DNA of 63,551 nucleotides, filler included, from Stramenopiles sp. TOSAG23-6 (Eukaryota): assembly GCA_900128565.1 (NCBI GenBank). It is 12 parts of 12 records of this genome, joined end to end, with 100 filler letters (N's around TTAATTAATTAA, not from the genome) between each part and the next. Parts side by side here need not be neighbours in the genome. Positions count along the whole stretch, not along the records: positions 33,073 to 41,186 come from LT636471.1; positions 41,287 to 49,390 come from LT636472.1; 10 more parts are not named here. The stretch is one strand, 5' to 3'. Positions 1 to 63,551 of the stretch are shown one piece after another (positions within the stretch are counted from its first letter, which is position 1; every line of letters starts with the position of its first letter). The translations under genes were made by a program, and so were the position numbers. The notes under the pieces are model-generated. The model ran no database searches and had not been told where the DNA came from. It saw nothing but the letters and a program-made list of their open reading frames with translations.

Positions 1-54
1 TACGAAATTTCGTATGAAAAAAAAATTTAAATTAGAAATTCATATAAAACATAC
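1..54 (-). mobile_element. Introner-like intron, 5' part (truncated by window start)
   Basis: TGT|GTATGTTTT...CATACGAAATTTCGTA matches the family 5' half. Confidence 0.8.
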
Positions 55-1477
55 ACAAATAGATGTTGATAACATTAATTTCATAAATTGTTCAATATCA
101 TATTTCTCTAATTTATCTGGCTTTTTTTGTGTATACACAAATGATGGTAAATATGAAGTAAATCCACTTGGAGGTGGACAAAATGTTGTGAAAAACTTTT
201 GATACGTTTCAGGGTATTTTTCAAGTAATTCTTCATCGGCTTTCTGTATTGTGGAAAATATTTTTTTTTTACCGAAAAAAAAAATCGTTAGGTACAAAAT
301 TTCGTACCAAAAAAAAATAAATTTGAAATTCATAATGAAAACGTACATCAACAATATCTTTAGCTGTAGCATATTCATATCGCGTAAGAGGAAACATACT
401 AGACAATGATCTAGCATCTTTATATTCAGTGAAACATCGATTCCATGGAATCATTTTTGTTTTTAATAAAAAGTCAATTGCTTTTTCCATTGACTCTTTA
501 GATATAAAATCATCTTTTTCCATTGACTCTTTAGATATAAAATTATTCTCTTGATTCATCTCTTCTTCATTAACTATGACACCATCAGTCGTATCATCAT
601 TTGTATCATCATCAATTACTGTACCTTCGATATCACTAAATAACTTAAAAATACTTTCAAGTCTTTCTACCGCTGGACCGCTTACAACATGTAGTATGAA
701 AAAATATTTTTTTTTTCGTAAAAAAATCGTTAGGTACAAAATTTGGTACGAAAAAATAAAATTTGAAATTCATGATGAAAAACATACAGATGATAAAAGA
801 ACTAGAAGTAAAACGACATTTAGTTTTTCTTCTGATGTTTTCTGATCTTTCATATCTTTGTGTTCAACTCCACGTTCTAAAAAGCGAATGTTTCTCTCTA
901 TAATATGACCAGCTTTTATACCAGTTGGGAAAATATCGTCAAATTCAGTCATAATATAATGGAAAAACTCATGCGCTGTCGCCAGTCCATTAGATGTCTC
1001 AAATTTCGTTATAACAGATGCGGCAACACGGTCAAATTGATCAGTATTGAAATCATTCAATTCTTTTAGACTTTTCACTTCACTCGGTGCTAGCATACGT
1101 TTACTCCAGAATGTGTTTCGAAATATGTCCCTACGCTCAGATTCCTGGTTCTTTCTGTAAAACCAGTTTCCAATAAGTCCAATGATGCCAAAGAAACCAA
1201 ACATTCCCCAAGGCCAAGAAGACGGATCTACAAGGCGTTCACCCCATGTCGGCTCTTTTCCACTATTTTCAGCTGCTTTACTTGCAACTTGTTTTGAAGA
1301 TGAACAAAGTCTAGCACGTACTGCAAAATATGGTTCTATATTGTATACAGATAAACGCGATGAGTCACGATAGAAATACGTGTGTCGTCTAGAAGCTTTC
1401 GTGATTCCAAGATGAACTTGTCGGAAATATCTCGTCATTACCGCTCGTGGAACAGCTCTACTCAAGAGATGCATCAT
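55..1477 (-). CDS. Hypothetical protein, probably mitochondrial (presequence-like N-terminus, one TM helix); exons 1477-788, 688-347, 243-55; 3' end runs off the window
   Basis: Three ORF-track fragments join in frame (690, 342 and 189 nt exons) once repeat introns are removed; Arg/Ser-rich N-terminus; hydrophobic WGMFGFFGIIGLIGNWFY. Confidence 0.7.
244..346 (-). mobile_element. Introner-like intron, GT...ATAC-AG (canonical end)
   Basis: GAT|GTACGTTTTC...GTACCTAAC...CACAATACAG|AAA GCC, in frame. Confidence 0.9.
689..787 (-). mobile_element. Introner-like intron, GT...CTAC-AT
   Basis: TCT|GTATGTTTTT...CATACTACAT|GTT GTA AGC restores the frame; the next AG is out of frame. Confidence 0.85.
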
Positions 1478-1816
1478 CTCAATTAAATATTATTCGTACT
1501 TAAAACTTTAAAAGTGTTAATTGCCTATGATATCACTTTATGCCGTGCTTTATCGGAAGTAGTAATATGCAACCTTGTGTACGAAACGTGAACAACAAGG
1601 AAAAGCAAAGAATCGCGCTTAATACTATTTTGACTGACACGAAATCCGATTTTTTTTATCCGTTGAAGAAAATTTACCGGAACTCAACTGTCGAAGATGA
1701 AACTTACTTTCTTCAGTTATTCTTATAAAATTCTCACGTCTCCGTTCTCTTCACTCAGAGTGTCTCCAGGGGGTACTACTGTACTAGGTATGGTATAAAG
1801 TGACACTCTTGTTGAA

Positions 1817-4800
1817 ATGGTGAGCTTGCAGTATATTTTTAGACTACTTTTCCTAATTGTATTGCCAGCAATATCGCTGGGAATACAAAGTGAATCTAAA
1901 TGTGTCGCAGCTCAACAGGACAAGGAATTCTATGGCTCGGAACAACTTATTCATTCACAAACTCTGGAGAATGCTGCAGCATGTTGCACACTTTGTTGGG
2001 AATATAGATTACGTAACTGCAGGTTGTGGTCATTTTCTCCAAGTGAATCAACTTGTTCTTTATTTACAGCATTTGCAAAACAAATGTCTACCCAAACTAA
2101 TCGTAGAACTATATCAGGATTTCTATCTATTAATAGTGTCAACCATGCTTCAAATGTATCTCAAGATATAAATTTAGACAAACTTGATACATTCTCATCA
2201 GGTGATTTCATAGTAAGTGCAATAGGATATGTATTTTGGATAGAGCGAATGACTCCACCAATGCTTCACATAATTCCTTCTGCTGCAAATTTTGAGTTGC
2301 ATGATTTACATTGGTCAAAACTTAAAGTTGTAGACGATTCTACTCTCCAAGTATTACTTTTGTATATAATAGGTAATCAAGCTAAAAATACGCTTTCAAT
2401 TGAAGAACTGGTGAATTTTCTTCCATGGTTTCATTCGCCTCTTCTTCCTAGACGATCTCGGATGATTATTGGAAAACCAGTTGCGATTTTTTCAAATATG
2501 ACTATTGATTTTGGTGGTGCGGCAACGGGTTCTTTTTCAGGTGATGGTTTTCATCTATCACGGGGTGTTCCAGGTTCAGTATCGTTATGGTTATGGCCTT
2601 GGGAAGACAATGGCAATCCTTCGCCATCAGGTGAAAGTAAAACAATAAAAGTTGTTGGTCGTTGTATTTTTCAAATGATTACAGAAAGTGGAAATAGTTC
2701 TACACATGATTTTCAGTTAGGTATATACATGGGTATAGCAAATAAAAACCTTGATACTACAAATCGATTATTTATTGCAAATGAAATAGTTGGGCAATCA
2801 TTGAAAGGCTGGTTTGTAGATATACCTTTAGTTGTTAGGCAGTGGAATCATGTTGTAATTAGCCATGGGACATTTAACAATAATAACATGGTAAATGTTT
2901 ATATTAATGGCGAAATTGCGCTTTCAAAAGCTCTTTTGAAACCGGGAAGAGCAAAGGTTGAATATGATCAATATGGAAAGGGTGCAACGGGTGTCAATGA
3001 GAACGAAATTGTGCATAAAAAGGGGCTGCTGCTACGTGTCGAAAATACAAGTAATAATAATAATAGTATACATATGAAAGAGAATAACCCTGTATCAAAT
3101 AGTGGTGTAAATGATAAAAATAGAACAAGTGAAGGGACAAGTTATTGGGGAGATAGGTTTCCATTTATCGTTGGAAAGCGTCCGAATTTTCCTGGAGCGC
3201 ACATACTAGTTAGTCGTTTATGTATTCATCATAACTGGGCGATGAATCAAAAAGATGCAAAGATTGCATTTTCATTAAAAGCGACTCTTGTAGAACCTTT
3301 ACCAGAAACTCTTGTAAGAGCTGCTCGTATATCCACAAAAACTACAGCAGAATATGTGAAACAATCCATCAATAATGAAAAAGTCTCAGCAGAAGCAAAT
3401 GTGAAACAATCCCTCAATAGCGAAAAAAGTACATCAGAAGAAAATGATTCCATTGACGAAAACTTGTACTCTGGTGTACCTTCTTTGTTTGATATTGGTG
3501 TGTCCTTTGCTACAGGTCTACCTGGAGGAATATTGCAACTACGGAAGATTTTAGATTATTCTTCTGAGGGATTAGAAAAAAGTAAAAATGATTATTCATT
3601 AGACGCGCAGAGTGATGATAATTATATATATTCCTTTAATTCTTCAGAATGGAATAATATAGAAAAGAATGCTTCTTTATTTGAAAAGTTATCAGAGTCT
3701 AGACCAAAACATGTGAAGGAACCTATAGCATTTGTGATAGACTTTGGTCAAGGTTTTCAATTGAATACATTGGAAATAAGTTGGATTCGGAGTCCTGAAG
3801 AGTATTCTGTGATTGGTATCAAAGTTGACAATGATAAAGTAGATAGTACTAATAGTAAAGCAAAATACAATTTTGAAAATCCTCTGAATTTATTTGATAT
3901 TGCACAAACCGGGGGAAAAGAGGAAATTGATATTTTTAATAACTTTCCAAAAATATATTTGCGATATGTTTATATATTAATTTCAAACGCAAAAGCACGA
4001 AACAACTTTAATGTAATTTTACGCAGTATAAGTTACCACTCGAGTCATGATGTTGCTGGTAACTCAAACAGAGTAACTGTAAATATGCCATTAAAGAACG
4101 ATGATACAGAATCTAGAAAGCCAACAATACATGATCATCAATCAAATGTAAATGAAATGAGCATTCGTGTAAAGAATGAAATCACCAGTTCAATATTTTC
4201 GCCAAAAACAGGTACATCTTCGAATAATTTGTATGGAGGGCGTTTATCAGATCCAGATAATTTGGCAGAGATATCTTACTTATTAGCTATATTAGCATCA
4301 CCATATACTATTTCTAATATTTCTCTTCCACATAAAATAAATGTATTGCGTATACCAGATGTTCTTGATTGGAAGCCGGATCTGGCAGTGATTCCGCCAG
4401 GAGTGAGATCCTCAGAAGCTGCGGGACTTGCTCTTTCTCATAGACTTTTGAAAAGTTCATATAATATTTTATCCAAAAGCATTTTCAAACATGAAACAGA
4501 TATAAATAACTACAATCAGAATAATTTCAAAACCAATTCATTTCATATGCATGATGAAATACAAGCAAAAATTGGAGTTTCTAAAATAAGTGGAGAAAAT
4601 GAAGCAAGAATTGGAGTTTCAACATCTTCATGTTTTAGATTAGGATTTCAGTATACTGGTGAACCACAGCAAGTTCTCCATAACATTGAGTCTCATTTAC
4701 GTTGTAGAGAAATGTGCCAGAGAAAGACAGGTTGTGCATATTTTGATTATATACAGATGCTTACTAGTAATGACAATGGAGAATGTCGATTATTTGATGA

Positions 4801-7057
4801 TGGAAAACAAGGTACAAGTGTACCATATAATCAGATGCATCAGTCTTCGACATTCTTATTTGAATCAGTTGCCCAATTTCCTATTGTTCAAGGTGATGTA
4901 TTTTGTAACGTTGATACTCGTTGTTATATGTCTTCAGAATTAGTGTCTAGTACTGAACAGACATTGAATGTAAATGAGGATTGCCTGAAAACGAATCTCA
5001 AGATGTGGTCTCTTCAACCAACGCATTCAAATTGCCACGCAGCAGTTGGTTATTTAATAGCTGTACTGAAACCATTATTTAGCGCGAATACTTCGCCACC
5101 ACATCCAAGACCTCCGATTTTATTAGAAAATTTGAACGAAAACTACAGAGGCCTTGCAGGAGAGAATGATCCAGATTTAATGCAGTACCAAATTCATGCT
5201 GCAAGAAATGGTAATATAAACTCACAGATGTGGCTTGCACGTCAATATTATTGGGGGATGGACGGTTTTACTCGCAACCTATCACGTGCGGCACATTACT
5301 ACGAAATGGCTGCAAATGCTGGCAATGCAGAGGCATCATATAATCTTGGTGTTATGCTGAACGATGGATTTTATCAGCCAATAGAAGAAGAAGAAGAAGC
5401 TGAGCGCTCTTCAAATAATCAAATTAGTATTTTAAAAGAATTAAAAATGGCATTGAAAATCATTGCCTTCAATTTAGGATTTAGTGAAATCTTTTCAAAC
5501 GATTTGGGAGGACTTGGAGATGCAGAAGCAGTAGGTGGCGGCGATGCAGGTGGTATAGGTGGTGAAGATATTATGCCTGGTAATAATTCTGGTTACTTTG
5601 GTAAGTTTTGGAATTTGTTTTCTTCTGAAAGAAAAGAAGATAAAAGAGAAGAAATAGAAGCAAATGATAAAGAAAAAAAAAAAGTAATATTTAAAAAAGA
5701 TACAAAAAGAGCAGCTGCATTATTTGAAAAAGCTGGAAAACTTGGCTTTGCACCTGCACTGAATGGTATAGGTGTACAATATCTACATGGTCTTAATGGA
5801 TCTGAAAAAAATATTACTCATGCGATGGAGTTGCTACATAGTGCATCAATACAAGGAAGTGCAGATGCAAACTTTAATCTTGGAACAATATATAGAGATG
5901 GAATTGAAGATGTTTCGCGTAATGAGCTGAAGGCTCTTAAACATTTTGCGTTGGCGGCTGAAGCTGATCATGCAGGATCATTGTTGGAGCTGGGTATCGC
6001 ATATAGCTCTGGTAGTGGTTGGCTTCAAAGAGCAAATGTTGATAAAATTAAGAAACATCGTGAAGAAACTGAAACAAAAGAGTCTCATAGAGATTCAACC
6101 AATGCAAATGTAGCTCCTACAGATACTGGAAAATTGTCAAAAGATGGAGATAAAAATAAAACAGAAAAACAAAATGAAGATCAAATGTACGAAAAATTAA
6201 TGGAGAGTAAAGGATATTTGGTATTACCTCAAACCGATAACAGAGACAAAGCAATAATTCTTCCAACTTGGACTTCATGTGAAACTGCACAGCTATATTT
6301 GAATAAATTAGGTTCAATGGGCGAATCACAAAAAGCGGAAACAAGAGCACTTCAGGGAATTATATTAAATAAAAGAGATTTAGCTCAAAAGTTGTATGAG
6401 AGTGCGGCAGAAATGGGCCAAGTGACGCCACTAATCAATTCTGCTTATATGCGTGAACAAAAAAGGGAAGAAATGGATGGAAGAAATATAAATATGGATG
6501 CACAAAGTGGGGTTGAAATTGAGGAAAATGAGTTGGGTGATATCGTGTTTACAACAATGCAAGCTTCGCAGCAAATTTTTTCTGGTAATATAGCTTTACT
6601 TCATCGCTGGTTTCAAGCAGCACAGTTAGGTTCAATGGATGCTTTAGTAAGATTATCAAATGTGCATTATTATGGTCAATACCTCATGCCTCGGAACGTA
6701 ACTCTATCAAAGGAGTATCTTGATATTGCAAAGTCTCGAGGTCACCCTGAAGCAACATTTAAAATAGCAATGATGGTATTGACTGGACAAGGTGGATTGA
6801 CACAAAATGTAACTGCATCTAGGGAAATATTGGAAATTATTTGTGAAAATTTTGAGAATGAAGCATATTGGCCTTCGCGACTTGTTTTGATGTGGTTGGA
6901 CTTCACTGATTATTTTGCTTACGCTACAATTGAATACTTATGGGAAATATTATCCGGGATTAGGTCAAGAAATGTTGATGTTTTATTGGTATTTCTTTGT
7001 ACTTCTTTAAGTATTGTTTTACTCATATATCAGTGGAGATCTAATCGTAATATATAA
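1817..7057 (+). CDS. Large type I membrane protein: signal peptide, PAN/apple-like domains, LamG/ConA-like domain, Sel1-like repeats (SEL1L/Hrd3-like C-terminus)
   Basis: 1746-aa intronless ORF; CCTLC...C and CREMC...C PAN patterns; WNHVVI...VYING; repeated AxxGxxxAxxNLG Sel1 motifs; C-terminal TM helix. Confidence 0.8.
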   Translation: MVSLQYIFRLLFLIVLPAISLGIQSESKCVAAQQDKEFYGSEQLIHSQTLENAAACCTLCWEYRLRNCRLWSFSPSESTCSLFTAFAKQMSTQTNRRTISGFLSINSVNHASNVSQDINLDKLDTFSSGDFIVSAIGYVFWIERMTPPMLHIIPSAANFELHDLHWSKLKVVDDSTLQVLLLYIIGNQAKNTLSIEELVNFLPWFHSPLLPRRSRMIIGKPVAIFSNMTIDFGGAATGSFSGDGFHLSRGVPGSVSLWLWPWEDNGNPSPSGESKTIKVVGRCIFQMITESGNSSTHDFQLGIYMGIANKNLDTTNRLFIANEIVGQSLKGWFVDIPLVVRQWNHVVISHGTFNNNNMVNVYINGEIALSKALLKPGRAKVEYDQYGKGATGVNENEIVHKKGLLLRVENTSNNNNSIHMKENNPVSNSGVNDKNRTSEGTSYWGDRFPFIVGKRPNFPGAHILVSRLCIHHNWAMNQKDAKIAFSLKATLVEPLPETLVRAARISTKTTAEYVKQSINNEKVSAEANVKQSLNSEKSTSEENDSIDENLYSGVPSLFDIGVSFATGLPGGILQLRKILDYSSEGLEKSKNDYSLDAQSDDNYIYSFNSSEWNNIEKNASLFEKLSESRPKHVKEPIAFVIDFGQGFQLNTLEISWIRSPEEYSVIGIKVDNDKVDSTNSKAKYNFENPLNLFDIAQTGGKEEIDIFNNFPKIYLRYVYILISNAKARNNFNVILRSISYHSSHDVAGNSNRVTVNMPLKNDDTESRKPTIHDHQSNVNEMSIRVKNEITSSIFSPKTGTSSNNLYGGRLSDPDNLAEISYLLAILASPYTISNISLPHKINVLRIPDVLDWKPDLAVIPPGVRSSEAAGLALSHRLLKSSYNILSKSIFKHETDINNYNQNNFKTNSFHMHDEIQAKIGVSKISGENEARIGVSTSSCFRLGFQYTGEPQQVLHNIESHLRCREMCQRKTGCAYFDYIQMLTSNDNGECRLFDDGKQGTSVPYNQMHQSSTFLFESVAQFPIVQGDVFCNVDTRCYMSSELVSSTEQTLNVNEDCLKTNLKMWSLQPTHSNCHAAVGYLIAVLKPLFSANTSPPHPRPPILLENLNENYRGLAGENDPDLMQYQIHAARNGNINSQMWLARQYYWGMDGFTRNLSRAAHYYEMAANAGNAEASYNLGVMLNDGFYQPIEEEEEAERSSNNQISILKELKMALKIIAFNLGFSEIFSNDLGGLGDAEAVGGGDAGGIGGEDIMPGNNSGYFGKFWNLFSSERKEDKREEIEANDKEKKKVIFKKDTKRAAALFEKAGKLGFAPALNGIGVQYLHGLNGSEKNITHAMELLHSASIQGSADANFNLGTIYRDGIEDVSRNELKALKHFALAAEADHAGSLLELGIAYSSGSGWLQRANVDKIKKHREETETKESHRDSTNANVAPTDTGKLSKDGDKNKTEKQNEDQMYEKLMESKGYLVLPQTDNRDKAIILPTWTSCETAQLYLNKLGSMGESQKAETRALQGIILNKRDLAQKLYESAAEMGQVTPLINSAYMREQKREEMDGRNINMDAQSGVEIEENELGDIVFTTMQASQQIFSGNIALLHRWFQAAQLGSMDALVRLSNVHYYGQYLMPRNVTLSKEYLDIAKSRGHPEATFKIAMMVLTGQGGLTQNVTASREILEIICENFENEAYWPSRLVLMWLDFTDYFAYATIEYLWEILSGIRSRNVDVLLVFLCTSLSIVLLIYQWRSNRNI

Positions 7058-7077
7058 ATGATTTTAGATTTATTATT

Positions 7078-7968
7078 TTAGACAAACACTATTTTTTTCT
7101 TTGTTATGTTGACACTTGATTTTTTAGATGGCTCAGAGGATGACAAACTTGCCTTTGCAATTACAACAGATGGTTCCATCAATGGGTATGTATACTTTTC
7201 ACTCATTACAGTAGATTCGGTATCAACATGGCCATTGCTAGCAATGTGTTTTTGTTTTGGTGAAAAACTTGCAATTGATGATTTTGTAGTTTTCATCAAC
7301 TCCTTCATTTGACGTTGCATTGTCTCACGCATATCCTTTAATTCGCGTTCTTTTTCTTCTTGTGTTTGCGGTCCTTTTTCATAATTTTCGGATGTATCTT
7401 CAGTAGAAGCTGAATGAGAGGCGTATTTATACGAAATACTATCATCTTCCCAAGGACTGACTAATGACGTTTCTCTATTTGATGTTTCATCTTTTCTTTG
7501 ATTTTGTTGCTTTGATAGTATATTAGATTTTTTATGATGTTTAGGATCCCTACGACTTAGTTTTGTTTCAAGTTTGACTTTTGAAAACTCCTTTGTCTTT
7601 GTAGGCACATGCCTTGGAGACATTTCTGAAGCCTCAGCCCATTGCACTGATACATTTTTACCCATTGTCTCTTTCGATGATGAAACAATAGTTTTTGCTG
7701 TAGGTATTGTTCCTGTGGCTGAAGGTACAGTACCAAAGGATATACATCGATCTAAAAGTATTATTCGTGTTGGAAAAGTTGTACTTATTAAAACACGGAA
7801 CACTCTTCAATGTATGTCCCACCTCCTTCAAATTCTGTATCCGAGTTAAGTAAAATATTGAATGACAATATTGTTCCATCACGGTGAATACCACATATAT
7901 AATAAAAAAATATTTTTTTTTTTTTACCGAAAATAAAACAAAAATTGTTAGGTACAAAATTTTCTACC

Positions 7969-7999
<31 letters not shown>

Positions 8000-8156
8000 T
8001 ATGATGATGAAAACGTACATGATCTTTTTGCATTTACATTTGTTGTGTTTTTTCTATTATTTTCTTCTGGAACTTCATATTTTACAAAAAATAAATCTCG
8101 AAATTGAAATGAATTAATATCAAACGCATGACGATGTGCCATTTTTTGAAATACAC
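7078..8156 (-). CDS. Fe(II)/2OG dioxygenase-like fragment followed by a low-complexity region; 5' truncated; frame break near 7790
   Basis: DLFFVKYE...RSCGIHRDGTILSFNILLN...FEGGGT after removing intron 7895-8018; link to ORF 7078-7803 unresolved. Confidence 0.55.
7895..8018 (-). mobile_element. Introner-like intron, GT...ATAT-AT, with an internal (AT)n expansion
   Basis: TCA T|GTACGTTTTC...TTATATAT|GT GGT ATT CAC gives RSCGIHRD. Confidence 0.85.
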
Positions 8157-8226
8157 GAGTATATATTATGAAAAAATATTTCAAAAAAAAAAACTTAAAT
8201 TTGTTAGGTACAAAATTTCGTACGAA
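8157..8226 (-). mobile_element. Introner-like intron, 3' half at a contig end
   Basis: TTCGTACGAAATTTTGTACCTAAC...AAATATTTTTTCATAATATATAC; exact acceptor not determinable. Confidence 0.75.
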
Positions 8227-8326
8227 NNNNNNNNNNNNNNNNNNNNNNNNNNNNNNNNNNNNNNNNNNNNTTAATTAATTAANNNNNNNNNNNNNNNNNN
8301 NNNNNNNNNNNNNNNNNNNNNNNNNN
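8227..8326. other. Artificial contig spacer N-TTAATTAATTAA-N (also near 16535, 24786, 33017, 41231, 49435, 57636, 58828, 60020, 61212, 62404)
   Basis: Identical all-frame-stop linker flanked by N runs, 11 times. Confidence 0.97.
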
Positions 8327-8361
8327 ATTACGAGAGCGTGATATACCACTTTGGTAATTTT

Positions 8362-8613
8362 TTACGTGTAAGATATATATTGTGTTGATGTTGCTTCTGC
8401 ATTGAAACGTTGCTCTTCACTATGAAAAGGTTTTGAGTCTTCTACGGGCAAAGGGTAATAGTCATCAACGAGCATGGTAATTTGTTTCCTTTCCTCTAAG
8501 AACTTTGAATATTCGTCAGATGTTTGTTTTGAAGATTCATCAGGTGGTGGAGGATAAAAAAGAGACTTATATTTATTGTAGAATGCTTGTGAATGTGATG
8601 AAGGATCCGACAT
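8362..8613 (-). CDS. Hypothetical protein N-terminus, truncated by a chimeric contig end
   Basis: ATG ORF divergent from the tepsin-like gene; last codons fall in the inverted 55-nt duplicate. Confidence 0.45.
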   Translation of the reverse strand: MSDPSSHSQAFYNKYKSLFYPPPPDESSKQTSDEYSKFLEERKQITMLVDDYYPLPVEDSKPFHSEEQRFNAEATSTQYISYT

Positions 8614-8938
8614 ATTACTTATTTCTATTTACTTGCATACTACTACGTATGAAAAAAGTAGCTGCTATACGAAGGGTAGCAGCTGTAAATATATTCTACG
8701 GTTTCACGCATAAAAAAAATTCTTTCCCGGCCCGCGAATAATCGATTCGACATCCATCATTTCTTCTTTCGATGTCACGTCAGTTCAAGTTTAACAAAGA
8801 CAACTCATCTCAACACAATTATTGATGTAACTTTGAGATAAAACACACTGCAATTTTTGAAGGTTCTATGGAGGACAATATATATAAAGATTCCAGTGCA
8901 CATTTTGTTGTGAACTTTCATTAGGATCAAGTATTGCA

Positions 8939-10605
8939 ATGCTTCCATTTAATTTCAAGGGAAAATCTCTTATTAACAAGTGTACAGCTCCTAATGAACA
9001 ACCAGTTGCTGGTTTTGCGCTTCACGAACTTGCTCAACTTACGATAAGCAGCACCCCTGCTAATTGTATGAAAATCAATAAACATATTTTGAAGCGTTTG
9101 GCAAATAAAGATCCATTTGTGAAAGCGAAAACACTTCGTGTTATTAAATCTCTTGCTGAAAAAGGAGCAAAAGAGTTTCGTATAGAAATGAAACAGCATT
9201 TAAGTGTGATTAAACAGTGTCAAGAATTCAAGTGCAAACCCCACCGACTTATGGGATTAAAACCGCAAAACAACGTGCGCAAAATGGCCAAAGAGGCGCT
9301 TGTTGCAATATATTCCACTGGTGAAACACTCGCCTCGTCACGAATTCGAAAGTCATCAAGTGATAGAAATGGCTTTGGAAGTTCTTCCTTCAAAGCGACC
9401 CGAGCCTCTCCTAATAAGTACACAGGTTTCGGAAACAATGGCAGTAGCAATAAAACAAGTAAACGAAACACGAGTAATTTCAGTAGTTTAGAAGGTCAAA
9501 AGAAGTGGAACTCTAAAAATAATCGTTCATCAATGTCAAACAGAGGTACCAATAGTATTCAGACCTCAAGAAAAGAAAAAGAAAAGGCCACACACAAAGC
9601 GATTACAGACGNNNNNNNNNNNNNNNNNNNNNNNNNNNNNNNNNNNNNNNNNNNNNNNNNNNNNNNNNNNNNNNNNNTCAGCGCCGGATAAAGAACAACT
9701 TCGACAGTTTTGTCAAAGGTGTAGAACTCTGAAGGTGGACGCTGTCGGGCTGGCATTGCAGAATTATTTAGATGTTGATGGTAATTCCAACACTATTAAA
9801 AGAACTCTCTCTGTAATAGTATCTTTAGTAAAACTAGAGGGATGTGATAAATTTGCGACATATTTTAGTAATAATAGTGATGAAATTGAAGATTGTGTCG
9901 ATGAGGGGGGATCGGTTGGCAAAAGAGCAGCAAAGCTCCTAAATCTTATCAAATCGCCAAGTGAAGATGTCAATAAAGATCTTGATGATAAGAAATCCGA
10001 TGTTGTAGATGTAGATTCTACNNNNNNNNNNNNNNNNNNNNNNNNNNNNNNNNNNNNNNNNNNNNNNNNNNNNNNNNNNNNNNNNNNNNNNNNNNNNNNN
10101 NNNNNNNNNNNNNNNNNNNNNNNNNNNNNNNNNNNNNNNNNNNNNNNNNNNNNNNNNNNNNNNNNNNNNNNNNNNNNNNNNNNNNNNNNNNNNNNNNNNN
10201 NNNNNNNNNNNNNNNNNNNNNNNNNNNNNNNNNNNNNNNNNNNNNNNNNNNNNNNNNNNAAGTGGAGAATTGTTCGATTTTAATGGTGAAGGAGATCGTG
10301 GTGGTATAACAATCGGTCTAGATATTGGTGAGCACAAAAGCTCTAATAATCATGATAATATTTCAGATGCTTTTTCGGGATTTGCAATTCATTCCAGTAA
10401 TCCTGTGATAGCAAAAACTGGCGTTTCTCAATTCAATACTAATATGGGTATGCAACAAATGAATAATACTAATATGGGTATTCAAAGCAACCACCTACCT
10501 CCTGTTCCAAATAAGAATAATCTGATTGGCTATCAACAGCATAAGCCGCGAGCAGATGAAAAGGATGATTTATTTGATTTTGTTGGAGGCTCCTTAGGTT
10601 TTTAG
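8939..10605 (+). CDS. ENTH/VHS-domain protein, tepsin-like (AP-4 accessory); interrupted by N gaps
   Basis: CTAPNEQPVAGFALHELA...KAKTLRVIK...VRKMAKEAL ENTH-like region; second helical domain; C-terminal DLFDFV. Confidence 0.65.
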
Positions 10606-10864
10606 AAAAAAAATGAAATTATTACGAAGTTATAAATTTAACAAGTGAATAAATTTACTTCGACAAACCTGCCTTCCTCCTTCTCTCTTTTTTCCCCTCT
10701 CGTATGAAACGGTCACGAAGTTACGTATCAAACTTGTGACTTTCCGTTTACTACTAATACTACAGCAATAATTCTTTAAATTATCTTTCGTTGTGTTGCG
10801 TATAATAGACACTACTTTTATATACTGTTCATCGTATACGAATTAAAAAGTTTGCTCCTTCAGA

Positions 10865-11653
10865 ATGAGTTTTAATGTAAAATCCATGGCTTCAGTCGCT
10901 CTACGTGCGAAACTTACCAATGACGCAAATAAGAAAACAGCAGCAACAGATAAAATAAAGAATAAGTTTGAAGAAGCCCACAAAGCGCGTATCAGTGCTT
11001 TTGTTAAGCAACCACAGGACGCATTAAATAAAAAATTCAGGGACACACTTTTGCGTAAGGCAAGAAAGGCAAAGGGTCGTATTGGTGGTGTAGCTAAGTT
11101 AAGTGAGCAACACCATGAAGAGATGAAACAGATTTCTAATTTTTATGAAACAGAACGTAAACTTGGACCAATTTCACGCTTTGGCGATGGGGATGGTTCT
11201 TGGTGGGATAGATGGTTAGCGGCACCAGCAGCACAGAAAAGTAGTTTTTCAACAGGCTATGCGCTTCCGCAAGCAGGCTTTAAGCAGCGCCGGCCTAATA
11301 GACATTGTGTCGCAGTAGTTGAAGGCCAATTTGAAAATGACGAAGAAGTCACTGTGAGAGTCCAGGAAAAAACTACATGGCGAGAAGCCGCTGGTCTAAA
11401 AGGAGTAGCTTCAAGTGAAACACCTGCCCAAAAAAGAAGGCGTGAACTTTTAGAACGACGACAACATGAACTTGATGTTAAACAGCGCGCCGAAGCAGCC
11501 ATTAGAAAACGTGAAATTGAAAGGCAGAAAAGGGAGAAACATATTGTATTTAATTTCCAGACTGAATATGCAAAAAACAAGGCAAATGCATTTGAATTGA
11601 TGGTTACAAATAGCACCAATAGACTTCTTGAGAAACTATCAGCAATGTCTTGA
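10865..11653 (+). CDS. Hypothetical basic coiled-coil protein
   Basis: 262-aa ATG ORF, no recognised domain. Confidence 0.65.
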   Translation: MSFNVKSMASVALRAKLTNDANKKTAATDKIKNKFEEAHKARISAFVKQPQDALNKKFRDTLLRKARKAKGRIGGVAKLSEQHHEEMKQISNFYETERKLGPISRFGDGDGSWWDRWLAAPAAQKSSFSTGYALPQAGFKQRRPNRHCVAVVEGQFENDEEVTVRVQEKTTWREAAGLKGVASSETPAQKRRRELLERRQHELDVKQRAEAAIRKREIERQKREKHIVFNFQTEYAKNKANAFELMVTNSTNRLLEKLSAMS

Positions 11654-11791
11654 TGTCATGATTTGCTTTGAATCTTCTATTTACTATTTACTCTCATTTT
11701 TTATAAATATATTTTGACTTGAAATCATTAGTTTTGTGAAGAAAAAAATTTATTTAGTTGCTCATAGAATATATATCTTACACGTAAAAAA

Positions 11792-12598
11792 TTACCAAAG
11801 TGGTATATCACGCTCTCGTAATTTTATTGGCTTTTTATCCTTTACTGGAGACCCGTAACCATCTGATGGAAACATAGCTCCTCCTGCTCCAGTTTTATTT
11901 TTCTCTCTTTCAAGGATTTTCTGACGGAGTAGTTGTGACTCACGGCTAGCTTGCATACCAAGCTGCACAAAATTAGCAACTTCACCATACTTTCTATCAT
12001 TTCGTCCTCTGTATCTCAGAGATTTTCTACAAGATGTATTATTTGAAACGTCTGAGTTGGGATACCACAGTAATTTGTTCATGTCTTTATTAGCTTTTTG
12101 ATCACGGAAGACACTTTTTAAACGGACACTTTCAGAAGCTTTCTGGCTATTCAAGGCATCTCGAGGACTCCAATTTCCATGAGATCTATCATAACACCCC
12201 GATAAATCTAGAGTAGCTACATGTATATCTTCTTGGCCTACTTTGAACCCATGAATTAATCGCCGTACCAGTCTTTCGTTCTCTTCGACTCGAGTTCTAT
12301 TCGCTCGCCGACTAGTACAGGAATCTAGATATGCTTTTGCAGATTGCTCTTGAGTGCATGTCGAACTTTTTGGTGAGACTTCTTTTGTATGTAAACGTGG
12401 ATTTATCCTTCTAGTGGATCCTTCAGTATATCGTGTATCAAAACAAACAGGGCGTATCTTGCTTTTTGGACTAGATGCCTTCTTCGGTTCTTTCGGTGCA
12501 ATCATCAAAGCTTGTAAAGTGTCCCAGTCTTTTGCCACATTTTTTCTAGCTGATTTTACTAGTTCACTAGGTTCTTTGCATCGAGCAAAATAAGCCAT
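11792..12598 (-). CDS. Hypothetical protein
   Basis: 268-aa ATG ORF. Confidence 0.65.
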   Translation of the reverse strand: MAYFARCKEPSELVKSARKNVAKDWDTLQALMIAPKEPKKASSPKSKIRPVCFDTRYTEGSTRRINPRLHTKEVSPKSSTCTQEQSAKAYLDSCTSRRANRTRVEENERLVRRLIHGFKVGQEDIHVATLDLSGCYDRSHGNWSPRDALNSQKASESVRLKSVFRDQKANKDMNKLLWYPNSDVSNNTSCRKSLRYRGRNDRKYGEVANFVQLGMQASRESQLLRQKILEREKNKTGAGGAMFPSDGYGSPVKDKKPIKLRERDIPLW

Positions 12599-12834
12599 TG
12601 TATTTTCTATAATACTATCAAAATTCTTTTAGATTTCGTCTGAGTATAGTACGTTTTATATACTACTAGTTAGTAAGACATAAGAAAGATATAGCCTATA
12701 GGAAACATCAAGAAAAAAAGTCGAGAAAAAATCAGTTACAAAAATGGACAAAAATGTTTTCTGACCAGTGAGGATACTAGCTAAAAAATAAAAAACTCTT
12801 TGGATATTCGCAATTACACATAGCTGCATTTATC

Positions 12835-13617
12835 ATGGCAATGCCAGATATTCTAGACGCATACAGCGGATTACTTGGTGGTAATGACGAAGCTAGTACA
12901 ATGACAAATGATCAAGATCATGTTGATCCTGTTTTAGCGGCGTATATGGATGAGGTTATGAAAATGTGTACATCTCGCTTAGCAGCCGCTCAAGTTTCTG
13001 GTTTTGCTAAAGCCAGTATTGATTCTTGGAAGAAGGATGACTACACTCCATGGAGTCCATGGCAACCAAGGGATGTGTCCGTTCCAACAAAGTCTTGTGA
13101 TCACTCAGTTGCAAAAACAGGTAGCAATTTCGATAACACGGTTGGAACTTTGAGAGACAGAAACAGAGGTACGACATATGTTGCTTTAAAGTCAGACTTG
13201 TGGATTGCTGCAAGACAAAACGAGATTGAGGAGGTCAAAGGATACTTAGAATTTGGATTCGATGTCAACATGAAATCACTCACACCAAATGAAGAGAGTC
13301 CTCTACACAATGCTGTGATTGGTGGACATCCGAAAATGATTAATTTTCTCTGTGATAAGGGGGCTGATGTGAATATTGAAGATGACTCTGGAAACTCTCC
13401 GCTACACTATGCCGCACAACACGGCCATGTACAATGTGTTCGAACACTAGTAAAACGAGGGGCCAATAAAATTGCTAAAAACCATGTAGGCTACACTCCC
13501 TATCAAATTGCATTGTTAAAAGGACATAAAAAGGTAGCTAAATTACTACCAAATCGACAGAAACAAAAAATGTTCAAACTGAAGTTTGCTGCATCATTAA
13601 TGAATAAAGAAAAGTAA
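12835..13617 (+). CDS. Ankyrin-repeat protein
   Basis: SPLHNAVIGGH, GNSPLHYAAQHGH, GYTPYQIA repeats. Confidence 0.9.
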   Translation: MAMPDILDAYSGLLGGNDEASTMTNDQDHVDPVLAAYMDEVMKMCTSRLAAAQVSGFAKASIDSWKKDDYTPWSPWQPRDVSVPTKSCDHSVAKTGSNFDNTVGTLRDRNRGTTYVALKSDLWIAARQNEIEEVKGYLEFGFDVNMKSLTPNEESPLHNAVIGGHPKMINFLCDKGADVNIEDDSGNSPLHYAAQHGHVQCVRTLVKRGANKIAKNHVGYTPYQIALLKGHKKVAKLLPNRQKQKMFKLKFAASLMNKEK

Positions 13618-13794
13618 AAAAGAAAAGTATAAAGAAAAGAAAAAAAAGAAAAGAAAGAAAAACAATAATAAATATTTATAAAACAATATCATTTAGATTA
13701 ATGTATGCTTAATATAGTTTTCAAACAACTTGTTTAAAATGAATTTCTTTAAAATTGTGGAGGAGGTTTCTTGTCGTTTTTTGTAATTATTTAT

Positions 13795-15216
13795 TTATTT
13801 TTGGAGAGAGGATTTCGATTCAGTTCTACTTTTTTTCCTGGGTCGATTCGTATCATAGCAATCATCCGTTTCTGAAAATGGAGCTACTTGATTTAGTTTC
13901 ACAGTTAATTTCTCTGTAGCACAAGTTTGTATTTTTGTATGCTGTAATTCGGGTGATGGATGAAAAGATTTCATTAATTGAAATACTTCAGAGCGCACAT
14001 CCTTCGTCGTAATTTTACACTTTTCAAAATCGAAGCTGAAACATTTCGTTGCGGTAGGCTCGTCTTCAGGGCAGTGTAAACTCTGCAGGTATTCATGACA
14101 CAAGGCTTCATTCACTGTAATTCTGCGCTGGGGATCAAATACTAATAACTTTTTCAATAGATCTAGTGCTAAAGGGTTTGCAGTAGGATATAAAATATCT
14201 AATGGAACTTTCTCACAATATGGTAAATTTTTCATAAATTTCTTTGCTTTCTCATTTTTGATGAAATCCATATCCTCAGCGGTTGGAGATCCGAGTTTAC
14301 GTGAAATAAGTTGAAGTTGATTAATGTAGTCATTCCCTGGAAATATAGGCAATCTGCCTAGGCATTCCGCAAAAATACAACCTACAGACCAAATATCTAT
14401 TGCGCTAGAATATTGTTGACAAGAAAGCATGATCTCTGGCGCACGGTACCATCGCGTGACTACATACTCGGTCAAATCTGAAGGCTCGTCTGTACCCCTT
14501 GATAAACCAAAATCGCAAATCTTCAAGTCACAGTTTGCATTTAATAAAATATTTGAAGGCTTCAAGTCACGGTGCAAAACTTTCGCCGAGTGCATATATT
14601 TGAGCCCTCGCAGTATCTGATATATAAAGTATTGAGCATGGTCATCTGTTAATGATTGCTTCGAATATATAATGCGATGTAAATCTGTTTCCATTAACGG
14701 TGATACTAAATAAACATCTTTGAATGATTCTATTGAACTTGTCTTCGGCGGTTGTATATCAATTAAGCTCATCAAATTATCATGCTTAAAATGCATTAGT
14801 AACTTAATCTCCCGGAGAACTCGTTTAGCATAATATAGATCATCAAATGGGTGTGGAATCTTCTTTACTGCAACCTTATTTCCTGTGATGGTGTCAACGC
14901 ACGAAATCACAAACCCATAACCCCCAAGTCCAATTACTTTAATTAGTTCATATCGCTTGTCCAATTCAAACTTAGTTCCATCTACACGAATTGTATTTAA
15001 AGAAACCATATTATCCAAACTACTAGAACTACACGGACTTTGTACAAAACTTAATTTTATCGAACTCGGTGTTTCACTCCCAATCTCCACTGCCCCAGTT
15101 GGCAATACTACTCCACGATTGCTTAAAGTATTCTGGTCTTCCTCGAGCGAGTTTGACGTACTCTCACCAAAATAAGAACTTGTCTTAACTTCTTCATTTC
15201 TTTCTAAGGCGCTCAT
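13795..15216 (-). CDS. Mitogen-activated protein kinase (TEY activation loop)
   Basis: GLGGYG, VAVKK, HRDLKPSN, DFG, TEYVVTRWYRAPE; intronless. Confidence 0.95.
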   Translation of the reverse strand: MSALERNEEVKTSSYFGESTSNSLEEDQNTLSNRGVVLPTGAVEIGSETPSSIKLSFVQSPCSSSSLDNMVSLNTIRVDGTKFELDKRYELIKVIGLGGYGFVISCVDTITGNKVAVKKIPHPFDDLYYAKRVLREIKLLMHFKHDNLMSLIDIQPPKTSSIESFKDVYLVSPLMETDLHRIIYSKQSLTDDHAQYFIYQILRGLKYMHSAKVLHRDLKPSNILLNANCDLKICDFGLSRGTDEPSDLTEYVVTRWYRAPEIMLSCQQYSSAIDIWSVGCIFAECLGRLPIFPGNDYINQLQLISRKLGSPTAEDMDFIKNEKAKKFMKNLPYCEKVPLDILYPTANPLALDLLKKLLVFDPQRRITVNEALCHEYLQSLHCPEDEPTATKCFSFDFEKCKITTKDVRSEVFQLMKSFHPSPELQHTKIQTCATEKLTVKLNQVAPFSETDDCYDTNRPRKKSRTESKSSLQK

Positions 15217-15505
15217 TTAAAATAATTTACAAACATTGAGCTCATTTGTAACATTATATTCAATAAACGATTTGAGTTACAATTTGACTTATATGTCCTA
15301 CCTCCGAACGGTAGCAGTTACCCAATTTGTAATTTATTATTAGGGTATAAGGGTATACGTAATATTAGTTGCGAGTCAGCTGCTGCTGGCTGCGCTGGCC
15401 GCTGGGGATTTGCTACTTTTTGCGAAAGAAAAAAATGTTTCAAACCGTGTTTACCATTCATTTTTCAAATTTTCATACTTAAGAGAAATCTCTAGCTTCT
15501 TCACA

Positions 15506-16436
15506 ATGTCACAACATATAACAATATGTCCTTTCCCTCTAACTTATGCAGGGGGAAAGTGTACTTTCGACTGCTATATTCCCACGTTCTCAAAAAAAGT
15601 ATATGAAAATACTGATGACGTGCAAACAATCACTTCCGGTATTGTTTTACTACTGTTGACATTCTTACTAGTCTCCAATATGCTAAACCCAAAGAAAAGA
15701 AAGCGTATTGGGGTCAATTCAATTATTTTTGCTAGTTGGAATATACTGCTAGCCCTTTTTTTTCCTAGCGTAATATTTGGCACACGTAGTGTTGTCTGTG
15801 CAAATGACAGAGCAGTCACACAGTCTCGTTACTCTATATTTTCCTCCAAAGGATTTTGGTGTATGTGGCAAGGAATAACTCTTTCATATTTTGTATTGGT
15901 TGCAACTTATCTTTGGTGTCGAACAGCAGTACAACTTCTATATCGTGTCCATTCGCGGAAAGTAAAAACACCAAGTCGAAATAATGAAAAAAAATCTCTA
16001 TATTTATGCTTTATTTTGCCTTTTATACAAGTATGTCTAATGGCAACTTTTAGAGTGTATGGCTACAGTAGTCCTGTAATGTATTGCTTCTTTGCTAATA
16101 CTTCAAAGAGGCAGAATGATAGAGCAAGTAATTGGCAACCTTGGGTGTTTTTTTATGTGCCAATAGCAGTTTCATGGGCTTGTGGTACTTTTTGCTTAGT
16201 GAAATCAATCTTTCGAATGGCTAGTGTTATGTACGTTTTCAAAATTAAATTTCGAATTTATTTTTTTCGTACCAAATTTTGTACCTAACGAATTTCGAAT
16301 TTAAAATAGTTTTTTTCCATCCATGAGAGCCACTGGAATTGACCTCAAGAGTCTCCGTGGGCCGCTATTATATACCGTATGCTTTACAATTGTCTTAGCT
16401 CCTGTGTTCTGTGTACGTTTGTATATGAAATATCAT
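15506..16436 (+). CDS. Multi-pass GPCR-like protein (cAMP-receptor/Frizzled-like 7TM); exons 15506-16230 and 16325-16436; 3' truncated
   Basis: Serial TM helices, CMWQG and YCFF extracellular Cys pair, WVFFYVP. Confidence 0.65.
16231..16324 (+). mobile_element. Introner-like intron, GT...ATCC-AT (an in-frame GAG acceptor at 16327 is also possible)
   Basis: GTT AT|GTACGTTTTC...TTCCATCCAT|G AGA GCC. Confidence 0.8.
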
Positions 16437-16490
16437 GTACGTTTTATTTTTTTTCAAATTCGAATTTTTTTTCGTACGAAATTTTGTACC
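16437..16490 (+). mobile_element. Introner-like intron, 5' part at a contig end
   Basis: CAT|GTACGTTTT...TTCGTACGAAATTTTGTACC. Confidence 0.8.
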
Positions 16491-17252
16491 NNNNNNNNNN
16501 NNNNNNNNNNNNNNNNNNNNNNNNNNNNNNNNNNTTAATTAATTAANNNNNNNNNNNNNNNNNNNNNNNNNNNNNNNNNNNNNNNNNNNNTCAATTGCAG
16601 ATGACTAGTATAAATGCAATTGGTTGGGGTTTTCAGTGTTCTTTACGTACGAACAAATGGATGAATTCGAGTTAGATTATCGGTAGATTTGATTAAAATA
16701 TATCGAGTTAGTATGTATATTCAGAATTGAGTAATGAATGTACAGAGAAATGGAGAGTGTACGGGATGTTGGTATGTAGTATATTCTATGTCAGGTGGCC
16801 TTACTGATAAGTGTTATACGACAATTCAAGTAGAGAAAATAGAGAGAGCAGTATTTAACTTTGAGAAACTAAGTAAATAGTGAAGTGATTTTATTGTAAG
16901 ATAGAAATAAAGCTGTTATAAACCTTGTCACGTGATATTAATAGCAAAGTAGAACATTCTGCTCCATTCAATGAATGTAGTTGTATATATTCTATACAGA
17001 ACTTTGTTGTGTTTAGTGTCGAGGTGTAGTAGCAAACTTTACAAGTATAATAGTAGTTGTTGTTAGTGTTGGCCGTTAAGAATGTTAACCGTTTTCGGCA
17101 CTTTTTCTTAATCGAGTGTAGTCTCAGACAAACACGAAATCTTGGAACTCGTAAATAAAGTGAACCATTTTGAAGTGGTTCACATTTTTGTAAGCACGAA
17201 ATCTTGGAAATCTGAGCTACGCCAAATGCCCCTCTCTGATGTACGAAGTACA

Positions 17253-20200
17253 TCAATGGCAAGAGTTGGTACTTGATGATTGGTCAGTGTATGACATTAC
17301 ATTTGCCATGAGCATGTTGCGAAATCTTAGAAATGCTGGTGCTGGTAATGCCTTGGTGAACATGTCTGCTGGATTGTCCGCGGAGCAAATTCTTTTTATT
17401 TCGATGGCTTTGTCTTCGATTTTTGATTTGGTATAAGCAAGCTTGACTCCGATGTGACGAACTGTTCTCCATTTCCTTGGGTATTCCAGATTGAGTCTTG
17501 CTGCATCGCTGTCTTGGTATATTGTTGATGTTTTTGGGTGGATATTGAAAATTTCGTAGTAGGCTTTACGAGCCCAAATAGTTGATTTGATTCCTTCTAC
17601 TCCAGCAACCATTTCTGCTTCCGTGGTTGAGGTGGCAATGATAGGTTGTTTTTCGCTTTTGTAGTGCACCATGTCTCCATTGAAAGTGACAATGTGCGCG
17701 GATATGCTTTTTCTGCCTGGTAGGCCTTCTGGCGCCAGAGCATAATTACTGTCAACACAACTTCCAGTGGCGTCAGTGTCAAGTAGTGGTTTTTGTTGTT
17801 GATCAATTAGTGTTTCGTATTGAGGGTCTCTGCCAAATGGTAAGCCCCAGTATAATGTTTGTTTTAAGTATTTGAAAATCGTTTCCATGGCATCTTCGTG
17901 AGTAGCGTCAAAATTTCCAGGAATTCCGAATTGAGATAGGACGAGAGCTGCGAAGCTTAAGTCTGGGCGACATAATTGTTGTAAATATTGAATCTGACCA
18001 TTGTACTTTCGCATATCAAAATTTCGCATCGTTTTCTCACATGGTGTTTCTTTCACTGCTGGTTTCACTAACTTCGTGCTTGGATATATTGGCAGTTCAG
18101 CTTCTCCGAGAGTTCCCCACTCTTTTTCAAATTGGCGAACGATCTCTTTCGTGTATTGGGCAGCGTGCATGATAATGATCTTTTTGTTTTGTGTTTTTGG
18201 TGTTGGTGGTATTGGTGTTATGATGGCGCCGACGAATGATTTGAAATCTGCATCTTCAACCCATTGAAGGTTGAATTCTTTTTCAAATGCTTTTTGGAAT
18301 TTGGTGTATTGTTCATCGCCGTGATGGACACAGATTATGTCATCTACATGAGATCCTGTAAACATTACTTTGGTTTTCGTTTCATTGTTTTCGATAATTT
18401 CGTATTCCTTTTTGTAAAGACAAAAATCGCATTCCATTTGTGTCCAACCTTCCTTTACTAGGAAATCTTGAATTAGCAAGGCAAAAATTCTCGCGGCTTG
18501 TACAAGACCATATAGTGATCCTACTAGTTGAAAGGTGTATAATTCGTTAGTAAATGGTGGCATATTGTTTGCTTTTAGATACGGGTTTAAGATAGTTTTG
18601 ATTCGCTCTAACATTACCAAGTTAAATTCGTCATCTCCACCATTTAGTATATCGAGTAATTCGAAGTACATTAGGTGCTCTTCTTTCAATCTACCTTTGA
18701 GGAACGCTGCGGGTGCATCTCCTTTTGACATTTTCATATTCTTTCGCGCTCTTAGTGATAGCAATAGTTTCATCGTGTGAGATCGCATAGTTGGACTGTG
18801 ACTTTTGTCATAGTCCACTCCAGGGCGTTGTGCGTATCCTTTTGCCGTTATTCGCGTTTTGGCTCGTTCTACAGTGTTGTTAGTTTTAGTTTTGAATTTG
18901 TATACCACTTTTCCTCCTAGTGGTTTCTTTTTGACGTCTTTTCGTAGTTTGGGTTTGATAGTGTTATAAAAGAAAAAGTTGCTGATTTCGTCTAGTTGAC
19001 TGGTTTGCATCGCATGTTTTTGAGTTTGTGGTAGTTTCTTCATCTCCTGTGGCGTTTTTGGATGGGAGAGTTCTGTAGCAGGCGGAAAATCTTTGTATAG
19101 ACTGGGATTGTGTGCCTGCATTGTGTCGGCAAATGACACTCCATATCCTCCTATTTCTTCTTTTGCTTCCATTATTCGTTCATTGAATTCTTTTTGTAAA
19201 TCTTTTGGTAAATCTTTTAGTAAATCCTCGGATTCTTTTATACTGGATGGTTTTTGTAAATCTTCTTCGGCATTTGTATTTGTGGCATAGCTTCTTCCGG
19301 ATCTTGTTTTCTTCTTTTTGCTTGGAGATATTGACGTTTCATCTTTGTCTTCCAAATCGCTGTGAATTGCTGCAAGTTCAGGCATTTCATCTTCATCTTC
19401 ATCTTCCGAATCGCTGTGAATTGCTACAAGTTCAGGCATTTCATCGTCTGATTCGACTATTGGTGCTTCTTTTGTGATTAATTCGTTGTAATTATCCGTG
19501 TTTTGTTTTTGGTTTAATATTTCGAATGGGTTAGATACAATATCGTTTGTTTTGTAATAGTTGGTCCGTATTATGTCATTTCCTATCCAAGGCATATATG
19601 TTTTCGCATGTTTTAGATAGTCGTGTGGTCTTTTGCTTTTCATTCTTTGTAGGAACTGCCTCACAGCTTTTTGAATTGTTCTTAGATCATTTAGTATTTT
19701 GTTTGGATCATTGACGAGGTTGCTTATGCTTACCTGCGTTCGAACTCTTTCAGGAAATTGTGTCCAGCTGAAATACCTGTTGGTCTCCTGATCTTCGAGT
19801 ATTTCATACAACTTTTTGTTATTTATTTGTAGGACGCCATTCCTGTCGACTTTTTCGTTTGTTGTGTACATTTTTGTTTGTATTTTCTTAATTCGCTCGT
19901 CTTGGGCGTGTTCAGTCATTTGTTGGCTTGGTTCTCCGGAACCATTTGCTTTTCCATCGAATAATCTTGAAACAATATTGTCAAGGTTTGTGTTAGTGGT
20001 TGAGTCATAGTCTGGACTCTTTTGTGTGAATTCGTCATCGACGTCGGGTTCTTCTAGGACATTAATTTCTTCTGAGGCGCAGAGCTCTGTTAGTGGTTGA
20101 CCTCTATTTATTATTTTGTAAATAGAGGCTTTGTCTCGTACTACTGTATTATTATGCTGGGCGTTCCAGTCGAAGTTTCGTCGTATGTTATTGAACGTTT

Positions 20201-23200
20201 TTAATGGATCGTGATCAGGAATGTGAAGCCATGTTATATGAACTCGGATGATGATCCTTTGGGTAGTTAGACAGTACACCCACCATCCTGGTCCCTCTGA
20301 ATTTTGTTTAAGCATTACCACTTCGGTTCCCCGAGGTCCTACGTTATTTGGTTGGAGCTTCTTCGCTCTTGCATCGACTGATAAGGCAACTCCTCTTGTT
20401 CCAAACGGTACAAGACGATTTATTAGTGTGTTGGATGGTGCTTTTCCTGTTTCCATTTCGTACGACGATATTCCATTCGCGCGATTTGGGAACAAATGCA
20501 TGATTTGTTTTTGACATTCGATTGCGTAAGACCAAAAATTTAATGGTAAGCCTGATGCAATCAGTGCTTTTCTAGCTTGTGATACGACAATGTGAATGGC
20601 AATTTCAGCAGGGTTTGCGTTCGAATTGTATCCACCTGTGTTAGTAATGATGATATTGTCGCTTTTCAATTTGTTAATGAATTCATTTTGATTAATAATT
20701 TCGAACGCTCGGTCTATTCTGATTGTTATTGGCGCATTGTTTTGAATTTGGGGCCAGTATTTGTTTCTCGATAGTCTTATTTCGGCGACTGTATCGAGTA
20801 TTGCTTTTCGGAAATCAGATTTGTGCGTGATATTCTGTCCAAAGATCTTCTTTGTTGTTCTACACACACCAATGCACGCATACCTTTTTCCATTTATTGA
20901 GGCCACTCGAGGGCCAACGAACAGATCCATTGCAATGTGTGTACCGTAATGGGGTCCTCCCTGGGTACGCAGCCTTTCGATTTCAATTCGTCTTTCTTCA
21001 TTTATTTTTCTTGATTTTGTCTTCTTTATGTTTCCAACGGCGCATGTAATGCATAGCGGTATCTTCTTGAATTTAGAGGTTCTTTTGATGGTCAATTGAC
21101 CAAAATTTTCGAAATCACCTCTTAGTATTTGGCGTCTAATATGTTCTTGGTTTTGGTGAGTCAGACCATGTATGGTTTGTAGTCTTTCGGCGATTGTTTG
21201 GTTTCTCTCTGATCTCGATGCTTCTTTTGCTGAGAACACATTTTCTGTTTTGGGATTAGTAATATTGTTAGGTACACAAGATGAAGACGTAAATTCTTTG
21301 TTCCAACCAACATTATCGAAAATGTACTTGCCGTCTATTTTCCATAAGCCGGTTTTGTTCATCTTTTGCGCGATCTGCTTTCTGTTATGTACATTGTCAA
21401 ATTCGGACATATACATTACTTCATTGTTGATTGTTATACACGGATTTATCATCTTTGCGTGTTCGAATACGTCGTCTTCTGAAATTAGAACAATGTTGTT
21501 ATCGAGTGTTGGCGACCTTCCTATTTCAAATGTTCCGATATAACCTTTTTCGTTTATTGTGTGTTTCGTTTCACCAGCGTCCAGAATGTGCCACTTTTCT
21601 TTGTTGTCAAGTTTTGTGACATTGGATAAGGGTACTGTTGCGCCTGCAACTGACCTTGTGGTTCCAGTGTCGAGAAATAGTGGTGGATACATTTTGCCAT
21701 TGTGGCTGTACCCAGTGTCGTTTTGAATTAAGGCGAGAGTTTTTGAGATTTGTATTTGTTGCTTTTGAGTTTTTAATAGATATGATCCATTTTCTACGTA
21801 TTGATCCGAGGCATGCAAGACGAATGAGTAATTCTTTTGTTGTTTATTTGGTTTCAGTTCATTCAAGGCATTTTTAAGTGCTTCGGTAACACACTCCATC
21901 ATGTTTTCTTTTTCGTTTTTCGTAGTGTTGTCCGCAACTTTTGCTATATAAGTCACGGGCTTGTCGTGTCCATCTCCTTTGAAATAGTAAATACATTTTT
22001 CGCCGTATTGGCAAAACAATCCATTTTCTATTAGGGGACATACGATTTTGTTTTTGTTTCCATTGTCCAATTCCAGCCGCACGCTTGGCTTCAGAGCCGC
22101 TGCATTCTGAATGCAGTTAGCAGTGATGTGCGTTGCTGACTCGAATCCGTGCCTATCGCAAATATCGCATTTTTTAGTGCTGTCCTTTTTTGGACATACA
22201 AGACGATGGCCTCTTGTATATTTTATTCCACACGTGCTGCATGCATTCGGTATCTGCATGTCTCTGGTTATCTTCTTATGATACTCCTGTTTTGTGAATT
22301 TAAAATCTTGTTTGTTGTTAGATGATTCTGTAGCATTTGCTACAGAGTTATTTTGATTTTGGTTGCAATTTTCTCCAGCGAGATATGCGATAGCGTTTTC
22401 GAGGTTTTTTGTTTGATTCTTTTTTGCTGTATTCTGCTGTAACGTCGTAGCCCTTGATGGGCCCATTGTGATCCAGTTTCTTCTTCTTGATTCATCGTCC
22501 AGCAGTTCTTCTAGTTTGTTTATGGTCAATGATTTGGCTTGAATTTTCGTTCCAATGTCATCGACTATTTTGTCCGTTCTTATCTGTAGCTTCCAATCGT
22601 TCCACTCTACTCCTAGACCATTGACCAGTCGACCACGGAGGGTCTTGTTGGTTGGCGTGGAAGTGAGTGAGAAGTTTAAGATTGAACGAGTTGGGTATTT
22701 GTAGTTATTGAATTTGACGGCGTTAGGGTCATGTTGTATCGCGCGTCTGTCTTCTGCTGTTGTGATTTGAAATGCACAGTTCCTGGCTAATACTTGCAGC
22801 ATTAGATATAGTGCCAGTTGTCGGTCAGTAATTTGTGCGAGTTTGTCAGTAGCATCAGATTCAAGTTTTAGTGTCGTTTTTGAGGTAATGCGATGGCTTC
22901 TGTATTTCGTATTTTCGATTTCGTCCATTATGTTTTGGATTTCTTTCATTTCGTTTGTTTTTAATTCGTTGATGCATTCATTGTACTCTTGATCGTACAA
23001 ACGCATATCGAATTTCTTGGTTCTTATGTCTTTCCACCAGTTGTTATCGGTTGGTGTAGACGCTTTCGACGAGAAGTATGAGTTTAAGTGAGAAACCATT
23101 TCTTTTGCTCTGTATATTTGAGCAGATTCGATTAGCTTAATCCATTCTTCATACAGGCGAGCTTTGTATGCGTTAGTGCCCTCTTGAGCTTTCTGTTGAA

Positions 23201-24089
23201 TTCTATTGAATTCTTTCAGACATGAATGGTAATTTTGGCTTCTTTCTGCCATATACCATTGGTGTATTTCGTTCATGACGTTTTGATATGTCATGCATTT
23301 CCATTTTTCTTGGTTGTTAGTTAGCATTGTTTGAATATGTAAACCTACGTTTGTAATGATGTGAGTTTTTAGCGCATGATTTGTTGTTGACCAAGCGTTC
23401 CACCTTTTCATTTTCGTTATATAGGTTTTTTGGTATTCTTTTGTAATAGCTTCCAGACGATTTTGGAAAGTTTTGTAAGCGTCTGAGGATACTTCGGAGT
23501 ATATCACCTTCTTCGCGTTTCTGTCGTTTATTCTTATCTTGTACATAAACTTTGGTTGAAGGATTGTATCCTGATCATCGAATACATCATACGTATTGTC
23601 CTCATCGTCTTCTTTAACATCTTTTTTATCATCTGTTTTGTTTTCGTTTGTTGTTGATTCATCGGTTTTATCATCTGTTAACATGATGGTTAACTCGATT
23701 TTATCATCAGTTTTTTCTTTAGTTTCGTTATCGACTTCCTTTTTTTTGAATTCGATTGTGAGGTCTTCTGTTTGACCAGATTTGTCCAGGATGGACTGCA
23801 ACATGTTTATTGTTGCGTTGGGTTCGACAATGCCAAGTTGTTCGGCACGCCTTCTTTCGTTTTCTACGCGGTTAATCGCGTATTCAAGTGAGAGCATTTC
23901 TTCATTGCTTTCTGGTGGTTTTGGTATTGATTTTTCCGTTTGAAGATCATTCTGATCCAAGTTTTCGTTTTTCAGGAACATCGTAGTGGCTTTTTGATCC
24001 ATTGTCTTTTTCCACTGAGAGTATTGGTTGACATTGGTCAATTTGTCCGTTTTTTGTTTTGACATTGTCTGTTGTCGATTGTTGGTCAT
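17253..24089 (-). CDS. Copia Gag-Pol polyprotein, uninterrupted, 2278 aa
   Basis: Cys/His knuckles; protease LDTG; integrase HGLTH..CITC, MDL, RID, PAE; RT KTRITAKGYAQRPGVDY, SLYGLVQA, HVDD; RNaseH VDSNYA, TTEAE, RHIG, NPADMFTK. Confidence 0.95.
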   Translation of the reverse strand: MTNNRQQTMSKQKTDKLTNVNQYSQWKKTMDQKATTMFLKNENLDQNDLQTEKSIPKPPESNEEMLSLEYAINRVENERRRAEQLGIVEPNATINMLQSILDKSGQTEDLTIEFKKKEVDNETKEKTDDKIELTIMLTDDKTDESTTNENKTDDKKDVKEDDEDNTYDVFDDQDTILQPKFMYKIRINDRNAKKVIYSEVSSDAYKTFQNRLEAITKEYQKTYITKMKRWNAWSTTNHALKTHIITNVGLHIQTMLTNNQEKWKCMTYQNVMNEIHQWYMAERSQNYHSCLKEFNRIQQKAQEGTNAYKARLYEEWIKLIESAQIYRAKEMVSHLNSYFSSKASTPTDNNWWKDIRTKKFDMRLYDQEYNECINELKTNEMKEIQNIMDEIENTKYRSHRITSKTTLKLESDATDKLAQITDRQLALYLMLQVLARNCAFQITTAEDRRAIQHDPNAVKFNNYKYPTRSILNFSLTSTPTNKTLRGRLVNGLGVEWNDWKLQIRTDKIVDDIGTKIQAKSLTINKLEELLDDESRRRNWITMGPSRATTLQQNTAKKNQTKNLENAIAYLAGENCNQNQNNSVANATESSNNKQDFKFTKQEYHKKITRDMQIPNACSTCGIKYTRGHRLVCPKKDSTKKCDICDRHGFESATHITANCIQNAAALKPSVRLELDNGNKNKIVCPLIENGLFCQYGEKCIYYFKGDGHDKPVTYIAKVADNTTKNEKENMMECVTEALKNALNELKPNKQQKNYSFVLHASDQYVENGSYLLKTQKQQIQISKTLALIQNDTGYSHNGKMYPPLFLDTGTTRSVAGATVPLSNVTKLDNKEKWHILDAGETKHTINEKGYIGTFEIGRSPTLDNNIVLISEDDVFEHAKMINPCITINNEVMYMSEFDNVHNRKQIAQKMNKTGLWKIDGKYIFDNVGWNKEFTSSSCVPNNITNPKTENVFSAKEASRSERNQTIAERLQTIHGLTHQNQEHIRRQILRGDFENFGQLTIKRTSKFKKIPLCITCAVGNIKKTKSRKINEERRIEIERLRTQGGPHYGTHIAMDLFVGPRVASINGKRYACIGVCRTTKKIFGQNITHKSDFRKAILDTVAEIRLSRNKYWPQIQNNAPITIRIDRAFEIINQNEFINKLKSDNIIITNTGGYNSNANPAEIAIHIVVSQARKALIASGLPLNFWSYAIECQKQIMHLFPNRANGISSYEMETGKAPSNTLINRLVPFGTRGVALSVDARAKKLQPNNVGPRGTEVVMLKQNSEGPGWWVYCLTTQRIIIRVHITWLHIPDHDPLKTFNNIRRNFDWNAQHNNTVVRDKASIYKIINRGQPLTELCASEEINVLEEPDVDDEFTQKSPDYDSTTNTNLDNIVSRLFDGKANGSGEPSQQMTEHAQDERIKKIQTKMYTTNEKVDRNGVLQINNKKLYEILEDQETNRYFSWTQFPERVRTQVSISNLVNDPNKILNDLRTIQKAVRQFLQRMKSKRPHDYLKHAKTYMPWIGNDIIRTNYYKTNDIVSNPFEILNQKQNTDNYNELITKEAPIVESDDEMPELVAIHSDSEDEDEDEMPELAAIHSDLEDKDETSISPSKKKKTRSGRSYATNTNAEEDLQKPSSIKESEDLLKDLPKDLQKEFNERIMEAKEEIGGYGVSFADTMQAHNPSLYKDFPPATELSHPKTPQEMKKLPQTQKHAMQTSQLDEISNFFFYNTIKPKLRKDVKKKPLGGKVVYKFKTKTNNTVERAKTRITAKGYAQRPGVDYDKSHSPTMRSHTMKLLLSLRARKNMKMSKGDAPAAFLKGRLKEEHLMYFELLDILNGGDDEFNLVMLERIKTILNPYLKANNMPPFTNELYTFQLVGSLYGLVQAARIFALLIQDFLVKEGWTQMECDFCLYKKEYEIIENNETKTKVMFTGSHVDDIICVHHGDEQYTKFQKAFEKEFNLQWVEDADFKSFVGAIITPIPPTPKTQNKKIIIMHAAQYTKEIVRQFEKEWGTLGEAELPIYPSTKLVKPAVKETPCEKTMRNFDMRKYNGQIQYLQQLCRPDLSFAALVLSQFGIPGNFDATHEDAMETIFKYLKQTLYWGLPFGRDPQYETLIDQQQKPLLDTDATGSCVDSNYALAPEGLPGRKSISAHIVTFNGDMVHYKSEKQPIIATSTTEAEMVAGVEGIKSTIWARKAYYEIFNIHPKTSTIYQDSDAARLNLEYPRKWRTVRHIGVKLAYTKSKIEDKAIEIKRICSADNPADMFTKALPAPAFLRFRNMLMANVMSYTDQSSSTNSCH

Positions 24090-24349
24090 TTTCTAGTTGA
24101 AGGCAATTTGTATCTTCACTCTGTGTATGAGAAAATTTATCTAAAAATATGTAATAAATTTGACTTTTTGTAGTGAATTTTTCACCTAAAATTTGGAAAA
24201 AACTTACCGGTTTGATTCGCTTAGTCTTTGAAGTTATTTGTTTGTTCTTTTATAGGCTTAGCAATGGAACAGTATTATAGTAAGTTGGTTTATCCAGACT
24301 CTTAATCCTTTGGGCGGAACTGGTTTTAGTGGGATTTCGTGTTACCCGG

Positions 24350-24530
24350 GATTGAATTTGTAGAATTTGTATTGGATGTATTTAATGTATGCAATGTACT
24401 GAATGTATTGAGTATATTGTATGTATTCAATGTATTTGATGTATTCAACGTATTTAATGTATTGAATGTATTATATGTAATAAATGTATCAAATGTAACG
24501 AGTATATCGATCGTATTGGATGTATTTATT
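24350..24530. repeat. Degenerate 9-bp tandem array (AATGTATTN) in the retrotransposon leader/LTR region
   Basis: About 18 consecutive units visible; produces spurious VLN/NTL ORFs. Confidence 0.85.
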
Positions 24531-24841
24531 GACGGATTTATGGGGACTTTTCGTGAAATATGAGTTCGAGTGTTTTGCAATCTTTGCGATGAAAATGTGA
24601 ATTTCGACTTCTGCGTTTCGAAGTTTGAGTGCGATTTCGATGTACCAGTTCACTTGTTATGTGAATGTAGGATCGTATGCGAGGTGTCAATTGCAGATGA
24701 CTAGTATAAATGCAATTGGTTGGGGTTTTCAGTGTTCTTTANNNNNNNNNNNNNNNNNNNNNNNNNNNNNNNNNNNNNNNNNNNNTTAATTAATTAANNN
24801 NNNNNNNNNNNNNNNNNNNNNNNNNNNNNNNNNNNNNNNNN

Positions 24842-25822
24842 CCATGGGATTGACTCTAGTGAGAGTAGTAGGGTAAATGAAGAGGTGCTGGATGCGAAGA
24901 ATATGTGTAGAAATATGGTTGTTCTTTGGAATAAGCTGAAAGATTCAACAGAAGAAATTGATTTTATTTTCAGTTTTGGGCCACATAACGGTAGGACCTT
25001 CTGCGATGTTCGGAGAGAACATCCACGTTATATTTATCAATTAATAGAAGAAGTTGACTTATGGAAAGATCTTCCAAAATTAAGACAGTTGCTTTTTGCA
25101 TACAACAGCTGTGTAGAAACCTGCTTTAAATCTAAAATTCTTGACGTCTCACACGCACATTGGAGAATAAATAATTGTTTTGTTATAGTAATGGTTTTCG
25201 GTCGTTAGTAGGTTCTGAATTTTTATCAGATATGAAATTCGTCGTTAAAGAGGATGGAGTCGATGAAATTATTCTTGCTCATAAGTGCATTGTAATGTCA
25301 AGGTGTAAGCATTTGAATGCCTTACTTTCTTGTCAAATGTCAGAAGCAAATCTAGATGTGGTTAGACTTCCAAGTATGTCAAAACTTGTGTTGATCACCT
25401 TACTAATTTGGATGTACACGGGATCCTTAGAAATTCGTACCTCTGAGTTATTGCTCTCTGTTGCAGAGGCTGCTTGCGAATGGAGGATAGACAAGCTTAT
25501 ATTGCAGTGCGAATGGTATCTGATCGACGCTTTGGATATTGAAAACGCATCATCTCTAATGCATTTTGCAGAGAAGTATTTTTTGCCACGCCTTTTACGA
25601 TGTGCCATGTGCTTGGTTCTTCAAGGTAAAAACTGGGAGATATTCTGTGCAACGTCGAGATACCAATCTTTATCTTCGGCGACAATTTCACAGCTCGAGG
25701 TGATCAAAAATGGGAAGTCCTACGCATACAAAAATGATCGATTGGATACTGCGATGAATGTGCTAGAGCATATTCATATTCCTAGTAGTGGAAACGTTAA
25801 TCAAAAAGCACAAGGGCAGTAG
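24842..25822 (+). CDS. BTB/POZ (BACK-like) domain protein; 5' truncated; probable short intron or frameshift near 25110-25190
   Basis: SDMKFVV...ILAHKCIVMSRC...LLIWMYTG...LQCEWYL. Confidence 0.75.
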
Positions 25823-27246
25823 ATTTCTTTGAAGAGTATCTCAAAAATAATGGATTTCTTAACCATGATTACGCTAACTCCATTATGTGTTTTGAGCCGT
25901 TTTTCTAGAATTGTATTATGCTATAAGAAGAATCAATGATGATGTTTTTCGTACCCTCCACTTATAATATGCACTCATCGTTAACCCAATCCACTTAAAA
26001 GTCAACCGAATCATTCCGTAGAAAAATATATTAAAACATATTATCGATCTATGTTAAAAAGATTGAATAAATAAACACGTAGGTATAGGTAGTAGTAAAT
26101 TGCAAATGCAAGAATGGTGCTAGAGTTTTTTTTTTCATAAAAAAAGTCGCTGCACGATAAAATAAAGCAAAAATGAATTGGGTAAAAGTTAATTAGTATA
26201 ATAAAATGAACACCTATAGCTTTGCTATTTTTTTTGCTTTTATATAGTTAAATTGCGACGCAATTATTTCCTGTATACTAAAATATATGTAAGAAGCTAC
26301 GAAAGAGAAAAGACAAAAAGAATGCAACTATTCAATGATTTTTGAATTCAATCACCCGCAACCCTATTTCATTCAGACAGCAGAGTAAGAAGTGATTGCA
26401 GAGTTTTCGTAGCAAGTGAAAAAGTTGCAGAAACAATCTTTTAGTAATCAATAATAAGGTCAAGGCACTCTTTCTTATAGATAAATATGTAATTGGTTCT
26501 TGTGATTGATTTTCATTTACTTTTTATTGCCAAAAACTTTAGTCAATTTTTGACACCATCCGAAAAAACTTGTTGTCGTTGAGAGACGTAGTAGCTATTA
26601 TTATAAAAACCTGGCTAGATGGATTTTTTATTTTATCAAATCTTAATTATTAATAAATTCAAAAAGAAACAAAGTGACTCAAGCTTAAAGAAATACAGAA
26701 TAACTGCTCTTCAGTGTGATGTAGTTAACAATTGCACTTGTCGTATGAGCTTAGTTAATAATTATCAGTTAGAGGAATATTCAATATTCAAAACTTATAC
26801 CCGGTTCCTGTTCGAACGTTTGCACGAAATTTTATTACATTTAACACTTATAACAATCCACTCAAAACCGGGCACCCAACACACAACTAATCCTCATATG
26901 GTACTTTCTTAATCTCTTTTAATTCATTTATCCGTCTCTACCTCCAGTTTCGATGTTCCCTCTCAATTGTCAGTACTGCATTTTATTTATTTCAAGGACG
27001 CCGCCATTTTAATACATTGTTACTTCTTATACACATATTGGCACGGATTTCGTGTCAATATTCTTAATTAATATCCCAAATCGNNNNNNNNNNNNNNNNN
27101 NNNNNNNNNNNNNNNNNNNNNNNNNNNNNNNNNNNNNNNNNNNNNNNNNNNNNNNNNNNNNNNNNNNNNNNNNNNNNNNNNNNNNCGATGTTGTTTGTTC
27201 TTTAACAAACTTCATCCAATACAGTAGATTAATAGATCGCGAGACT

Positions 27247-29144
27247 ATGTCTGAGGCGCCAATTACAACGCCAGATAGTACTTCAACATCTCACGTCTTT
27301 GGCACAAATAATCAGTATGCTACTTCTGAGTTTCTACTTGCATTTTTAACTGCTTTAGGTTTTACAATGTTGCTGAGTCATGCAATTCTTTGTCGATTTA
27401 AAGTGACTTGGTTATCTGAAGCCTCGTGTGCAATTTTTCTCGGCGCATTTTTTGGGGGTATCTTGGGGCTTATTCCCGGCGAAGATGTTGAAACCATGAA
27501 AGAAAAAGTAATCTTTTTCAGTCCTTCAATATTTTTCTGTGTATTTCTTCCGCCAATTATATTTGCATCTGGATATCATATGAAGGGAAGTTTCTTTTTC
27601 TTTAACATGGTCAAGATTTTAACATTTGCCGTCATTGGTACTTTCATCAGTGCTTGGATATTTGGTGTATTTCTGTGGTGTTTTGGTAAAATTGGTACGT
27701 TTTCACAATGAATTTCAAATGTAATTTTTTTGCGTACGAAATTTTGTACCTAACGAATTTTTTTACAAAAAAATAGTTTCACAGTACATGTATTTCTGTG
27801 GAATTTTCTTTTCCTGAAGCTCTGACGTTTGGTGCTCTTATTAGTGCTACTGACCCGGTTACGACTCTGGCTATCTTTGACTCTCTAAAAGTAGACCCAC
27901 ATCTTTTTTATATTGTTTTTGGTGAAAGTGTCTTGAATGATGCTGTCTCAATAGTTTTATACCATACATTTGCTAAATTTATTGGAACAACACCGAAATC
28001 TGGTACTGCTTTGTTTGCTATTCTTGACTTCTTTTTGATATTTTTTGGTTCAACTGCTGTTGGAGTTATTTGTGGTTGTTGTACTGCACTTCTTTACAAG
28101 CATATAGTAATTAATAGNNNNNNNNNNNNNNNNNNNNNNNNNNNNNNNNNNNNNNNNNNNNNNNNNNNNNNNAATGAAGTTCTAGAATTATCAGTATTTG
28201 TTATATTTGCATATGTACCATTTCTTTTAGGCGAGTGGTTATCTCTCAGTGGAATTGTTGCTATACTTTTTACAGGGATAACTATGAAGCATTATACATA
28301 TAATAATATGTCTAGAAACGCGAGAGAAAAGTCAGACACAATTATTGCCGTCTTGGCAAATATTTCAGAAACTGCTATTTTCCTTAATTTAGGTTCATCG
28401 ATGTGGAATTTTAATAGTTTTCATTTTGGTCTTGTGATTTGTGCATGTACAGTTTGTCTCCTCGCCCGTGCAGCTCATATTTATCCAATGTCTTTTATCT
28501 TAAACAAGTGTACTTCACGTTCGATTGCAAAAAATCAGCAGCATATGTTATGGTTCTCTGGTCTTCGTGGTGCTATAGCATATGCATTAGCGATGAACTT
28601 TCCTAGTGAGCATAAAGATTATGTAATTTCAACTACAATTATTATTGTCTTTGTCACTGTTGTTTTCTTTGGTGGAGCAACAGACTTTCTTTTGAACTGG
28701 CTCCGTATTCCTAGAGGACCTCAAACATTTCAAGCAAGTCATGAACGAAGTATGGTTCAATTTGTTTCTACAAATAGAATCGTACGCTTTGATAGGAGAT
28801 ATATTCAACCAATTTTATTAAGAAGACGTGGTAGCCGTAAGGTGAAACAAAACCTAAGTATGATTCAACTTGATACTGAAGAGGATACTAAAAAAGTGAC
28901 TGAAATTACTTTAACAACAAATTCTAGTTCACAATTGAATGAAGATAAACATCTAAGATGTGCATCAAGTGTTCTTGAAGAGTGGAAATCTTCAATCAAT
29001 GATTCAGATGAACATTTTTCATCTATTGATGCTGGAGACACTGTGTTGATCAATAAAGAAGTGGGCAACAGTGATAGTTTTGAAGATGAAGGTGTTTATA
29101 CATATGGCGTAATAGAAGCCCAAACACTAAATGGGAGTACCTAA
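27247..29144 (+). CDS. Na+/H+ exchanger, CPA1 (NHE/NHX) family; exons 27247-27694 and 27790-29144
   Basis: FLPPIIFASGY, FGALISATDPV, VFGESVLNDAVSIVLY, WFSGLRGAIAYALA. Confidence 0.95.
27695..27789 (+). mobile_element. Introner-like intron, GT...GTAC-AT
   Basis: ATT G|GTACGTTTTC...CACAGTACAT|GT ATT TCT gives KIGISVEF; the CAG at 27782-27784 is out of frame with this donor. Confidence 0.8.
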
Positions 29145-29251
29145 CTACATTAACAACACGGGTATAGTTTTAATAAATTCATGAAATTTCAATGTTTATA
29201 AAATACTTATTGCGAAAGAGATTTGGGGTATATAATATTAGCTAGAAATAA

Positions 29252-29461
29252 TCACGATATCTGCTTTGTGTCTTCATTATTGAACACGGACCACATACTA
29301 TTATTACCTGTAGATACTTTCTTTGGCGAATTTCCCGAACTAGCAATTTGGGCCCGTCTTTCCTTAGCAAATTTTGAGTATTGTGGTAGATAAATATTAG
29401 TGTACATTATAGCACCAACAAGTGAAGTAGTGAAGCCCATGATCAATACTTTTGATTGCAT
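29252..29461 (-). CDS. Small single-TM protein
   Basis: 69-aa ATG ORF with an N-terminal hydrophobic helix, in a gap between genes. Confidence 0.55.
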   Translation of the reverse strand: MQSKVLIMGFTTSLVGAIMYTNIYLPQYSKFAKERRAQIASSGNSPKKVSTGNNSMWSVFNNEDTKQIS

Positions 29462-29835
29462 CTTTGTTTGTGAGTATTGTTGAAGTGAAGCTTAAATATT
29501 TTTAGTTTCTATGTAGAATATACTGCTAGTAATGTGATGCGTTACAACTTTTGGTACAATGTTAATGATTAAGTGTATTTACTAGCCAGGAAGAAGGGAG
29601 TTTGTCATTAGATTCTAGCTAGTTCTGGAGTTCAAGCCAAAGGAACACAACTCACGAAGCGGCCAATCAAGTGGCCAAAAAAGCAGTCAGTAACAGCAGC
29701 TGCGAGGTACTAAGGCTACTATTATTTCTACTACTACCTAGTAGTAGTTTACCACGGGTGCCAGATACAGCTGTAGCTACCACAAAAGTAACTCACTACT
29801 GTACTGGGTAGGGTTGTTCTTCACGGCAAAATAAA

Positions 29836-30723
29836 ATGACTTCTACGCTTATGCAGTTAGGGATTGCAAAGCCATGGCAAAAAGGTAAGTGGCCAAAAGC
29901 ACGTCTTACTAATGCAGATTTCCTGAAAGAGCTGAAGGGCTGTCTGTGGGAGGACTATGACTTGGAAGCTGGGGAATTTACTGTGGCTGGAAAACCTATT
30001 ATTATTACCCATACCGGTAAAACAGATGTTACCTTTCATGGTAACACAGGTGATACAACATGGTGTGCTGCGTATGTACTTGCTAAATATTTAGAGCACA
30101 TGTGGCCGTCTCTTGTAAGAACAATTGAGTCTCAAGATATGGCTATTCGTTTACCTCGTGTCTTAATTGGTTCAGGTAGTGGTGTGGCAGGTCTCTCAGC
30201 TGCTGCTCTTGGTGCATCTTCTGTCATACTCTCCGATTTGGAATATTGCCACGAATCGCTACAAGAGAGTATAAAATTATCTATGAAAGCATGGAACGCT
30301 ACACCCTCTAGTAATTCTAAAGGATGTGAAAATATTGAAGTTGTGAATTTAGATTGGTTTAAGGCGGAAGAAATACCTCAGACTAAAGTTGTTAATAGTT
30401 GGCTAGATTGTGATATAATTCTAGGAGCTGGAGTCTTCTGGTTGAATCACTTATTAATTCCTTGTGTTAGAACTTTAGAATCACTTTCAATGTGTAATCC
30501 AGATGCCGTGATTATTATAGCGTATCAAACTCGTTGTGAACATTATGACGATGACATGTTCGATGCTCTACATCGTAGTTTTGACTGTTTTGTAATTCCA
30601 CGTTCAGCTCAACACCCTGAGTTTAATTTAGACTGTATACACTTAATGACATTAAAGCGTAAAGTGAATGCACCCGATGATTTACATCCATTCCCACCCG
30701 AAGGCAGTCATTTATTAAATTAA
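29836..30723 (+). CDS. SAM-dependent protein methyltransferase, METTL21/Methyltransf_16-like
   Basis: TGDTTWCAAYVLAKYL, IGSGSGVAGL, ILSD, LDW, DIILGA. Confidence 0.85.
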   Translation: MTSTLMQLGIAKPWQKGKWPKARLTNADFLKELKGCLWEDYDLEAGEFTVAGKPIIITHTGKTDVTFHGNTGDTTWCAAYVLAKYLEHMWPSLVRTIESQDMAIRLPRVLIGSGSGVAGLSAAALGASSVILSDLEYCHESLQESIKLSMKAWNATPSSNSKGCENIEVVNLDWFKAEEIPQTKVVNSWLDCDIILGAGVFWLNHLLIPCVRTLESLSMCNPDAVIIIAYQTRCEHYDDDMFDALHRSFDCFVIPRSAQHPEFNLDCIHLMTLKRKVNAPDDLHPFPPEGSHLLN

Positions 30724-30767
30724 AAATATAAAGAAACGATATCTAAAGAAACACGTTTTTAATTCTG

Positions 30768-32972
30768 TCAATTTGTTAATTTATCATTCCAAGTCGTCGG
30801 TGTTGAATATCGGCTACATGTGGAAAGCGGTTGAAGAAAATCAATATGTTTCGTTAGAGTAATATGAAGTCTCATAGCCCCGGGACATTGTCTAAGATAT
30901 TTAAGTTTTGGAAGACTATTTTTCCAATGAATTAAAAGTTGTAGAAAACTTGAAAGCCGTTCACTAGGAATCTTTGGAAACGGATTTTTGTCCGGCTCAA
31001 TGTTGCTATGTTTTGTTGTATCTTGAGTCACACCACAGATTTTGTGTTCAGCGATTGGTCCACAACAATATATAATACAAGGTAATACGAGTTTCAATGC
31101 GTGATCAATTTGAAGCCACCAGGTATTTCTAAATTTCATAGATAGGCCATCAAAGTTTTCAGATTTGTTTTGGCTTTTGAGCTCGCCTCGGAAAGCTCTA
31201 GTGTCCAAATTATGAAGTACATTCCACAGTATTGGAGCAGAAAGTCTTTGTGGTAGTTTTGAAGAAAGTGGCCAAAGAGGAGAACCAGTAAAAAGTTGTT
31301 TCACAGCAGAAATACACAAGATAGCTTTAACATGACAACCTAGTTTAGTGATGGGGAATTCGTCTTGAATCCTGACAACATGTCCTGGTTCACTACACAC
31401 ATCATCAAGAATAACACGAACAACATCTTCTTGCCATTCTAAACTATCCTTCTCATTTTCTCCATCTTTGTTCAATTTATATGATTCAAATATATTAAAC
31501 ACAGTGTCCAAGAGACTAGATATTTGAAATAAAAGATTATCAGGGCGACCAGATAGAGTCACTGAATCTAATAGGAGTTGGCAACAATATATTACCAATT
31601 GTAACAGTGTATCTCTATAATTCTTCCCCAAGTCAAACGCATTATTTTGTAAGTATATATTTGTTATTCGAAATAAAAATGTAACTTTTGTTATAGGAAA
31701 TGTTTTCATATAGTCAGTGAGTGGACGAATATTTCTGAGTTTTACACCTTGTTCAATTGTATTATCTTGTTGGAATAAAACATCAAAAGTTCTTGAATCT
31801 GAAGCAGAATCATTTGGTTTATTCTTACCTTTGCAGTTGGTAATTCCAGGAGAATAATCCAAACTCCGAACAATCACTCTTCGAATACGAGCGGGATACC
31901 AGACACCTTTGGATTTCCAATTTACCTCAACATGTGTTCCAACAGAAAGTTCAGTAGAATTTATGTGTATACTAGTATCTTTTGANNNNNNNNNNNNNNN
32001 NNNNNNNNNNNNNNNATTTCCAACAGCAGCTAACTCCCCGTGACCAAAGACATTCAACGCCCACTCAAAATCAACGATTGAAAGTTTCCACTTTTTATTA
32101 CATACATTTAGACCTTTTCTATTTTTATAATATAACTCTTTACATGTCTCCTTTACACCCATAGATGTAAATTGAGTTTCCTTTTGTGTAATAAAACATC
32201 TTTGAGTAAAAAATGCCCCTTGACATATAGAAATATTCTTATAAAGAATGCAACAACGAAACAACCAATGGCATGCTTCACGTTGAAATTCATTCCATCC
32301 TTTAGAATTTTCATCTGAAATAAATTCTCTACTTAATTGATCACCAATGAGTGCATTTGTCAGTGCTTGATTCCAGAGTAAACCTTGGAGAAAAAACTCT
32401 CTTTCTTCTCGCTCTTCAACTGGAGTTAGACAACGACTTACCCTCGAACGACGACTCCGTCTCTCAGGAACTTTTATTGAATTTTTCACCCCATCCAAAT
32501 GAACTTTTGCACCTGTTGCAGATAGCCATTGTTTTAATAATGTTGCGTTTGTTGGACTCGATGACTCAAATACAGACTTTTGTGCATATGGTGATATATC
32601 TGGAGGAACACAGTTTGGTAAATCTTCATTTCCATGCCATCCTGCAAAGAAGCGTGATTTTTCTGATTCAATTTTACCAACAAGGTCATTTGCTGCTATA
32701 TGGTTATCAAAAGCATCATTGTTCAATTCTGTTTCAGCATAATTTTGTTGCTGTTGTCGTAGTATCGACTCTTTCTTGAGTACTAAATTTACCTTCTTTG
32801 CCGCTTTAGACGCTGACTTTTCCCGTTGACGCTTTTTACTAAGTAGATTTTCTAACGAATACTTTTCTTCATCATTTTGTTTATCATTATTGGCTTCGTT
32901 AAAGGTACGCTTTCTGGGTTTCACAGAACGTGACGATCGACGAACTCCTCGCCCAGAAATAGAGGGTGTCTT
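30768..32972 (-). CDS. Hypothetical protein with a Tudor/Agenet-like segment; 5' truncated
   Basis: Long ORF; VGTHVEVNWKSKGVWYPARI...FDVLF..D..IE. Confidence 0.65.
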   Translation of the reverse strand, partial: KTPSISGRGVRRSSRSVKPRKRTFNEANNDKQNDEEKYSLENLLSKKRQREKSASKAAKKVNLVLKKESILRQQQQNYAETELNNDAFDNHIAANDLVGKIESEKSRFFAGWHGNEDLPNCVPPDISPYAQKSVFESSSPTNATLLKQWLSATGAKVHLDGVKNSIKVPERRSRRSRVSRCLTPVEEREEREFFLQGLLWNQALTNALIGDQLSREFISDENSKGWNEFQREACHWLFRCCILYKNISICQGAFFTQRCFITQKETQFTSMGVKETCKELYYKNRKGLNVCNKKWKLSIVDFEWALNVFGHGELAAVGNXXXXXXXXXXSKDTSIHINSTELSVGTHVEVNWKSKGVWYPARIRRVIVRSLDYSPGITNCKGKNKPNDSASDSRTFDVLFQQDNTIEQGVKLRNIRPLTDYMKTFPITKVTFLFRITNIYLQNNAFDLGKNYRDTLLQLVIYCCQLLLDSVTLSGRPDNLLFQISSLLDTVFNIFESYKLNKDGENEKDSLEWQEDVVRVILDDVCSEPGHVVRIQDEFPITKLGCHVKAILCISAVKQLFTGSPLWPLSSKLPQRLSAPILWNVLHNLDTRAFRGELKSQNKSENFDGLSMKFRNTWWLQIDHALKLVLPCIIYCCGPIAEHKICGVTQDTTKHSNIEPDKNPFPKIPSERLSSFLQLLIHWKNSLPKLKYLRQCPGAMRLHITLTKHIDFLQPLSTCSRYSTPTTWNDKLTN

Positions 32973-33072
32973 NNNNNNNNNNNNNNNNNNNNNNNNNNNN
33001 NNNNNNNNNNNNNNNNTTAATTAATTAANNNNNNNNNNNNNNNNNNNNNNNNNNNNNNNNNNNNNNNNNNNN

Positions 33073-33161
33073 TATTTTGGAAAAATATTTCAAAAAAAAT
33101 TCGTTAGGTACAAAATTTCGTACGAAACAAAATTCGAATTTGAAAAAAAAATAAATCATAC
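33073..33161 (-). mobile_element. Introner-like intron, nearly complete, cut at a contig end
   Basis: T|GTATGATTT...TTCGTACGAAATTTTGTACCTAAC...TTCCAAAATA. Confidence 0.85.
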
Positions 33162-34410
33162 ATAATACACGACTCTCTGATGGAATGCCTCGACTTCTTT
33201 TGTCATGTAGTGAAAATCTTTTATCAACACACCAGCCTTTATACTTTTTTAAACGTTTCGCTAAATTGTAATAATATTCTTTACTTACACCTGGTGTAAA
33301 TTTCCCATCATTCATTTTCCCTAATCGTGCTTCCATCTCAACAACACTCTGCCCACCTGTAAGGAGTATATTGTCCCAACTATTACGAAGCATTGTACGA
33401 ATTTTATCAGGCATACACGATTCCCACACTTCTTGAACCCGAAAGGATTCATCAATGTCAGATGTAGTCTCTTGTTGTAGACTACTACTACTGTTGTTGT
33501 TGTTGTTAGTATTGTTGTTAGTATTGTTGTTAGTATTGTTGTTAGTATTGTTGTTGATGTTGTTGTTAGTATTGTTGTTATTAGTAGTATTGTTGTTGTT
33601 ATTAGTAGTAGTGTTGTTGATGTTGCTATTCTGTANATGTTGTTGATTGGGAACTGGTTCCTTAGATCTTTGTTGTAGTTTTTGCATCAGTTCACGTTGC
33701 TGTTGTTGATGCAATTCTTCCTGATACTTCCTCTGTGTCGCATAAAACACTTTACGACAATCCACTATTANCATTAACCACTTTTTATACTTTATTGTAT
33801 CTACTTTGAGCTCTAATGGCGGTTCGCCCAATTGTTTCTGGAAATCTAATATAGCAAAATTCAACGGCACCTTTAAAGCTATATATTTGCAATAACGAGA
33901 TGAACTCTCACAAATGTCAGCAATGTCAACNTCAGATAAAAATAAATGCACTTGAGGATTCTTCATATAATCAACACCACCCCATGGTGGATCAAAAAAA
34001 ACTACATCCTGCTTCAAGCCTTGGCCAGGTTTCTGGCGTGCAAGCATCATCATAAAATCCTTGTTGAAAAACTTGATATTTTTCAATTGTAGCACTTGAC
34101 AGTTGTTTTGAAGCATATCGAAACGTCCCTTATCAAATTCAACAGAATTGACCTCTGTAAAAAACTTTGCAAAAGACATCGTATTTCCACCAACACACGC
34201 ACATGCGTCCGTAATGATAGAATCGTCATCAATCCCTTGTAATTCCATGATTTTTCTCGACATGTCATCCGCTTGCCTCATTTCAGTCACACTAAAATTT
34301 GCGACCTCATCTAACTGCATCTTGCCTCTAACCTCGGGTGACAAATCCTGAAAGAAATAATTACGCTTGTCATATGGCTTTCTCTTACTACTTGCATGAT
34401 TCTTGGACAT
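33162..34410 (-). CDS. RNA cap guanine-N2 methyltransferase (Tgs-like), Q/N-rich linker, start of a CYTH/TTM RNA-triphosphatase-like domain; 3' truncated
   Basis: FSVT, DACACVGGNT, FFDPPWGG; downstream VEMEARLG...FTPGV. Confidence 0.75.
33478..33632. repeat. Coding trinucleotide/12-mer repeat (poly-Asn/Thr)
   Basis: (GTT)n and (GTTGTTAGTATT)n units. Confidence 0.9.
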
Positions 34411-34621
34411 TGTGGTAACTTACAATCCAACAATGCCAAAAAATATTGAAAAGTAGTGCTCGTATTGGTACACAGGTAGGGTTAATATCATGGCCACGGC
34501 GACTTGACTTGCAAGCGCAAGCGCAAGATGATCGATCGTGGAGAACACGAAATCTTATATATCAGTAGGTATCTGAAAGTAGGAAAATTGCGATTTTATC
34601 TATTTTATTTTATCATCTCAA

Positions 34622-37600
34622 TTAATCTTCAATATCCTTTATATTTAATAATATATTGTGTAGTGCAATTTTAGATGCTGGTTGAATTAACACATCTGTA
34701 AAGAATGCACTAGTACTACTAATCCTTGATTGGTTCAATTCTGTATTATTTCGTGTATTTCGTCTAACCACACTATTTAGAGTTGCTACAGTCATTATAT
34801 CATTTATATCTTCTTCTGTAAAATCTACGATATTTTGGTACCAAAAACGATCACCATCACGAATACGGCGAAATTGCTCAACAATGATTGAATCTGCAAC
34901 TAATCCCAGAGTTTTATTGTAGGGTGAAAATGATTTGTTTGTGGAAATATTTTTTTCGTACAATTTGTTAGGTACGGAATTTCATATGAAAACAAATTAA
35001 AATGGAAGAAAAATAAAACATACATGATTTGTTTGTGGAAATGAAATGATGTGTAGTTGTTGTTGCTTGTGCCATCATACCTACAATTGCATCAATATTT
35101 GACAGTTGGGTGGTGTTTTCAATATGGTACAAACTGCGAAGCTTATTTTCAATAGAATCTTGAATTTGATTAACTGAAACTGAATGTTTGTTATTTTCAA
35201 TAGAATCTTGTATTTGATTAACTGAAACTGAATGTTTGTTGTAATACTTTGACATGTGTAGGAAGTCTTGTAATCCCTATTGTGAAAAAGTGATATTCTT
35301 TTAAGTTTAAAAAAAATCGTTAGATACAAAATTTCATAATAAAAAAATAATTTGAAATTCATGATGAAAACGTACATGGTCCCTTCCACGCTGAATATCC
35401 AAAGAAGTAAGGTCAAGACCACCTTGTGAGGGTAAACCCAACAAAGTATTTCTAATAGCTGAAACTGTCCGCACATCCAATGCCTGAGCTGGCAATATAG
35501 TCATTCCATGAAGAATGGCATCAATTATTCTTTTCTGAGTACCGATATCACTATATTCATCAATATCAAGAAAAAAACTATTTGATAGATGTAGTGTTGA
35601 TACACCACCTAAACAATTATTCAATATGTTACTATCATTCTTATATAAAGTATGTTCGTAACATAGAAGAAGCACATCATTGATTTGACTGTGAGGTAAT
35701 CGAAAGGCGGCAGTTGAAAATTCAGTAAGAACTCCTGGATCAATACTAGAATTATAACCCATATATGGAAAAGTTCCATTTACTCCTAATGCATTGTGTC
35801 CTAGAAGTGCAGGTAAATATTCATTATAAGTTATATGCTGCAATTCACTTTCTACGAATCGTCGCGATTCCTTGAACAACAATTCGTCGAGTACGATCGA
35901 ATCCATTGTAATACTATTATTATATCGTTTTAGTTCATGTCTAATCGCAGAAGCCCATCGGTTGTGTTCCCTATGCCATAGTGTATGCAATGCAAGTAAT
36001 CCTGGCTGTATGTTAGCTCGAGTGTCACCTGCAAGTGAAAGTTTTTCGGTTGGCTTTGCTGTAGGATTATCATTTGGAAGTCTATTTTGATTCAACATCA
36101 GTGAATATGGACATCTAGATATCGATTCTCTTCTTCTTGGGTGACTTTTGAATGTATCGTCTGTGAGACTGGCATTTGTATGTCGCCTATTTGCAAGTAA
36201 ACCAAACTTTCCAAGTCGCAATGATTTCTGGCGAATTCTATTAGAACCGTAAATAGTAGACCCATCTAAAAATGATGAAACTTTATTTGTCTGCTCTCGA
36301 ATAGGGTGTTCTCTACCATTATAAGAATTATTTGTCAAATTTTTATAATGATATATTGAACGTCTAAACCGGATGACTCGATTACCTTTTCCTTCTTTAT
36401 CAAATGTTTTATCACCTTTAGGTACCTTTATTGCAAAGTTTTCACTTGGTGAAGAATTGGGTTGAGGTGTAGTAAGACTAATATCATGAGCTAAAAATTG
36501 TCCAAAGTGAACCATCATATCGTTTAAATGTCTTGGAGACCATAATAAATCAATGTGCTTATTCGTTTTTGTATCATTCATTATCATTGATGATAAAGAA
36601 TTACTAATCTTTCTCGCACTGGGTCGATCTCGACCTGCTGGAGAATCATACTTATCACTATATGCAGCAGGGAAAAGACGTCTTAGAGAATCCCCTGCAC
36701 TTCCCCAATGCAAATGTTTCATATTGTTTCCGAATCCATCAGGAGATCTCCACTTGCTATCTCTTGTAATTGTATCATTTTTATACTTTATATACTTTGT
36801 AAAATACTTATAAATACGGTCCGCTGCACGACGAGAAAGTTTCTGAAAGGCAATGTCGTCTATTGTGTCACTATATTGAAACACGAAACTATTTAATTTC
36901 CTTTTTGGTACCTTTGATTTCATTGTTGGGCATGCATTGGGTGATGGAGAATGACAAAATTCACTCCTTTTTAGAAACACATTTTCTGTATCTTCAATGA
37001 TAGTAGATTTTTTTGTTTTTTTTATATCAAATTCTGTACCTAACATTTGTTTCTTAGTAGTATAGTGAAGAACATTTGAATCTGCACAGACTTTAATCTC
37101 TGTGTTTTGAGTTTCAATAAGAAATTCTCGTTCAATTATTGGAATATTGGATGAACCAATTTCTTTACAATTAGTTATATTTTCATCAATATTGCAAGAT
37201 CCACGGAGAAGGGCATTTCTTGTCCATCGTACTATAAGTCTAAGAGTACTCGAATACTGACCAAGACCAAGTATTGTGAAAAAATATTTCAATATTTGAA
37301 ATTCATTAGGTGAGAAATATTCTTAGTCAAAAAAAAACAAGTTTGAAATTAAATTGGACCACATACAAAATGTGCTGTTGATTCACTTTGACCTAAAAAC
37401 CCAGAGTTGGTTCCAATTTGAGTTGTTTGCATGAAAACCCAGGATTTAAGTTTATTCATTGTATAAATAGATAATTTTGCACCAATGCTGTCTCTACAAG
37501 AAACACCACAACAATCTTTCACTTTTATGCGTAACCATTGATTTCTCTGGGATGCATCAAGTCTATGATTTCCTTTCCCATTGTATAGAGCAGGAGGATG

Positions 37601-39953
37601 ATCTTGATGTCGAATCACAACAATATCTTGAAGTCCATTTCTATCAGCATCAAATACAAGCAATCCACGTCCTTCAATTGTATCATTAGAACCTAGGACT
37701 TTAGATGATGCATTTATAATGCTAAAACTATTACTCATACTTTCAATACAATACTTACTCTTATATTTAGAAGTCATCCACCATGAATGTATGTTAGGCT
37801 CAACCATGTACTGTGAACAGATGTTTTTTTAGTAAACAAAAATGTTAGGTAAAAATTTGCGTATGAAAAAAATCTACACTTTAATTCAATTTTGAAAATG
37901 TACATATAGTCTGCTAAAACTTTCCAAGAATTGTTTGCGGTCGGTATATAGTACATTGTTGGATTATTATTCCAGAATACATCATCATAGGTTGTCTCCG
38001 GGAATATCATACCATTTGCAACGATCAGCTCTAAAAAGCCATCATTGTTTGCATCAATCCAAGAAGTACCCCAACCCCAACCACTATAAAGCAAATTATG
38101 GAAAGATTCATAAATAGAATGTCTCGCATCGACAATATGACCAAGGTTAGTTGATGTATCACATGGATATTCTAGTATTGCATTGTTCAATGTTTTTAAA
38201 CTTTTTTGATCAAAGTGAGAAAATTTACGATTTCCTAAATTTCTATACATTACATTACCGGAAAGTTCAAAATAAGATGTAAAATCTCTCTCTTGAAGAT
38301 CTTCATTACCATATATCGAAGTAACAAAAATATCTAAGAGGCCATCTTGATCAAAATCTGCTACAGCGACGCCCATGCCATTTCTTTCAAATCCCAGACC
38401 AGAGTCTCTGGTTCCCTCGATAAATGTACCATTTCCATTATTCCAAAATATTGCAGATGTTCCAAAGTCTGCAGCGATAAATAAATCAGGCCAATCGTCA
38501 TTATCAAAGTCTGCAAATACAGGTGTAAATGAAAATACTCCACCAGGGGGCTTTGTGCCATCGTGTCCATATTGCTTTGAATCTCTACTATTAATTCTTC
38601 TTGAATAACCTTCAATGTCGACGCCTGCACTACTTGTTGTATCCTCAAAATAACCCGGAGCTTGTTTTCCTAGGTTTCTCAGCAAACGTGAATTACTCCA
38701 TCGCCAAGTTTTTAGATTCCTAGATATTCTTTCAGAAGAAGAATGATCATCATGTATACTAGATATTCTTTCAGAAGAAGAATGATCATCATGTATATTG
38801 ATTTTAAATCCATCTTTTATTGATTGTGAAAAAATATTTTTTTTAGTAAAAAATTATTGTTAGGTATACAATTTGGTACAAAAAAAAAAATTGAAATGGA
38901 AACGTACATTAATTGTTCGACATTCAACATGAAGTAAAAACGCCATTCTGTTACATATAAATCAAGGTATCCATCACCATCATAGTCAGCAGTTGCAATA
39001 GAAACACCAGATGTCAGAGAGCTATCATCTTCCAAAATAGCTGTAGCATTTCGTTCAAGCCCAAGTTCAATAAAGTGAGGAATTTTCTGTTTTGTGTTTG
39101 AATTGTTCTGTTTTGTGTTTGAATTGTTCATTTGATTAATAAAGAGTAAGTGACGGTTACCTCCAACAGTTGTAACGTACAAATCAAGATCACCATCATT
39201 ATCAGCATCAAACCAAAGAGCACCATTTGTCGAGGCTCCTGAAGAACGTAATCCTTTAGATAAACCAAATTTAGTAGTTACATCTTGAAAACCAGGAGTA
39301 TGACAAGTTTTATCGTTAGAGTCAATTTGTAATTTATGTATTAAATCTCCGCACGTATTACGGTAGAGGACACCATTACCAAAACTATTGATATCCTTTG
39401 AAATTTTAGAAACACCATTCCGAACCATGGCTTGCGTAAAAAATAAATCTGTCCAACCATCTCCATCGAAATCTCCAGCAGCAACTCCACCAGTCATTCT
39501 CTCAACTATGCAATTTGCTCCAAAGTCTGTACCCATCAACTCTCTTTTTAAATAATTCAAAAATATATCTTCCTCTTGAATATCAGCAAGTTTAAACTCA
39601 GTTTTGATTATCTCTGATATATGATTGAACATCGGTTCATCAAAAATACAGTTTGGTGCAAAGACTGGAAGCGACTGAAAATGTACCAAATTCGAAGAAA
39701 TTGGTGCAACCTCTTCGAATTTGGGAGAATGAATGGATACAGTCTTCTGAATAGTATTCTCATTGTCCAATAATCCAAGTAATTCCAACAACTTTTCATT
39801 TTCCTCGTCTGAAAGCTCATCTGATATTTGTCTTAATTGTCTCTCCAACTGCTCCTCACACAACACACGGTCAGTTAAATCTATACAGAAGGACAAGGAG
39901 GGTCTACTACACGAAGCTAAAGAAACTAGTAGTAGTATGGTAAGTACTTTCAT
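34622..39953 (-). CDS. Secreted FG-GAP/ASPIC-UnbV (CRTAC1-like) protein fused to an animal-type haem peroxidase; 6 exons, about 1617 aa
   Basis: Exons 39953-38908, 38818-37904, 37805-37367, 37268-35376, 35276-35024, 34929-34622 join in frame; DxDxDGxxDL repeats, QS..AHFGLG, GQFLAHD, GDTRAN, AFRLPHSQ, IQRGRDHGL, RDGDRFWY. Confidence 0.85.
34930..35023 (-). mobile_element. Introner-like intron ending AT, flanked by a 19-nt direct repeat (acceptor register ambiguous)
   Basis: T|GTATGTTTT...GTACCTAAC...ATTTCCACAAACAAATCAT|TT TCA. Confidence 0.7.
35277..35375 (-). mobile_element. Introner-like intron, canonical GT...AATAG
   Basis: Restores IQRGRDH|GL. Confidence 0.92.
37269..37366 (-). mobile_element. 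Introner-like intron, GT...ATAC-TT
   Basis: CAT TTT|GTATGTGG...CACAATACTT|GGT CTT GGT restores the ASPIC HF|GLG motif. Confidence 0.9.
37806..37903 (-). mobile_element. Introner-like intron, GT...GTAC-AT
   Basis: TAT AT|GTACATTTTC...CACAGTACAT|G GTT GAG; using the upstream CAG leads to a stop. Confidence 0.85.
38819..38907 (-). mobile_element. Introner-like intron, GT...ATCA-AT
   Basis: TTA AT|GTACGTTTCC...CACAATCAAT|A AAA GAT, in frame. Confidence 0.8.
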
Positions 39954-40254
39954 TTTCACTACAAGAATCTCATTATTAATACATTATGTGGTGGCGGATG
40001 ACGGTCATGTAACTAGTCTAGTGTGTGTGGAACAACAATCGTAGTAGAACAGTAAGTAGTAGTATTATAGTTAGAAACATTGATCAATGATCATGTCGAA
40101 TTTGCTTTTGCCGTTTGGGGATAAAATATAGCAGTCAAAACGGTCAAAACGATCTTGTTGATGTCATCTCATGTTCATCATAAAATTTTCATGAGGCAAT
40201 TCATGTAAAAAATAGTAATACAGACATCTTCTCAAATTCAGAATAAATAAACAA

Positions 40255-41121
40255 ATGGATTACTTTCAAGTTATACCAATTTCAAATCAGCAAATAAGCA
40301 ATGGTGTGATGTTTCCTTTGGCTCTGGCTCCTCTTCCTGGTTCAGATAAATCTTTTGACTCACTTGTGAAAGCTATCAAAAAGCACCGTAAGCACATCTT
40401 GACCACTACGTTTCAGCACGGTGCTCTCCTACTTCGAGGGTGGACAAATGATTCTCCTGAGGGTTTTGCCGATGTTAGTGAAGCGCTTAATTTAGAAAAG
40501 TATCCGTATGTCGGTGGAGCTGCACCTCGCACGAATGTAGTTCGAGACGTCGTTTTTACCACGAATGAATCACCACCTGAAAAGCCAATACCCTTCCATC
40601 ATGAAATTTCCCAAGTACCAAACCCACCTTCATACATTATGTTTTATTGTAACGTTGAACCAAATCAGGGAGGTCATACTCCTATTATTCAATCAGCTGA
40701 AGTTTGCGATTATTTGTTTCGAAAGTACCCTGAGTTTGCAAAAGAGCTAGAAAGCAAAGGTGTAAAATATATTAGGGTTATGCCAAAAGAGACAGATAAT
40801 GATTCTCCAATCGGACGCTCGTGGAAAGAAACATTTCAATGTGAAACTAAGGTTGATGCAGAAAGAGCAATGTCTAAAATTGGAAGCACATGGGAATGGT
40901 TATCTAATGGTGATGTTCGTGTTACATCTGCTGTAGTACCAGCATTGTACGTTGTCCACTTTTACTTTTGTTTTTTTTTTTCATACGAAATTTTGTACCT
41001 AACTGTAAAACCTAAAAAATCAAATTTTTGAAATATTTTCCTAAAATACTTACGTATAGATAAACGAAGTGGTCGTAAAATGTTTTTTAACTCAGTTGTT
41101 GCAGCATACACTGGATGGATT
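40255..41121 (+). CDS. TauD/TfdA clavaminate-synthase-like dioxygenase; exons 40255-40946 and 41052-41121; 3' truncated
   Basis: YVGGAAPRT, NESPPEKPIPFHHE, GGHTP, FFNSVVAAYTGW. Confidence 0.9.
40947..41051 (+). mobile_element. Introner-like intron, GT...ATAC-TT
   Basis: GCA TT|GTACGTTG...AAAATACTT|A CGT ATA GAT; the next AG gives an immediate TAA. Confidence 0.88.
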
Positions 41122-41186
41122 GTACGTTTTATTTTTTTTTTTTTNACAAAAAAATCGAATTTTTTTTTTTATAAAAATTTTGTACC
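41122..41186 (+). mobile_element. Introner-like intron, 5' part at a contig end
   Basis: ATT|GTACGTTTT...AAAATTTTTGTACC. Confidence 0.75.
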
Positions 41187-41286
41187 NNNNNNNNNNNNNN
41201 NNNNNNNNNNNNNNNNNNNNNNNNNNNNNNTTAATTAATTAANNNNNNNNNNNNNNNNNNNNNNNNNNNNNNNNNNNNNNNNNNNN

Positions 41287-41364
41287 AAAATATTTCAAAA
41301 AAAAATCGTTAGGTACAAAATTTCGTACGAAAAAAAAAACTTTTGAAAAAAAAATAAAACATAC
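41287..41364 (-). mobile_element. Introner-like intron cut at a contig end
   Basis: T|GTATGTTTT...TTCGTACGAAATTTTGTACCTAAC. Confidence 0.85.
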
Positions 41365-42586
41365 ATTGTGATTGTAAGCGTCGATGTGCCACGTCATCAC
41401 TTAGAGTATTTCGACTCATTGCCAGAGCATCAAATTCATCAATGAATAAGATTGATGGTTGCATGTCAACTGCTTGAGAGAAAATAGAAACTAGTGCTTT
41501 TTCACTCCCACCATTTATTGTGAAAAAATATTTTTTTTTTAGTAAAAAAATCATTAGGTACAAAATTTTCTACCAAAAAAAAAATTAAAATTCATAATGA
41601 AAACGTACAGTCCACTTACTTAATAGATCGGCTATATAAATTGTGATATATGTCATTAATTTTTGAAGACTTTGATAAATAATCGTCAATAATGAAAATA
41701 TGATAGTGTATATACAAGCATTTTAATTTGAATAATGTTGATCACAACGATAACCTACGGACAGGCTGAAATAAGAGGTCTTTGTGATTCAGAAGCAGTG
41801 GCTTCCGCAAGACTGGTTTTTCCGGTACCCTGTCCTGGAAAAAAATAATTTAAAAATTTGATTTTTTTCTTAGCTACAAAATTTCCTATATATATAAAAA
41901 CTATAAAAACAAAATTGAAATTCATGATGTATGTAAACGTACCGGTGGCCCATATAAGAGTATTGTAGTAGGCATTTTACGACAACCTGTAAGTAGCCTT
42001 GGATCAATTAAAGCAGACATTGTACAACAATCTCGCAATGTATTTTGGAAAAATATTTCAAAAAAAAAAACTTAAATTTGTTAGGTACAATCGCGTTATT
42101 CGCCCCAATGATATCTTCAAAGCAACGATTTGGAAATGATGCAGTAACTATTGGTTCTTTCTTGGTATCAGTTATTGTTTTTTTTGTATTGTTTGTGCCT
42201 TCTTCAAGCACTGGTTGTTGTTGATCTCTGTCAATACTTGCCTTGGCGTTATATGGCGGATAAATCCTTTGACTTTTGATGGACGGTTGAAATGATGCAG
42301 ACGAAGACATGGTGGTAGTATCAAACTGACGTTTATTCCCAATGATTTGTCCCTCGATTTCAGATAACCGTTTCGATACCATAGTAATACAGTTATCACA
42401 AACTATGCGAGTGCTATCACTCACTCGGAACTGTTCTAAATCATCTTGTCTGGAAACACAATGTTCTAATAGAGCGACAGCTTTGTTATACGAAGCATAC
42501 GACTGTAAAACTCCGCTGGTGTTATTACTGGATCCACTTAAGCCTTTTGTCACATATGACATTGCATGAGCTATTACAGAATCCAT
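41365..42586 (-). CDS. AAA+ ATPase of the katanin/VPS4/spastin type with an MIT-like N-terminus; multi-exon, 3' truncated
   Basis: FEDIIG, ILLYGPP|GTGKT, DLLSKWT|GGSEK, PSILFIDEFDAL. Confidence 0.88.
41513..41608 (-). mobile_element. Introner-like intron, GT...ATAA-AT
   Basis: TGG ACT|GTACGTTTTC...CACAATAAAT|GGT GGG AGT GAA restores SKWxGxSEK; the next AG gives TGA. Confidence 0.9.
41634..41758 (-). other. Non-family intron, probably GTAGGT...TTTATAT (alternative GTCCGT...TAG, 41632-41762)
   Basis: Needed to join ISAC(P) to ADLLSKW. Confidence 0.65.
41830..41942 (-). mobile_element. Diverged Introner-like intron, GT...GGAC-AG, inside the Walker A motif
   Basis: CCA CCG|GTACGTTTAC...CCAGGACAG|GGT ACC GGA AAA ACC. 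Confidence 0.92.
42038..42091 (-). mobile_element. Introner-like element, 3' half only
   Basis: Exon runs directly into TTGTACCTAAC...CCAAAATACAT; donor half absent. Confidence 0.75.
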
Positions 42587-43051
42587 TTGTCTGTAATTTT
42601 TAGTACACTTTTCATGAAATCACCTCTCTCACTCTCTTTCTCTAATCCTCTAATCTAGAACTTTGTGCCCTGATTTCAGATTTGAAATGATAGATGAATT
42701 GAAAACTTTAGAATTGTATTGAATCTCACTAATTTTGATTACAGATTGATACTTTGGAGGTCGTTTTGTTGATTAAATTGATTGGCTTGCAATATAGTCT
42801 TGATCTCAGATGAGATCTCTCACTTTAGATCGATCGATGATCGATCACTATAAAAAAATGCGCATTTTGATAATTTTTTTTTTCCTGGTGTCGGGGCAGG
42901 TTTGCGTATAATAGCATGCAAAAGCGCGGGAATTTTTCAAATTTTGAATTTTCAAATTTGAATTTTGAATTACATTCAAATTTTTGTTCGACAACTTGAG
43001 AGAGGAGCAACATAACAACAATAAGTCCTTCTTCTTAAGAATAAACGGAAA

Positions 43052-46000
43052 ATGCGCTACTCAATATTACAAATCATTATGCTTCTTCTATTGTTGTTTC
43101 CATCGATGTGCATTGCTGCAGATGCTGTAGATAAAGCCGATGATGCAAAAGAAACAACCTCGACCGAAAGAAAAACAAAAGTTCCCCCGACACCAGAAGG
43201 GAAAGCGGGTAAACCAGTACCAGAAGGGGAAACGGGCGAACCAGCACCAGAAGAGAAAGCACCAGAAGGGAAAGCGGGTGAAACAGCACCAGAAGGGAAA
43301 GCGGGTGAAACAGCACCAGAAGAGAAAGCACCAGAAGGGAAAGCGGGCGAACCAGCACCAGAAGGGAAAGCGGGTGAACCACCAGAAGGGAAAGCGGGTG
43401 AAACAGCACCAGAAGAGAAAGCGGGTGAAACAGCAGAAGGGAAAGCGGGCGAACCAGCACCAGAAGAGAAAGCACCAGAAGAGAAAGCACTAGAAGGGAA
43501 AGCGGGCGAACCAGCGCCAGAAGAGAAAGCAGGTGAACCAGCACCCACAGAGAAAGCAAGCAAAACATCACTAAAAGAATTAGTAATCGAAGGCAAACTA
43601 AAAGAAGAAGTTGCAAAAGCAGCTTTTGAGTTTTCGGAATCACCAATTTATGGAGCCAAAATCGTTGGCTCTGGATATAATGTACATTTTCAAAATTGAA
43701 GTTTTTTTTTCGTACCAAATTTTGTACCTAACAAAGAAATTGAATTTAAAATATTTTTTGATTATACATGCTGTGACTGGAATAATTCAGGGTCAAATTC
43801 TTTTGCATCCACTTCACGATGATGATTTGTACGTTTTGATTATGAATTTCAAATTTATGTTTTTTTTTCGTACGAAATTTTGTACCTAACAAATTTCGAA
43901 TTTAATTTGTTTTTACAATACATGTATGAACGTCTGAAAGAAGTAAACGGATATGAAGTACCACCTGGGGTGGTTTATTCTGACCAAAATAAAGGTGAAT
44001 TTGCGGAAGTGCCACATACATTTTCAAGTATTATAGAGTTTGCAGATGAAATTGCACGTGTATGTTTTCAAAATATTTCAAAAAAAACTTTTTTTGGTAG
44101 AAAATTTTGTACCTAACGATTTTTTTACTAAAAAAATATTTTTCACAATACGTTCAAATGGATTCAGTGCTACGGAAGGAATGTATATGTTAGACCGAAA
44201 GGTTATGGAAGTTCGAAAAATGATGCTTTATTCTGACATTACTTTGAAAAAAACAAATTATAATTTGTATACTTTGAAATTGGATAGTACGTTTTCAAAA
44301 TTAAATTTCGATTTTTTTTAGTACCAAATTTTGTACCTAACGAACTTTAAATTTGATATATTTTTTCACAATACTTCCAACGTCAACCCAATGTCGCAAC
44401 CTAGAAATATACTGAAGAGCACATTTGTAGAGGATGTTTTTCATTTACCTGATTGCTATTTTGCAGATTGCAATATAAAAGACGATGCAACAATACAACA
44501 AAAAGGTTGCAGAAACACTTTAGGTAGGAAAACATTTATCGAGTTTGGATTGAGTGAACTTGGTTCTGAAGATAAACCTACTCCAACATGCCTCGATTGG
44601 CTTACGAGTAAAACTAAAGATAAAGATCAGAAGAGAAAAGCTTTATTGGAGGCTGAAAAGAAATCCAAAAGTGTGAATAAAAGAAGAGGAAAATATTCGA
44701 AAAAAGTTGTCCCTATAGATTATGAAAATTGCGAATCAGTTTTCTTTGAAGATATTGAGGTAAGTGAAGAAGATGAGAAATTAATAACTAGCAAATATCC
44801 ATGTGATCCTAAAAAACCAAAAGAGAAGTGTGTAAAATTTGGGCAAGATACAGGTACAATTTGTAATATGCATGATTTTCATAAAATAGCCAAGTTTATT
44901 AACAGGTGGGGAACACATGTAATAAAACAAGCTTCATTTGGTGGTTCTATAGAAACAGTTGTACGTACGCGTAAAAACAGCCAATGGCCATATATTATTC
45001 AAGGTCAAGAAGTAATGTTTAACAGAGCCCCTGAAAATTTCATACCGGGTTTGGTAGCACGACATGCAGTATTCGATGGAAAATTTGCTCCACCTGGTTT
45101 TCCGCTTTCATTTCCATACAACACAACAAATAGTCATATTTCAATGGCTACTACAGATTTGGCTCGGCCTGAATCAGAGCGTGATGAAGCCAGTGAAATG
45201 GGAGTTCAATCAATTGAATACAATTTTAGAGGTGGCGTAAGGCCCCCGGTTCTAACAGAAAAATTGAGAAATACCGATGTAGCAGATTGGATTACAACTC
45301 TACCAGAAAATCCTGGCATTCTTGATGAATTTACAACTATGATTCCGATTGAAAACACTTTTTTACATCCAACAATGATGACCCAGATGATGACACTTTT
45401 AGAGAAAGAAAAAATGAAGAAAGAAGACAAATTAAAGTTCGAACAAAATGAAGCATTAAAAATGGCTCCAGATCTCCGTCCTGGTACGAGAATACTTAAA
45501 CCCGGCACGGGGCCATTTGGAGAGAATCAGGTAGAAGGTATTGAAGTGGCATATATACCAACTTATGACGAAGTAAGAGGAATTACTCCACCAGCTTTAC
45601 CAGTTGACGAAAACAAACAAGTTCCACCAGAAGAAAAAACACCAGAAGAAAACAAACAAGTTCCACCAGAAGAAAAAAAACAAGTTCCACCAGAAGAAAA
45701 AACACCAGAAGAAAAAAAACAAGTTCCACCAGGGAAGCAATTTCGATTTCGGGCTCCTCCCAAGGAAGAAAAGGAAACAAAAGGTGGAAAAGGGGCAGAT
45801 GATGAAAATAAGAAATCAAAAGGAGCAGATGAAGAAAAAAAACAAGAGGAGGAAAAAATTAAACGGAAAATGGTTATGATGAAAAATTTCCGATCTCTTC
45901 TGCTTACTAAGAGTGCTGTATTAGGTAATATGCTTGATTCAGTAGTAAGAATGAAAAGACAGATGGATTTTCAGGAGCAGCGGATGCATGGAACAATAAA

Positions 46001-47414
46001 TCAGTATTTGAAGAGAATGAACGATTCAGGCAACGAACATTTTACTCATATTGATGAAGAAGATACTCTGTATCTTAGTGTCAAGAATTGGCAGCTGGCT
46101 TCATCTCGATACCACCGTGAATGTATTTCTCGATGTGAATTGTATAACGATATTGGTATTCTCAGAGATACAATATTTGGAAAATTTCAGGTACCAAAGG
46201 TTTGGAAACATTTTCCTCCGCCAAATAATTTCTTTGACAATGGTGCTCTTGAAAATTTATTCTCAGAACATCTATCATCAGCAGAAACGTGTAAAACACA
46301 ATGTAAACAAAATATTAATGTGCTGAGAATGTTTTATGAACCACTGGCGTATGCTGGCGACAGAAAGCGAAGAGATGAAATTCATACATTTTTCGCAACT
46401 ACAAGAGTTCATTGTGATATATGCCGTGGTAGCGTTAAATTTCTGGGAGAAAGTGCAATCATAAAGAATGGCCGTGGGGTCACTGATCCAGAAGATTGGT
46501 GTAGCAATTTAAATTGGGCATCTTTTTCCACAGATTATCTTGATCAGATGTCATTTGAGATTGCTCGTCCCAGATCCTTTGGATCGAGTAATCCGTTGTA
46601 CGAGTCGCCAGATGCATTTAATTATCCTCCTAAATATTGCCATGGATTGATCAGGGAATTAACACGGAAGCTAAAAATGGATTTGTCTGGCGATGGGCAA
46701 TTGTGGCAACAATTTTCAGAACCTTCTTTATATCATACGCTACAAATGAGAATGGCACTAGATAATACAACACCGAAAGAATTAAGCGAATTTATATGTA
46801 CAAAATATATTGGGTGCGACGATCACCCTCTCACTTATGAAGAAAAGGAGGAAGTTCTTCTGAAAAGAGACATTAAGAATAGGGAAAAACAATATGATAG
46901 ATTAATTGAGCGCAAGACAAAGTTTAAGAAAATCCAAAAATCAGGAAAACTGACAAAAAATGAGAAGACACAAATCAAAGAGGTTTTGAAAAATATTAAA
47001 AAGGAAACAAAAAAGCTTAAGGGTAAAATCAAAGACGAGACAGAACAAATGGATGATATCTTGAAAAATAAATTAACGCGCGATAAGGTCGAAGCAAAAG
47101 AAGAGAAAGAATGTTTGTTTGAGTGTTACAAGGATACTGAATGGGGGAAAACATTTCGAAAAAAAAATGGAGTTCGTGGCTTTCAAGATCCTCGTCCTGT
47201 GACTCAATTAGTAGCAATGAAATCTACGGAAGTTTGTGGCTATCCCGTAACTTTGAAGAAGAAACAGTGCGGTGAATGTAGTAAATTGAAATGTCTCACA
47301 GATGCCCGAATGAAATGCTTTGCCTGGCAGTGTTCTAGTCCATATGTATCAACTGGGGGTATAGCCTATTTCATACCAAAAACAGTTATTATCGGAGAAT
47401 CACCAAAAAAATAG
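43052..47414 (+). CDS. Secreted MACPF/perforin-like protein with repetitive N-terminus and a saposin-like Cys domain; 5 exons, about 1331 aa
   Basis: Signal peptide; exons 43052-43681, 43770-43828, 43924-44059, 44154-44286, 44377-47414 in frame; VGSGYN|AVTG; signature WGTHVIKQASFGG; FRGG...WITTL..NP. Confidence 0.85.
43190..43560 (+). repeat. Coding tandem repeats (PEGKAGETA / PEEKA)
   Basis: 27-nt and 15-nt units based on CACCAGAAGGGAAAGCGGG. Confidence 0.9.
43682..43769 (+). mobile_element. Introner-like intron, GT...ATAC-AT
   Basis: TAT AAT|GTACATTTTC...ATTATACAT|GCT GTG ACT GGA. Confidence 0.88.
43829..43923 (+). mobile_element. Introner-like intron, GT...ATAC-AT
   Basis: GAT TT|GTACGTTTTG...ACAATACAT|G TAT GAA. 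Confidence 0.88.
44060..44153 (+). mobile_element. Introner-like intron, GT...ATAC-GT
   Basis: GCA CGT|GTATGTTTTC...CACAATACGT|TCA AAT. Confidence 0.85.
44287..44376 (+). mobile_element. Introner-like intron, GT...ATAC-TT
   Basis: GAT A|GTACGTTTTC...CACAATACTT|CC AAC GTC. Confidence 0.85.
45610..45732 (+). repeat. Coding tandem repeats (KQVPPEEK / TPEE)
   Basis: AAACAAGTTCCACCAG four times. Confidence 0.9.
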
Positions 47415-47499
47415 TGTACAAAGTTACATGCGAATTTACTTTACGAGAATATATTTATTGTTGTAATATTATAAAAGAATCAACAATACTATAGTTTAT

Positions 47500-48368
47500 T
47501 TAAAAAATAATTCCAAGGCCTCCTTCTTGACATGATGATCGTATAGGTATTGTAAAAACAATTTTGTCAGATTGATCATCTGATTCATGTATTTTGGAAA
47601 AATATTTTAGAAAAAAATCGTTAGGTACAAAATTTCGTACGAAACAAAAATAGAATTTGAAAAAAAAATAAAACCTCCATAGTACTTATTTCTGAACAAA
47701 GGAACTCCAGACTCTGTCCAGGATTCTGACAAGTCGCTAAAAGAAAGTTCTATTTCTTCATTGTCATTTATTTCTCGCCAAAAACCATGCATGTGTAATC
47801 TAACTGTTTGCATTCGTTTGCTGGACCATACATCAGTGTATATTTTCTTTCCCCTCCATTTCGCGACGCATATATTACAATCAGAAACACTTAGAATGAG
47901 TATACCCTCACGATAATCTATCGATTTAGTAATATTTCTTGGAGGATTCCAATGAAATCGACCCTCAGATATCTCAGTGATTAGAGTTTTTAATTTCTTT
48001 TTCTTATGTACTTTTTCTGATATTTTCATTGTACCATTAGGGTTAGGGTTTACACATTTCGACGTTTTCCCACTAAATGTTTTTCCTCGAATTCTGCTTA
48101 ACCATTCAGTGGAAGAAATAGAATGTTTATTCGTAGCATTTAAATAACTCTTAGACAAACCTGATTTTAACGTCGGTTTATACATGTTTTTCTTTTTTTG
48201 TTTTCGACAACAAGATTTTCCAGCACAATACTTCTTACTCCTAACATTTGTGTTACTTGTATCATAAATACTTTGAGAAGTAGTTGAAGATGCCGTGACA
48301 TCAGATGTTTCTTCACTACTACTCTCATCTTGGGATTCAATGTCTTGACTAGAAATAGTATTTCCCAT
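47500..48368 (-). CDS. Hypothetical protein, possible N-myristoylation (MGNTIS); exons about 48368-47679 and 47586-47500
   Basis: ATG ORF, then a family intron, then a 29-codon terminal exon. Confidence 0.6.
47587..47678 (-). mobile_element. Introner-like element with altered donor (GGAGGTTTT...ATAC-AT)
   Basis: Family core intact; GTAC replaced by GGAG. Confidence 0.75.
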
Positions 48369-48807
48369 GCTTTAGCAATAAAGTATATTATTTTTTTGAA
48401 TACATAGTAGTGGTACGTATACAATTAATTTTTTTTTCAGTTGGAGTACTCAGAAGATCAATGAAAACAACACAATGTATCCTTTCTATTTACTTTATCA
48501 AAATCTGTGCATTTATCAGGAACTGTAATGCTTGGAATATTAATAAGTTTAGCAGTAATCTACTATTTTAATACAGCTAGCCCGTGTGTGCAAGGTCTCT
48601 GGGGGCGTAGAAAAAAAAACCTCCAAAACGTCCTATTTCAAAAGCAGGTTTGTCACAAACTAGTCGGCATGCAAATTTGCATTACGATGCGCGGCCTTTT
48701 TGCCATCATATTTGCTATTACAGTGCTAGTATTACATTATAATTTACAAGCGCAAAAAAAAAAACAGTAAATAAGAGTACGACCGAAAAGTGTCATTGTT
48801 GTGTATT

Positions 48808-49302
48808 ATGCGAAAGATTGCTTTTATGATCACATTCTTACTATTATGCATAACGTACAAAATAAGTTCGGCAACTTTTCGTGCAAACGCCAAAGCCTGG
48901 CACCCACGTACTTCATACTTACGTCTACCTCCTCTATCGCAAAGAGAGATATTGCAAACAATATGGGGAGTCCCCGAGAACAAAAGGGATACTGCAGTAG
49001 TTGTAAATCCCAAGTATATCTGGCATGACAGTGGAGTAAATGATCATGATATGATCTCTAAGGAAAGAGATCTCGTTGAAGAATTCTCACAAGAAAACAA
49101 AAAACAAATTATTGCTTTATATCTACAGTGTATACGTCATACATATGATATTTTTCTTTTAAAACAGTCTTTTGTATACAATGATATTATTCAAACGTAT
49201 AAAAATATTTTTGAATGGCAATTGAAAATACAAGAAAATAAATGGACGATTCTTTATCCTGCTATTATCGAAGAGTATCACAAAACTGTATGGAGTAATT
49301 AT
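48808..49302 (+). CDS. Hypothetical protein with signal/TM N-terminus; 3' truncated
   Basis: ORF ends at a family donor TAT|GTACG. Confidence 0.55.
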
Positions 49303-49390
49303 GTACGTTTTATTTTTGTCAATTTCGAATTTATTTTTCGTACGAAATTTTGTACCTAACGATTTTTTTTTGAAATATTTTTCCAAAATA
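49303..49390 (+). mobile_element. Introner-like intron cut at a contig end
   Basis: GTACGTTTT...TTCGTACGAAATTTTGTACCTAAC...TTCCAAAATA. Confidence 0.85.
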
Positions 49391-49517
49391 NNNNNNNNNN
49401 NNNNNNNNNNNNNNNNNNNNNNNNNNNNNNNNNNTTAATTAATTAANNNNNNNNNNNNNNNNNNNNNNNNNNNNNNNNNNNNNNNNNNNNGCACTGTGGG
49501 CTATAAAAACCTTAACT

Positions 49518-52500
49518 CTAATCTATGCTACTAGAACTTTCATCAAAATCATCATCATAAATTAAGCCAGGTAAAAAAAGTTTAACTTTTGATATTTCAT
49601 CAATGGTCAAATGAATCTTTTGTATAGTGGCAACCTGAAGTTCTTTAATCGCATTCATTGTATTATGCATTTCAACCATTGCCGTATTCGTTTGTGTTTC
49701 TATTTGTTTCATAGTTTTACTTACTAAACGTATTTGTGTAATATCTACACCACTACCTATTATAATTTTATGCTTTTCAGGAATAATACTACATTTCATG
49801 TCAAATTCCCATTTCTTTAACAAAAAATCAGATGGAAAAGTTATTTCTTGTAATTCTCTAAATATACGTTCTGCTTCTGAAAATGCAGTTCCATCAATCA
49901 TCGCTAATAATTCTGGATCTGCATTTATATATTCAGCTAATTGTCTTTCATATATGTATGGAAAATGTATTAGAACTTCATAAGACTGCCTCCATTTTTT
50001 TAATTTACTTTTTAATTTACTTAATGAAATACGACGCGTATTTCTGTTAAGTAATAAATTTCGAATAAAAATAGCTTTACTTTTCACAAAATTGATAATT
50101 GTATGAAGAATCGTGGCTATTAGATTTCCATTCCTTATTTGTTTCATTAAGCTTTTAAGAAGCCGTTTAGAAGTTGACGATCGTATCAACGTACCAATCT
50201 TTCCTTCATTGTAAATAAATCGGTATTTTTTCCAATTTGCAATCATATAACAAGAAATAATACAAACCAAAAAATATCTAAATACAATGATATACGAAAT
50301 GAAATAAAGAAATAATACTGAAACTGTATTATCATTCATATTTTTTTCATCTTTCAAATGTAGAAAAATATTATTATTTAAGATGCCTAAGCTAAGATTA
50401 GAAATTGTTGCAGAAAGAGTTGAAAATCTATGCGAATTAAAAACAAAGCAAAAGTATCCAAATACAGTAAATGCTGCAAAAATTGATCCTATAGTAAACA
50501 TAATTGTTATAATTTCTTTCCATGATTTGACTAAAATATGCACAAATGTCCTAAGAAAATCAGAATAGGGTGTATATTTCAATACACGGAATGTCAAAAG
50601 TAGAATAACAAATGATAATCGTAAATGTTGACGTTCAATAGCATCAAAAGCAGTTTCCATATCTTGATAATTGTTCATTGTGAAGGCTTGTCTTAGTTTT
50701 TCATCCATATTTAATGTGTGAAGATCCCAATGAAAGGCTAATTCTTGAACTACATACACGGTAATAAATACAGCTATATCATAAAAGGCAAATATAATTT
50801 CATAATAGAATTCTGTAGTTTGTTTTCGCCAATCGAGTATTTCTCTCCTTGACTGATATACTGTAAGTATCGACAATGTGATTAAAGGGAGCACCAGAAA
50901 AAAACGTACAATAATATTTGAAGTATTTAAATGAAGCAATGAATCATTTGTTGGTGTCAGCCAAGCAATGTTTGCATTCCAATGAGGAACAACTAAACCT
51001 TCAGGTCCAATTTCAAACCAAACTTTAACAAGACATAAAGCATGAGCATCATGAATGTAATAAGTGATTTTGAAAAATATTGCTCGTGTTGCTAGTCCTA
51101 AGAAGTGTTTCAAATCTCCAATTTCAGCTTTGATTTGTTCAGCGGATTTATCATACCGTAAAGTATGTAAAAATCCTGAACCATCATATGTAGCATAGAG
51201 TCCATCTGATGACATTGCATCTGTTTCTGTAGACCGGAACCAATTGTATTCACATCTATAATCTCGTGCATTACTACTTTTGTAAGTTTCATGCACAGTA
51301 TGAATAAGTTTATAACATTCCAGCTGACGATGTTCCTCCTTTAAATCCTTCGATGCAATGTATCCACATGTTTCTGTGTTTTTAATATTTTTATTATGCA
51401 AATCACAATGATTAATATCAACATAACACCACACTTGATCACAAGTTTGATCTCTAGCAGCATTTAATTCACCAGTCGTTTGGTTCAAACAATTTGTTGA
51501 GTCTAATATATTGTAATTAAAGCACCCTTGATAACCCAATTCGTCTGACTCTTTGATAATACATTTACAAGATGGATTTTCAACATACCGACAAACACCG
51601 AAAACTTCATTTATTTTTTCACTTGCACCATTACAAACCCCACCATTTGGTGCACAATCATTTGTTGTGACACAATTTAAATCCACTGAAATACTACACT
51701 TTCCAATGACAGGGTCTACAGCAGGTTTATATCCAATACATTGTTTTTCACTTGGTGTTAGTATATAGTGAGATCTTTTAATACAATCATTTGTAGTTCT
51801 ACATCCTACAACACAAATTCCATACGTTGCACCTGTTTTTTTTATACAATTTGATAATTTATTTCTCAGTAGTCCCTGTTCTGATGTACAATCTGAATCT
51901 TTCGTACAAGAAATTTTACATACTTTATTTGTAGTTGTTGTTGCTGGATTTTCTGATACACAACTTCCGATACCACACTCGGCTGGACTAACACACTGTG
52001 TTTTGTTAGCATTATCTGCAATTATGTCTGAATTAGTTCCTATAATATTAGTTTTCACTCGACTAATTCCTCCAAATTCTTCAAGATTGGCAACATTATA
52101 ACTATACCTAGGAAAGTTCTGATTACTTAGTCGTACTGGGCGTTTGATTGGTTTATTTCTATCATTTATTACAGTTCCAAAATAATTTTGGGTTGTTTCA
52201 TCCTGAGGCATTTTTTGCACACGTACTTGACGAACTCGAACTCCCCACATTCCAATCATTCCATTTTTATTTTCTTTGTCTTCCTGCTTTTCATTTTGGG
52301 TATGAAATAATTCTGGGACAATGATTTCTTCTACATATGCCCAAATATTAGGGATTATATCAACTTTTTCCAAGGTCAAATTTTCACTACCTTGGTGTTC
52401 CGTGGTAAAGGGAGCATATCTCAACATCTTTTCTACACGATCAATTATAAGAAATTTTTCGGCAGGACGTACAGTATCAACGATTGCAATAATACTAGAA

Positions 52501-52649
52501 ACCAAAGCAATTACATAGAAAAGTATATCAAGTCGTCTCAAACGTAACTTTTGTGTTTTATCAAACCACTTGTCAAAGTCGTCGAGACCAATCATTCCAA
52601 CGTCTTCAAGAGAATCAACAGACTCTAACACGGAACTTTGGGTACTCAT
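49518..52649 (-). CDS. Polycystin-2 (PKD2/TRPP)-like channel with a Cys-rich extracellular insertion
   Basis: GVRVRQVRV, YDGSGF, TRAIFF..TYY, FE..P.G TOP-domain motifs; 6TM region with FRVLKY and FSTL. Confidence 0.85.
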   Translation of the reverse strand: MSTQSSVLESVDSLEDVGMIGLDDFDKWFDKTQKLRLRRLDILFYVIALVSSIIAIVDTVRPAEKFLIIDRVEKMLRYAPFTTEHQGSENLTLEKVDIIPNIWAYVEEIIVPELFHTQNEKQEDKENKNGMIGMWGVRVRQVRVQKMPQDETTQNYFGTVINDRNKPIKRPVRLSNQNFPRYSYNVANLEEFGGISRVKTNIIGTNSDIIADNANKTQCVSPAECGIGSCVSENPATTTTNKVCKISCTKDSDCTSEQGLLRNKLSNCIKKTGATYGICVVGCRTTNDCIKRSHYILTPSEKQCIGYKPAVDPVIGKCSISVDLNCVTTNDCAPNGGVCNGASEKINEVFGVCRYVENPSCKCIIKESDELGYQGCFNYNILDSTNCLNQTTGELNAARDQTCDQVWCYVDINHCDLHNKNIKNTETCGYIASKDLKEEHRQLECYKLIHTVHETYKSSNARDYRCEYNWFRSTETDAMSSDGLYATYDGSGFLHTLRYDKSAEQIKAEIGDLKHFLGLATRAIFFKITYYIHDAHALCLVKVWFEIGPEGLVVPHWNANIAWLTPTNDSLLHLNTSNIIVRFFLVLPLITLSILTVYQSRREILDWRKQTTEFYYEIIFAFYDIAVFITVYVVQELAFHWDLHTLNMDEKLRQAFTMNNYQDMETAFDAIERQHLRLSFVILLLTFRVLKYTPYSDFLRTFVHILVKSWKEIITIMFTIGSIFAAFTVFGYFCFVFNSHRFSTLSATISNLSLGILNNNIFLHLKDEKNMNDNTVSVLFLYFISYIIVFRYFLVCIISCYMIANWKKYRFIYNEGKIGTLIRSSTSKRLLKSLMKQIRNGNLIATILHTIINFVKSKAIFIRNLLLNRNTRRISLSKLKSKLKKWRQSYEVLIHFPYIYERQLAEYINADPELLAMIDGTAFSEAERIFRELQEITFPSDFLLKKWEFDMKCSIIPEKHKIIIGSGVDITQIRLVSKTMKQIETQTNTAMVEMHNTMNAIKELQVATIQKIHLTIDEISKVKLFLPGLIYDDDFDESSSSID

Positions 52650-53208
52650 TTCAAATATAAAGCGTTTAAGATTTTTTCATACTTCAAGTGTAAGAGGAAA
52701 GTCAAATGTCAATCAATTGCAAAGTTTTAGGCTTTGAAGAAAGAAGATGAGAGAGGAGGAGGAGGAGAGGAGGAGGAGGAGAGAGTGTTGTTGTTTCAAA
52801 ATTTCAAATTGAAATAATAATCTCCGCCCGGAGCGGGAAAAAAAAGATAAATTGCAAATTGGAATTATTTTGCGATTTTGTAATTTGAAATTTGAAATTT
52901 TGAATTTATTTTCTGTTTTTGACGACTAATGTCTCATTCATCAATTGGCCATACTATAATATGCTTTGAATATAACTACCTAATTGACGAATCGTGTACT
53001 ATATGGAAATACTGCACACACAATGAAAAATTGAATATTAATAGAAAGAAAAAAGTTTCAATTTTATTTCTCTTTTTTCCAGTTCTATTTGAATATCATA
53101 ATATATCAACCCACTGAACATCTTTCATAAATTTTTATCGCCTTTACGAAGACAAATTGAAACGATATTGATGGATTTGTGAGTGTTTATTCCACACACG
53201 TAACTTAT

Positions 53209-53785
53209 TCATTTCAATTTGTGTCTCACACGTAATTTATTCACTCCAATTTGTAATCCATTTGCAAGTTTTGTAAGTTCTTCGAGTTCTGGTTCAATAA
53301 TTTGTAATTGACCTTTACCAACCCTTCTAAAAACGACGTTCATTGTCGAATTAGGTCGCCTTTCTCTTTTNGAGATTTTTTTTTNGNCTTNCANGTAAGC
53401 ATGTGGGACGATGTCGTCTCCGTATTCTTCGTGGTTGACTGACATCAGCCACTGGTTGACAAGGGATACAACAAGGGATACAATGACAATTTCGCCCGAA
53501 AAAAGATGTAATACGCATCTGTTTTATGTCGCCTCTTTTATCTTGAGGNAGTNAATNTTGTGGTAGTGCAGTCCACTCGTTTGTANTATCTGGATTTNTA
53601 TCGTCAGCACCAGAGATTTCCATATCCCTTCCCTTTATTAAAGTCTCTGAAGGGGTTTCTGTTTCCATGGTCATTTGCTTGANTGAAGTATCTGCAGCAT
53701 GAACAACACTAAGCGCATAACAGAATATNCAAAGCATGTACGTGAATCTATTATAAAATGTTGACATAATTGGTTTAATATTCAA
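53209..53785 (-). CDS. Hypothetical secreted protein (ambiguous bases, apparent frameshift)
   Basis: Signal-like N-terminus; two overlapping ORFs across n-containing sequence. Confidence 0.4.
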
Positions 53786-53891
53786 TGGTATAGCAGTNCT
53801 CTTGGTGTAGTTGTCGAAGTTGTCTTGTCTTGCTTTTTTTAGAGTGGTACTTTGCTGACTCTGACTAATGATAATATCAGATTCGAACCCG

Positions 53892-53958
53892 AACCCTAAC
53901 CCTAGTAATAATTATACGCAATCGCAATCGAGATACAAAAATAACTAGGGTTAGGGTT
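53892..53958. promoter_or_regulatory. Inverted pair of telomere-like (telo-box-like) motifs between divergent genes
   Basis: AACCCTAACCCTAGT (53892-53906) and ACTAGGGTTAGGGTT (53944-53958) are exact reverse complements. Confidence 0.45.
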
Positions 53959-54084
53959 ACTCCCGGAGATTTTCAATTTCCGTTTCGTCTTTTTATCAAT
54001 TATTTACATAATACATNCCAATCTTTTTCTCATCTACATAAAAAAGCAAGTTCTTTTATTGTTTGAACATTCAACGNCATTCAA

Positions 54085-56202
54085 ATGAAAATCCAACCAG
54101 AGAGTACATCTGGTAATAGTGCAAATGCATATTTACTACAATCCAAAGTAGCCGAACATGGAGTAGTAGCTATAAAAGAAGAAAAAACTTCATTGGAAGA
54201 GGCTCGAGAAGAGTCTGACGCTCGTTTGTTACAACAGGCAAAAGAGATGAATTCTACTAATTCTACGAATAAACAAGAACTTAAGCAAGGACCTATGGGT
54301 ACTTCAACGAACGCAATGCCCAAAGGTCAATATTTTATAAATCCATATTCAGATTTTATGAAAAAATGGGACAATTTCATTATGATATTATTATTATTTA
54401 CCGCTGCTGTTACTCCTTTTGAAGTTGCTTTNATGGGTGAAACAAGAGTAGATTTATTATTTTTTGTGAATAGAATTGTTGATTTAGGTTTCACAGTGGA
54501 TATGTTTTTTCAATTTAATCTTGGATTTCCAGATCCTGAAACAAATGAAATCATTTATCATCATGGCGCAATTGCACATCGATACTTAACAACGTGGTTT
54601 TTGATAGATTTTGTATCAATTTTACCATTTGATATTGTAGCAATGAATATTAATACAGAAGATATGGATGTATCTCAATTAAAGATTGTTCGTACAATTC
54701 GTTTGTTGAGATTGATTAAGTTGTTGCGTGTGNTGAGGTCATCAAGAATATTAAAAAGAATTGAACATTCTTTAGGTTGGTCCTTTGTCACATTTGCTTT
54801 AATTAAATTTGTTATTGCATTATTTGTTACGATGCATTGGGTTGCATGTATTTGGGGTATATGTCCATCAATGTCATCATCCGCATTAAATTGGTATACA
54901 GAATTTGGTATGGAATATGCAACTACAGGAGATCGTTATGCTGCTGCTGTAGAATTTGCTATGATGTCATTTGTTGTAGGATATGGATCATTTACACCAA
55001 CTACGACAGGTGAACGTGTTGTTGCTTTATTCTGTATGTTTTTATCAGGTAGTATATACGCTTATATTATTGGTGCAATATGTCAGGCAGTGTCGATGAG
55101 AGATCCAGGAACTCAAAAATTTCATCAAACTATGGATTTATTAAATATGTACATGACAGAAATCAGAATGCCACCAGATGATCGAATTCGTATGAGAGAA
55201 TTTGTACATAATTGTAAAGGTTTACAAAGACAAGAATTTTATCAAGAAGTTCTTCGAGTCTTATCACCAAAATTACAGGGTGAATTTGCAATGCGTACAA
55301 CAGGTCAATGGATTGAACAAGTTCCATTTTTTTGTTGTGACGAAACAGAAGAGAGAAGGCGATTTGTAGTTGATGTTGCATTAACGTTAAGTCGTAGAGC
55401 ATATACTCGTGGTGAAATTTTATTTAAGATAAATGAAACAGCAGATTTGATGTTTATAGTTGCTCAAGGTGTGATTGGTGCAAAAGGNAGTATACTTCGA
55501 TCAGGTGATTTTGTNGGCGAAGATATGATTATGCAGANTGGTCTACGTACGTATAGAGCAACGGCAATGACATTTGTTGATACGCAAACACTTTCAAGAG
55601 ATAACTTATTTAGAGTATTAGAAAGAGGTGATTTTCCTGAAACAGAAAAANTAATTCATATTGCAGCACTTCGATTAGCAATCAAAAGATACTTTAAAAA
55701 ATTGGTGACTACTATACAGTCGGGTNATGCTTTCGCAAGCAAGAAAAAAATGACGGAAGAAGAAATTTCAGAGTGGAAACTTCAAATGAAAAAAAAATCA
55801 TCAGAAAAGTCATTATTGGCTTCTCCACTAGGAAAAAGAAAAAAACAGAAAGAAGAAAAAACAGAAAGTGATGAAAAAGTACATGCAGATCCAATTCGAT
55901 CTTGTTTACAAGAATCAATTACAAAAGAAGTAGACTTAAATTCTTTATTACAAAAGCTTGAAAATATGTCCCGTGGAATAAAGCTTTTACAATCTGCAGT
56001 TACAGCTACTGCACAAAATATCCATGAATTACAGTCTGATTTTAGTACACATTTAGGTATTGGAAAAGATACAAGAAATGTTGAGTCTAGAAAATATCCA
56101 GAAATTAATGGTGATGATGAAAGTTGGAGNCCATCAACACCAAATATACAAAATATCGATATTTTGGAAGATTTGAAAGAGGGTATTTCACGTCGTATTT
56201 AA
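54085..56202 (+). CDS. Cyclic-nucleotide-binding-domain voltage-gated K+ channel (EAG/HCN-like)
   Basis: S4 RTIRLLRLIKLLR, pore VGYGS, C-linker, CNBD GD.xGE...RTYRATA. Confidence 0.92.
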   Translation: MKIQPESTSGNSANAYLLQSKVAEHGVVAIKEEKTSLEEAREESDARLLQQAKEMNSTNSTNKQELKQGPMGTSTNAMPKGQYFINPYSDFMKKWDNFIMILLLFTAAVTPFEVAXMGETRVDLLFFVNRIVDLGFTVDMFFQFNLGFPDPETNEIIYHHGAIAHRYLTTWFLIDFVSILPFDIVAMNINTEDMDVSQLKIVRTIRLLRLIKLLRVXRSSRILKRIEHSLGWSFVTFALIKFVIALFVTMHWVACIWGICPSMSSSALNWYTEFGMEYATTGDRYAAAVEFAMMSFVVGYGSFTPTTTGERVVALFCMFLSGSIYAYIIGAICQAVSMRDPGTQKFHQTMDLLNMYMTEIRMPPDDRIRMREFVHNCKGLQRQEFYQEVLRVLSPKLQGEFAMRTTGQWIEQVPFFCCDETEERRRFVVDVALTLSRRAYTRGEILFKINETADLMFIVAQGVIGAKXSILRSGDFXGEDMIMQXGLRTYRATAMTFVDTQTLSRDNLFRVLERGDFPETEKXIHIAALRLAIKRYFKKLVTTIQSGXAFASKKKMTEEEISEWKLQMKKKSSEKSLLASPLGKRKKQKEEKTESDEKVHADPIRSCLQESITKEVDLNSLLQKLENMSRGIKLLQSAVTATAQNIHELQSDFSTHLGIGKDTRNVESRKYPEINGDDESWXPSTPNIQNIDILEDLKEGISRRI

Positions 56203-56424
56203 ATGTAGTAAAAAAAAANTAAAAAAATCTTTTTTTTACTAGCATTTGCTGTTCTGTTAAACTGAATTTCGGAATTTATTTTTTAATTTATTTTTTCGGA
56301 ATTTTTCCAAGATCTCTCAGATCGTCTAAAAACGAGTCTAAAAAGTATCTTTTTTTACTCGAAAAACTTTCACAAATAACATTACACATGGTTGCTATAA
56401 TNTACAAGTAGTGTAGTACATTAA

Positions 56425-57036
56425 ATGGCTAGCATTTATCACGAGCATATCGCTTGGAAAAAGAAAATTTACGCCGACCGAAAGAAACGTAAAGCAAAAA
56501 AACTTCAAGAAGAGCGAGCGAAGCATCAAGAGTCTTGCACATTTAAGCCAACTATTACTGAATATAAACCTCATGTTCAACAAAAGGTAAGTATTCCCCA
56601 GCACAAATCTTGTTTGCAACACAAATGGCGACAAGANCGGGCGCGAATACAACGAAAACAAGAGGAAGAATTGANACAGCATAGAAGTTATGCGTCAAGC
56701 CGAGGAGTTACTAAATCAAACTGGGACTCAAGTTCTTCACAAAAAAAAACTGAGAAGCTACAACAAAATTCAAATAATCATTTAAATAATAGTAAANAAA
56801 GNCATGACCTGTCAAAAAAGACNAAAAAAGAGCTACTTATGTACGCTATTACTTTAAAAAAGGATCATGAATATAAGCTGAAAGAACAAGAACTTTTTCT
56901 CCGAGACAAATTCCAGAAAAGACTTCATGATCTTTCAGTACAATGGATGCAGAGTAAAGATAATCTTTTACAACGCATAAATAAGTTAGAAAAGTATTTT
57001 CAAGAAAGTGNAGATTATAATCAAGGCAATAAATAA
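56425..57036 (+). CDS. Hypothetical coiled-coil protein
   Basis: 203-aa ORF, CTFKPTI motif. Confidence 0.6.
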   Translation: MASIYHEHIAWKKKIYADRKKRKAKKLQEERAKHQESCTFKPTITEYKPHVQQKVSIPQHKSCLQHKWRQXRARIQRKQEEELXQHRSYASSRGVTKSNWDSSSSQKKTEKLQQNSNNHLNNSKXXHDLSKKXKKELLMYAITLKKDHEYKLKEQELFLRDKFQKRLHDLSVQWMQSKDNLLQRINKLEKYFQESXDYNQGNK

Positions 57037-57077
57037 ATTTATATGAGATTTTATCTATATTTCAAAACTAGTATACA

Positions 57078-57591
57078 TTATATTATATGATCTGTAACTT
57101 CAAATNAAGTACTTAAACTATCCATCATGCTTATTGTTGCTTGTAGCTCAACTCTGGCTTTGCGCAACTCTTCACTTATATTGTTCTCATCTTTTTGAAA
57201 TTTTTTACTAACCTTGTTTACAATAGAATTTGTACCAATTGCTCCTTGTAAGGTTTCTTGAAGAGTCAGTTTTTGTACGCGTAATTTCAGTCTATTTCTA
57301 TTACTTAATAAATTATCTAGAAGACTTATAGTAATACTACCATCTGATTTATTATTTGCATTATTTTCATTATTTTCATTGTATTGAATTTCTGATGTAT
57401 TAAAATCCAATAGTTCAGATGATTTTGGTTGTGTATTAATAAAATTATTCGATGTATTGTTTATGTGGTCTGTATTATTATTATTATTATACATTGAATT
57501 ATTTTGATAGTGTCCATTATTATCATTATCATTATTATTATTATTGTGGGTAAATGTTTTCTTCGACGGAGAAGTGTTACAAATATTTCCT
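57078..57591 (-). CDS. C-terminal fragment of an Asn-rich coiled-coil protein
   Basis: Open frame from the contig end to a stop at 57078. Confidence 0.5.
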
Positions 57592-58729
57592 NNNNNNNNN
57601 NNNNNNNNNNNNNNNNNNNNNNNNNNNNNNNNNNNTTAATTAATTAANNNNNNNNNNNNNNNNNNNNNNNNNNNNNNNNNNNNNNNNNNNNACACTGTTC
57701 AACACGAAATCAAAGTGAAAATACTAAAACACGAAATCAAAGTGAAAATGGTACAACACGAAGTGTACAAAATGTACAAAATGTAAGTGACAATGTTCAA
57801 AAATTATTCGATATCGGAGAAGAATGGAATGCAATTGTTAATAAAATCATCTTAATGGTATTATCTGATGCTTTACCAGGTGGTACTGATACTATATCAA
57901 GCAAAAATTTTGAAAAAAATGGGCAATCGAATTCACATTTTGAAAACAATTTAAAATTAAATTCAAAAGTGAAAAAAAAAATACAAAAAATAAGAAATGT
58001 GTCTGAAATTTTATGGGTTGAACAAGACACAAAACGTCGAATATTTCGTGTTATCGGAGTGTTGTGTGTATTGGGTGGAATCACTGAAGTAATACGGGAA
58101 GGCGGTCGCGTTCAAATGTTTGTTTTTCAATTTCAAATTTATAATTTATAACTTTTTTTTTTTTTTTTGAAAATTTTTACAGAAAAAAAATTTTTTTTTT
58201 TTTCAAAATTTTTTTTTTTTTTCATATGAAATTTTCATAGAAAACAAATTCTGAATTTTTTTTTTTCAATGTTTTACAATTTTTGTACATTCATCAATTG
58301 TATACATTGTTAATACCTAACCCTCATCATAATACTTACATAAATTGACACGAAATACAGATCAATTGATAATGGTTCGCTCAATCAATTTGGCGTTTTG
58401 ATTGTGGAAGCAACATTTAGGGTTAGGGTTGTTCTTGATAACAACACGAAATCTAAAAATAATCAAAATATGTCTTCCCATTCACTTTCATCATCAAGCC
58501 TAAGTATGAATACTATAGAGAACCCTAACCCTAACACAAAAAATACAACACGAAATCATAGAGATGAGTGCATTACGTTGGACAAGAGTGTAATTGAAAG
58601 TATTCCATGTATGTCATTTAAAAAAAAATGATTTCAATATTATTTTTTTGAACAACAAAATTGAAATTTTTTTTTTTCTTTTTACGATTAAAATTTTTTT
58701 TTTTTTTTTTTTTATAGTAAATTTTTTAC

Positions 58730-58772
<43 letters not shown>

Positions 58773-59210
58773 TTTTTAAAAAANNNNNNNNNNNNNNNNN
58801 NNNNNNNNNNNNNNNNNNNNNNNNNNNTTAATTAATTAANNNNNNNNNNNNNNNNNNNNNNNNNNNNNNNNNNNNNNNNNNNNTCGTAAAAAGTTTGATC
58901 CATCTGCAGAACTCAAATATGGCATCATAGTAGAATTTTCTAACTTGAATCGGGTACAGTGCAACACTGAGTATGGTAGTGACACCTGTAGGGCACTACC
59001 TTTGCTAAAAGTACCTTGAACAAGGAAAAGTCAAGTCTCACGGTTAGTTACGGTTACAAAACGAAAAGGACACTATATTTGCCGATTTTTTGAAAAAAGA
59101 TTGGGTGCCGCGGTCAAAGATATGACAATTGCAAACCATTACTGGTTTCCTCTACGCAAACGTTCTTCCACGTAATTATTGTACCTCCAGAAGAAAAGCT
59201 TACTTGGCAC

Positions 59211-59975
59211 TTGGATGAAGCTGACTGCTTTTCAGACTGGACAATTGTAGTCAAGACTGAAGGGAGTGATGATAGTGGCACATCATATCATTGTCACAAA
59301 AATATAATCGCAGGAGGGGAACGTCGGCTAAAGTATTTTGAAACTCTATTTAGATCTTCTTCATTTTCTGAGCATGGAAACAATGAGAGTACACTGGTTT
59401 TCAAAAAAACAGCAGCCGCAGCTTTTCCTACTCTTCTTAATTTTGTTTATAGTGGTACATTGGATGCAACTACGGATAACGCGGTTCCTTTGTTTTTTCT
59501 TGCAAATTATTTTAATTGTGTTGCACTTGATAAAGCAGTAAAAAAATTTATGGACAAAGATCTTTGTATTCACCCCAAGGCAGCTGTATATGTTTGGCAT
59601 GCATTTAATTATGACTTGACAAAGCTTCTAGCAGTAGCAGTGAAAAATACCACAGATTTTTTATTAACCAAATTGAACAAATCAGATTCAGAGTTGATGA
59701 AGCAATATAATGCTATAAACAGACATACAATAATGCATTTTCCGATGAAAGTATTTCTTAAGATCTGGGCACGTATAGAAAAGCATGTGAAAGAAAATTG
59801 GAATACAATGTACACTGGTAAGTATATAAATCATTATTATTATCACCAAGCTGTTGCTGTGTATTGTTTTTATAATTTAGACAACGGAAAAGTCGATTCA
59901 TCATTTATCGATAGAGTTGCAAATTCTACTATGATGCCATATTTGAGTTCTGCAGATGGATCAAACTTTTTACGA
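59211..59975 (+). CDS. BTB/POZ domain protein, truncated
   Basis: FSDWTIVV...YHCHKNII...YFETLF...FPTLLNFVYSG. Confidence 0.85.
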
Positions 59976-60077
59976 NNNNNNNNNNNNNNNNNNNNNNNNN
60001 NNNNNNNNNNNNNNNNNNNTTAATTAATTAANNNNNNNNNNNNNNNNNNNNNNNNNNNNNNNNNNNNNNNNNNNNAA

Positions 60078-61167
60078 GTGAACTTACCGACACTTGTTAT
60101 CAAATGTGTAGATGAAAATGAAAAGGATCCCGAGGACGAAGACCACCAAGTGAGGAATTTCTACTTGTGTGGTTACATTGACCCTAACCCTAACCCTATT
60201 GAGATACCGCTCATATACAGCGGAAGCCCACACTTGGACGGAGATAATATCGAAGAAGAAAACAGATTTTATATCGATTTACACCTAAAGGACCACGAAG
60301 GAGATATATACGACGAAAAACATTATGAAACACAAATCACCAGATCATGGCTTCTAAAAAACGTTAAGAAATTTACACCTGAGTTTAAAACATTATTCAA
60401 TGATATGAAATTTGAGTTCAGCAAGAAATTTTTTCGATACTCTGCGGCTCCAGTGGATAAATCCAAAGCGAGAGAACAGATGAAGCTTTTTAAAGAAATG
60501 CTACTGGAACAAACGATATATTTTGTGTCGTCTGTGCCGCCAACCTTGGGCTTGGTGCCGTATACAAAAGCAACAACAAAAAGTTCAGTAAAGGCCTTTT
60601 TAGCATTTCCGCAAGCTCATCTTGTTACAGTGTATGATAAAAAAGAAGAAACAATGGAATCTTTTCATCACACCGCTTGCCACTTTTGTAGAATTGTGAA
60701 TCGAGAACATTCCGTGTGTTTTGATAGAGATGTCGACGAAAAACGCCCTAACCATAATTGGCCAAAAGTAAGGAAAACAGTAAGGAAAAGATATGAAAAA
60801 TTAGTTTTGCAAGAATATCAAAAATATTCAGCCATATGTATCGAAAATAATTTTTCACAGACGTTCAATGTCCAAAACAAAAACAACAAAAACTCCTTTT
60901 GTGATGAGACTTCACATAAACATCATTCCGCTGGACTTCGTGATGAGACTTCACATAAACATCATTCCGCTGGACTTCGTGAATTCTGTACACCAGATCC
61001 ATGGCATTGTAGTGTATGCAAGAAAGTTGAGGTGAGATCGGATGTAGCAAAATTTGTGATGACAGCCGAGCGTCCTGATATATTTAAAATTAAAGACTTT
61101 ACACAAATGTCTGACAAAAAAAAAGGAAAAAGCAGGGATATATTTGACGAAAACAAAAAACAGGCAT
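60078..61167 (+). CDS. Hypothetical protein fragment (open across the whole contig)
   Basis: Stop-free frame; CHFC and HCSVC motifs; 39-nt tandem duplication at 60901-60978. Confidence 0.55.
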
Positions 61168-61267
61168 NNNNNNNNNNNNNNNNNNNNNNNNNNNNNNNNN
61201 NNNNNNNNNNNTTAATTAATTAANNNNNNNNNNNNNNNNNNNNNNNNNNNNNNNNNNNNNNNNNNNN

Positions 61268-61770
61268 CTGGAAATGTTAACAATTTGCCTGTCGTAAGCG
61301 CATTAACAGAGATACCAGATACGCTAAAACCGACAATACTGCAAGCAGACTTAGACTACGGGACCGGATTGCTTTTATTAACGGCCAGCGAAACGCTTCT
61401 TTCGGAGATTAATATGAACAACATATACATTGAAGATCTTGAAGGGGATTTAAAGATACAAATCACCAGTTCAACTGTAAAAGACGGCATTTCCGTTCAG
61501 ATGGAGTTACAATTACAAGAACACCAGCGGGCAAAGGCAATCGCTATTTCTAATACAAAAGGCGGTGGCGATCAGCAGCTTGGTGACGGCACTCCGGTAC
61601 AATTGTTTGTCATGGAATTTGCCGTAAAAGACGTGGTTGGGAATTATAACAAAAATTTGAGCAGAATCGTGGTGCACGAAACGGAAGATAGTATTCTTCC
61701 CAACACATCGAGTGTTTTCTTAGATTTTTCGTTGGGTGTCATCACCGGTGCCCGGGTCGATTCCCGCTGA
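61268..61770 (+). CDS. Fragment of a large repetitive surface-type protein
   Basis: Two similar units, E..D...P......LDY/F..G.L/I; ends abruptly. Confidence 0.5.
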
Positions 61771-62459
61771 AACACTGATTGCGGCTTTGAGTTACCCGTT
61801 ACATGAACCCTAAACCGCACTCCACCCTCCGCTGCCATCACTTTCGTCTGACCATCTTCGTAAAGCCTTTCGTCCCCGTATATATTGTAATCCTCAAACG
61901 ACTCCATTGATGCGCACAATGATTAAACAATCCAAAGATAACAAAAGCTGGTGAAAAGACACTTTCCTCAAGTGCAATTATCTGGCTTCATGTGCAATTT
62001 CCGCTTTGCAATGTGTAAAACAGATCGCAATAAAAGATCGCAATAAAATATTATATTAATATATAATTATATAAAATTAATTAATAATAAAAAAAACATA
62101 ATAAAAAAAAATAATATTATTATTTTGAAAAGAGAAAAGAGAAGAAGAAGGTGTAACGGATAACAACAGTGGTGGGTGGGTGATTGTAAAATTATTATAA
62201 TATAATTTACTTATTAAAAAATATAATTCTTGGTATATTTTTTTAGGTAAAATTATACCATTATACCTACTATAACTACTATCAACTAAACCATTCAACA
62301 AAAAGTACTGACTTTTTTATTTACTAATTAACAAGCTCAACAAGCAATAAAACGATTTGNNNNNNNNNNNNNNNNNNNNNNNNNNNNNNNNNNNNNNNNN
62401 NNNTTAATTAATTAANNNNNNNNNNNNNNNNNNNNNNNNNNNNNNNNNNNNNNNNNNNN

Positions 62460-63528
62460 CCTCATGAAAACGCCATTGAAGAACTTCGGAAACTGCAAAT
62501 ATTAAAGACGTCATCAGATGATCCAGATACTGTATGGCTTCATAAAAGTTTTCAAGTACAGTTGAAAACAGCTGTAAGTGAGTTGTGCACACCATGGCAA
62601 CCTGTGACAGAAGTTCAAGACGGAGAAGCAAAAATTCCTACAGAGGCATCTCTCATGGAAATGGCAACAAAGAAGTGGGATGCCGTTTTGCATTATTTGG
62701 TTGGCTCGTGGGACTCATGCGAGAGGAAACGAGTAAAAATTCAAAGAAAGACGAAATATCAACAAGTAAAGGTAAAGGTAAAGGAGGAGTAAAATTAACA
62801 GTAACAGTGAGACGTGCTGCACTTGACAAAGAATCTTCTTTATCATCTATGAAATCTGGTGGTCGAGGACCCCGTTTGATTATAACACATAAAAATGAAA
62901 CCATCACATCTGCAGGATATGAATTTTTGCTTCAAGAAACTAATGCTCAAATTTGGAGATTTTTAAAACGTTATTTTCAAGTATTAAATGGTAGAGATGC
63001 AGATATGGCATCTGCCATTAGTTTAGTGTTTAGGCTAGGATTTTGTGAATTAGGAAAAGGATATCAAACACAATCTTTGTCTCCTACTCAGTTCTCCATG
63101 CTTTCACATTTATCCGATTTTGGTCTAGTTCATATCCAAGATGTCAACGTTCATGGGGAGGGCAAATATCGCGGGAAAATTGGTTTAGTTCGTTGTTTTT
63201 ATCCAACACCTTTCGGTATAAATCTTTTAACAAATCATACTCTACAATCGAATGTACGTTTTCATCATGAATTTCGGAATAATTTTTTTTTCGTACGAAA
63301 TTTTGTACCTAACGATTTTTTTTTCATGTGAATATAGATATAAATGATTCATCGATAACTCGTACTACTTCTCAAACGAGATGCCATTTATTTGTGGAGA
63401 CGAACTTTCGAATATATGCATATACTACATCAGACCTTCATGTGTACATGTTAAAATTATTTGCTAATTTGTTATATCGACTTCCCAATATGGTTTTAGC
63501 GGTGATAAATAGAAAGTCCGCGACTTAT
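62460..63528 (+). CDS. TFB2: TFIIH subunit p52/Tfb2, partial; frame break near 62710; intron 63254-63339
   Basis: WDAVLHYLVG, ITSAGYEFLLQ, DFGLV, FYPT, FVETNFRIYAYT, LPNMV. Confidence 0.9.
63254..63339 (+). mobile_element. Introner-like intron, GT...ATAG-AT
   Basis: AAT|GTACGTTTTC...GAATATAGAT|ATA AAT; splicing at the AG gives ATA TAA (stop). Confidence 0.82.
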
Positions 63529-63551
63529 GTATGTTTTCATCATTCATTTCA
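63529..63551 (+). mobile_element. Introner-like intron, 5' end at the window edge
   Basis: TAT|GTATGTTTTCATCAT. Confidence 0.7.

Follow-up and report, generated by a model that had tools for sequence, protein, structure and literature searches.

Distribution of the intron-like elements among the genes

The window (the whole stretch of DNA analysed, 63,551 nucleotides with filler) is composed of 12 contigs of an AT-rich eukaryote, seven of 8.1–8.2 kb and five of 1,092 bp. Spacers of the form N44-TTAATTAATTAA-N44 separate them. Going by the label of the nearest named protein, the host may be a MAST-3-like stramenopile, a marine heterotroph, whereas the protein atlas yielded no informative taxonomic placement. 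Among its genes are those for an FG-GAP/peroxidase protein, a MACPF protein, an AAA protein, a Na+/H+ exchanger, and a TauD-family protein, and 28 copies of one short element are spread over at least 12 genes at unrelated positions (Table 1). The copies start with GTAYGT, contain a near-invariant TACCTAAC, and end with CACAATAC followed by two further bases; the consensus of the approximately 90–100-bp unit reads GTACGTTTTCA..ATGAATTTCAAA..T-run..CGTACGAAATTTTGTACCTAAC..T-run/A-run..ATATTTTTTCACAATAC. Complete copies are 88–122 nt long, and 8 of the 28 copies in these 62 kb are truncated at contig ends. Both the number (about 28) and the size (86–124 nt) given in the first-pass annotation were closely reproduced.

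A 21-nt core, GTACNAAATTTNGTACCTAAC, matched the window 37 times at up to three mismatches, versus no match in 100 shuffles, although many loci are counted twice among the 37 because the core is palindromic. When both strands of the window were scanned with an nhmmer profile built from 16 copies (threshold E < 0.01), 26 sense-strand copies were identified, and two further copies at contig ends, with E = 0.64, were recognized by eye from their starts, GTACGTTTTATT and GTATGTTTTCATC. Matches to the profile on the opposite strand were confined to the central palindrome of the element. In a whole-length alignment, the mean pairwise identity of the copies was 0.71 (range 0.54–0.88, i.e., 12–46% divergence), and profile E-values were as low as 1e-22. 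The similarity is not limited to splice signals and low-complexity sequence, because the copies also have in common blocks such as TTTTCAtcATGAATTTCAAA, CGTACGAAATTTTGTAC, and ATATTTTTTCACAATAC, which belong neither to the signals nor to the runs. Eight of the 24 contig ends fall inside a copy, six with strong and two with weak matches; six such ends had been noticed previously.

The core motif was also searched for elsewhere. Nine matches in metagenome contigs included no family member on inspection (0 of 9), the five matches in prokaryote genomes, each a single match in a record that is bacterial by title, probably include no family member, and viral contigs contained no match. Within the window, a regular-expression search for other GTAYGT...CTAAC introns gave output too noisy for use, Rfam and tRNA scans returned no match and hence no snRNA clue, and no transposase was found.

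Table 1. Family copies and one non-family intron in the window, with the evidence for each
Feature	Position	Strand	Basis
Family copy, 5' part, contig start	1..54	-	nhmmer E=6.4e-4; starts GTATGTTTTA
Complete copy, 103 nt, phase 0, flanks AT/AG, AG-ending	244..346	-	profile, frame, flanks
Complete copy, 99 nt, phase 0, flanks CT/AT	689..787	-	profile, frame, flanks
Complete copy, 122 nt, phase 1, flanks AT/AT	7897..8018	-	3' end frame-placed
Family copy, 3' part, contig end	8157..8226	-	nhmmer E=1.7e-8
Complete copy, 94 nt, phase 2, AT/AT	16231..16324	+	profile, frame, flanks
Family copy, 5' part, contig end	16437..16490	+	nhmmer E=6.4e-8
Complete copy, Na+/H+ exchanger gene, 95 nt, phase 1, TG/AT	27695..27789	+	profile; homologue junction codon
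Copy in cap methyltransferase gene, final bases lost at contig start	33073..33161	-	profile
Complete copy, 91 nt, phase 1, AT/AT	34933..35023	-	3' end frame-placed
Complete copy, now GT-AG intron, 99 nt, phase 0, junction RGRDH/GLQ	35277..35375	-	profile, frame
Degenerate complete copy, 98 nt, phase 0, TT/TT	37269..37366	-	nhmmer E=3.8e-8
Complete copy, 98 nt, phase 2, AT/AT	37806..37903	-	profile, frame, flanks
Complete copy, 89 nt, phase 2, AT/AT	38819..38907	-	profile, frame, flanks
Complete copy, TauD-family gene, 105 nt, phase 2, TT/TT	40947..41051	+	profile, flanks
Family copy, 5' part, contig end	41122..41186	+	weak nhmmer E=0.64; begins GTACGTTTTATT
AAA gene copy, truncated at contig start	41287..41364	-	nhmmer E=4.2e-12
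Complete copy, AAA gene, 96 nt, phase 0, CT/AT, junction SKWT/GGSEK	41513..41608	-	profile; Pfam AAA
Non-family intron, AAA gene	41634..41758	-	no family-profile match; frame and Pfam spacing
Degenerate family copy, a canonical GT-AG intron dividing P-loop GPP/GTGKT, AAA gene	41830..41942	-	nhmmer E=9.8e-5
Half copy, 3' half only, starting at inner GTACCTAAC	42038..42088	-	nhmmer E=1.3e-3, model positions 55-107
Complete copy, MACPF intron A, 88 nt, phase 0, AT/AT	43682..43769	+	profile, frame, flanks
Complete copy, MACPF intron B, 95 nt, phase 2, TT/AT	43829..43923	+	profile, frame, flanks
Complete copy, MACPF intron C, 94 nt, phase 0, GT/GT	44060..44153	+	frame, flanks, homologues
Complete copy, MACPF intron D, 90 nt, phase 1, TA/TT, not slidable	44287..44376	+	frame, homologues
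Complete copy, GG replacing GT at start, AT/AT, ambiguous frame	47587..47678	-	profile, flanks
Copy truncated by contig end shortly before final bases	49303..49390	+	nhmmer E=5.1e-14
Tfb2 gene copy, shortened 3' part, 3' end uncertain, nearest AG out of frame	63254..63327	+	nhmmer E=7.3e-18
Copy, first 23 nt, contig end	63529..63551	+	weak nhmmer E=0.64; begins GTATGTTTTCATC

All 28 copies lie on the same strand as the surrounding ORFs, the sole antisense match being a 43-nt fragment in a coding exon (37012–37054, E = 1.2e-5), and the non-ORF sequence (9,547 bases, approximately 15% of the non-N bases) contained no copy with E < 0.01. The 17 complete copies occupy phases 0, 1, and 2 in 8, 4, and 5 cases, respectively. 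Five copies were found in the FG-GAP/peroxidase gene and four each in the MACPF and AAA genes, the latter with an additional intron outside the family, and five ORFs of 1.4–5.3 kb (1799–7057, 13795–15216, 30768–33020, 49518–52676, and 54067–56202) have none. The exons that flank the copies are open for up to 1,012 codons, with conserved motifs right at the junctions. In these respects the first-pass annotation, which described the copies as all sense, in all three phases, clustered (with the same three counts), and missing from several genes of 1.4–5 kb, was borne out. Its claim that the family supplies nearly all introns may hold, although the intron at 41634–41758 is a clear exception and one family copy has turned into an ordinary GT–AG intron. 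Its proposal of a burst of intron gain was not demonstrated: identity between any two copies does not exceed 88%, which indicates that the insertions are not very recent.

Removal of the element and restoration of the coding sequence

In an initial round, the reading frame was preserved in 12 of 16 copies only when the element was removed together with two more nucleotides. The frames, the Pfam spacing, and the homologues together suggest that the piece to be removed is probably the element plus the two bases that follow it. Those last two bases are AT in 11 of 16 copies, TT in three, GT in one, and AG in one. Fifteen of these copies begin with GT, and AG stands at the frame-restoring 3' site in one of 16, to which two converted copies can be added, so that the family does not conform to canonical U2-type GT–AG introns. 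It had been assumed earlier that these were ordinary introns, the lack of AG at the end of most copies having gone unnoticed; this was not upheld, as a non-AG 3' boundary is required in 15 of the 16 tallied copies (the copy at 35277–35375 additionally ends in AG). The boundaries drawn here, with GT at the 5' end and mostly a dinucleotide other than AG at the 3' end, are reasonably likely to be correct.

The position of the nearest AG did not offer a substitute. The branch motif lies 34–51 nt from the 3' end, and use of the first AG at least 8 nt past it would keep the frame in 6 of 17 copies, as often as expected by chance. In the TauD-family gene, the next AG, 8 nt downstream, gives an immediate stop codon, and in the AAA gene, use of the first AG would delete GGSEK. 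The public model of the exchanger has a GT–AG intron with donor GTAC/GT and acceptor CACAG/; this arrangement is possible in two copies only, and adds three residues where the closest exchanger homologues have no gap. Removal from TA to TA, as in the internal eliminated sequences of ciliates, leaves two residues too many and is excluded by the spacing of the AAA profile.

In the AAA gene, Pfam profile positions 8–28, 29–39, and 40–84 are continuous over two introns, with no missing or extra residue, and for the non-family intron only a non-AG end preserves both the frame and the profile spacing. In the Na+/H+ exchanger, there is zero gap at the junction relative to the closest homologues, and the junction codon under the GT...NN reading is GGT (Gly), a residue found in 24 of 59 homologues and in 9 of the 10 closest; Cys, expected if the boundaries are shifted by two bases, occurs in one of the 59. 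Junctions C and D of the MACPF gene have no gap at the junction itself, and junction D reads D-T-N, identical to that of homologue P0123, with Thr also in P0121 (D-T-H), versus D-S-N under the shifted reading. Some observations count the other way: at MACPF junction A the homologues are four residues shorter, the half copy at 42038–42088 is out of frame under the element-plus-two rule, and the copy at 47587–47678 starts with GG.

Because any insertion with a 2-bp duplication restores the frame, spliced or not, the frame alone is no proof of splicing. The case that the copies are spliced derives from their sense orientation, the intact host ORFs, and the 12–46% divergence among the copies; the splicing and its exact cut sites are predictions from genomic sequence. 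Searches with MACPF exon 3 against longer proteins, and a word search of the large MACPF exon for transcript-derived proteins, gave no match. The exchanger search returned only homologues and a poor model of the same gene, with no junction-spanning transcript-derived protein; in this model, P0001, GT–AG was forced around the element and conserved membrane segments were also excised. Words sampled from contig 6 were present at 12–17% in three polyA metatranscriptomes and at 42–56% in three seawater metagenomes.

Ends of the element and flanking dinucleotides

The dinucleotide at the end of the upstream exon is the same as the terminal dinucleotide of the removed piece in 10 of 16 copies (p = 0.008), including two cases of TT/TT and one of GT/GT; without the two copies whose 3' ends were placed by frame, the match is 8 of 14 (p = 0.016). 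The flanking two bases thus resemble a 2-bp target-site duplication. The duplication test covers 16 copies, and AT is frequent at both flanks. The inverted ends of the element amount to GTAC/ATAC only, and terminal inverted repeats of approximately 10 nt or more were not found in the family copies. RNAfold gave no consistent or significant fold for the copies (z from −3.1 to +1.5), with 4–6-bp pairing of the ends in some only. Both copies converted to GT–AG introns start at /GTACG.

A model of intron gain and its alternatives

In this marine protist, the family is very probably an introner-like mobile intron family, as proposed in the first-pass annotation: the copies align end to end, are all sense and in all phases, restore the frame when removed, and have matching flanking dinucleotides in 10 of 16 cases. 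We consider it likely, with slightly less assurance, that the family as a whole is a transposon-like introner that brings both a 5' splice site and a branch site with it and whose 3' cut is set by position. According to this model, the element would insert into transcribed genes and duplicate two target bases, mostly AT and mostly ahead of G. Its first six bases, in the sense orientation, would form a strong 5' splice site, GUAYGU, and the branch site would be provided by the near-invariant UACCUAAC, perhaps also by the conserved 3' motif UUCACAAUAC; the branch point would lie either in CTAAC or in the 3' motif TTCACAAT. The RNA would be cut 34–51 nt past the branch A, immediately behind the duplicated dinucleotide, and excision of the element with one copy of the duplicate would restore the mRNA exactly. 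Because this dinucleotide is far more often AT, TT, or GT than AG, the 3' cut appears to be set by position relative to the element and not by AG, and a few old copies may later have gained AG, now resembling ordinary introns. A point against the model is that non-AG 3' ends are very unusual for the U2-type spliceosome; the copies would be spliced by spliceosomal or other machinery and would have spread as DNA. A broader form of this model has about an even chance of being right: most introns of the lineage would be transposon-born GT...AT introns (also GT...TT and GT...GT), with a 3' cut at a constant distance from a motif of the element and independent of the terminal dinucleotide, such that any 2-bp target, with no need for AG, could yield a working intron. 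Later drift of the copies to AG would then represent a visible route from mobile element to ordinary intron.

The same intron family may instead have spread through RNA, as has been proposed for the introner-like elements of fungi, a possibility to which we give a minor share of our confidence. An excised intron would reverse-splice into another transcript, be copied to DNA, and recombine into the gene; the terminal AT would then be part of the element, and the AT at the end of the upstream exon an insertion preference without any duplication. The genic, sense location of all 28 copies, with none in the approximately 9.5 kb of non-ORF sequence, fits this route at least as well as the DNA route, and the absence of an inverted terminal repeat, the ATACAT end of the family consensus, and the presence in the window of a copia-like ORF with RVT_2 (17253–24092), a source of reverse transcriptase, are consistent with it. 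On the other hand, terminal TT, TT, GT, and TT are paired with exon TT, TT, GT, and TA, that is, with the same or half the same dinucleotide, and flanks that match when the end is neither AT nor AG argue against reverse splicing, which yields no duplication.

In contrast to the boundaries of the transposon-like model, the removed piece could be shifted by two bases, beginning with the pair ahead of GTAYGT and ending at the terminal AC (which would make AT–AC introns of half the copies), or a U12-like spliceosome that tolerates odd 3' ends could be at work; both are improbable. The AT/AT copies (8 of 16) give identical mRNAs under either reading, and AT–AC is a known terminal pair, but the shift would require TG, CT, TT, and TA as start dinucleotides and would place Cys in the exchanger and Ser in the MACPF protein, where homologues carry Gly and Thr. 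U12-type introns have 5' RTATCCTT and a branch motif, TCCTTAAC, approximately 10–26 nt from the 3' end. The GTAYGTTTT of the family matches RTATCCTTT at 6–7 of 9 positions and its CCTAAC resembles TCCTTAAC, but the key CC at +5/+6 is absent and the branch motif lies far beyond the usual distance, so the family does not have the hallmarks of U12-type introns.

Plain insertions of a non-autonomous transposon, imprecisely spliced with the hosts disrupted or trimmed, or excised at the DNA level as in ciliates, are very unlikely. Frame restoration follows for any such insertion, AG is missing from most copies, and one copy starting with GG and one half copy occur, all of which such insertions would accommodate; however, the chance of 28 sense orientations in 28 coin tosses is approximately 4e-9, orientation is irrelevant to DNA-level removal, and the flanking exons have stayed open, with their junction motifs, despite the divergence of the copies. 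That the copies are ordinary old introns of an intron-poor genome, alike only through strict splice signals (GTAYGT and CTAAC, as expected for such genomes) and AT-rich filler (T- and A-runs being part of the element), is very improbable, and this reading is refuted by the alignment, with its blocks shared beyond signals and runs; the low E-values, the contigs that break within copies as at a high-copy repeat, and the matching flanking dinucleotides also count against it.

Implications for intron gain and annotation

Introners are the best-supported source of new introns, and nearly all described families are GT–AG. The present element seems to create introns whose 3' end derives from the target and mostly lacks AG. 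If this is true, splicing machinery, spliceosomal or other, of a common lineage of marine grazers picks its 3' site by position, and intron-generating transposons demand even less of their target than was thought. Annotation tools usually force GT–AG. As the public model P0001 does so around the element, the protein sets of this lineage may be damaged wherever the family sits, and with 28 copies in 62 kb, the damaged gene models could be those of most genes.

Comparison with known systems

Introners of the marine algae Micromonas and Aureococcus were reportedly described by Huff et al. in 2016, and introner-like elements of fungi are said to have been described by van der Burgt et al. in 2012. 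In common with the algal introners and the families surveyed by Gozashti et al. 2022, the present family is a short non-coding element similar over its whole length, found in many genes, genic and sense, in all phases, with an apparent target duplication and an element-borne 5' site, and removal of the element with one duplicate would leave the mRNA unchanged. It differs from the algal introners and the surveyed families in its 3' AT, TT, or GT (15 of 16 tallied copies) and its inverted repeat of at most 4 nt. It does not fit miniature inverted-repeat transposable elements (MITEs), as only the 2-bp duplication agrees with these and neither repeats of approximately 10 nt nor antisense or intergenic copies were found, and the uniform sense orientation and the two residues left by TA-to-TA removal set it apart from the internal eliminated sequences of ciliates.

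The nonconventional introns of euglenids and diplonemids are described, in the cited parts of the literature, as having non-GT–AG borders, slidable short direct repeats, and a suspected transposon origin (PMC12501133, PMC12621601, PMC6221363). According to the same sections, they lack U1-complementary 5' ends and have extended end pairing (CAG...CTG), whereas GTAYGT and CTAAC are kept here; the window data gave no pointer to a diplonemid affinity. The introner elements of Amoebophrya (Farhat et al. 2021; PMC7789003) have, in the portions of that paper drawn on, 8–20-nt inverted repeats that pair the ends, 3–5-nt direct repeats, and neither constant terminal dinucleotides nor a conserved 5' site. 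They share with the present family the repeated introns, non-canonical ends, short direct repeats across the borders, and a marine protist host (PMC7789003), but the family has a canonical conserved 5' site and a branch motif, a 2-nt repeat, and end pairing of at most 4–6 bp in some copies, which places it outside the end-pairing type of both Amoebophrya and the Euglenozoa. For Physarum, the cited sections of a preprint propose a transposon model of U12-type intron gain with a 2-bp target duplication and frame-keeping removal, and report tolerance of 3' ends beyond AG/AC, including GT–AT (bioRxiv 10.1101/2020.10.12.336362). The Physarum introns have, in those sections, a U12-type 5' motif and a branch site 9–12 nt from the 3' end, unlike the GTAYGT and 34–51 nt found here.

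The survey of introner families across genomes by Gozashti et al. 2022 (PMC9860276) reports, in the sections cited here, target-site duplications and/or terminal inverted repeats in approximately 59% of the families for which both were determinable. In these sections, fungal introner-like elements share with the present family a strong gene bias and the absence of inverted repeats, but have canonical GT–AG ends and no target duplication (PMC9860276). As far as their cited sections state, introner surveys were based on annotated introns (PMC9860276, PMC12130899), and in the 2025 survey, families whose splice sites were unfamiliar were kept only with support from RNA (PMC12130899); families like the present one could therefore have been missed. 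The nearest known system is the Chrysochromulina-type introner, which, in the cited part of the survey, carries its own 5' splice site and obtains the 3' site from a 4-bp target duplication (PMC9860276). Unlike in that type, the apparent duplication here is 2 bp and mostly AT, and hence supplies no AG.

Copy number and distribution of the element

Seven contigs of 8.1–8.2 kb and five 1,092-bp contigs made up the window, separated by spacers of the form N44-TTAATTAATTAA-N44, with a GC content of approximately 0.33, and standard stop codons left long ORFs open across it. The encoded proteins were eukaryotic and included a Sel1/PAN protein, a protein kinase, a Na+/H+ exchanger, a cap methyltransferase, an FG-GAP/animal-haem-peroxidase fusion, a TauD-family oxygenase, an AAA ATPase, a MACPF protein, a polycystin-type channel, a cyclic-nucleotide-binding channel, Tfb2, BTB and ankyrin proteins, and a copia-like retroelement. 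The retroelement filled the contig at 16591-24741 with one minus-strand ORF of 2,279 codons carrying an RVT_2 domain, and the first 55 nt of this contig equalled its last 55 nt, as if two LTRs had collapsed into a circular assembly path. In-frame tandem repeats occurred in the MACPF protein (approximately 16 PEGKAGE-like units and a PPEEK-like repeat), the peroxidase gene (a coding 48-nt duplication), and the methyltransferase ORF (12-nt repeats).

The 21-nt core of the introner-like element, GTACNAAATTTNGTACCTAAC, had 37 matches at up to three mismatches and none in 100 shuffles, a count in which many loci are doubled by the palindromy of the core. With an nhmmer profile built from 16 copies, 60 hits were listed in the window at E-values up to 10. 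These comprised 26 sense-strand copies at E < 0.01, two further copies at contig ends (E = 0.64) that started with the family's first bases, one antisense fragment of 43 nt, and mirror matches of the central palindrome or noise. The resulting 28 copies agree with the first-pass annotation, which had described about 28 copies, all sense to the host gene and in all three phases: 28/28 lay on the strand of the surrounding gene, complete copies were 88–122 nt long, and the 17 complete copies were distributed 8/4/5 over phases 0, 1, and 2. The clustering described there was likewise recovered, with five copies in the peroxidase fusion and four each in the MACPF and AAA genes, as were genes devoid of copies: none was found in the ORFs at 1799-7057, 13795-15216, 30768-33020, 49518-52676, and 54067-56202, in the final 3 kb of the MACPF ORF, or, at E < 0.01, in the 9,547 bases not covered by ORFs of 100 or more codons (approximately 15% of the non-N sequence). 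Contigs did break within copies, as had been noted, but at 8 of the 24 ends rather than at six.

Start-to-start spacings were 147, 231, and 227 nt in the MACPF cluster (43682-44376) and 146, 184, 150, and 244 nt in the AAA cluster (41287-42088, non-family intron counted), which is roughly the nucleosome-repeat scale. Algal introners were reportedly found by Huff et al. in 2016 to insert at this scale. The last exon of the gene at 7790-8226 contained an H-x-D...GGGT motif that we take, by eye, to be 2OG-oxygenase-like. A 43-nt antisense match to the family centre (37012-37054, plus strand; E = 1.2e-5) lay within a minus-strand exon of the peroxidase fusion. The in-frame translation through it was ...MLGTEFDIKKTKK..., and the match may be an exonised piece of the element or due to chance. 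The 1,092-bp contig at 57692-58783, with 25% GC and long T/A runs, gave two weak partial matches to the family centre (E = 0.05-2), which may be decayed copies or mere low complexity. At 48413-48440 (plus strand), a 28-nt piece between two divergent genes, GTACGTATACAATTAATTTTTTTTTCAG, had the look of a very small canonical intron and may belong to a 5' UTR.

Table. Features of the window and family copies per gene (slashes mark junctions)
Feature	Position	Strand	Details
GT-AG family copy	35277-35375		junction RGRDH/GLQ
GT-AG family copy, P-loop intron	41830-41942		junction GPP/GTGKT
Non-family intron, AAA gene	41634-41758	-	starts GTAGGT; end …CACAATTTATAT/AG…, non-AG for frame and profile spacing
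Half copy	42038-42088	-	begins at inner GTACCTAAC, directly after coding sequence
Atypical copy	47587-47678	-	GGAGGT instead of GTAYGT; host ORF continues 24 codons into copy
Tfb2-gene copy	63254-633xx		3' end approximate
In-frame tandem repeats within coding sequence	43174-43585; 45567-45731; 35143-35238; 33468-33632		
Unnamed gene, contig 1			3 copies
Gene 7790-8226	7790-8226		2 copies
Gene at end of contig 2			2 copies
Exchanger; methyltransferase			1 copy; 1 copy
Peroxidase fusion; TauD			5 copies; 2 copies
AAA; MACPF			4 copies; 4 copies
Tfb2; two unnamed genes			2 copies; 1 copy each

Sequence of the element

Global alignment of the 17 complete copies gave the consensus GTACG-TTTTCAt.AT.aAtTT.aaa..T9.cGTAc.AAATTTTGTACCTAACgAtTTTttt...aaaaAAAAtATTTTTTcAcAATACAT, with a mean pairwise identity of 0.71 (range, 0.54-0.88) and two variants of the 3' half, ...ACTAAAAAAAATATTTTTTCACAATAC and ...TTTGAAATATTTTTCCAAAATAC. 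The best-conserved blocks were the GUAYGU 5' site and the near-invariant UACCUAAC, whose branch A lay 34-51 nt upstream of the inferred 3' end with no AG between them in the consensus. Apart from the homopolymer runs, the branch motif, and the 5' site, the copies had further blocks in common, so the similarity was not limited to splice signals and low-complexity sequence; such a limitation is what the first-pass annotation had named as refuting a mobile family. Each unit contained four GTAC motifs, one at either end and two within the central palindrome TTTCGTACGAAATTTTGTAC; a role of GTAC as a protein-binding site is speculation.

Predicted intron boundaries

An AG end was available at a usable place in only three copies, and, counting from 8 nt past the branch motif onwards, the first AG was in frame with the GT in 6/17 copies, which is the chance level. 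When each copy was anchored by its initial G and by the C of its closing ATAC, and the removed length joining the longest open frames was sought, 12 of 16 required at first pass the removal of the element plus the two bases after its final ATAC (element+2). The four exceptions were 7897-8018, 34933-35023, the GT-AG copy starting at 35277, and the ambiguous copy starting at 47587; the ends of the first two were re-set by frame, and neither provides independent support.

Because restoration of the frame is expected of any insertion with a 2-bp duplication, homology at the junctions was examined. Against the Pfam AAA profile, exon GTGKT...ACP of the AAA gene occupied positions 8-28 (extrapolated to 31), the eight-residue exon ADLLSKWT fitted positions 32-39, and exon GGSEK... 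entered the profile with its second residue at position 41, its first G taking position 40. These positions are contiguous, indicating that the family intron at 41513-41608 and the non-family intron neither leave nor take a residue. The TauD junction read ...VVPAL/RIDKRSGRKMFFN, a stretch that we take to be a conserved motif; an intron ending at the following AG, 8 nt downstream, would lead into TTA TAA. Removal of element+2 from the exchanger left no gap relative to its closest homologues, and MACPF junctions C and D were gap-free at the junction itself relative to the homologues P0121 and P0123; at the uninformative junction A, the homologues were four residues shorter.

Where the flanking dinucleotides are equal, an intron 'GT...NN' and one shifted by two bases, 'NN GT...AC', yield identical mRNA, and the discriminating cases were two unequal-flank copies in alignable protein. 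For the exchanger copy (TG/AT), the reading 'GT...AT' predicts Gly, which 24 of 59 homologues have in that column, as do 9 of the 10 closest, whereas the shifted reading predicts Cys, found there once among the 59. At MACPF junction D (TA/TT), which cannot be slid, 'GT...TT' gives D-T-N, compared with D-T-N in P0123 and D-T-H in P0121, and the shifted reading gives D-S-N. Both family copies that have become ordinary GT-AG introns begin at GTACG. On the basis of the exchanger Gly, the Thr at MACPF junction D, and these GT-AG copies, we read the introns as beginning at GTAYGT and finishing two bases past ...ATAC. The last two intron bases in 16 copies would then be AT in 11, TT in three, GT in one, and AG in one. 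The base directly after the intron was G in 10/16 copies, and the third-last intron base was mostly C, giving a typical end of CAT/G versus the CAG/G of ordinary introns.

The public model of the exchanger, P0001, was the closest named protein and was identical by eye wherever both had sequence; the next match was 68% identical, followed by oomycete, dinoflagellate, and diatom proteins. The source label of P0001 suggests a MAST-3-like stramenopile, as a lineage hint only. Compared with window positions 27013-29144, P0001 forces a GT-AG intron around the element (donor GGTAC/GT, acceptor CACAG/TAC), adding three residues, and it also leaves out two conserved membrane stretches present in P0002, the 68%-identical homologue. 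The family probably damages gene sets of this lineage.

Atypical copies

For the non-family intron in the AAA gene, whose last bases resembled the family's 3' motif, an adjacent AG shifts the frame and the sole in-frame GT-AG alternative loses two residues. The half copy matched the corresponding part of the copy at 8161-8213 with 94% identity and is probably a deletion derivative; element+2 was out of frame, and the frame fitted only with an end 4 nt earlier (…CCAAAAT). The spacing of other AAA proteins presumably also needs this end four bases earlier, again AT. The copy with GGAGGT may be a dead intron now providing a C-terminus.

Putative two-base duplication

The last two exon bases equalled the last two intron bases in 10/16 copies (permutation p = 0.008), single bases of the flanks agreed in 25/32 cases (p = 0.004), and 8/14 copies matched without the two placed by frame (p = 0.016), although AT is frequent on both sides. 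The informative cases were the four 3' dinucleotides that were neither AT nor AG (TT, TT, GT, and TT), which stood opposite 5' TT, TT, GT, and TA; four copies had 3' AT with a non-AT 5' flank, and two had 3' AG. Such unequal flanks would fit drift of the intronic dinucleotide towards AT or AG.

Proposed splicing and mobility, and age of the copies

The element would supply a U1/U6-type 5' site (GUAYGU) and the branch A, and the 3' cut would keep a constant position with respect to the conserved ...TTCACAATAC, regardless of the next two bases, so that the site would seemingly be measured rather than read. A set spacing to a second branch-like motif in TTCACAAT, approximately 9 nt before the end, may define it; this would resemble U12-type introns, which have a short, fixed branch-to-3' spacing. 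Alternatively, intron positions +1 to +4 (GUAC) may pair with -6 to -3 (GUAC/AUAC) for docking, a pairing present in the minimum-energy folds of approximately one-third of the copies, whose fold energies were unremarkable (z, -3.1 to +1.5), or the second splicing step may tolerate U at the last position. As for movement, the duplication points to a DNA transposon, and the complete gene and sense bias, with no inverted repeats, point to an RNA route; the window contained no transposase.

Among 17 aligned copies, no two were >88% identical, and the exons beside copies were open for up to 1,012 and 649 codons, with conserved motifs kept right at the junctions, indicating that the host genes have been under selection since insertion. 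The burst of intron gain proposed in the first-pass annotation is therefore not shown. This continued selection is the main argument that the elements would be precisely removed from mRNA.

Comparison with known systems

Our literature search, which included MAST-4, found no paper tying introners to MAST lineages. The main texts of two introner surveys contain neither 'MAST' nor 'stramenopil', and their supplements may list families by genome (PMC9860276; PMC12130899); in a single-cell genome paper on such lineages, introns come up only in the methods of the main text (PMC5778133), and a MAST-3 genome paper makes no mention of them (PMC12614181). According to the passages cited here, introners are established elements that are common in marine protists (PMC9860276; PMC12130899), the repeated non-canonical introns of Amoebophrya lack fixed ends and have long inverted repeats (PMC7789003), and euglenids and some diplonemids have nonconventional introns (PMC12501133, PMC12621601, PMC6221363). 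The U12-type introns of Physarum, as described in the cited preprint, include GT-AT ends, and the preprint proposes for these introns a transposon producing a 2-bp duplication (bioRxiv 10.1101/2020.10.12.336362). In the Chrysochromulina-type introner, as the survey describes it, the element carries the 5' site, and the 3' site comes from a 4-bp duplication (PMC9860276). As far as the cited passages describe these systems, in none of them does a 2-bp duplication giving a non-AG 3' end occur together with a conserved, canonical 5' site and branch motif, and the closest described design to the family is the Chrysochromulina type.

What the first reader, a model, noticed from the sequence alone, without database searches (positions are those of the whole stretch)
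244..63339. Intron family with mostly non-AG 3' splice sites (GT...ATAC-NN)
Seen: 19 complete copies interrupt unrelated genes. With the conserved GTAY 5' end as donor, frames are restored when the intron ends 2 nt after the terminal ATAC-like word. Terminal dinucleotides are AT x12, TT x3, GT x1 and AG x3. Conserved motifs fix the junction in several cases: HF|GLG (37269-37366, ends TT), SKWT|GGSEK (41513-41608, ends AT), GYN|AVTG (43682-43769, ends AT), PAL|RID..RKMFFN (40947-41051, ends TT). The canonical GPP|GTGKT intron follows the same AC+NN rule. Established: U2 introns almost always end AG, and U12 introns end AG or AC with an RTATCCTT donor that is absent here. Inference: this organism's splicing machinery has relaxed 3' dinucleotide recognition. 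I do not know of a description of this GT-NT class but cannot check the literature.
Basis: partly seen in the sequence, partly recalled or inferred. Interest (0 to 1): 0.95.

Follow-up and report, generated by a model that had tools for sequence, protein, structure and literature searches.

The report
Repeated mobile introns without AG ends
A short mobile element copied about 28 times into the coding exons of a marine protist looks like a normal intron at its start and branch site, but mostly ends in AT, TT or GT instead of the near-universal AG, so the cell probably chooses that cut by position; no RNA data could be read to prove it.

Summary
A ~90-120 nt intron family is real: the core word occurs 21 times against 0.05 expected. 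There are 19 complete copies, 8 cut copies and 1 degenerate copy, all in sense orientation, in about 12 unrelated genes. Removing GTAY...AC plus 2 nt restores the frame in 15 of 17 copies whose end can be assigned (P=4.5e-6).

Homologues pin three junctions:
- HF|GLG (ends TT)
- SKW.|G.SEK (ends AT)
- GPP|GTGKT (ends AG)

New here: the two terminal nucleotides repeat the last two exon nucleotides in 8 of 16 copies (P=0.009). This looks like a 2-bp target-site duplication. The cut can therefore slide by 1-2 nt in half of the copies, and the frame rule is what a transposon insertion would give anyway. Even so, no register gives canonical ends for most copies. In-frame GT/GC-AG alternatives all change exon length, and at both pinned non-AG junctions they delete conserved residues.

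GTAYGT and an invariant CTAA point to spliceosomal removal with an AG-independent 3' cut. No RNA evidence could be obtained.

Precedents exist (Fritillaria, Amoebophrya, introners), so this is a new variant of a known kind in a new lineage. It is not a categorically new class.

The parts
244..346 (-). complete copy, GT...AG (ATAC+AG); 5' exon flank AT
   Evidence: in phase at AC+2, 103 nt
689..787 (-). complete copy, GT...AT; flank CT
   Evidence: in phase, 99 nt
7895..8018 (-). complete copy with an (AT)n run inside; ends AT whether it stops at 7895 or 7897; register undecided
34930..35023 (-). complete but diverged copy; 3' end not determinable (94-, 112- and 115-nt removals are all in phase); a 19-nt direct repeat lies before the donor and inside the 3' part
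35277..35375 (-). complete copy, canonical GT...AG; the AG replaces the AC word (rule +0); junction RGRDH|GLQDF
   Evidence: homologues P0002 and P0003; public gene model P0001 splices it the same way
37269..37366 (-). complete copy, GT...TT; flank TT; junction HF|GLG pinned
   Evidence: 6 of 6 homologues have H[FIL]GLG
37806..37903 (-). complete copy, GT...AT (or AT...AC in register -2); an AG 5 nt upstream is out of phase
38819..38907 (-). complete copy, GT...AT; end word ATCA
41513..41608 (-). complete copy, GT...AT; end word ATAA; junction SKWT|GGSEK pinned
41830..41942 (-). complete, most diverged copy, GT...AG (GGAC+AG); junction GPP|GTGKT; an earlier AG 5 nt upstream is skipped
47587..47685 (-). 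complete copy, GT...AT; downstream frame weakly determined
16231..16324 (+). complete copy, GT...AT; end word ATCC; a canonical AG 3 nt further on would cost one codon
27695..27789 (+). complete copy in a Na+/H+ exchanger gene, GT...AT; two upstream AGs (-13, -5) are out of phase
40947..41051 (+). complete copy in a TauD-like gene, GT...TT; flank TT
43682..43769 (+). complete copy, GT...AT (or AT...AC in register -2)
43829..43923 (+). complete copy, GT...AT; flank TT
44060..44153 (+). complete copy, GT...GT; flank GT
44287..44376 (+). complete copy, GT...TT; flank TA; only one register possible
1..54 (-). copy cut by the window start
8161..8226 (-). copy whose 5' half is cut by the end of an assembly piece
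16437..16490 (+). copy cut by a piece end
33073..33161 (-). copy cut by a piece end, in a cap-methyltransferase-like gene
41122..41186 (+). copy cut by a piece end
41287..41364 (-). copy cut by a piece end, in the AAA ATPase gene
49303..49390 (+). copy cut by a piece end
63529..63551 (+). copy cut by the window end
42038..42088 (-). degenerate copy lacking the 5' half, in the AAA gene; GT...AC+2 is not in phase here; borders unresolved

Best explanation
What it is. A short (about 90-120 bp) non-autonomous mobile element, an introner, has spread through the genes of this AT-rich marine eukaryote. The label of its nearest database protein suggests a MAST-type stramenopile.

What each copy carries.
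- A consensus 5' splice site, GTAYGT, at its very first base.
- A branch-site-like TACCTAAC about 34-51 nt before its end.
- A U-rich tract.
- A terminal ...CACARTAC word.

How it is removed. Insertion seems to duplicate 2 bp of target, mostly AT. The spliceosome removes the element plus one copy of that duplication, cutting at G1 and 2 nt past the terminal AC. The original reading frame is restored whatever those 2 nt are: AT, TT, GT or AG. The 3' cut is therefore set by position relative to the intron's own conserved end, not by an AG.

Shown: the family, its sense orientation, the frame rule, three junctions fixed by homology, conserved GTAYGT and CTAA, and the 2-nt direct repeat.

Inferred: removal at RNA level, the exact register of the cuts, and how the 3' site is measured.
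For: - Family size: core word 21 times against 0.05 expected.
- Orientation: all 19 complete copies lie in sense orientation between open frames (2^-19 = 1.9e-6). The 7 copies that are cut but keep their 5' donor also follow open frames of 30-176 codons.
- Retention stops translation within 5-30 codons in 19 of 19.
- The AC+2 rule restores the frame in 15 of 17 (P 4.5e-6).
- Junction at -37366: 6 of 6 homologues have H[FIL]GLG across it. The only canonical in-frame options delete 12 nt or more, including the conserved GLG.
- Junction at -41608: in 30 of 30 AAA modules from 16 homologues, G lies 28 residues before the Walker B end, and an aromatic residue lies at -30 in 24 of 30. The window has W at -30 and G at -28 only with the 96-nt removal. 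Canonical options remove 12-54 nt.
- Register at -41942: register 0 gives GPPGTGKT, and 29 of 30 modules have GPPG.GK. Register -2 would give GPQ, seen in 0 of 30.
- Splicing signals: CTAA is invariant and G1/T2 is invariant or nearly so in 16 of 16 aligned copies (16 of the 19 complete copies were aligned).
- Missing AG: 10 of 14 non-AG copies have no AG at all between CTAA and the junction. In the other 4 the AG is out of phase.
- Selection for AG: 3 copies have acquired AG at or next to the rule position, as expected if AG is still favoured.
Against:
- The frame rule is what a 2-bp target-site duplication into an intact ORF produces by construction. It does not show where, or whether, the RNA is cut.
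- The same mRNA arises from other registers in 14 of 17 copies, including AT-AC for 2 copies.
- Only one copy discriminates the register, and it is a canonical GT-AG copy.
- Copies closest to the consensus (0.86-0.91 identity) have imperfect repeats, while several diverged ones have perfect repeats. This is the opposite of simple decay of a duplication.
- 2 of 17 copies break the AC+2 rule, and the degenerate copy at 42038-42088 fits neither GT nor AC+2.
- For +16231 a canonical AG 3 nt downstream would cost only one codon.
- The terminal inverted repeat is only GTA...TAC, and RNAalifold finds no consensus pairing.
Confidence: 0.6

Rival explanations
1. Same elements, precisely removed, but the cuts lie 2 nt (or 1 nt) upstream. 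The intron would be NN-GTAY...AC, ending in AC, and would begin AT in the commonest case, making a U2-type AT-AC-like pair. The 3' NN would stay in the mRNA.
For: - Register -2 gives the same mRNA in 7 of 17 copies: AT-AC for -37903 and +43682, TT-AC for -37366 and +40947, GT-AC for +44060.
- First-base A with last-base C is a known isosteric alternative to G-G (PMC13326754 section 30).
- The AC word is the better conserved 3' feature.
Against: - The 5' dinucleotide would then vary (AT, TT, CT, CG, AA, TG, GT, TA), while the conserved GTAYGT would sit at +3 to +8, matching no known donor.
- At -41942 this register gives GPQGTGKT, seen in 0 of 30 AAA modules.
- The end words ATAA, ATCA, ATCC and ATAT do not end in AC.
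Confidence: 0.12
2. The elements are spliced at cryptic canonical GT/GC-AG pairs nearby. The proteins would then carry small deletions or insertions. The apparent non-AG ends would only reflect how the transposon inserted.
For: - 12 of 14 non-AG copies have at least one in-frame, stop-free GT/GC-AG pair within the scanned range. The smallest exon changes are -3 nt (+16231), -6 nt (-37903) and +9 nt (+27695).
- The public gene model P0001 uses a larger GT-AG intron around -35023.
Against: - Every such pair changes exon length.
- At the two pinned non-AG junctions they delete conserved GLG, or break the W-x-G spacing kept in 30 of 30 modules.
- -8018 and -47685 have no such pair in range.
- The P0001 intron removes GM...LG residues kept in P0002 and P0003. 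P0001 also starts only after -37366, so it reads as an annotation forced to canonical sites.
- There would be no reason for GTAYGT and CTAA to stay conserved in register.
Confidence: 0.1
3. The copies are not removed at all. They would be recent insertions that have killed their host genes, or sit in unexpressed alleles, in a degenerating genome.
For: The frame rule alone is compatible with this. The assembly is fragmentary. One paper on related single-cell genomes reports pseudogenised dynein genes in one lineage (PMC5778133, passages).
Against: - About 12 unrelated genes are hit, including AAA ATPase, TFIIH p52, a Na+/H+ exchanger and a peroxidase, and all keep long open exons and conserved motifs.
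- Copies are only 63-91% identical to the consensus, so they are not all recent.
- All 19 are in sense orientation.
- The splice-signal positions are the conserved ones.
Confidence: 0.05
4. The elements are cut out of the DNA, like the internal eliminated sequences of ciliates, which are bounded by short direct repeats. They would not be removed from the RNA.
For: 2-nt direct repeats bound the elements, and one copy would be retained.
Against: - The conserved positions are spliceosomal signals: GTAYGT, CTAA and a U tract.
- The strict sense orientation would not be needed for DNA excision.
- The genes read with the standard code.
- No such process is known to me in this group (recalled).
Confidence: 0.03

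Closest known systems
Introner elements of Micromonas pusilla and Aureococcus anophagefferens (as summarised in PMC11282704, passages read; the original paper was not read)
   Same: Short non-autonomous repeated elements inserted in many unrelated genes. The element brings one splice site, the other comes from the target-site duplication, and removal restores the ORF exactly.
   Different: Those use canonical ends, with the 3' AG co-opted from a 3-nt duplication. Here the duplication is 2 nt of almost any sequence, so the 3' end is AT, TT or GT in 16 of 19 copies.
Non-canonical introns of the larvaceans Fritillaria borealis and F. pellucida (PMC13326754, sections 4, 21 and 30 read)
   Same: - MITE-derived introns removed by a U2-type spliceosome.
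- 3' AT is the most frequent 3' end (34% and 44%).
- The last three bases are YAY.
- A U-rich tract is kept.
   Different: There the main classes start with AG (AG/AC, AG/AT) and cover most introns of an animal genome. Here the 5' end is a perfect GTAYGT, it is one family in a protist, and nothing is known of U2AF or the snRNAs.
Introner elements of the dinoflagellate Amoebophrya (PMC7789003, passages read)
   Same: Repeated non-canonical introns with direct repeats that overlap the exon-intron borders, which makes the borders ambiguous. Marine protist.
   Different: Those have direct repeats of 3-5 nt, inverted repeats of 8-20 nt that pair the ends, mostly AG-A(N) termini, and no U1 found. 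Here the repeat is 2 nt, only GTA/TAC can pair, and the donor is canonical.
U12-type (minor) AT-AC introns
   Same: Two copies can be read as AT...AC, and the core ACCTAAC faintly recalls the U12 branch word.
   Different: The RTATCCTT donor is absent at every copy. The branch-like word lies 34-51 nt from the 3' end, not 10-20 nt (the U12 distance is recalled).
Nonconventional introns of euglenids (PMC11282704, passages; abstracts only of PMC4770533 and PMC12501133)
   Same: Variable non-canonical borders and duplication-like repeats at the junctions.
   Different: Those depend on a stable stem that brings the ends together and lack a pyrimidine tract. Here no consensus structure is found, and GT, a branch word and a U tract are present.

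Membership tests
U2-type spliceosomal intron | 5' GT within a GTRAGT/GTAYGT-like donor | tested here: met
   GTAY at the first base of all 19 complete copies. G1 and T2 are invariant or nearly so in 16 of 16 aligned copies.
U2-type spliceosomal intron | branch-site word (CTRAY) upstream of the 3' end, followed by a pyrimidine-rich tract | tested here: met
   CTAA invariant in 16 of 16. It lies 34-51 nt from the end in 16 copies; for -37366 the script took another CTAA at 54 nt. A T-rich tract follows.
U2-type spliceosomal intron | 3' terminal AG | tested here: not met
   AG in 3 of 19 copies. AT 12, TT 3, GT 1 at the frame-restoring ends.
U2-type spliceosomal intron | removal from RNA through a lariat | not testable with these tools
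No cDNA-like relatives were found.
U12-type intron | RTATCCTT donor | tested here: not met
   10 matches in the window (4.6 expected). None lies within 197 nt of a family donor.
U12-type intron | branch word close to the 3' end | tested here: not met
   Distance is 34-51 nt. The 10-20 nt norm is recalled.
Introner / MITE-derived intron | many similar copies in unrelated genes, in sense orientation | tested here: met
   28 copies in about 12 genes. 19 of 19 complete copies are in sense orientation.
Introner / MITE-derived intron | target-site duplication at the borders | tested here: met
   The 2-nt flank equals the terminal NN in 8 of 16 copies, and 23 of 32 bases match (P 0.009 and 0.0009). 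Among the 6 non-AT ends, 3 match (P 0.007). Caveat: there is no link with copy age, and no empty site was seen.
Introner / MITE-derived intron | terminal inverted repeats | tested here: inconclusive
   Only GTA(C)...(G)TAC. The ends pair over 3-4 bp in 3 of the 6 single folds, and there are no consensus pairs.
Introner / MITE-derived intron | cognate autonomous transposon | not tested
   No genome is held. The only transposon ORF in the window is copia-like (RVT_2).
Fritillaria-type non-canonical intron | AG at the 5' end with a YAY triplet before it and as the last three bases | tested here: not met
   The 5' end is GT in all copies. YAY ends 11 of 19 copies and precedes 5 of 19 (read).
Euglenid nonconventional / Amoebophrya-type intron | stable pairing of the two intron ends (inverted repeats of 8-20 nt or a +4..+6/-8..-6 stem) | tested here: not met
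   RNAalifold finds 0 pairs on 16 copies. Single-fold z-scores run from -3.2 to +1.4 for the 6 of 19 copies folded.

The most novel reading that the evidence does not exclude
In this stramenopile-like protist the second step of splicing does not read an AG. The 3' cut would be measured two nucleotides past a conserved intronic ...RTAC word, which can pair with the intron's own 5' GUA(C). A transposon with a 2-bp duplication can then turn almost any exon position into a precisely removable intron. Nearly all introns of this otherwise intron-poor genome would be of this kind. One apparently ordinary intron of the AAA gene also fits homologue spacing better with a ...CACAATTT end than with its AG.
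Probability: 0.35. Interest if true: 0.85.

Novelty: new variant of a known kind. Interest (0 to 1): 0.68.

Why it matters
If transcripts confirm the junctions, this would be an independent case of AG-independent 3' splice-site choice, in a stramenopile lineage if the label is right. It comes in a clean form: the donor and branch site are canonical and only the acceptor is free. That would make it a natural system for asking how the spliceosome measures the 3' site. It would also show how a 2-bp-duplication transposon can create introns anywhere.

There is a practical side too. Gene finders that insist on GT-AG break these genes. The public model P0001 starts after one such intron and deletes conserved residues around another. 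Gene counts and protein sets for such single-cell genomes are therefore likely to be too low and partly wrong.

Introner surveys that start from annotated or familiar splice sites (method passage of PMC12130899) would miss families like this one.

Tried and rejected
RNA evidence.
- The look-up of sequencing runs listed six RNA runs holding 5-17% of the sampled words of 41287-49390 (X6-X8, X10-X12, all but one poly(A)).
- They were never laid, so they count for nothing.
I made no further attempt.

Whole genome and earlier findings. Neither was available.

Relatives that might show empty sites or cDNA.
- The search for related loci with the 1011-aa MACPF exon found none.
- Protein searches with that exon and with exon 1 found none.
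- The peroxidase exon has only one near-identical protein, the gene model P0001.

The family elsewhere.
- A 20-nt core pattern hit 27 metagenome loci. Only L003 is a family copy, and that contig is chimeric with adaptor sequence.
- 0 of 3 viral loci are family copies.

Structure. RNAalifold found no consensus pairs. Rfam found nothing in the window.

Other junctions.
- Pfam coordinates place the Na+/H+ exchanger and Tfb2 junctions only to within several residues.
- FG-GAP repeats are too repetitive to pin -37903 and -38907.
- TauD could not be pinned.

Test of duplication decay with copy age: no support.

Literature. Henriet et al. 2019 is not held. Supplements were not opened and may hold splice-site tables relevant to GT/AT classes in Fritillaria.
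Full report
WHAT THE WINDOW IS

The window has 63,551 bases, 34% G+C and 1,495 N. There are eleven pairs of 44-N runs set 12 bases apart. Where I read those 12 bases they are TTAATTAATTAA. The window is therefore a string of assembly pieces, not one molecule.

It is eukaryotic and reads in the standard code, with long single-exon ORFs. Pfam finds the following:
- a Sel1/PAN protein
- a copia-like polyprotein (RVT_2)
- a MAC/perforin protein
- a polycystin-like channel
- a cyclic-nucleotide-gated channel
- a protein kinase
- a Na+/H+ exchanger
- a TauD-like dioxygenase
- an FG-GAP/ASPIC/haem-peroxidase protein
- two methyltransferases
- TFIIH p52 (Tfb2)
- a BTB protein

The only near-identical database protein is P0001, a gene model whose source label begins GSMAST32. 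It is letter-identical to the window's exons apart from gaps. From that label alone I infer a marine stramenopile of the MAST kind. I did not pursue the origin of the record.

A repeated element with this consensus interrupts ORFs on both strands:
GTAYGTTTTCA..ATGAATTTCAAA..T-run..CGTACGAAATTTTGTACCTAACGA..T/A-runs..ATATTTTTTCACAATAC+NN

- Its core word occurs 21 times against 0.05 expected. 19 of the 21 lie in copies.
- Six piece ends fall inside copies, so the family also breaks the assembly.
- That is about one copy per 2.2 kb, in about 12 genes.
- All 19 complete copies are in the sense orientation of their host ORF.
- Reading through any of them meets a stop within 5-30 codons.

THE FRAME RULE

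With G of GTAY as the first intron base and the end set 2 nt after the AC-like word, the flanking frames join in 15 of the 17 copies whose end word can be assigned.
- The script flagged 14 as in phase. -41942 is in phase by its LLYGPP|GTGKT peptide.
- -47685 is weak: 29 against 28 open codons downstream.
- Chance gives 1/3 per copy, so P = 4.5e-6.

Exceptions:
- -35375 ends at an AG that replaces the AC (+0).
- -8018 joins a 34-codon frame with a faint 2OG-dioxygenase likeness at +2 (E 0.21, below cut-off; no PDB match). It joins a 78-codon frame at +0.
- The ends of -35023 and +63254 cannot be fixed.

JUNCTIONS FIXED BY HOMOLOGY

-37366 (ends TT)
- Six of six homologues with the ASPIC domain read H[FIL]GLG across the junction: P0002, P0003, P0010, P0068, P0108, P0115.
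- The window reads ...AHF|GLGQ..., with a W 15 residues after the first G, as in P0108 and P0010.
- tblastn places the homologues' alignment up to the donor.

-41608 (ends AT)
- I took 16 AAA homologues out of the 150 listed and extracted 30 modules from Walker A to Walker B.
- 27 of the 30 modules are 63 residues long.
- In 30 of 30 a G lies 28 residues before the Walker B end. In 24 of 30 a W, Y or F lies at -30.
- In the window W is encoded before the intron and G after it. They take exactly these places only if 96 nt are removed.

-41942 (ends AG)
- The junction falls inside GPP|GTGKT. 29 of 30 modules have GPPG.GK.
- Pfam places GTGKT at AAA profile position 8.

Not confirmed: GYN|AVTG has no relatives, and PAL|RID could not be pinned.

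The two exon bases before GT equal the two terminal intron bases in 8 of 16 copies, and 23 of 32 single bases match.
- Permuting flanks among copies gives P = 0.009 and 0.0009.
- Among the six copies whose end is not AT, three match exactly (TT/TT twice, GT/GT), P = 0.007.
- The 5' flank is AT in 7 of 17 complete copies and in 5 of the 7 cut copies that keep their 5' end.

This looks like a 2-bp target-site duplication with a liking for AT. Two things follow.
1. Removing the element plus 2 nt restores the ORF by construction. The frame rule proves precise insertion into intact genes, not the position of the cuts.
2. The same mRNA can come from cuts shifted by 1-2 nt in 14 of 17 copies: AT-AC for -37903 and +43682, TT-AC for -37366 and +40947, GT-AC for +44060.

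Against a simple duplication story, the copies nearest the consensus (0.86-0.91) have unequal repeats and several diverged ones have equal repeats. No empty site was seen. An origin by reverse splicing of a GT...AT intron is therefore not excluded.

CAN THE INTRONS BE CANONICAL AFTER ALL?

No register with the same mRNA gives GT-AG, GC-AG or AT-AC for nine copies: -787, -8018, -38907, -41608, -47685, +16231, +27695, +43829 and +44287. -37366, +40947 and +44060 reach only TT-AC or GT-AC.

I scanned GT/GC donors from -45 to +30 and AG acceptors from -30 to +45 for in-frame, stop-free pairs.
- 12 of 14 non-AG copies have some, but each changes exon length.
- The smallest change per copy is: -3 (+16231), -6 (-37903), +9 (+27695), -12 (-787, -37366, -41608), +/-15 (+40947), -21 (+43682), -24 (+44287), -27 (+44060), -39 (-38907), -54 (+43829).
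- -8018 and -47685 have none.
- The scan's 90-nt look-ahead misses pairs next to very short exons, which is why it printed nothing for -41942.

At the two pinned non-AG junctions these alternatives delete GLG or break the W-x-G spacing. Ten of the 14 non-AG copies have no AG at all between the CTAA word and the junction. In the other four the AG is out of phase with the donor.

WHY I THINK IT IS SPLICEOSOMAL, WITH THE CUT AT G1 AND AC+2

- In the alignment of 16 of the 19 complete copies (64% mean column identity), the invariant or near-invariant positions are G1, T2, the T-run, the core, and above all C-T-A-A of TACCTAAC. The last is invariant even in the most diverged copies.
- These are the places a U2-type spliceosome reads.
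- GTAYGT is a consensus donor only if the cut is before G1.
- The one copy where a conserved motif tells the register (-41942) uses G1 and AC+2. Register -2 would give GPQ, found in 0 of 30 modules.
- Three copies have gained AG at or beside the rule position, as expected if the 3' NN is intronic and AG is still preferred.
- The CTAA-to-end distance varies from 34 to 51 nt while the distance from the AC word is fixed. If the site is measured, it is measured from the terminal word.
- The 5' GUA and the 3' UAC pair in three of six single folds, leaving the two NN free. There is no consensus structure. I treat this as an idea only.

WHAT IT IS NOT

- U12-type: the RTATCCTT donor is absent at every copy and the branch-like word is too far from the end.
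- Euglenid-like or Amoebophrya-like end pairing is not found.
- No Rfam family matches anywhere in the window.

OTHER INTRONS

The genes are otherwise almost intron-free. In the AAA gene I found one intron that does not look like the family, at 41632-41762(-).
- Read as GTCCGT...TATAG it is canonical, but it makes the AAA module 61 residues long. 27 of 30 homologous modules are 63 and none is shorter.
- An end at ...CACAATTT (41638) would give exactly 63.
- This hints that non-AG ends may not be confined to the family. It is only a hint.

ANNOTATION

P0001 shows what a canonical-only gene finder does here.
- It splices the canonical copy -35375 as I do.
- It begins only after the non-canonical -37366.
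- It replaces -35023 by a larger GT-AG intron that removes residues (GM...LG) kept in P0002 and P0003.

WHAT IS KNOWN

Transposon-derived introns whose second splice site comes from the target duplication are established. Some lineages have non-canonical borders (review PMC11282704, passages).
- In Fritillaria pellucida and F. borealis 3' AT is the commonest acceptor (44% and 34%), within a YAY triplet, and is handled by a U2-type spliceosome with duplicated U2AF (PMC13326754, sections 4, 21 and 30).
- Amoebophrya introners have 3-5-nt direct repeats over non-canonical borders plus 8-20-nt inverted repeats (PMC7789003, passages).
- Large introner surveys inspect families with unfamiliar splice sites only where RNA alignments exist (PMC12130899, method passage).
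- The paper on related single-cell genomes mentions introns only in its methods (PMC5778133).
- Seven searches found no description of this family, of GT...AT/TT/GT introners, or of non-canonical splicing in MAST-type stramenopiles.
- Henriet et al. 2019 is not held, and supplements were not seen.

LIMITS

- No RNA was examined.
- No whole genome is held, so snRNAs and splicing factors could not be inspected.
- The family was found outside the window only once, in a chimeric contig (L003).

VERDICT

I file it as a new variant of a known kind: a transposon-derived, non-canonical intron, in a lineage where I found none described.

Noticed in passing
window 8227-8326, 16491-16590, 24742-24841, 32973-33072, 41187-41286, 49391-49490, 57592-57691, then every 1192 bases to 62459: Pairs of 44-N runs enclose TTAATTAATTAA, so the window is a chain of assembly pieces: seven of about 8.1-8.2 kb, then five of 1092 bases. 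Six piece ends fall inside copies of the intron family, so the repeat limits the assembly.
   Followed up: partly
window 41632-41762 (-): Apparently non-family intron in the AAA ATPase gene. Its canonical GT...AG reading leaves the AAA module 2 residues shorter than 27 of 30 homologous modules. An end 6 nt earlier, at ...CACAATTT, gives the exact length.
   Followed up: partly
window 34930-35060 (-): A 19-nt direct repeat (ATTTCCACAAACAAATCAT) lies just before the donor of copy -35023 and again inside its 3' part. It may be a remnant of a tandem or nested insertion, and it makes the true 3' end unreadable.
   Followed up: no
window 34625-37046 (-) versus protein P0001: A public gene model identical to the window's exons starts after one non-canonical intron. 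It bridges another with a larger GT-AG intron that deletes conserved residues. It also removes two further in-frame stretches (14 and 18 residues) from the long exon.
   Followed up: partly
window 35150-35250 (-): Tandem duplication of about 48 nt in the peroxidase gene. It encodes NKHSVSVNQIQDSIEN twice.
   Followed up: no
window 17253-24092 (-): A 2279-codon open frame with a copia-type reverse transcriptase (RVT_2). It is probably an intact LTR retrotransposon polyprotein and is unrelated to the intron family.
   Followed up: no
window 7940-7990 (-): An (AT)n microsatellite and long T and A runs lie inside copy -8018, the longest copy (122-124 nt).
   Followed up: no
window 42038-42088 (-): A family copy without its 5' half in the AAA gene. 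The internal GTACC of the core would have to serve as donor. Neither GT with AC+2 nor any GT-AG pair restores the frame.
   Followed up: partly
L003:87-190: The only family copy found outside the window. It interrupts a short ORF ending ...RGQQIKVLSMLYRKARTKN in a 1076-base metagenome contig. The rest of that contig looks unrelated and ends in adaptor-like sequence.
   Followed up: partly
L005 and L002 (metagenome contigs, 50-65% G+C): Tandem arrays of the palindrome GGTACAAAATTTTGTACC in unrelated G+C-rich contigs. This is the same palindrome as the centre of the intron family, probably by chance.
   Followed up: no
window 37029-37043 (+): A one-mismatch match to the family core lies antisense inside the coding exon of the peroxidase gene (encoding ...MLGTEFDIK...). 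I judged it a chance match, not a copy.
   Followed up: no

Follow-up and report, generated by a model that had tools for sequence, protein, structure and literature searches.

A family of introners in a stramenopile whose 3' splice dinucleotide may derive from a 2-bp target-site duplication

The window analysed here (the whole stretch of 63,551 nucleotides from Stramenopiles sp. TOSAG23-6) contains 27 similar introns, and it appears on balance probable that these represent a family of short, non-coding, mobile introners, in most copies of which the last two bases of the intron are one half of a 2-bp target-site duplication (TSD). Of the 18 complete copies, 15 end in AT, TT or GT and 3 in AG, and in 10 of them the two exon bases preceding the donor are identical to the last two bases of the intron (7 AT/AT, 2 TT/TT and 1 GT/GT). 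The match described in the initial annotation is thus real, but its counts of 11 in 19 copies, eight of them AT/AT, are slightly lowered here; the two TT/TT copies (37269-37366 and 40947-41051) and the GT/GT copy (44060-44153) were found at the same coordinates.

Copies were sought with nhmmer, using a model trained on those present in the window itself. This search gave 27 hits, one of which is a 41-nt antisense fragment within an exon, and an extra copy, interrupted by N and lying outside the nhmmer hits, was spotted by eye. The intron copies, of which 18 are complete and 9 partial (7 of these truncated at an assembly gap or at the edge of the window; Table 1), occur at a density of about one per 2.3 kb (27 in 63.5 kb). 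The source organism is an uncultured marine eukaryote, and 5 of the first 6 assembly linkers adjoin an introner copy. Complete copies are 86-122 nt long and show the layout GTAYGT...TACCTAAC...RTAC plus two nucleotides, where TACCTAAC is a branch-site-like box located 27-54 nt upstream of the intron end. With regard to the element ends GTAY...RTAC proposed earlier, GTAY, and likewise GTAYGT, is present at the start of all 18 complete copies, whereas 9 of them have RTAC immediately ahead of their last two bases (10 if CTAC is counted), the other ends having diverged. The host genes code for at least 8 different proteins, and the family shows what defines introners, viz. numerous similar copies in unrelated genes, every copy amounting to an entire intron. 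The 18 complete copies all lie in genes and in sense orientation, with the joined frames open on the element's own strand, and among the 9 partial copies the flank of 7 has its longer open frame on the sense strand; of the other two, the 41122 copy is sense by its TauD alignment and the 42039 copy has no assigned orientation. Intergenic or antisense intron copies, which would point to an insertion independent of splicing, were not seen among the 27 copies in the window, nor was an empty site or an autonomous partner.

Table 1. Introner copies in the window. A, subfamily carrying ATGAATTT; non-A, without it. Dinucleotides are exon positions -2,-1 / last two intron bases.
Position	Strand	State	Type	Dinucleotides	Remarks
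37269..37366	-	complete	non-A	TT/TT	98 nt removed restores invariant AHF-GLG, gap-free against 18 homologues
40947..41051	+	complete	non-A	TT/TT	105 nt removed, gap-free against 26 TauD-family homologues
44060..44153	+	complete	non-A	GT/GT	identity reaches 4 nt (ACGT); boundary by reading frame only, since no homologues of the host gene were found
7897..8018	-	complete	non-A	AT/AT	diverged 3' end; 3' boundary set by frame and alignment
16231..16324	+	complete	non-A	AT/AT	diverged 3' end; in-frame AG alternatives at +3 and -15
34930..35023	-	complete	non-A	AT/AT	last 19 intron bases equal last 19 exon bases before donor
37806..37903	-	complete	non-A	AT/AT	
38819..38907	-	complete	non-A	AT/AT	exon end CAATTAAT, intron end CAATCAAT: 7/8 positions agree
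43682..43769	+	complete	non-A	AT/AT	
44287..44376	+	complete	non-A	TA/TT	sole mismatching non-A copy
244..346	-	complete	A	AT/AG	
689..787	-	complete	A	CT/AT	
27695..27789	+	complete	A	TG/AT	Na+/H+ exchanger gene; 13-nt repeat in both flanks, offset from boundaries
35277..35375	-	complete	A	AT/AG	intron end ...CACAATAG; peroxidase profile match reaches exon end ...RGRDH-G
41513..41608	-	complete	A	CT/AT	AAA ATPase gene
41830..41942	-	complete, diverged	A	CG/AG	canonical GT...AG
43829..43923	+	complete	A	TT/AT	
63254..63339	+	complete	A	AT/AT	shortened 3' half; 3' boundary by frame only, Tfb2 profile coordinates leaving it unfixed
1..52	-	partial, cut by window edge		GT/	
8164..8226	-	partial, 3' half only, gap-cut		/AT	
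16437..16490	+	partial, 5' half only, gap-cut		AT/	
33073..33161	-	partial, gap-cut		AT/	
41122..41186	+	partial, gap-cut		TT/	second intron of TauD-like gene; homologues run on straight after ...GWI
41293..41364	-	partial, gap-cut		AT/	
42039..42090	-	without 5' half			borders not fixed, since canonical 3' boundary does not agree with AAA reading frame
47588..47660	-	5' end diverged or deleted		/AT	end ...ATAC AT
49303..49390	+	partial, gap-cut		AT/	

If GTAY...RTAC and the two nucleotides following it are removed, then long open frames are joined in all 18 complete copies, and in one spliced model an open frame of 1627 aa extends across five copies. Judging from the retention of frame in 18/18 cases and from the gap-free homology across both TT introns, the element plus two nucleotides is removed, in agreement with the earlier suggestion that the loss of the element and one duplicate does not alter the protein; conserved motifs across both TT introns are restored in this way. 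The removal would be spliceosomal, and the introns would have a GT...NT register. One example where the host protein helps to locate the borders is the AAA ATPase gene, in which the exon downstream of 41513..41608 starts with GGSEK, its residues 2-49 corresponding to AAA profile positions 41-87; the exon upstream has no Pfam match of its own, and the join presumably falls between profile positions 39 and 40, judging from ...SKWT-GGSEK set against the consensus. The copy at 41830..41942 is preceded by an exon ending in ...LLYGPP and followed by one (GTGKT...) whose first residue falls on AAA profile position 8. AG is present at the boundary in none of the 15 non-AG copies, and in 3 of these, including 41513..41608 and 43829..43923, no in-frame AG occurs within -45..+60. 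The nearest in-frame AGs of both TT copies, considered as acceptors, are ruled out by the homologue alignments. If these introns end in AT, TT or GT, then the splicing machinery of this organism must accept 3' ends other than AG. The homologue searches found no transcript-derived protein for the introner host genes; a near-identical Logan-derived protein, P0001 (1 residue differs), reads into the same intron as one copy here.

The co-variation between flank and intron end noted in the initial annotation is borne out by permutation: when the 5' and 3' dinucleotides were re-paired among copies, a mean of 6.05 matches was expected as against the 10 seen (P=0.007 for 10 or more). The locus-specific match is found at exon position -2, where it holds for 13/18 copies against 7.6-7.9 expected (P=0.0008), and a scan from -10 to +10 showed a signal at this position only, positions -3 to -10 giving no locus-specific match across the 18 copies (P=0.17-0.86). 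Position -1 is uninformative because T is present on both sides nearly everywhere; it precedes the donor in 15/18 complete copies, similar to the 16 of 19 counted earlier, and in 21/24 when six partial 5' ends are included. Five copies with diverged 3' ends, all AT/AT, were placed by reading frame and alignment, and without these there are 5 matches in 13 copies against 2.6 expected (P=0.064). Further, due to the palindromic nature of AT, an AT/AT copy is equally compatible with a direct repeat, a 6-nt inverted repeat and a plain target preference. The flank-match signal depends on the three non-AT copies, whose TT and GT repeats are direct and not palindromic. Four copies have a 3' dinucleotide that is neither AT nor AG, and in 3 of these 4 it equals the copy's own flank. 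None of the three TT-ending copies has another of them as its nearest relative, and therefore their TT does not go back to a single master copy.

When the copies are divided by the presence of ATGAATTT, a split made post hoc after the data had been seen, a match is found in 9/10 non-A copies, including every non-AT match (permutation P=0.0012), and in 1/8 copies of subfamily A, whose 3' ends are AT (5) or AG (3) next to flanks of AT, CT, TG, CG and TT. The reading of the last two bases as a 2-bp TSD, as put forward initially, is supported in part: it agrees with the non-A copies, where TT/TT occurs twice and GT/GT once, but subfamily A, and one copy with a 19-nt flank repeat, speak against it. 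As the members of subfamily A end in AT or AG whatever the flank, their terminal dinucleotide seems to travel with the element; probably, it is either carried along in this manner or was fixed secondarily. If the duplicating and non-duplicating classes in one sequence family are real, they bear on the question of spread through DNA versus RNA. The 8 mismatched copies end in AT (4), AG (3) or TT (1), mostly AT or AG as had been noted. However, the suggestion that they reflect drift toward AG with age is not borne out by these data: mismatched copies show no greater age than matched ones (nearest-neighbour identity 0.908 vs 0.905), the flank match shows no decay with divergence among the complete copies, and the AG-ending copies, expected to be more diverged, include 2 of 3 among the least diverged.

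In the mechanism that we propose, the spread of the introners would be due to insertion at the DNA level with a staggered cut. If an NT target (mostly AT) were cut with a 2-bp stagger and the ends filled in following the insertion, a 2-nt duplicate would be left. Each copy supplies its own strong U2-type donor (GTAYGT) together with the branch-site-like box. The intron ends two bases past the RTAC terminus of the element, and its 3' splice dinucleotide would be whatever the target offered (AT, TT or GT). Splicing would take out the element and one duplicate, restoring the original mRNA, and this removal would let the introner persist in coding exons. A further and more doubtful proposal is that the 3' splice site is set by position rather than by dinucleotide, either as RTAC plus two bases or by a fixed reach from the branch box. 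If this is true, then any NT left by the TSD (AT, TT or GT) would work as an acceptor, the element would be neutral at almost any xT site, and the host spliceosome would have lost its need for AG in an entire class of introns that begin with GT.

An alternative that we regard as unlikely is that the whole intron (GT...AT/AG) is the mobile unit and no duplication is involved, its spread being due, for example, to reverse splicing and subsequent reverse transcription or to blunt insertion; the xT (mostly AT) before the donor would then be an insertion-site or "protosplice" preference, and the matches a coincidence of two AT-rich preferences. Subfamily A, with its AT or AG ends and single match, fits this description, as does the genic and sense location of all 18 complete copies; 7 of the 10 matches are of the uninformative AT/AT kind, and families with and without TSDs are recorded within one species in the account of PMC9860276. 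A lack of long inverted repeats is also in keeping with it. Comparison of the first 40 nt with the reverse complement of the last 40 nt showed no inverted repeat beyond the 4 nt of GTAY/RTAC (mean z 0.8 vs shuffles), so that the extension to 6 nt at AT sites proposed in the initial annotation was not found, nor were terminal inverted repeats of at least 6 nt, the length used in PMC9860276 as described there; when six copies were folded, 2 were more stable than shuffles (z below -2) and 4 were not. However, with a mobile whole intron one would not expect two cases of TT/TT and one of GT/GT, nor that 3 of the 4 ends other than AT and AG equal their own flank, and the permutation results, overall (P=0.007) as well as among non-A copies (P=0.0012), and the distant relationship of the TT-ending copies also stand against it.

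Rather improbable in our view is a capture of the elements at chromosome breaks, or by short-homology recombination, which would leave direct repeats of 0 to about 19 nt with 2 nt the commonest. Flank repeats of different lengths in three copies, viz. 19 identical nt exactly at both borders of 34930-35023, 4 nt at 44060-44153 and 7/8 agreeing positions at 38819-38907, speak against a fixed 2-nt stagger and favour such a capture, and subfamily A flanks often have only T, or nothing, in common with the intron end. Short direct repeats also border nonconventional introns as described in PMC12621601 and PMC7789003. However, no locus-specific match is seen at positions -3 to -10 and therefore the longer flank repeats are exceptions, and after plain microhomology joining the homology is present once rather than twice. 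That the elements are not introns at all, but are excised from the DNA of a somatic nucleus like the internal eliminated sequences of ciliates, with one copy of the flanking dinucleotide left behind, is very improbable. Removal of the element and one repeat would restore the gene just as with TA-bounded eliminated sequences, but elimination needs neither the sense orientation seen in 18/18 copies nor the GTAYGT start and TACCTAAC box, one diverged copy has a canonical CAG end, and the borders are not TA.

Three other identities were rejected. A Tc1/mariner (Stowaway-like) MITE should have a TA TSD, but the flanks here are AT, TT, CT and GT, with TA in 1/18. TA is present inside both termini (G-TA-Y and R-TA-C), but removal in that register would fail to give back the mRNA. 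For U12-type AT-AC introns the 5' consensus is ATATCCTT, with a branch box TCCTTAAC situated 10-26 nt before the 3' end; if the elements here are read as AT...AC, then their 5' end is ATGTAYGT and the distance between the CTAAC box and the intron end is 27-54 nt. Euglenozoan nonconventional introns have no U1-type donor and have ends that pair stably, which does not agree with a GTAYGT donor in 18/18 copies or with a fold more stable than shuffles in 2/6 copies.

If our preferred reading of a 2-bp TSD is correct, then the insertion footprint of a transposon, and not AG, defines the end of the intron while its start remains a textbook GT donor; the two splice sites would be experimentally separable, and the family would show how far the recognition of the 3' splice site can relax. 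Families of this kind are invisible to annotation pipelines and introner surveys in which GT/GC-AG and AT-AC are the sole borders allowed, as in the methods of PMC12130899, and gene models for this organism would be badly broken.

Splice sites derived from TSDs are already known (Micromonas, Chrysochromulina, Fritillaria, Amoebophrya), and it is the 2-nt form ending in other than AG that is the twist here. Both PMC9860276 and the review PMC11282704 give accounts of introners with a 5' site of their own and a 3' site derived from the TSD. According to the latter's summary of Huff et al. 2016, the introners of Micromonas pusilla and Aureococcus anophagefferens are MITE-like, and similar to what is proposed here they are short non-autonomous repeats forming whole introns, with one splice site carried, the second derived from or overlapping the TSD, and the mRNA restored by splicing; however, their TSDs are 3 nt (Micromonas) and 8 nt (Aureococcus) instead of 2 nt, and they have clear inverted repeats and GY-AG borders, whereas here the inverted repeat is 4 nt and 15/18 copies end in AT, TT or GT. 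In Chrysochromulina sp. (Gozashti et al. 2022), as PMC9860276 describes it, the 5' site is likewise carried, the 3' site comes from the TSD and inverted repeats are not evident, but a 4-bp TSD gives AG where the 2 bp here would give non-AG. In the tunicate Fritillaria borealis, whose non-canonical introns derive from MITEs (Henriet et al. 2019, as reviewed in PMC11282704), a duplicated exonic motif leads, much as is proposed here, to a non-AG 3' site, TAC giving AC, which the host spliceosome tolerates; the intron borders there are mostly AG-AC or AG-AT, so that the 5' site is non-canonical too, whereas here, with GTAYGT, only the 3' end is unusual. Amoebophrya (Farhat et al. 2021) is also a marine protist having repeated non-canonical introns with direct repeats at the borders, but in the description of PMC7789003 these repeats are 3-5 nt, overlap the exon/intron borders and show no dominant border dinucleotide, and inverted repeats of 8-20 nt form hairpins, unlike the present family with no long inverted repeat. 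Lastly, the nonconventional introns of euglenids and diplonemids, for which a MITE origin is suspected and which were predicted from marine diplonemid single-cell genomes without RNA data, resemble the present ones in non-GT-AG borders and short junction direct repeats, as set out in PMC12621601 and PMC11282704; in those accounts they have no U1-type donor and their G/C-rich ends pair, whereas the introns described here have a conserved GTAYGT donor and A/T-rich ends that barely pair.

In the window, 27 intron copies of the introner family are present, viz. 18 complete copies and nine partial ones; a profile made from the window's own copies gave 27 matches, from which the stretch at 37012-37052 was left out and to which one copy interrupted by N's was added. 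The family consensus reads GTAYGTTTTCA..., a T-run, CGTACGAAATTTTGTACCTAAC, T- and A-runs and ATATTTTTCACAATAC, followed by two further bases, and the element carries a branch box (CTAAC) located 27-54 nt before the intron end. On the element's own strand the joined frames are open for all 18 complete copies, and for seven of the nine partial copies it is the sense-strand flank that has the longer open frame. The sense orientation of the partial copy at 41122 was given by its TauD alignment, and the ninth partial copy is that at 42039. Seven of the nine partial copies are truncated by an assembly gap or by the window edge, and five of the first six linkers (the filler between joined parts, made up of 44 N, TTAATTAATTAA and 44 N) adjoin a copy of the element on one or both sides; due to this, the repeat family is evidently the cause of the assembly breaks. 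Between 57592 and 62459, five linkers of this kind are spaced exactly 1192 nt apart and the pieces between them are exactly 1092 nt long, so that this part of the window looks like short contigs strung together, and adjacency across its linkers is therefore not to be trusted.

The excluded stretch at 37012-37052 (+) is a 41-nt core-like sequence (nhmmer E=6e-5) that lies antisense in a coding exon of a minus-strand gene, where it encodes ...MLGTEFDIKKTKK..., and either exonisation of a fragment or a chance resemblance may account for it. A possible extra copy at 29203-29298 (-), which begins GTATGTGGTCC and shares this unusual 5' end with the TT/TT copy at 37366, was omitted from the counts as its 3' border could not be placed. 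Elsewhere, a scan of metagenome contigs with 16-mers of the core returned 118 stretches, none of which contained the element by nhmmer, in prokaryote genome contigs a 20-mer scan found four matches, all by chance, and in viral contigs it found none.

The sequence hosting these copies is A+T-rich and eukaryotic, with a G+C content of about 33% across the window, and the public runs that contain the region are marine, viz. two small DNA runs (one coded organism), seawater metagenomes and poly(A) metatranscriptomes. Its genes are for a TFIIH Tfb2-like protein (eukaryotic by Atlas look-up), a Na+/H+ exchanger, an AAA ATPase, a TauD-family dioxygenase and a fusion protein, secreted according to its 1627-aa model, in which FG-GAP/ASPIC (CRTAC-like) repeats are joined to an animal haem peroxidase domain. 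A further gene, a 1330-aa orphan, is host to four copies including the GT/GT copy; it shows PEGKAGE-type repeats at 43150-43560 (+) after a signal-peptide-like N-terminus, and a protein search with its large exon of 1011 aa found no relative. The AAA ATPase gene needs one additional intron at 41609-41829 (-), outside the element family, and a candidate GTAGGT...AAAG intron there keeps the frame, with about 11 residues more than what we take to be the AAA consensus. In-frame short tandem duplications are seen in exons at 38700-38800, 39085-39130, 35100-35200 (-) and 45600-45760 (+), viz. IHDDHSSSERIS x2, NNSNTKQ x2, NKHSVSVNQIQDSIEN x2 and KQVPPEEK repeats, and small tandem duplication seems to be common in this genome. 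An Rfam scan of the window matched no family.

If the donor is placed at the G of GTAY, then the long frames rejoin only in a register that ends 2 nt after RTAC, and this holds for 18 of the 18 complete copies; where the 3' end is diverged, as in five copies, the in-frame position chosen was the one that aligns with the family end. Comparison with homologues determines several of the borders. Taking out the 105 nt of the TT-ending copy at 40947 makes the product gap-free against 26 TauD homologues (...SAVVPA-L-RIDKRSGRKMFFNS...), and taking out the 98 nt of that at 37269 rejoins the AHF|GLG motif, which is invariant in the alignment with 18 homologues. Further, the exon following 41830-41942 starts at position 8 of the AAA profile, the exon following 41513-41608 begins GGSEK, and the peroxidase profile match reaches the ...RGRDH exon end ahead of 35277-35375. 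AG is absent from the border in all 15 copies with an AT, TT or GT end, three of them lack any in-frame AG from -45 to +60, and for the two TT copies the nearest in-frame AGs would remove residues which are present in the homologue alignments. Due to this, a canonical AG cannot rescue the predicted gene models. Judged by frame and homology, the element copies would be removed from the transcript. Protein searches with a 40-aa read-through of one copy gave no relative, and none of the transcript-derived proteins sought with this read-through and the 1011-aa exon as queries was found. A Logan-derived protein (P0001) is near-identical to the TauD-like exon, with one residue different, and continues into the intron at 40947; this intron is thus present in one or more further data sets or strains. 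In the matched copies, the registers GT...NT and NT...AC lead to an identical mRNA, and we favour the GT...NT register, as GTAYGT corresponds to the standard donor of U2-type introns. For the mismatched copy at 27695-27789, where GT...AT is compared with NT...AC, the junction falls in a variable-length loop of Na+/H+ exchanger structures, which favours neither register.

The initial annotation had reported that in 11 of 19 copies the last two bases of the intron are identical to the two exon bases before the donor, and this is confirmed here for 10 of the 18 complete copies (see the table), compared with a mean of 6.05 when both lists are re-paired (P=0.007). A junction scan from -10 to +10 found a locus-specific match at position -2 only (13/18 vs 7.6-7.9 expected, P=0.0008), and at position -1 T is present nearly everywhere. 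Four copies have a 3' dinucleotide other than AT or AG, and in three of these it is identical to the flank of the copy itself. Without the five AT/AT copies whose 3' ends are diverged, 5 of 13 copies match vs 2.6 expected (P=0.064). The match is real and unlikely to be due to chance, in a small sample where the signal comes from few copies.

Complete element copies, with the exon bases before the donor and the last two intron bases, and other features of the window
Position	Feature	Strand	Exon -2,-1	Intron end	Remark
244-346	complete copy		AT	AG	mismatching
689-787	complete copy		CT	AT	mismatching
7897-8018	complete copy		AT	AT	matching
8227-8326	linker				adjoins copy
16231-16324	complete copy		AT	AT	matching
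16491-16590	linker				adjoins copy
27695-27789	complete copy		TG	AT	mismatching
32973-33072	linker				adjoins copy
34625-39950	spliced gene	-			1627-residue open frame once five copies spliced out
34930-35023	complete copy		AT	AT	matching
35277-35375	complete copy		AT	AG	mismatching
37269-37366	complete copy		TT	TT	matching
37806-37903	complete copy		AT	AT	matching
38819-38907	complete copy		AT	AT	matching
40947-41051	complete copy		TT	TT	matching
41187-41286	linker				adjoins copy
41513-41608	complete copy		CT	AT	mismatching
41830-41942	complete copy		CG	AG	mismatching
43682-43769	complete copy		AT	AT	matching
43829-43923	complete copy		TT	AT	mismatching
44060-44153	complete copy		GT	GT	matching
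44287-44376	complete copy		TA	TT	mismatching
49391-49490	linker				adjoins copy
63254-63339	complete copy		AT	AT	matching

The earlier reading of these ends as a 2-bp target-site duplication (TSD) stands in part. In its favour, the TT/TT and GT/GT pairs are direct repeats and not inverted ones, and TT has more than one origin, as none of the three TT-ending copies is the nearest relative of another. With a palindromic target or an extended inverted repeat, one would expect TT...AA and GT...AC, neither of which is observed, and a 3-bp NTG duplication is rejected because the exon base after the intron, although G in 10 of the 18 copies, is not G in 6 of the 10 matching ones. Against the reading, no inverted repeat was found in the copies past the 4 nt of GTAY/RTAC, and the match shows no decay with divergence, the nearest-neighbour identity being 0.905 for matched vs 0.908 for mismatched copies (P=0.96). 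The higher identity of mismatched copies to the global consensus should not be interpreted as an age signal, as it is instead a subfamily effect. The drift toward AG with age that had also been proposed receives no support, since, of the three AG-ending copies, two belong with the least diverged copies. Also counting against a simple 2-bp picture, 19 identical bases lie exactly at both borders of 34930-35023, and the flanks agree at 7 of 8 positions for 38819-38907 and over 4 nt for 44060-44153. Near the copy at 27695, the 13-nt sequence TGTATTTCTGTGG (27665-27805, +) occurs 16 nt before the donor and is repeated from the last intron base, the two occurrences being read in different frames. 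End-to-end RNA pairing of the element is inconsistent, with z from -2.98 to +0.94 in six copies.

The explanation towards which we lean is insertion at the DNA level, in which the element would enter at xT sites, mostly AT, with a 2-nt stagger. The element would supply the donor and the branch box (CTAAC), the last two bases of the intron would be the fill-in copy of the target, and splicing would take out both the element and the fill-in copy. It is unlikely that a GT...AT intron moves as one complete unit with no duplication. Capture by break-repair or recombination, with repeats of variable length, is a doubtful explanation. Removal of the element at the DNA level is highly improbable.

The insertion with a 2-nt stagger may not apply alike to all copies. 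When the complete copies were divided, after seeing the data, into those with ATGAATTT within the first 40 nt (subfamily A, n=8) and the remaining ones (non-A, n=10), only 1 of 8 in subfamily A showed the match vs 9 of 10 in non-A (Fisher's exact test, P=0.0029), every non-AT match being among the latter. Upon permutation, the nine matches in non-A compare with 4.3 expected (P=0.0012) and the one in subfamily A with 1.9 expected. The copies of subfamily A end always in AT (5) or AG (3), and their flanks are AT, CT, TG, CG and TT. This split is a hypothesis on 18 copies and should not be taken as a result. If it is true, then the 2-bp duplication describes most subfamilies well, and subfamily A would bring its own terminal dinucleotide and spread without duplication or by another route. 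In Micromonas, families with and without TSDs are described within one species (PMC9860276).

The derivation of a splice site from a TSD is established for introners, and PMC11282704 and PMC9860276 describe a 3-nt TSD for Micromonas, a 3' site from a 4-bp TSD for Chrysochromulina and a 5' site from a 4-bp TSD for Symbiodinium. Non-AG ends also have precedents, viz. in Fritillaria, where a duplicated TAC motif gives AC (PMC11282704), and in Amoebophrya (PMC7789003) and the nonconventional introns of euglenozoans (PMC12621601, PMC11282704) the non-canonical borders are described as having short direct repeats. In the part of the literature covered, no introner family was found described that begins with GT and ends in AT, TT or GT, and the per-family TSD calls in the supplementary tables of PMC9860276 may already include such a family. 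As described, the known TSD-using introners differ from the family in this window, in which the repeat is of 2 nt, a strong canonical donor goes together with a free 3' dinucleotide, and there is almost no inverted repeat. The family is a variation on the already known introners with TSD-derived splice sites, and its reading as one that uses a 2-bp duplication is partly supported.

Follow-up and report, generated by a model that had tools for sequence, protein, structure and literature searches.

What tells the splicing machinery where to make the 3′ cut when an AG is within reach and appears to be passed over? This question is raised by the gene for p52/Tfb2 in a stretch of 63,551 nucleotides from Stramenopiles sp. 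TOSAG23-6, which was analysed as a whole and is here called the window. A putative intron of this gene begins GTACGTTTTCA at 63254, and its tail reads ...GAATATAG, then AT, then ATAAATG. The first-pass annotation had claimed that this intron ends ...ATATAG-AT and that joining at the AG produces ATA TAA, a stop, and the sequence does read so. If the exon end TCG AAT is instead joined to the base after 63339, the product INDSS...ETNFRIYAYT is obtained, which matches Tfb2/p52 (positions 281-335 of the profile, residues 306-351 of human p52). The dinucleotide AT is repeated on both borders, so that an identical mRNA would come from an AT..AG intron at 63252-63337. An in-frame GT-AG alternative, absent from the first-pass annotation, also exists in this gene (Table 1). 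The linker in which the junction falls varies in length, so that homology does not fix the junction to within two codons, and no same-species protein spanning it was found in the protein collection. Another donor, at 63216 (GTATAA), was rejected: used together with the AG it keeps the frame, yet it would delete FGINLL..., which is conserved in P0001 and P0002 as FYPTPFGIGLL. The p52 gene also has an unexplained frame change near 62715-62725.

A repeated intron family

The p52 intron and the introns of the NHE, ASPIC and peroxidase genes considered together with it all belong to a single family of repeated introns, each about 90 nt long. The family profile (nhmmer) has 28 matches within the window, and the 18-nt core has 23 matches at three or fewer mismatches, against 0.22 expected. 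Each copy has the same order of parts: a GTAYGT start, the core AAATTTTGTACCTAACGA, a T-run, and a tail ...TTTCACAATAC followed by two further bases. A branch-like motif, CTAAC, sits inside the core. The curated set consists of 17 copies (18 with the copy at 35023), all from this one window; the copy at 47678, which has GG at position 1 and can be read in two ways, was excluded from the counts, and the 3′ motif was placed by eye for 7 of the 19 entries and automatically for the rest. At the 5′ end of the curated copies G1, T2 and A3 are invariant (17/17), and G5 is found in 15 of 17. The GT start, GTRAGT-like context and branch motif expected of a conventional U2-type intron are all present.

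The genes that carry copies encode NHE, p52, peroxidase, FG-GAP/ASPIC, TauD, AAA and MACPF proteins and are unrelated to each other. Every copy whose gene strand is set by Pfam lies in the sense orientation. Near-identical introns in unrelated genes, sense orientation and splice signals borne by the element are among the marks by which introners are recognized, and these three are found here. The family is probably a very abundant transposon-like intron, or introner, of a protist whose genome is compact and AT-rich. Summed contig depth is 1e3 to 1e4 over the copies and 3-8 over unique sequence, in DNA and RNA runs alike, a summed depth being different from a copy number. DNA contigs of two metagenome runs contain copies at loci of 33073-41144, and no empty sites were found in that region in the DNA contigs of these runs. 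Neither the family alignment nor a 5′/3′ duplex test revealed terminal inverted repeats, and an Rfam search over the whole window gave 0 matches. JGI metagenome contigs scanned with the 18-nt core yielded 15 loci, of which 0 were family copies. The assembly is fragmentary and has at least one frame break, that in p52, and some contig ends fall inside family copies.

Table 1. Proposed introns, competing splice-site pairs and motifs, in window coordinates
Feature	Positions	Strand	Description
p52/Tfb2 intron, family copy	63254..63339	+	86 nt, GTACGT...ATATAGAT, GT..AT; frames on either side from Tfb2 homology
Unused p52 AG	63336..63337	+	C-to-G variant of the ATAC end; with donor 63254 gives ATA TAA
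Rival canonical p52 intron	63258..63337	+	GTTTTC...ATATAG; in frame, adds 6 nt (Val-His)
Core AAATTTTGTACCTAACGA with CTAAC branch-like motif	63298..63315	+	27 nt before p52 junction
Next family copy in p52	63529..63551	+	Begins GTATGTTTTCATC...; cut by window end
NHE (Na+/H+ exchanger) intron, family copy	27695..27789	+	95 nt, GT..AT; two unused AGs, with ends 13 nt and 5 nt ahead of junction
Rival canonical NHE intron	27699..27784	+	GTTTTC...CAG; used by public model P0005; adds Thr-Thr-Cys
Peroxidase intron, family copy	35277..35375	-	GT..AG ending CACAATAG; AG at ATAC position
Second peroxidase intron, family copy	34930..35023	-	GT..AT; 17-nt direct repeat across boundary; downstream exon = An_peroxidase profile 465-526
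FG-GAP/ASPIC intron, family copy	37806..37903	-	98 nt, GTACAT...CACAGTACAT, GT..AT; AG ends 5 nt upstream
ASPIC intron, diverged family copy	37269..37366	-	GT..TT; upstream exon also ends TT
FG-GAP gene intron, family copy	38819..38907	-	GT..AT
TauD gene intron, family copy	40947..41051	+	GT..TT; upstream exon also ends TT
AAA-ATPase intron, family copy	41830..41942	-	GT..AG; CCAG 5 nt upstream unused; junction GPP/GTGKT
AAA-ATPase intron, family copy	41513..41608	-	GT..AT; tail without AG; junction SKWT/GGSEK
Truncated family copy, AAA gene	42042..42088	-	47 nt, starts at GTACCTAAC core; frame excludes usual site after ACAT
Non-family intron, AAA gene	41632..41762	-	Ordinary GT..AG, GTCCGT...TATATAG
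MACPF intron 1, family copy	43682..43769	+	GT..AT
MACPF intron 2, family copy	43829..43923	+	GT..AT
MACPF intron 3, family copy	44060..44153	+	GT..GT; exon also ends GT
MACPF intron 4, family copy	44287..44376	+	GT..TT
Family copy	244..346	-	GT..AG ending CACAATACAG; AG at usual site, 2 nt past ATAC
Family copy	689..787	-	GT..AT
Family copy	7897..8018	-	GT..AT; junction 2 nt before aligned usual site
Family copy	16231..16324	+	GT..AT; unused AG ends 15 nt upstream

Position and sequence of the 3′ junction

We infer both the junctions, from reading frames together with homology or conserved motifs, and the spliceosomal cutting itself. Among the 17 frame-resolved copies, the frame-keeping junction lies exactly 2 nt beyond ATAC, as the sole possibility, in 15, where one in three is expected to be compatible with the frame (P = 4.5e-6). 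The two exceptions, at 35375 and 8018, have the junction at the ATAC end itself. At 35375 an AG occupies the ATAC position, so the element and the intron end together and the junction comes 2 nt earlier than usual; at 8018 the alignment is ambiguous because of an (AT)n run. At 16231-16324 the evidence from the frame is weaker because the downstream exon is short. With these junctions the intron-final dinucleotide is AT in 10 copies, TT in 3, GT in 1 and AG in 3, the copy at 35023 being a further AT. The final AG of conventional GT-AG introns is therefore lacking in 14 of 17 copies. The ATAC of the tail is more conserved than the two bases that follow it, and in 8 of 15 copies these last two intron bases equal the last two bases of the upstream exon, an agreement reached by 815 of 100000 shuffles. 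Taken together, the frames and conserved protein motifs suggest that the family is probably cut at a fixed spot and that the intron usually ends in AT, not AG.

Several genes bear on this position by their own protein sequences. The gene at 43025-47414 has four consecutive family introns with the ends AT, AT, GT and TT, whose removal would leave one open frame of 1340 aa; when each acceptor is shifted by -2 to +2, only 1 of the 625 combinations stays open. In the AAA-ATPase gene, the motif occurrences that have the aromatic context all show the one-residue spacing given by SKWT/GGSEK (132/132; the slash marks the junction); these 132 were drawn from 215 motif matches in 150 representatives, the other 83 having no aromatic context. 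For the truncated copy of the same gene, the in-frame acceptor candidates at 42042-42088 would give AA, AT or CA ends, and the spacings 34, 35 and 36 of DIxG...GPPGxGKT all occur, which favours none of these candidates. In the peroxidase gene, two family introns and an open exon of 253 nt lie between the parts that match profile positions 2-404 and 465-526. The annotation had claimed that the intron 35277-35375, contrary to the others, does use its AG; it ends CACAATAG, and the frame requires that AG. RGRDH/GL was considered as validation of this junction and rejected: the exon does end ...RGRDH (aligned to peroxinectin residue 390), but the next exon is coiled-coil-like and not peroxidase. 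Because of this coiled-coil-like insert, it is the chain of frames leading to the C-terminal peroxidase exon that supports the junction.

In NHE, the GT..AT junction gives a loop of 10 aa, a length shared by 29 of 48 homologs, the nine closest among them, whereas the GTTTTC...CAG pair, which the annotation had named as a second in-frame choice, gives 13 aa, found in 1 of 48. This pair exists, and it is used by P0005, a public gene model that has 100% identity to the NHE of the window and reads ...GKIGTTCISVEF.... The loop lengths suggest that P0005 probably carries three extra residues.

Unused AGs and the choice of acceptor

An unused AG stands between CTAAC and the junction in 7 of the 17 copies. 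Those at 63336-7, 27783-4 and 37811-2 are single-base variants within the conserved tail. That the AGs of the introns 27695-27789 and 37806-37903 end 5 nt before the frame-keeping site had been claimed earlier and is borne out, both tails reading ...CACAGTACAT. One skip is set by a conserved motif: in 41942->41830, CCAG is passed over 5 nt upstream, and only the second AG gives GPP/GTGKT.

The annotation had proposed that the acceptor is not found by first-AG scanning and may depend on distance, on structure or on pairing of the intron ends. Its general part is supported, by inference, by the copies that skip an AG (7/17) and those that end without one (14/17). The determinant that fits best is position, counted from the end of the conserved element (...CACAATAC plus 2 nt). 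Structure and end pairing gain no support. It would be very unlikely that RNA structure picks the acceptor, with the intron ends pairing so as to bring the 3′ site to the 5′ site and hide the AG, as in the nonconventional introns of euglenids or the introners of Amoebophrya. GUAC is present at both ends of 37806-37903 and 27695-27789, where a pairing of 4 bp could form, and 41513-41608 folds well through pairing of A- and U-runs. However, RNAfold z-scores range from this copy (-3.2) to the p52 intron, which folds no better than shuffled sequence (-0.07), duplexes of the first 30 with the last 30 nt have a mean z-score of -0.37 and fall below -2 in 1 of 17 copies, and the alignment is without a terminal inverted repeat.

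Alternative readings of the junctions

An improbable alternative, though the least so of those weighed here, is GT-AG splicing in the AG-bearing copies with the donor shifted by 4 bases (GTAC/GTTTTC), by which a few extra codons would be kept in the mRNA. The GTTTTC...AG pairs are in frame at both p52 (63258-63337) and NHE (27699-27784), the NHE pair is the one in the public model, and the length of the p52 linker differs from one relative to another, so that two extra residues could be tolerated there. But the fit to the frame follows from the geometry (+4/-2 or +4/-5) and hence is no evidence of its own, and P0005 may stem from a predictor restricted to canonical sites. GTTTTC is also a poor match to the usual donor GTRAGT. 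The loop of 13 aa in NHE speaks against the shift, as do the motifs of the AAA gene, which put the 5′ cut at /GTACGT. The copies 37903 and 43682 have A at +5, so that neither has a GT there to serve as a shifted canonical donor. Finally, a usable AG is missing in 14 of 17 copies. Less probable again is that both cuts lie 2 nt further left, giving NN-GT...AC with the intron ending at ATAC; p52 would then be AT...AG, with its AG in use. Such a cut yields the same mRNA wherever the flanking dinucleotides match (8/15 copies, including p52 and 37903), and it would place the better-conserved ATAC at the very end of the intron. Ends in AC or AT with a Y-A-Y last triplet are described for Fritillaria in extracts of PMC13326754. 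In the other 7 of 15 copies, however, the flanking dinucleotides differ and the left-shifted cut alters a residue. NHE would have Cys at the junction column, where 18 of the 29 homologs of the same length have Gly and none has Cys, and the Walker A motif of the AAA gene would become GPQG, in a place where 239 of 284 such motifs have Pro-Pro. The copy at 35375 misfits this cut too, and we know of no precedent for a 5′ cut two bases ahead of a conserved GTAYGT.

It is quite unlikely that the elements are not removed as proposed at all, being recent gene-disrupting insertions (pseudogenes), errors of the single-cell assembly, or sequences excised at the DNA level. The fragmentary assembly, with its contig ends inside copies, and the frame change of p52 would be in keeping with this. 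The same holds for the RNA: two RNA runs, with small shares of 0.15 and 0.13 for 27000-36999, gave no junction-spanning contig on 33073-41144, the RNA contigs being short and shallow, and the RNA contig joints listed in that region are all between repeat copies and present in DNA runs too. Against non-removal stand the sense orientation of every copy in Pfam-oriented genes, the GTAYGT-type start, CTAAC and T-run that the copies carry, the return to frame at the same position in 15 of 17 copies, and the 1340-aa frame rebuilt over four of them. The DNA contigs of the two metagenome runs, with copies in place and no empty sites on 33073-41144, argue in the same direction.

A model for the family and its host

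The best explanation, and a probable one, is that each copy brings its own signals, namely a good U2-type 5′ site (/GTAYGT), CTAAC in the core, a T-run and the tail ...TTTCACAATAC, and that the exon junction is fixed 2 nt past this tail. The final two intron bases would then be whatever stands there, mostly AT and sometimes TT, GT or AG. In roughly half of the copies the exon and the intron end in the same dinucleotide, which resembles a 2-bp target-site duplication; in that case, removing the element together with one copy of the repeat would restore the original coding sequence. Upstream AGs may arise in the tail by point changes (CACAATAC to CACAGTAC; ATAC to ATAG), and they would go unused because position and context, rather than the first AG, determine the site.

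The source label of the identical protein P0005, 'GSMAST32', points to a MAST-3 marine stramenopile as the host, and the nearest homologs of the NHE are from stramenopiles and dinoflagellates. A larvacean tunicate host is ruled out by this label and these homologs. The literature searched contains no report of such non-AG introns in MAST-3 stramenopiles. We suggest tentatively that MAST-3-like heterotrophic marine stramenopiles may routinely splice introner copies by the thousand at 3′ sites other than AG (mostly AT; also TT and GT), fixed in position by a motif borne by the element and lying within an apparent 2-bp target-site duplication, while the ordinary introns of the same genes stay GT-AG. 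If this is true, it would be an independent origin of large-scale use of non-canonical 3′ splice sites, and confirmation by RNA would add a further lineage whose spliceosome accepts non-AG 3′ ends at large scale. The case is unusually clean, as the copies combine a canonical 5′ site and branch motif with a common tail and differ in their final two bases alone, and it would offer a ready-made series in which to study how the cut site of the second step is fixed. Gene callers limited to GT-AG would also mis-join or break genes in such genomes. Extracts of a paper on MAST single-cell genomes state that MAST-3 assemblies have low gene counts and that MAST-3A has apparent pseudogenes, and term counts for the same paper return neither 'splice' nor 'canonical'. 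Non-AG introns, if they exist as proposed, could explain both the few predicted genes and the apparent pseudogenes in genomes of this kind.

Comparison with known systems

In U12-type (AT-AC) introns an AG end is not required, and how far the site lies from the branch site largely determines it. The U12 5′ consensus RTATCCTT is absent from all copies (17/17), and CTAAC lies 27-51 nt from the junction across the curated copies, far outside the U12 branch range, so the family does not belong to this class. Closely spaced AGs are known to compete in ordinary U2 introns. The skip in 41942->41830, where the AG 5 nt upstream of the used one is passed over, resembles such competition, but the AG-less junctions of 14 of 17 copies are left unexplained by it.

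Like canonical introners, the family has a high copy number and sense-oriented copies in unrelated genes, with some signals of its own and others from the insertion site or its duplication, as extracts of Gozashti et al. (2022, PMC9860276) describe for introners. One host of canonical introners, Aureococcus, is itself a stramenopile. By the same extracts, the introners of Micromonas, Aureococcus and the protists of Tara MAGs splice GT-AG, in surveys that rest on annotated, mostly canonical introns, whereas a non-AG end is found in 14 of 17 copies here.

The closest known cases are the non-canonical introners of Amoebophrya and Fritillaria. In Amoebophrya, as extracts of Farhat et al. (2021, PMC7789003) state, introners have direct repeats of 3-5 nt overlapping the exon/intron borders and variable terminal dinucleotides, and standard predictors fail on them; the family described here likewise consists of repeated introns of a marine protist, with variable terminal dinucleotides and, in about half of the copies, a dinucleotide repeated at the two borders. 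The Amoebophrya elements differ in that inverted repeats of 8-20 nt fold into a hairpin and a fixed 5′ signal is lacking (extracts of PMC7789003). The complementary, hairpin-forming intron ends of Amoebophrya and euglenids are not found in our copies, which show no end pairing, a canonical 5′ site and a fixed 3′ cut position. In Fritillaria, many introns depart from GT/AG, and the commonest 3′ end is AT (44% in F. pellucida, 34% in F. borealis), according to extracts of Soo et al. (2026, PMC13326754). The same extracts state that a T-rich tract is kept, that the U2-type spliceosome removes these introns, and that they are proposed to derive from introner transposons whose splice sites were weak. 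Non-GT 5′ classes as in Fritillaria do not occur in our set, where GT is found in 17/17 copies; F. borealis has mainly AG/AC and AG/AT ends (extracts of PMC13326754), in contrast to the good GTAYGT 5′ end here. The Y-A-Y last triplet, which in Fritillaria often also stands before the 5′ site (same extracts), is found in only 7 of 17 copies. With Fritillaria the family shares AT as the commonest 3′ end, a T-rich tract and a proposed origin from introner-like elements.

The intron family

The four introns whose acceptors were described in the first-pass annotation are copies of one repeat, and the sequence descriptions made there match at all four loci. In the gene for the TFIIH subunit p52/Tfb2, joining the exons after the AG at 63337 indeed gives ATA TAA, a stop. 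The intron tail reads ...GAATATAG AT, followed by ATA AAT GAT..., and joining after 63339 gives INDSS...LFVETNFRIYAYT.... The upstream exon corresponds to Tfb2 profile positions 174-259 (human residues 195-272) and the downstream exon to positions 281-335 (human p52 residues 306-351); the frames are thus set by homology on both sides, and the intron length has to be 2 modulo 3. At 27695-27789 in the Na+/H+ exchanger (NHE) gene and at 37806-37903 (minus strand), the tail is CACAGTACAT and an AG ends 5 nt upstream of the frame-keeping site, while at 35277-35375 (minus strand), with the tail CACAATAG, the AG is required by the frame. The unused AGs are one-base variants of a conserved tail, ATAC to ATAG in p52 and CACAATAC to CACAGTAC in NHE and in the copy starting at 37903.

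The 18-nt core of the repeat, AAATTTTGTACCTAACGA, has 23 matches at no more than 3 mismatches, against 0.22 expected by chance, and 28 matches to a profile made from 15 copies lie in the 63.5-kb window. The unit is 86-122 nt long. It starts with GTAYGTTTTCA, followed in order by a variable A/T-rich arm, a T-run, CGTACG and the core with CCTAAC, and after the core come a second T-run or an A-run, ...ATATTTTTTCACAATAC and two further bases. The host genes are unrelated (NHE, p52, an animal-type haem peroxidase, an FG-GAP/ASPIC gene, TauD, an AAA ATPase and a MACPF gene), and every copy whose gene strand is set by a Pfam domain lies in the sense orientation. Summed depth of metagenome and metatranscriptome contigs is 1e3 to 1e4 over copy-bearing bins versus 3-8 over unique sequence; summed depth does not equal copy number, but the repeat is clearly very abundant. 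Among JGI metagenome contigs, the 15 exact matches to the 18-nt core (L001-L015) were all chance matches in unrelated sequence, and no family copy was found.

One copy, 47587-47678 (minus strand), starts with GGAGGT instead of GTAYGT and was excluded from the family counts. Its open frame would be kept either by a GG..AT intron or by a GT..AC intron shifted by +4 and -2. In another, the copy starting at 35023 (minus strand), the intron end and the exon end carry a 17-nt direct repeat, TTTCCACAAACAAATCAT, within 34930-35040, which may be what is left of a second copy, or else a long duplication.

Assembly and neighbouring features

The window consists of contigs joined by N44-TTAATTAATTAA-N44 linkers. 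Its last five pieces are exactly 1092 bases each, as if contigs were ordered by length, and p52 lies on a contig of 1092 bases. Some contig ends lie inside family copies; evidently the repeat breaks the assembly.

Coordinates of the p52 intron, the linkers and the contig ends within family copies
Feature	Position	Strand	Remarks
p52/Tfb2 intron	starts at 63254	+	starts GTACGTTTTCA; exon end ...TCG AAT at 63253
Linkers and last pieces	8227-8326, 16491-16590, 24742-24841, 32973-33072, 41187-41286, 49391-49490, 57592-62459		
Contig ends inside family copies	1-54, 8158-8226, 16434-16490, 33074-33143, 41293-41347, 49301-49390		

In the p52 gene, the frame shifts near 62715-62725 (within 62700-62740), between ...HYLVGS and LMREE..., without a recognisable intron, and about 18 residues present in the relatives P0001 and P0002 are absent. 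This gap is an assembly artefact, a deletion whose length is no multiple of 3, or of some other, unexplained kind. The NHE exon is 100% identical to the public gene model P0005, and the next-best NHE relatives are eukaryotic models, stramenopiles and dinoflagellates; a larvacean tunicate, first considered as the source because of the Fritillaria literature, was rejected. An open frame of 2279 aa at 17253-24092 (minus strand) with a Copia-type reverse transcriptase (RVT_2) is probably an LTR retrotransposon; a weak family match within it, at 21228-21279, looks spurious. On the minus strand, a frame stays open across 35334-37322; it runs on from the last ASPIC-like exon (GLGQYS..., 37269-37322) for about 190 codons and reaches the peroxidase domain. 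Possibly the FG-GAP/ASPIC and peroxidase parts form a single gene; alternatively, the spacer just happens to contain no stop.

Position of the junctions

The analysis used 17 complete copies whose flanking frames are clear; the donor was taken at |GTAYGT and the frame-keeping acceptor was sought. It lies exactly 2 nt after the ATAC-equivalent in 15 of the 17 (1/3 expected; P = 4.5e-6) and directly at it in two (those starting at 35375 and 8018). The resulting introns end with AT in 10 copies, TT in three, GT in one and AG in three, and an eighteenth copy, 35023->34930, likewise ends with AT. At least one AG between CTAAC and the junction is left unused in 7/17 copies. Each of the tail bases from -12 to -3 is common to 9-15 of the 17; A stands at -2 in 13 copies, and -1 is occupied by T in 14 and by G in the other three. 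Of the 15 copies with the junction 2 nt beyond ATAC, 8 have the same dinucleotide at the exon end and at the intron end, a number reached by only 815 of 100000 shuffles, and this identity covers all TT/TT and GT/GT pairs. A 2-bp target-site duplication would leave such a trace.

Several genes test the junctions beyond single local frames. The MACPF gene (43025-47414) has four consecutive family introns with the ends AT, AT, GT and TT, whose removal leaves a single open frame, 1340 aa long; when each acceptor is shifted by -2 to +2 (625 combinations), only the unshifted one stays open. In the AAA ATPase gene (minus strand), removal of 41608->41513, a GT..AT intron with a tail without AG, gives SKWT|GGSEK. 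In a scan of the 150 best AAA representatives, 215 occurrences of this motif were found, 132 with [SGAN][KRM][WYF] context and 83 without, and exactly one residue separates the aromatic residue from Gly in all 132 with context; moving the acceptor 3 nt upstream or the donor 4 nt downstream would break this spacing. The junction of 41942->41830 in the same gene is GPP|GTGKT, and Pro-Pro occupies these places in 239/284 Walker A motifs. This junction requires that the first AG, in a CCAG 5 nt upstream, be bypassed, and the second is at the usual family junction. The gene also contains an ordinary non-family GT-AG intron, 41762->41632, showing that normal AG acceptors are in use here.

In NHE, the GT..AT junction gives a loop of 10 residues between ...KIG and LTFGAL. 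Among 48 homologs covering the region, the loop has 10 residues in 29, including the nine closest (63-76% identity), and 13 residues in one; Gly occupies the junction column in 18 of these 29. In the peroxidase gene, Pfam profile positions 2-404 stop exactly at the donor 35375 and positions 465-526 resume past 34930, and the 253-nt exon between the two introns has a single open frame. Both junctions are thereby set, the AG at 35277 and the AT at 34930. The insert at 35024-35276 (minus strand), between profile positions 404 and 465, is coiled-coil-like and repeated (HSVSVNQIQDSIEN occurs twice), and matches GCN4-type zippers only.

What sets the acceptor

It had been proposed that acceptor choice depends on distance, structure or pairing of the intron ends. 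Across the copies, it is the position relative to the conserved tail that stays constant. Guidance by structure is not supported: other introns reach z-scores down to -3.2, and the p52 intron folds like shuffled sequence (z = -0.07). Nor is end pairing: for the best duplex of the first 30 nt with the last 30 nt, z averages -0.37 and falls below -2 in only 1/17. On a less likely reading, the donor is a canonical one shifted to GTAC|GTTTTC and the AG is used. Such a pair keeps the frame in NHE, as in P0005, which reads GKIGTTCISVEF, and also in p52 (63258-63337), a pair missed in the first-pass annotation; the p52 junction sits in a linker of variable length among relatives, so that for p52 alone the shifted pair might be the one in use. 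However, its in-frame state is a consequence of the tail geometry, the shifted GT is absent from two copies, and such a donor is unusable for the 14 copies without AG. Loop length in NHE also speaks against it. With 27699-27784 as its intron, P0005 retains three residues (TTC), which gives a loop length unmatched in 47/48 homologs covering the loop; this is probably a mis-joined canonical intron.

If both cuts were 2 nt leftward, the introns would be NN-GT...AC, and AT...AG in p52. Where the flanking dinucleotides match, the mRNA is identical and the two readings are indistinguishable; where they differ, GT..NN is favoured by Gly in NHE and Pro-Pro in Walker A. That the repeats are not spliced at all, and the genes are pseudogenes or assembly artefacts, would fit the poor assembly and the frame change in p52, but is unlikely given the orientation, the signals and the restored frames.

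The proposed reading has the donor at |GTAYGT and an acceptor just past the tail. The element would bring its 5' site, branch motif and pyrimidine tract, the second-step cut would fall at a fixed place just past it, and excision of the element with one repeat copy would restore the original coding sequence.

Comparison with known systems

The observation is real and one part of a larger pattern. As judged from the sequence, the finding is best filed with introner families with non-canonical splice ends, in a lineage for which no report was found. The label of P0005 suggests a marine stramenopile of the MAST-3 type, and our literature search found no report of such splicing or of introners for MAST-3: 'splice' and 'canonical' are absent from the MAST single-cell genome paper, 'splice' from a 2026 preprint on protist single-cell genomes, and 'MAST' from the main text of two introner surveys, whose supplements may list such genomes. 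Canonical introners are described from the stramenopile Aureococcus and many marine protists (PMC9860276). Non-canonical splicing on a large scale, tied to introner-like elements, is described from Fritillaria larvaceans (PMC13326754) and Amoebophrya (PMC7789003). In Amoebophrya, the borders carry short direct repeats, and inverted repeats form hairpins. In Fritillaria, the introns close with a Y-A-Y triplet and U2AF is altered, and the 3' end is most often AT in F. pellucida and F. borealis. The principle is shared with both systems, but the details differ: the present family has a canonical 5' site in 17/17 copies, no hairpin and a fixed 3' position, and the Y-A-Y end of Fritillaria occurs in only 7/17 copies.
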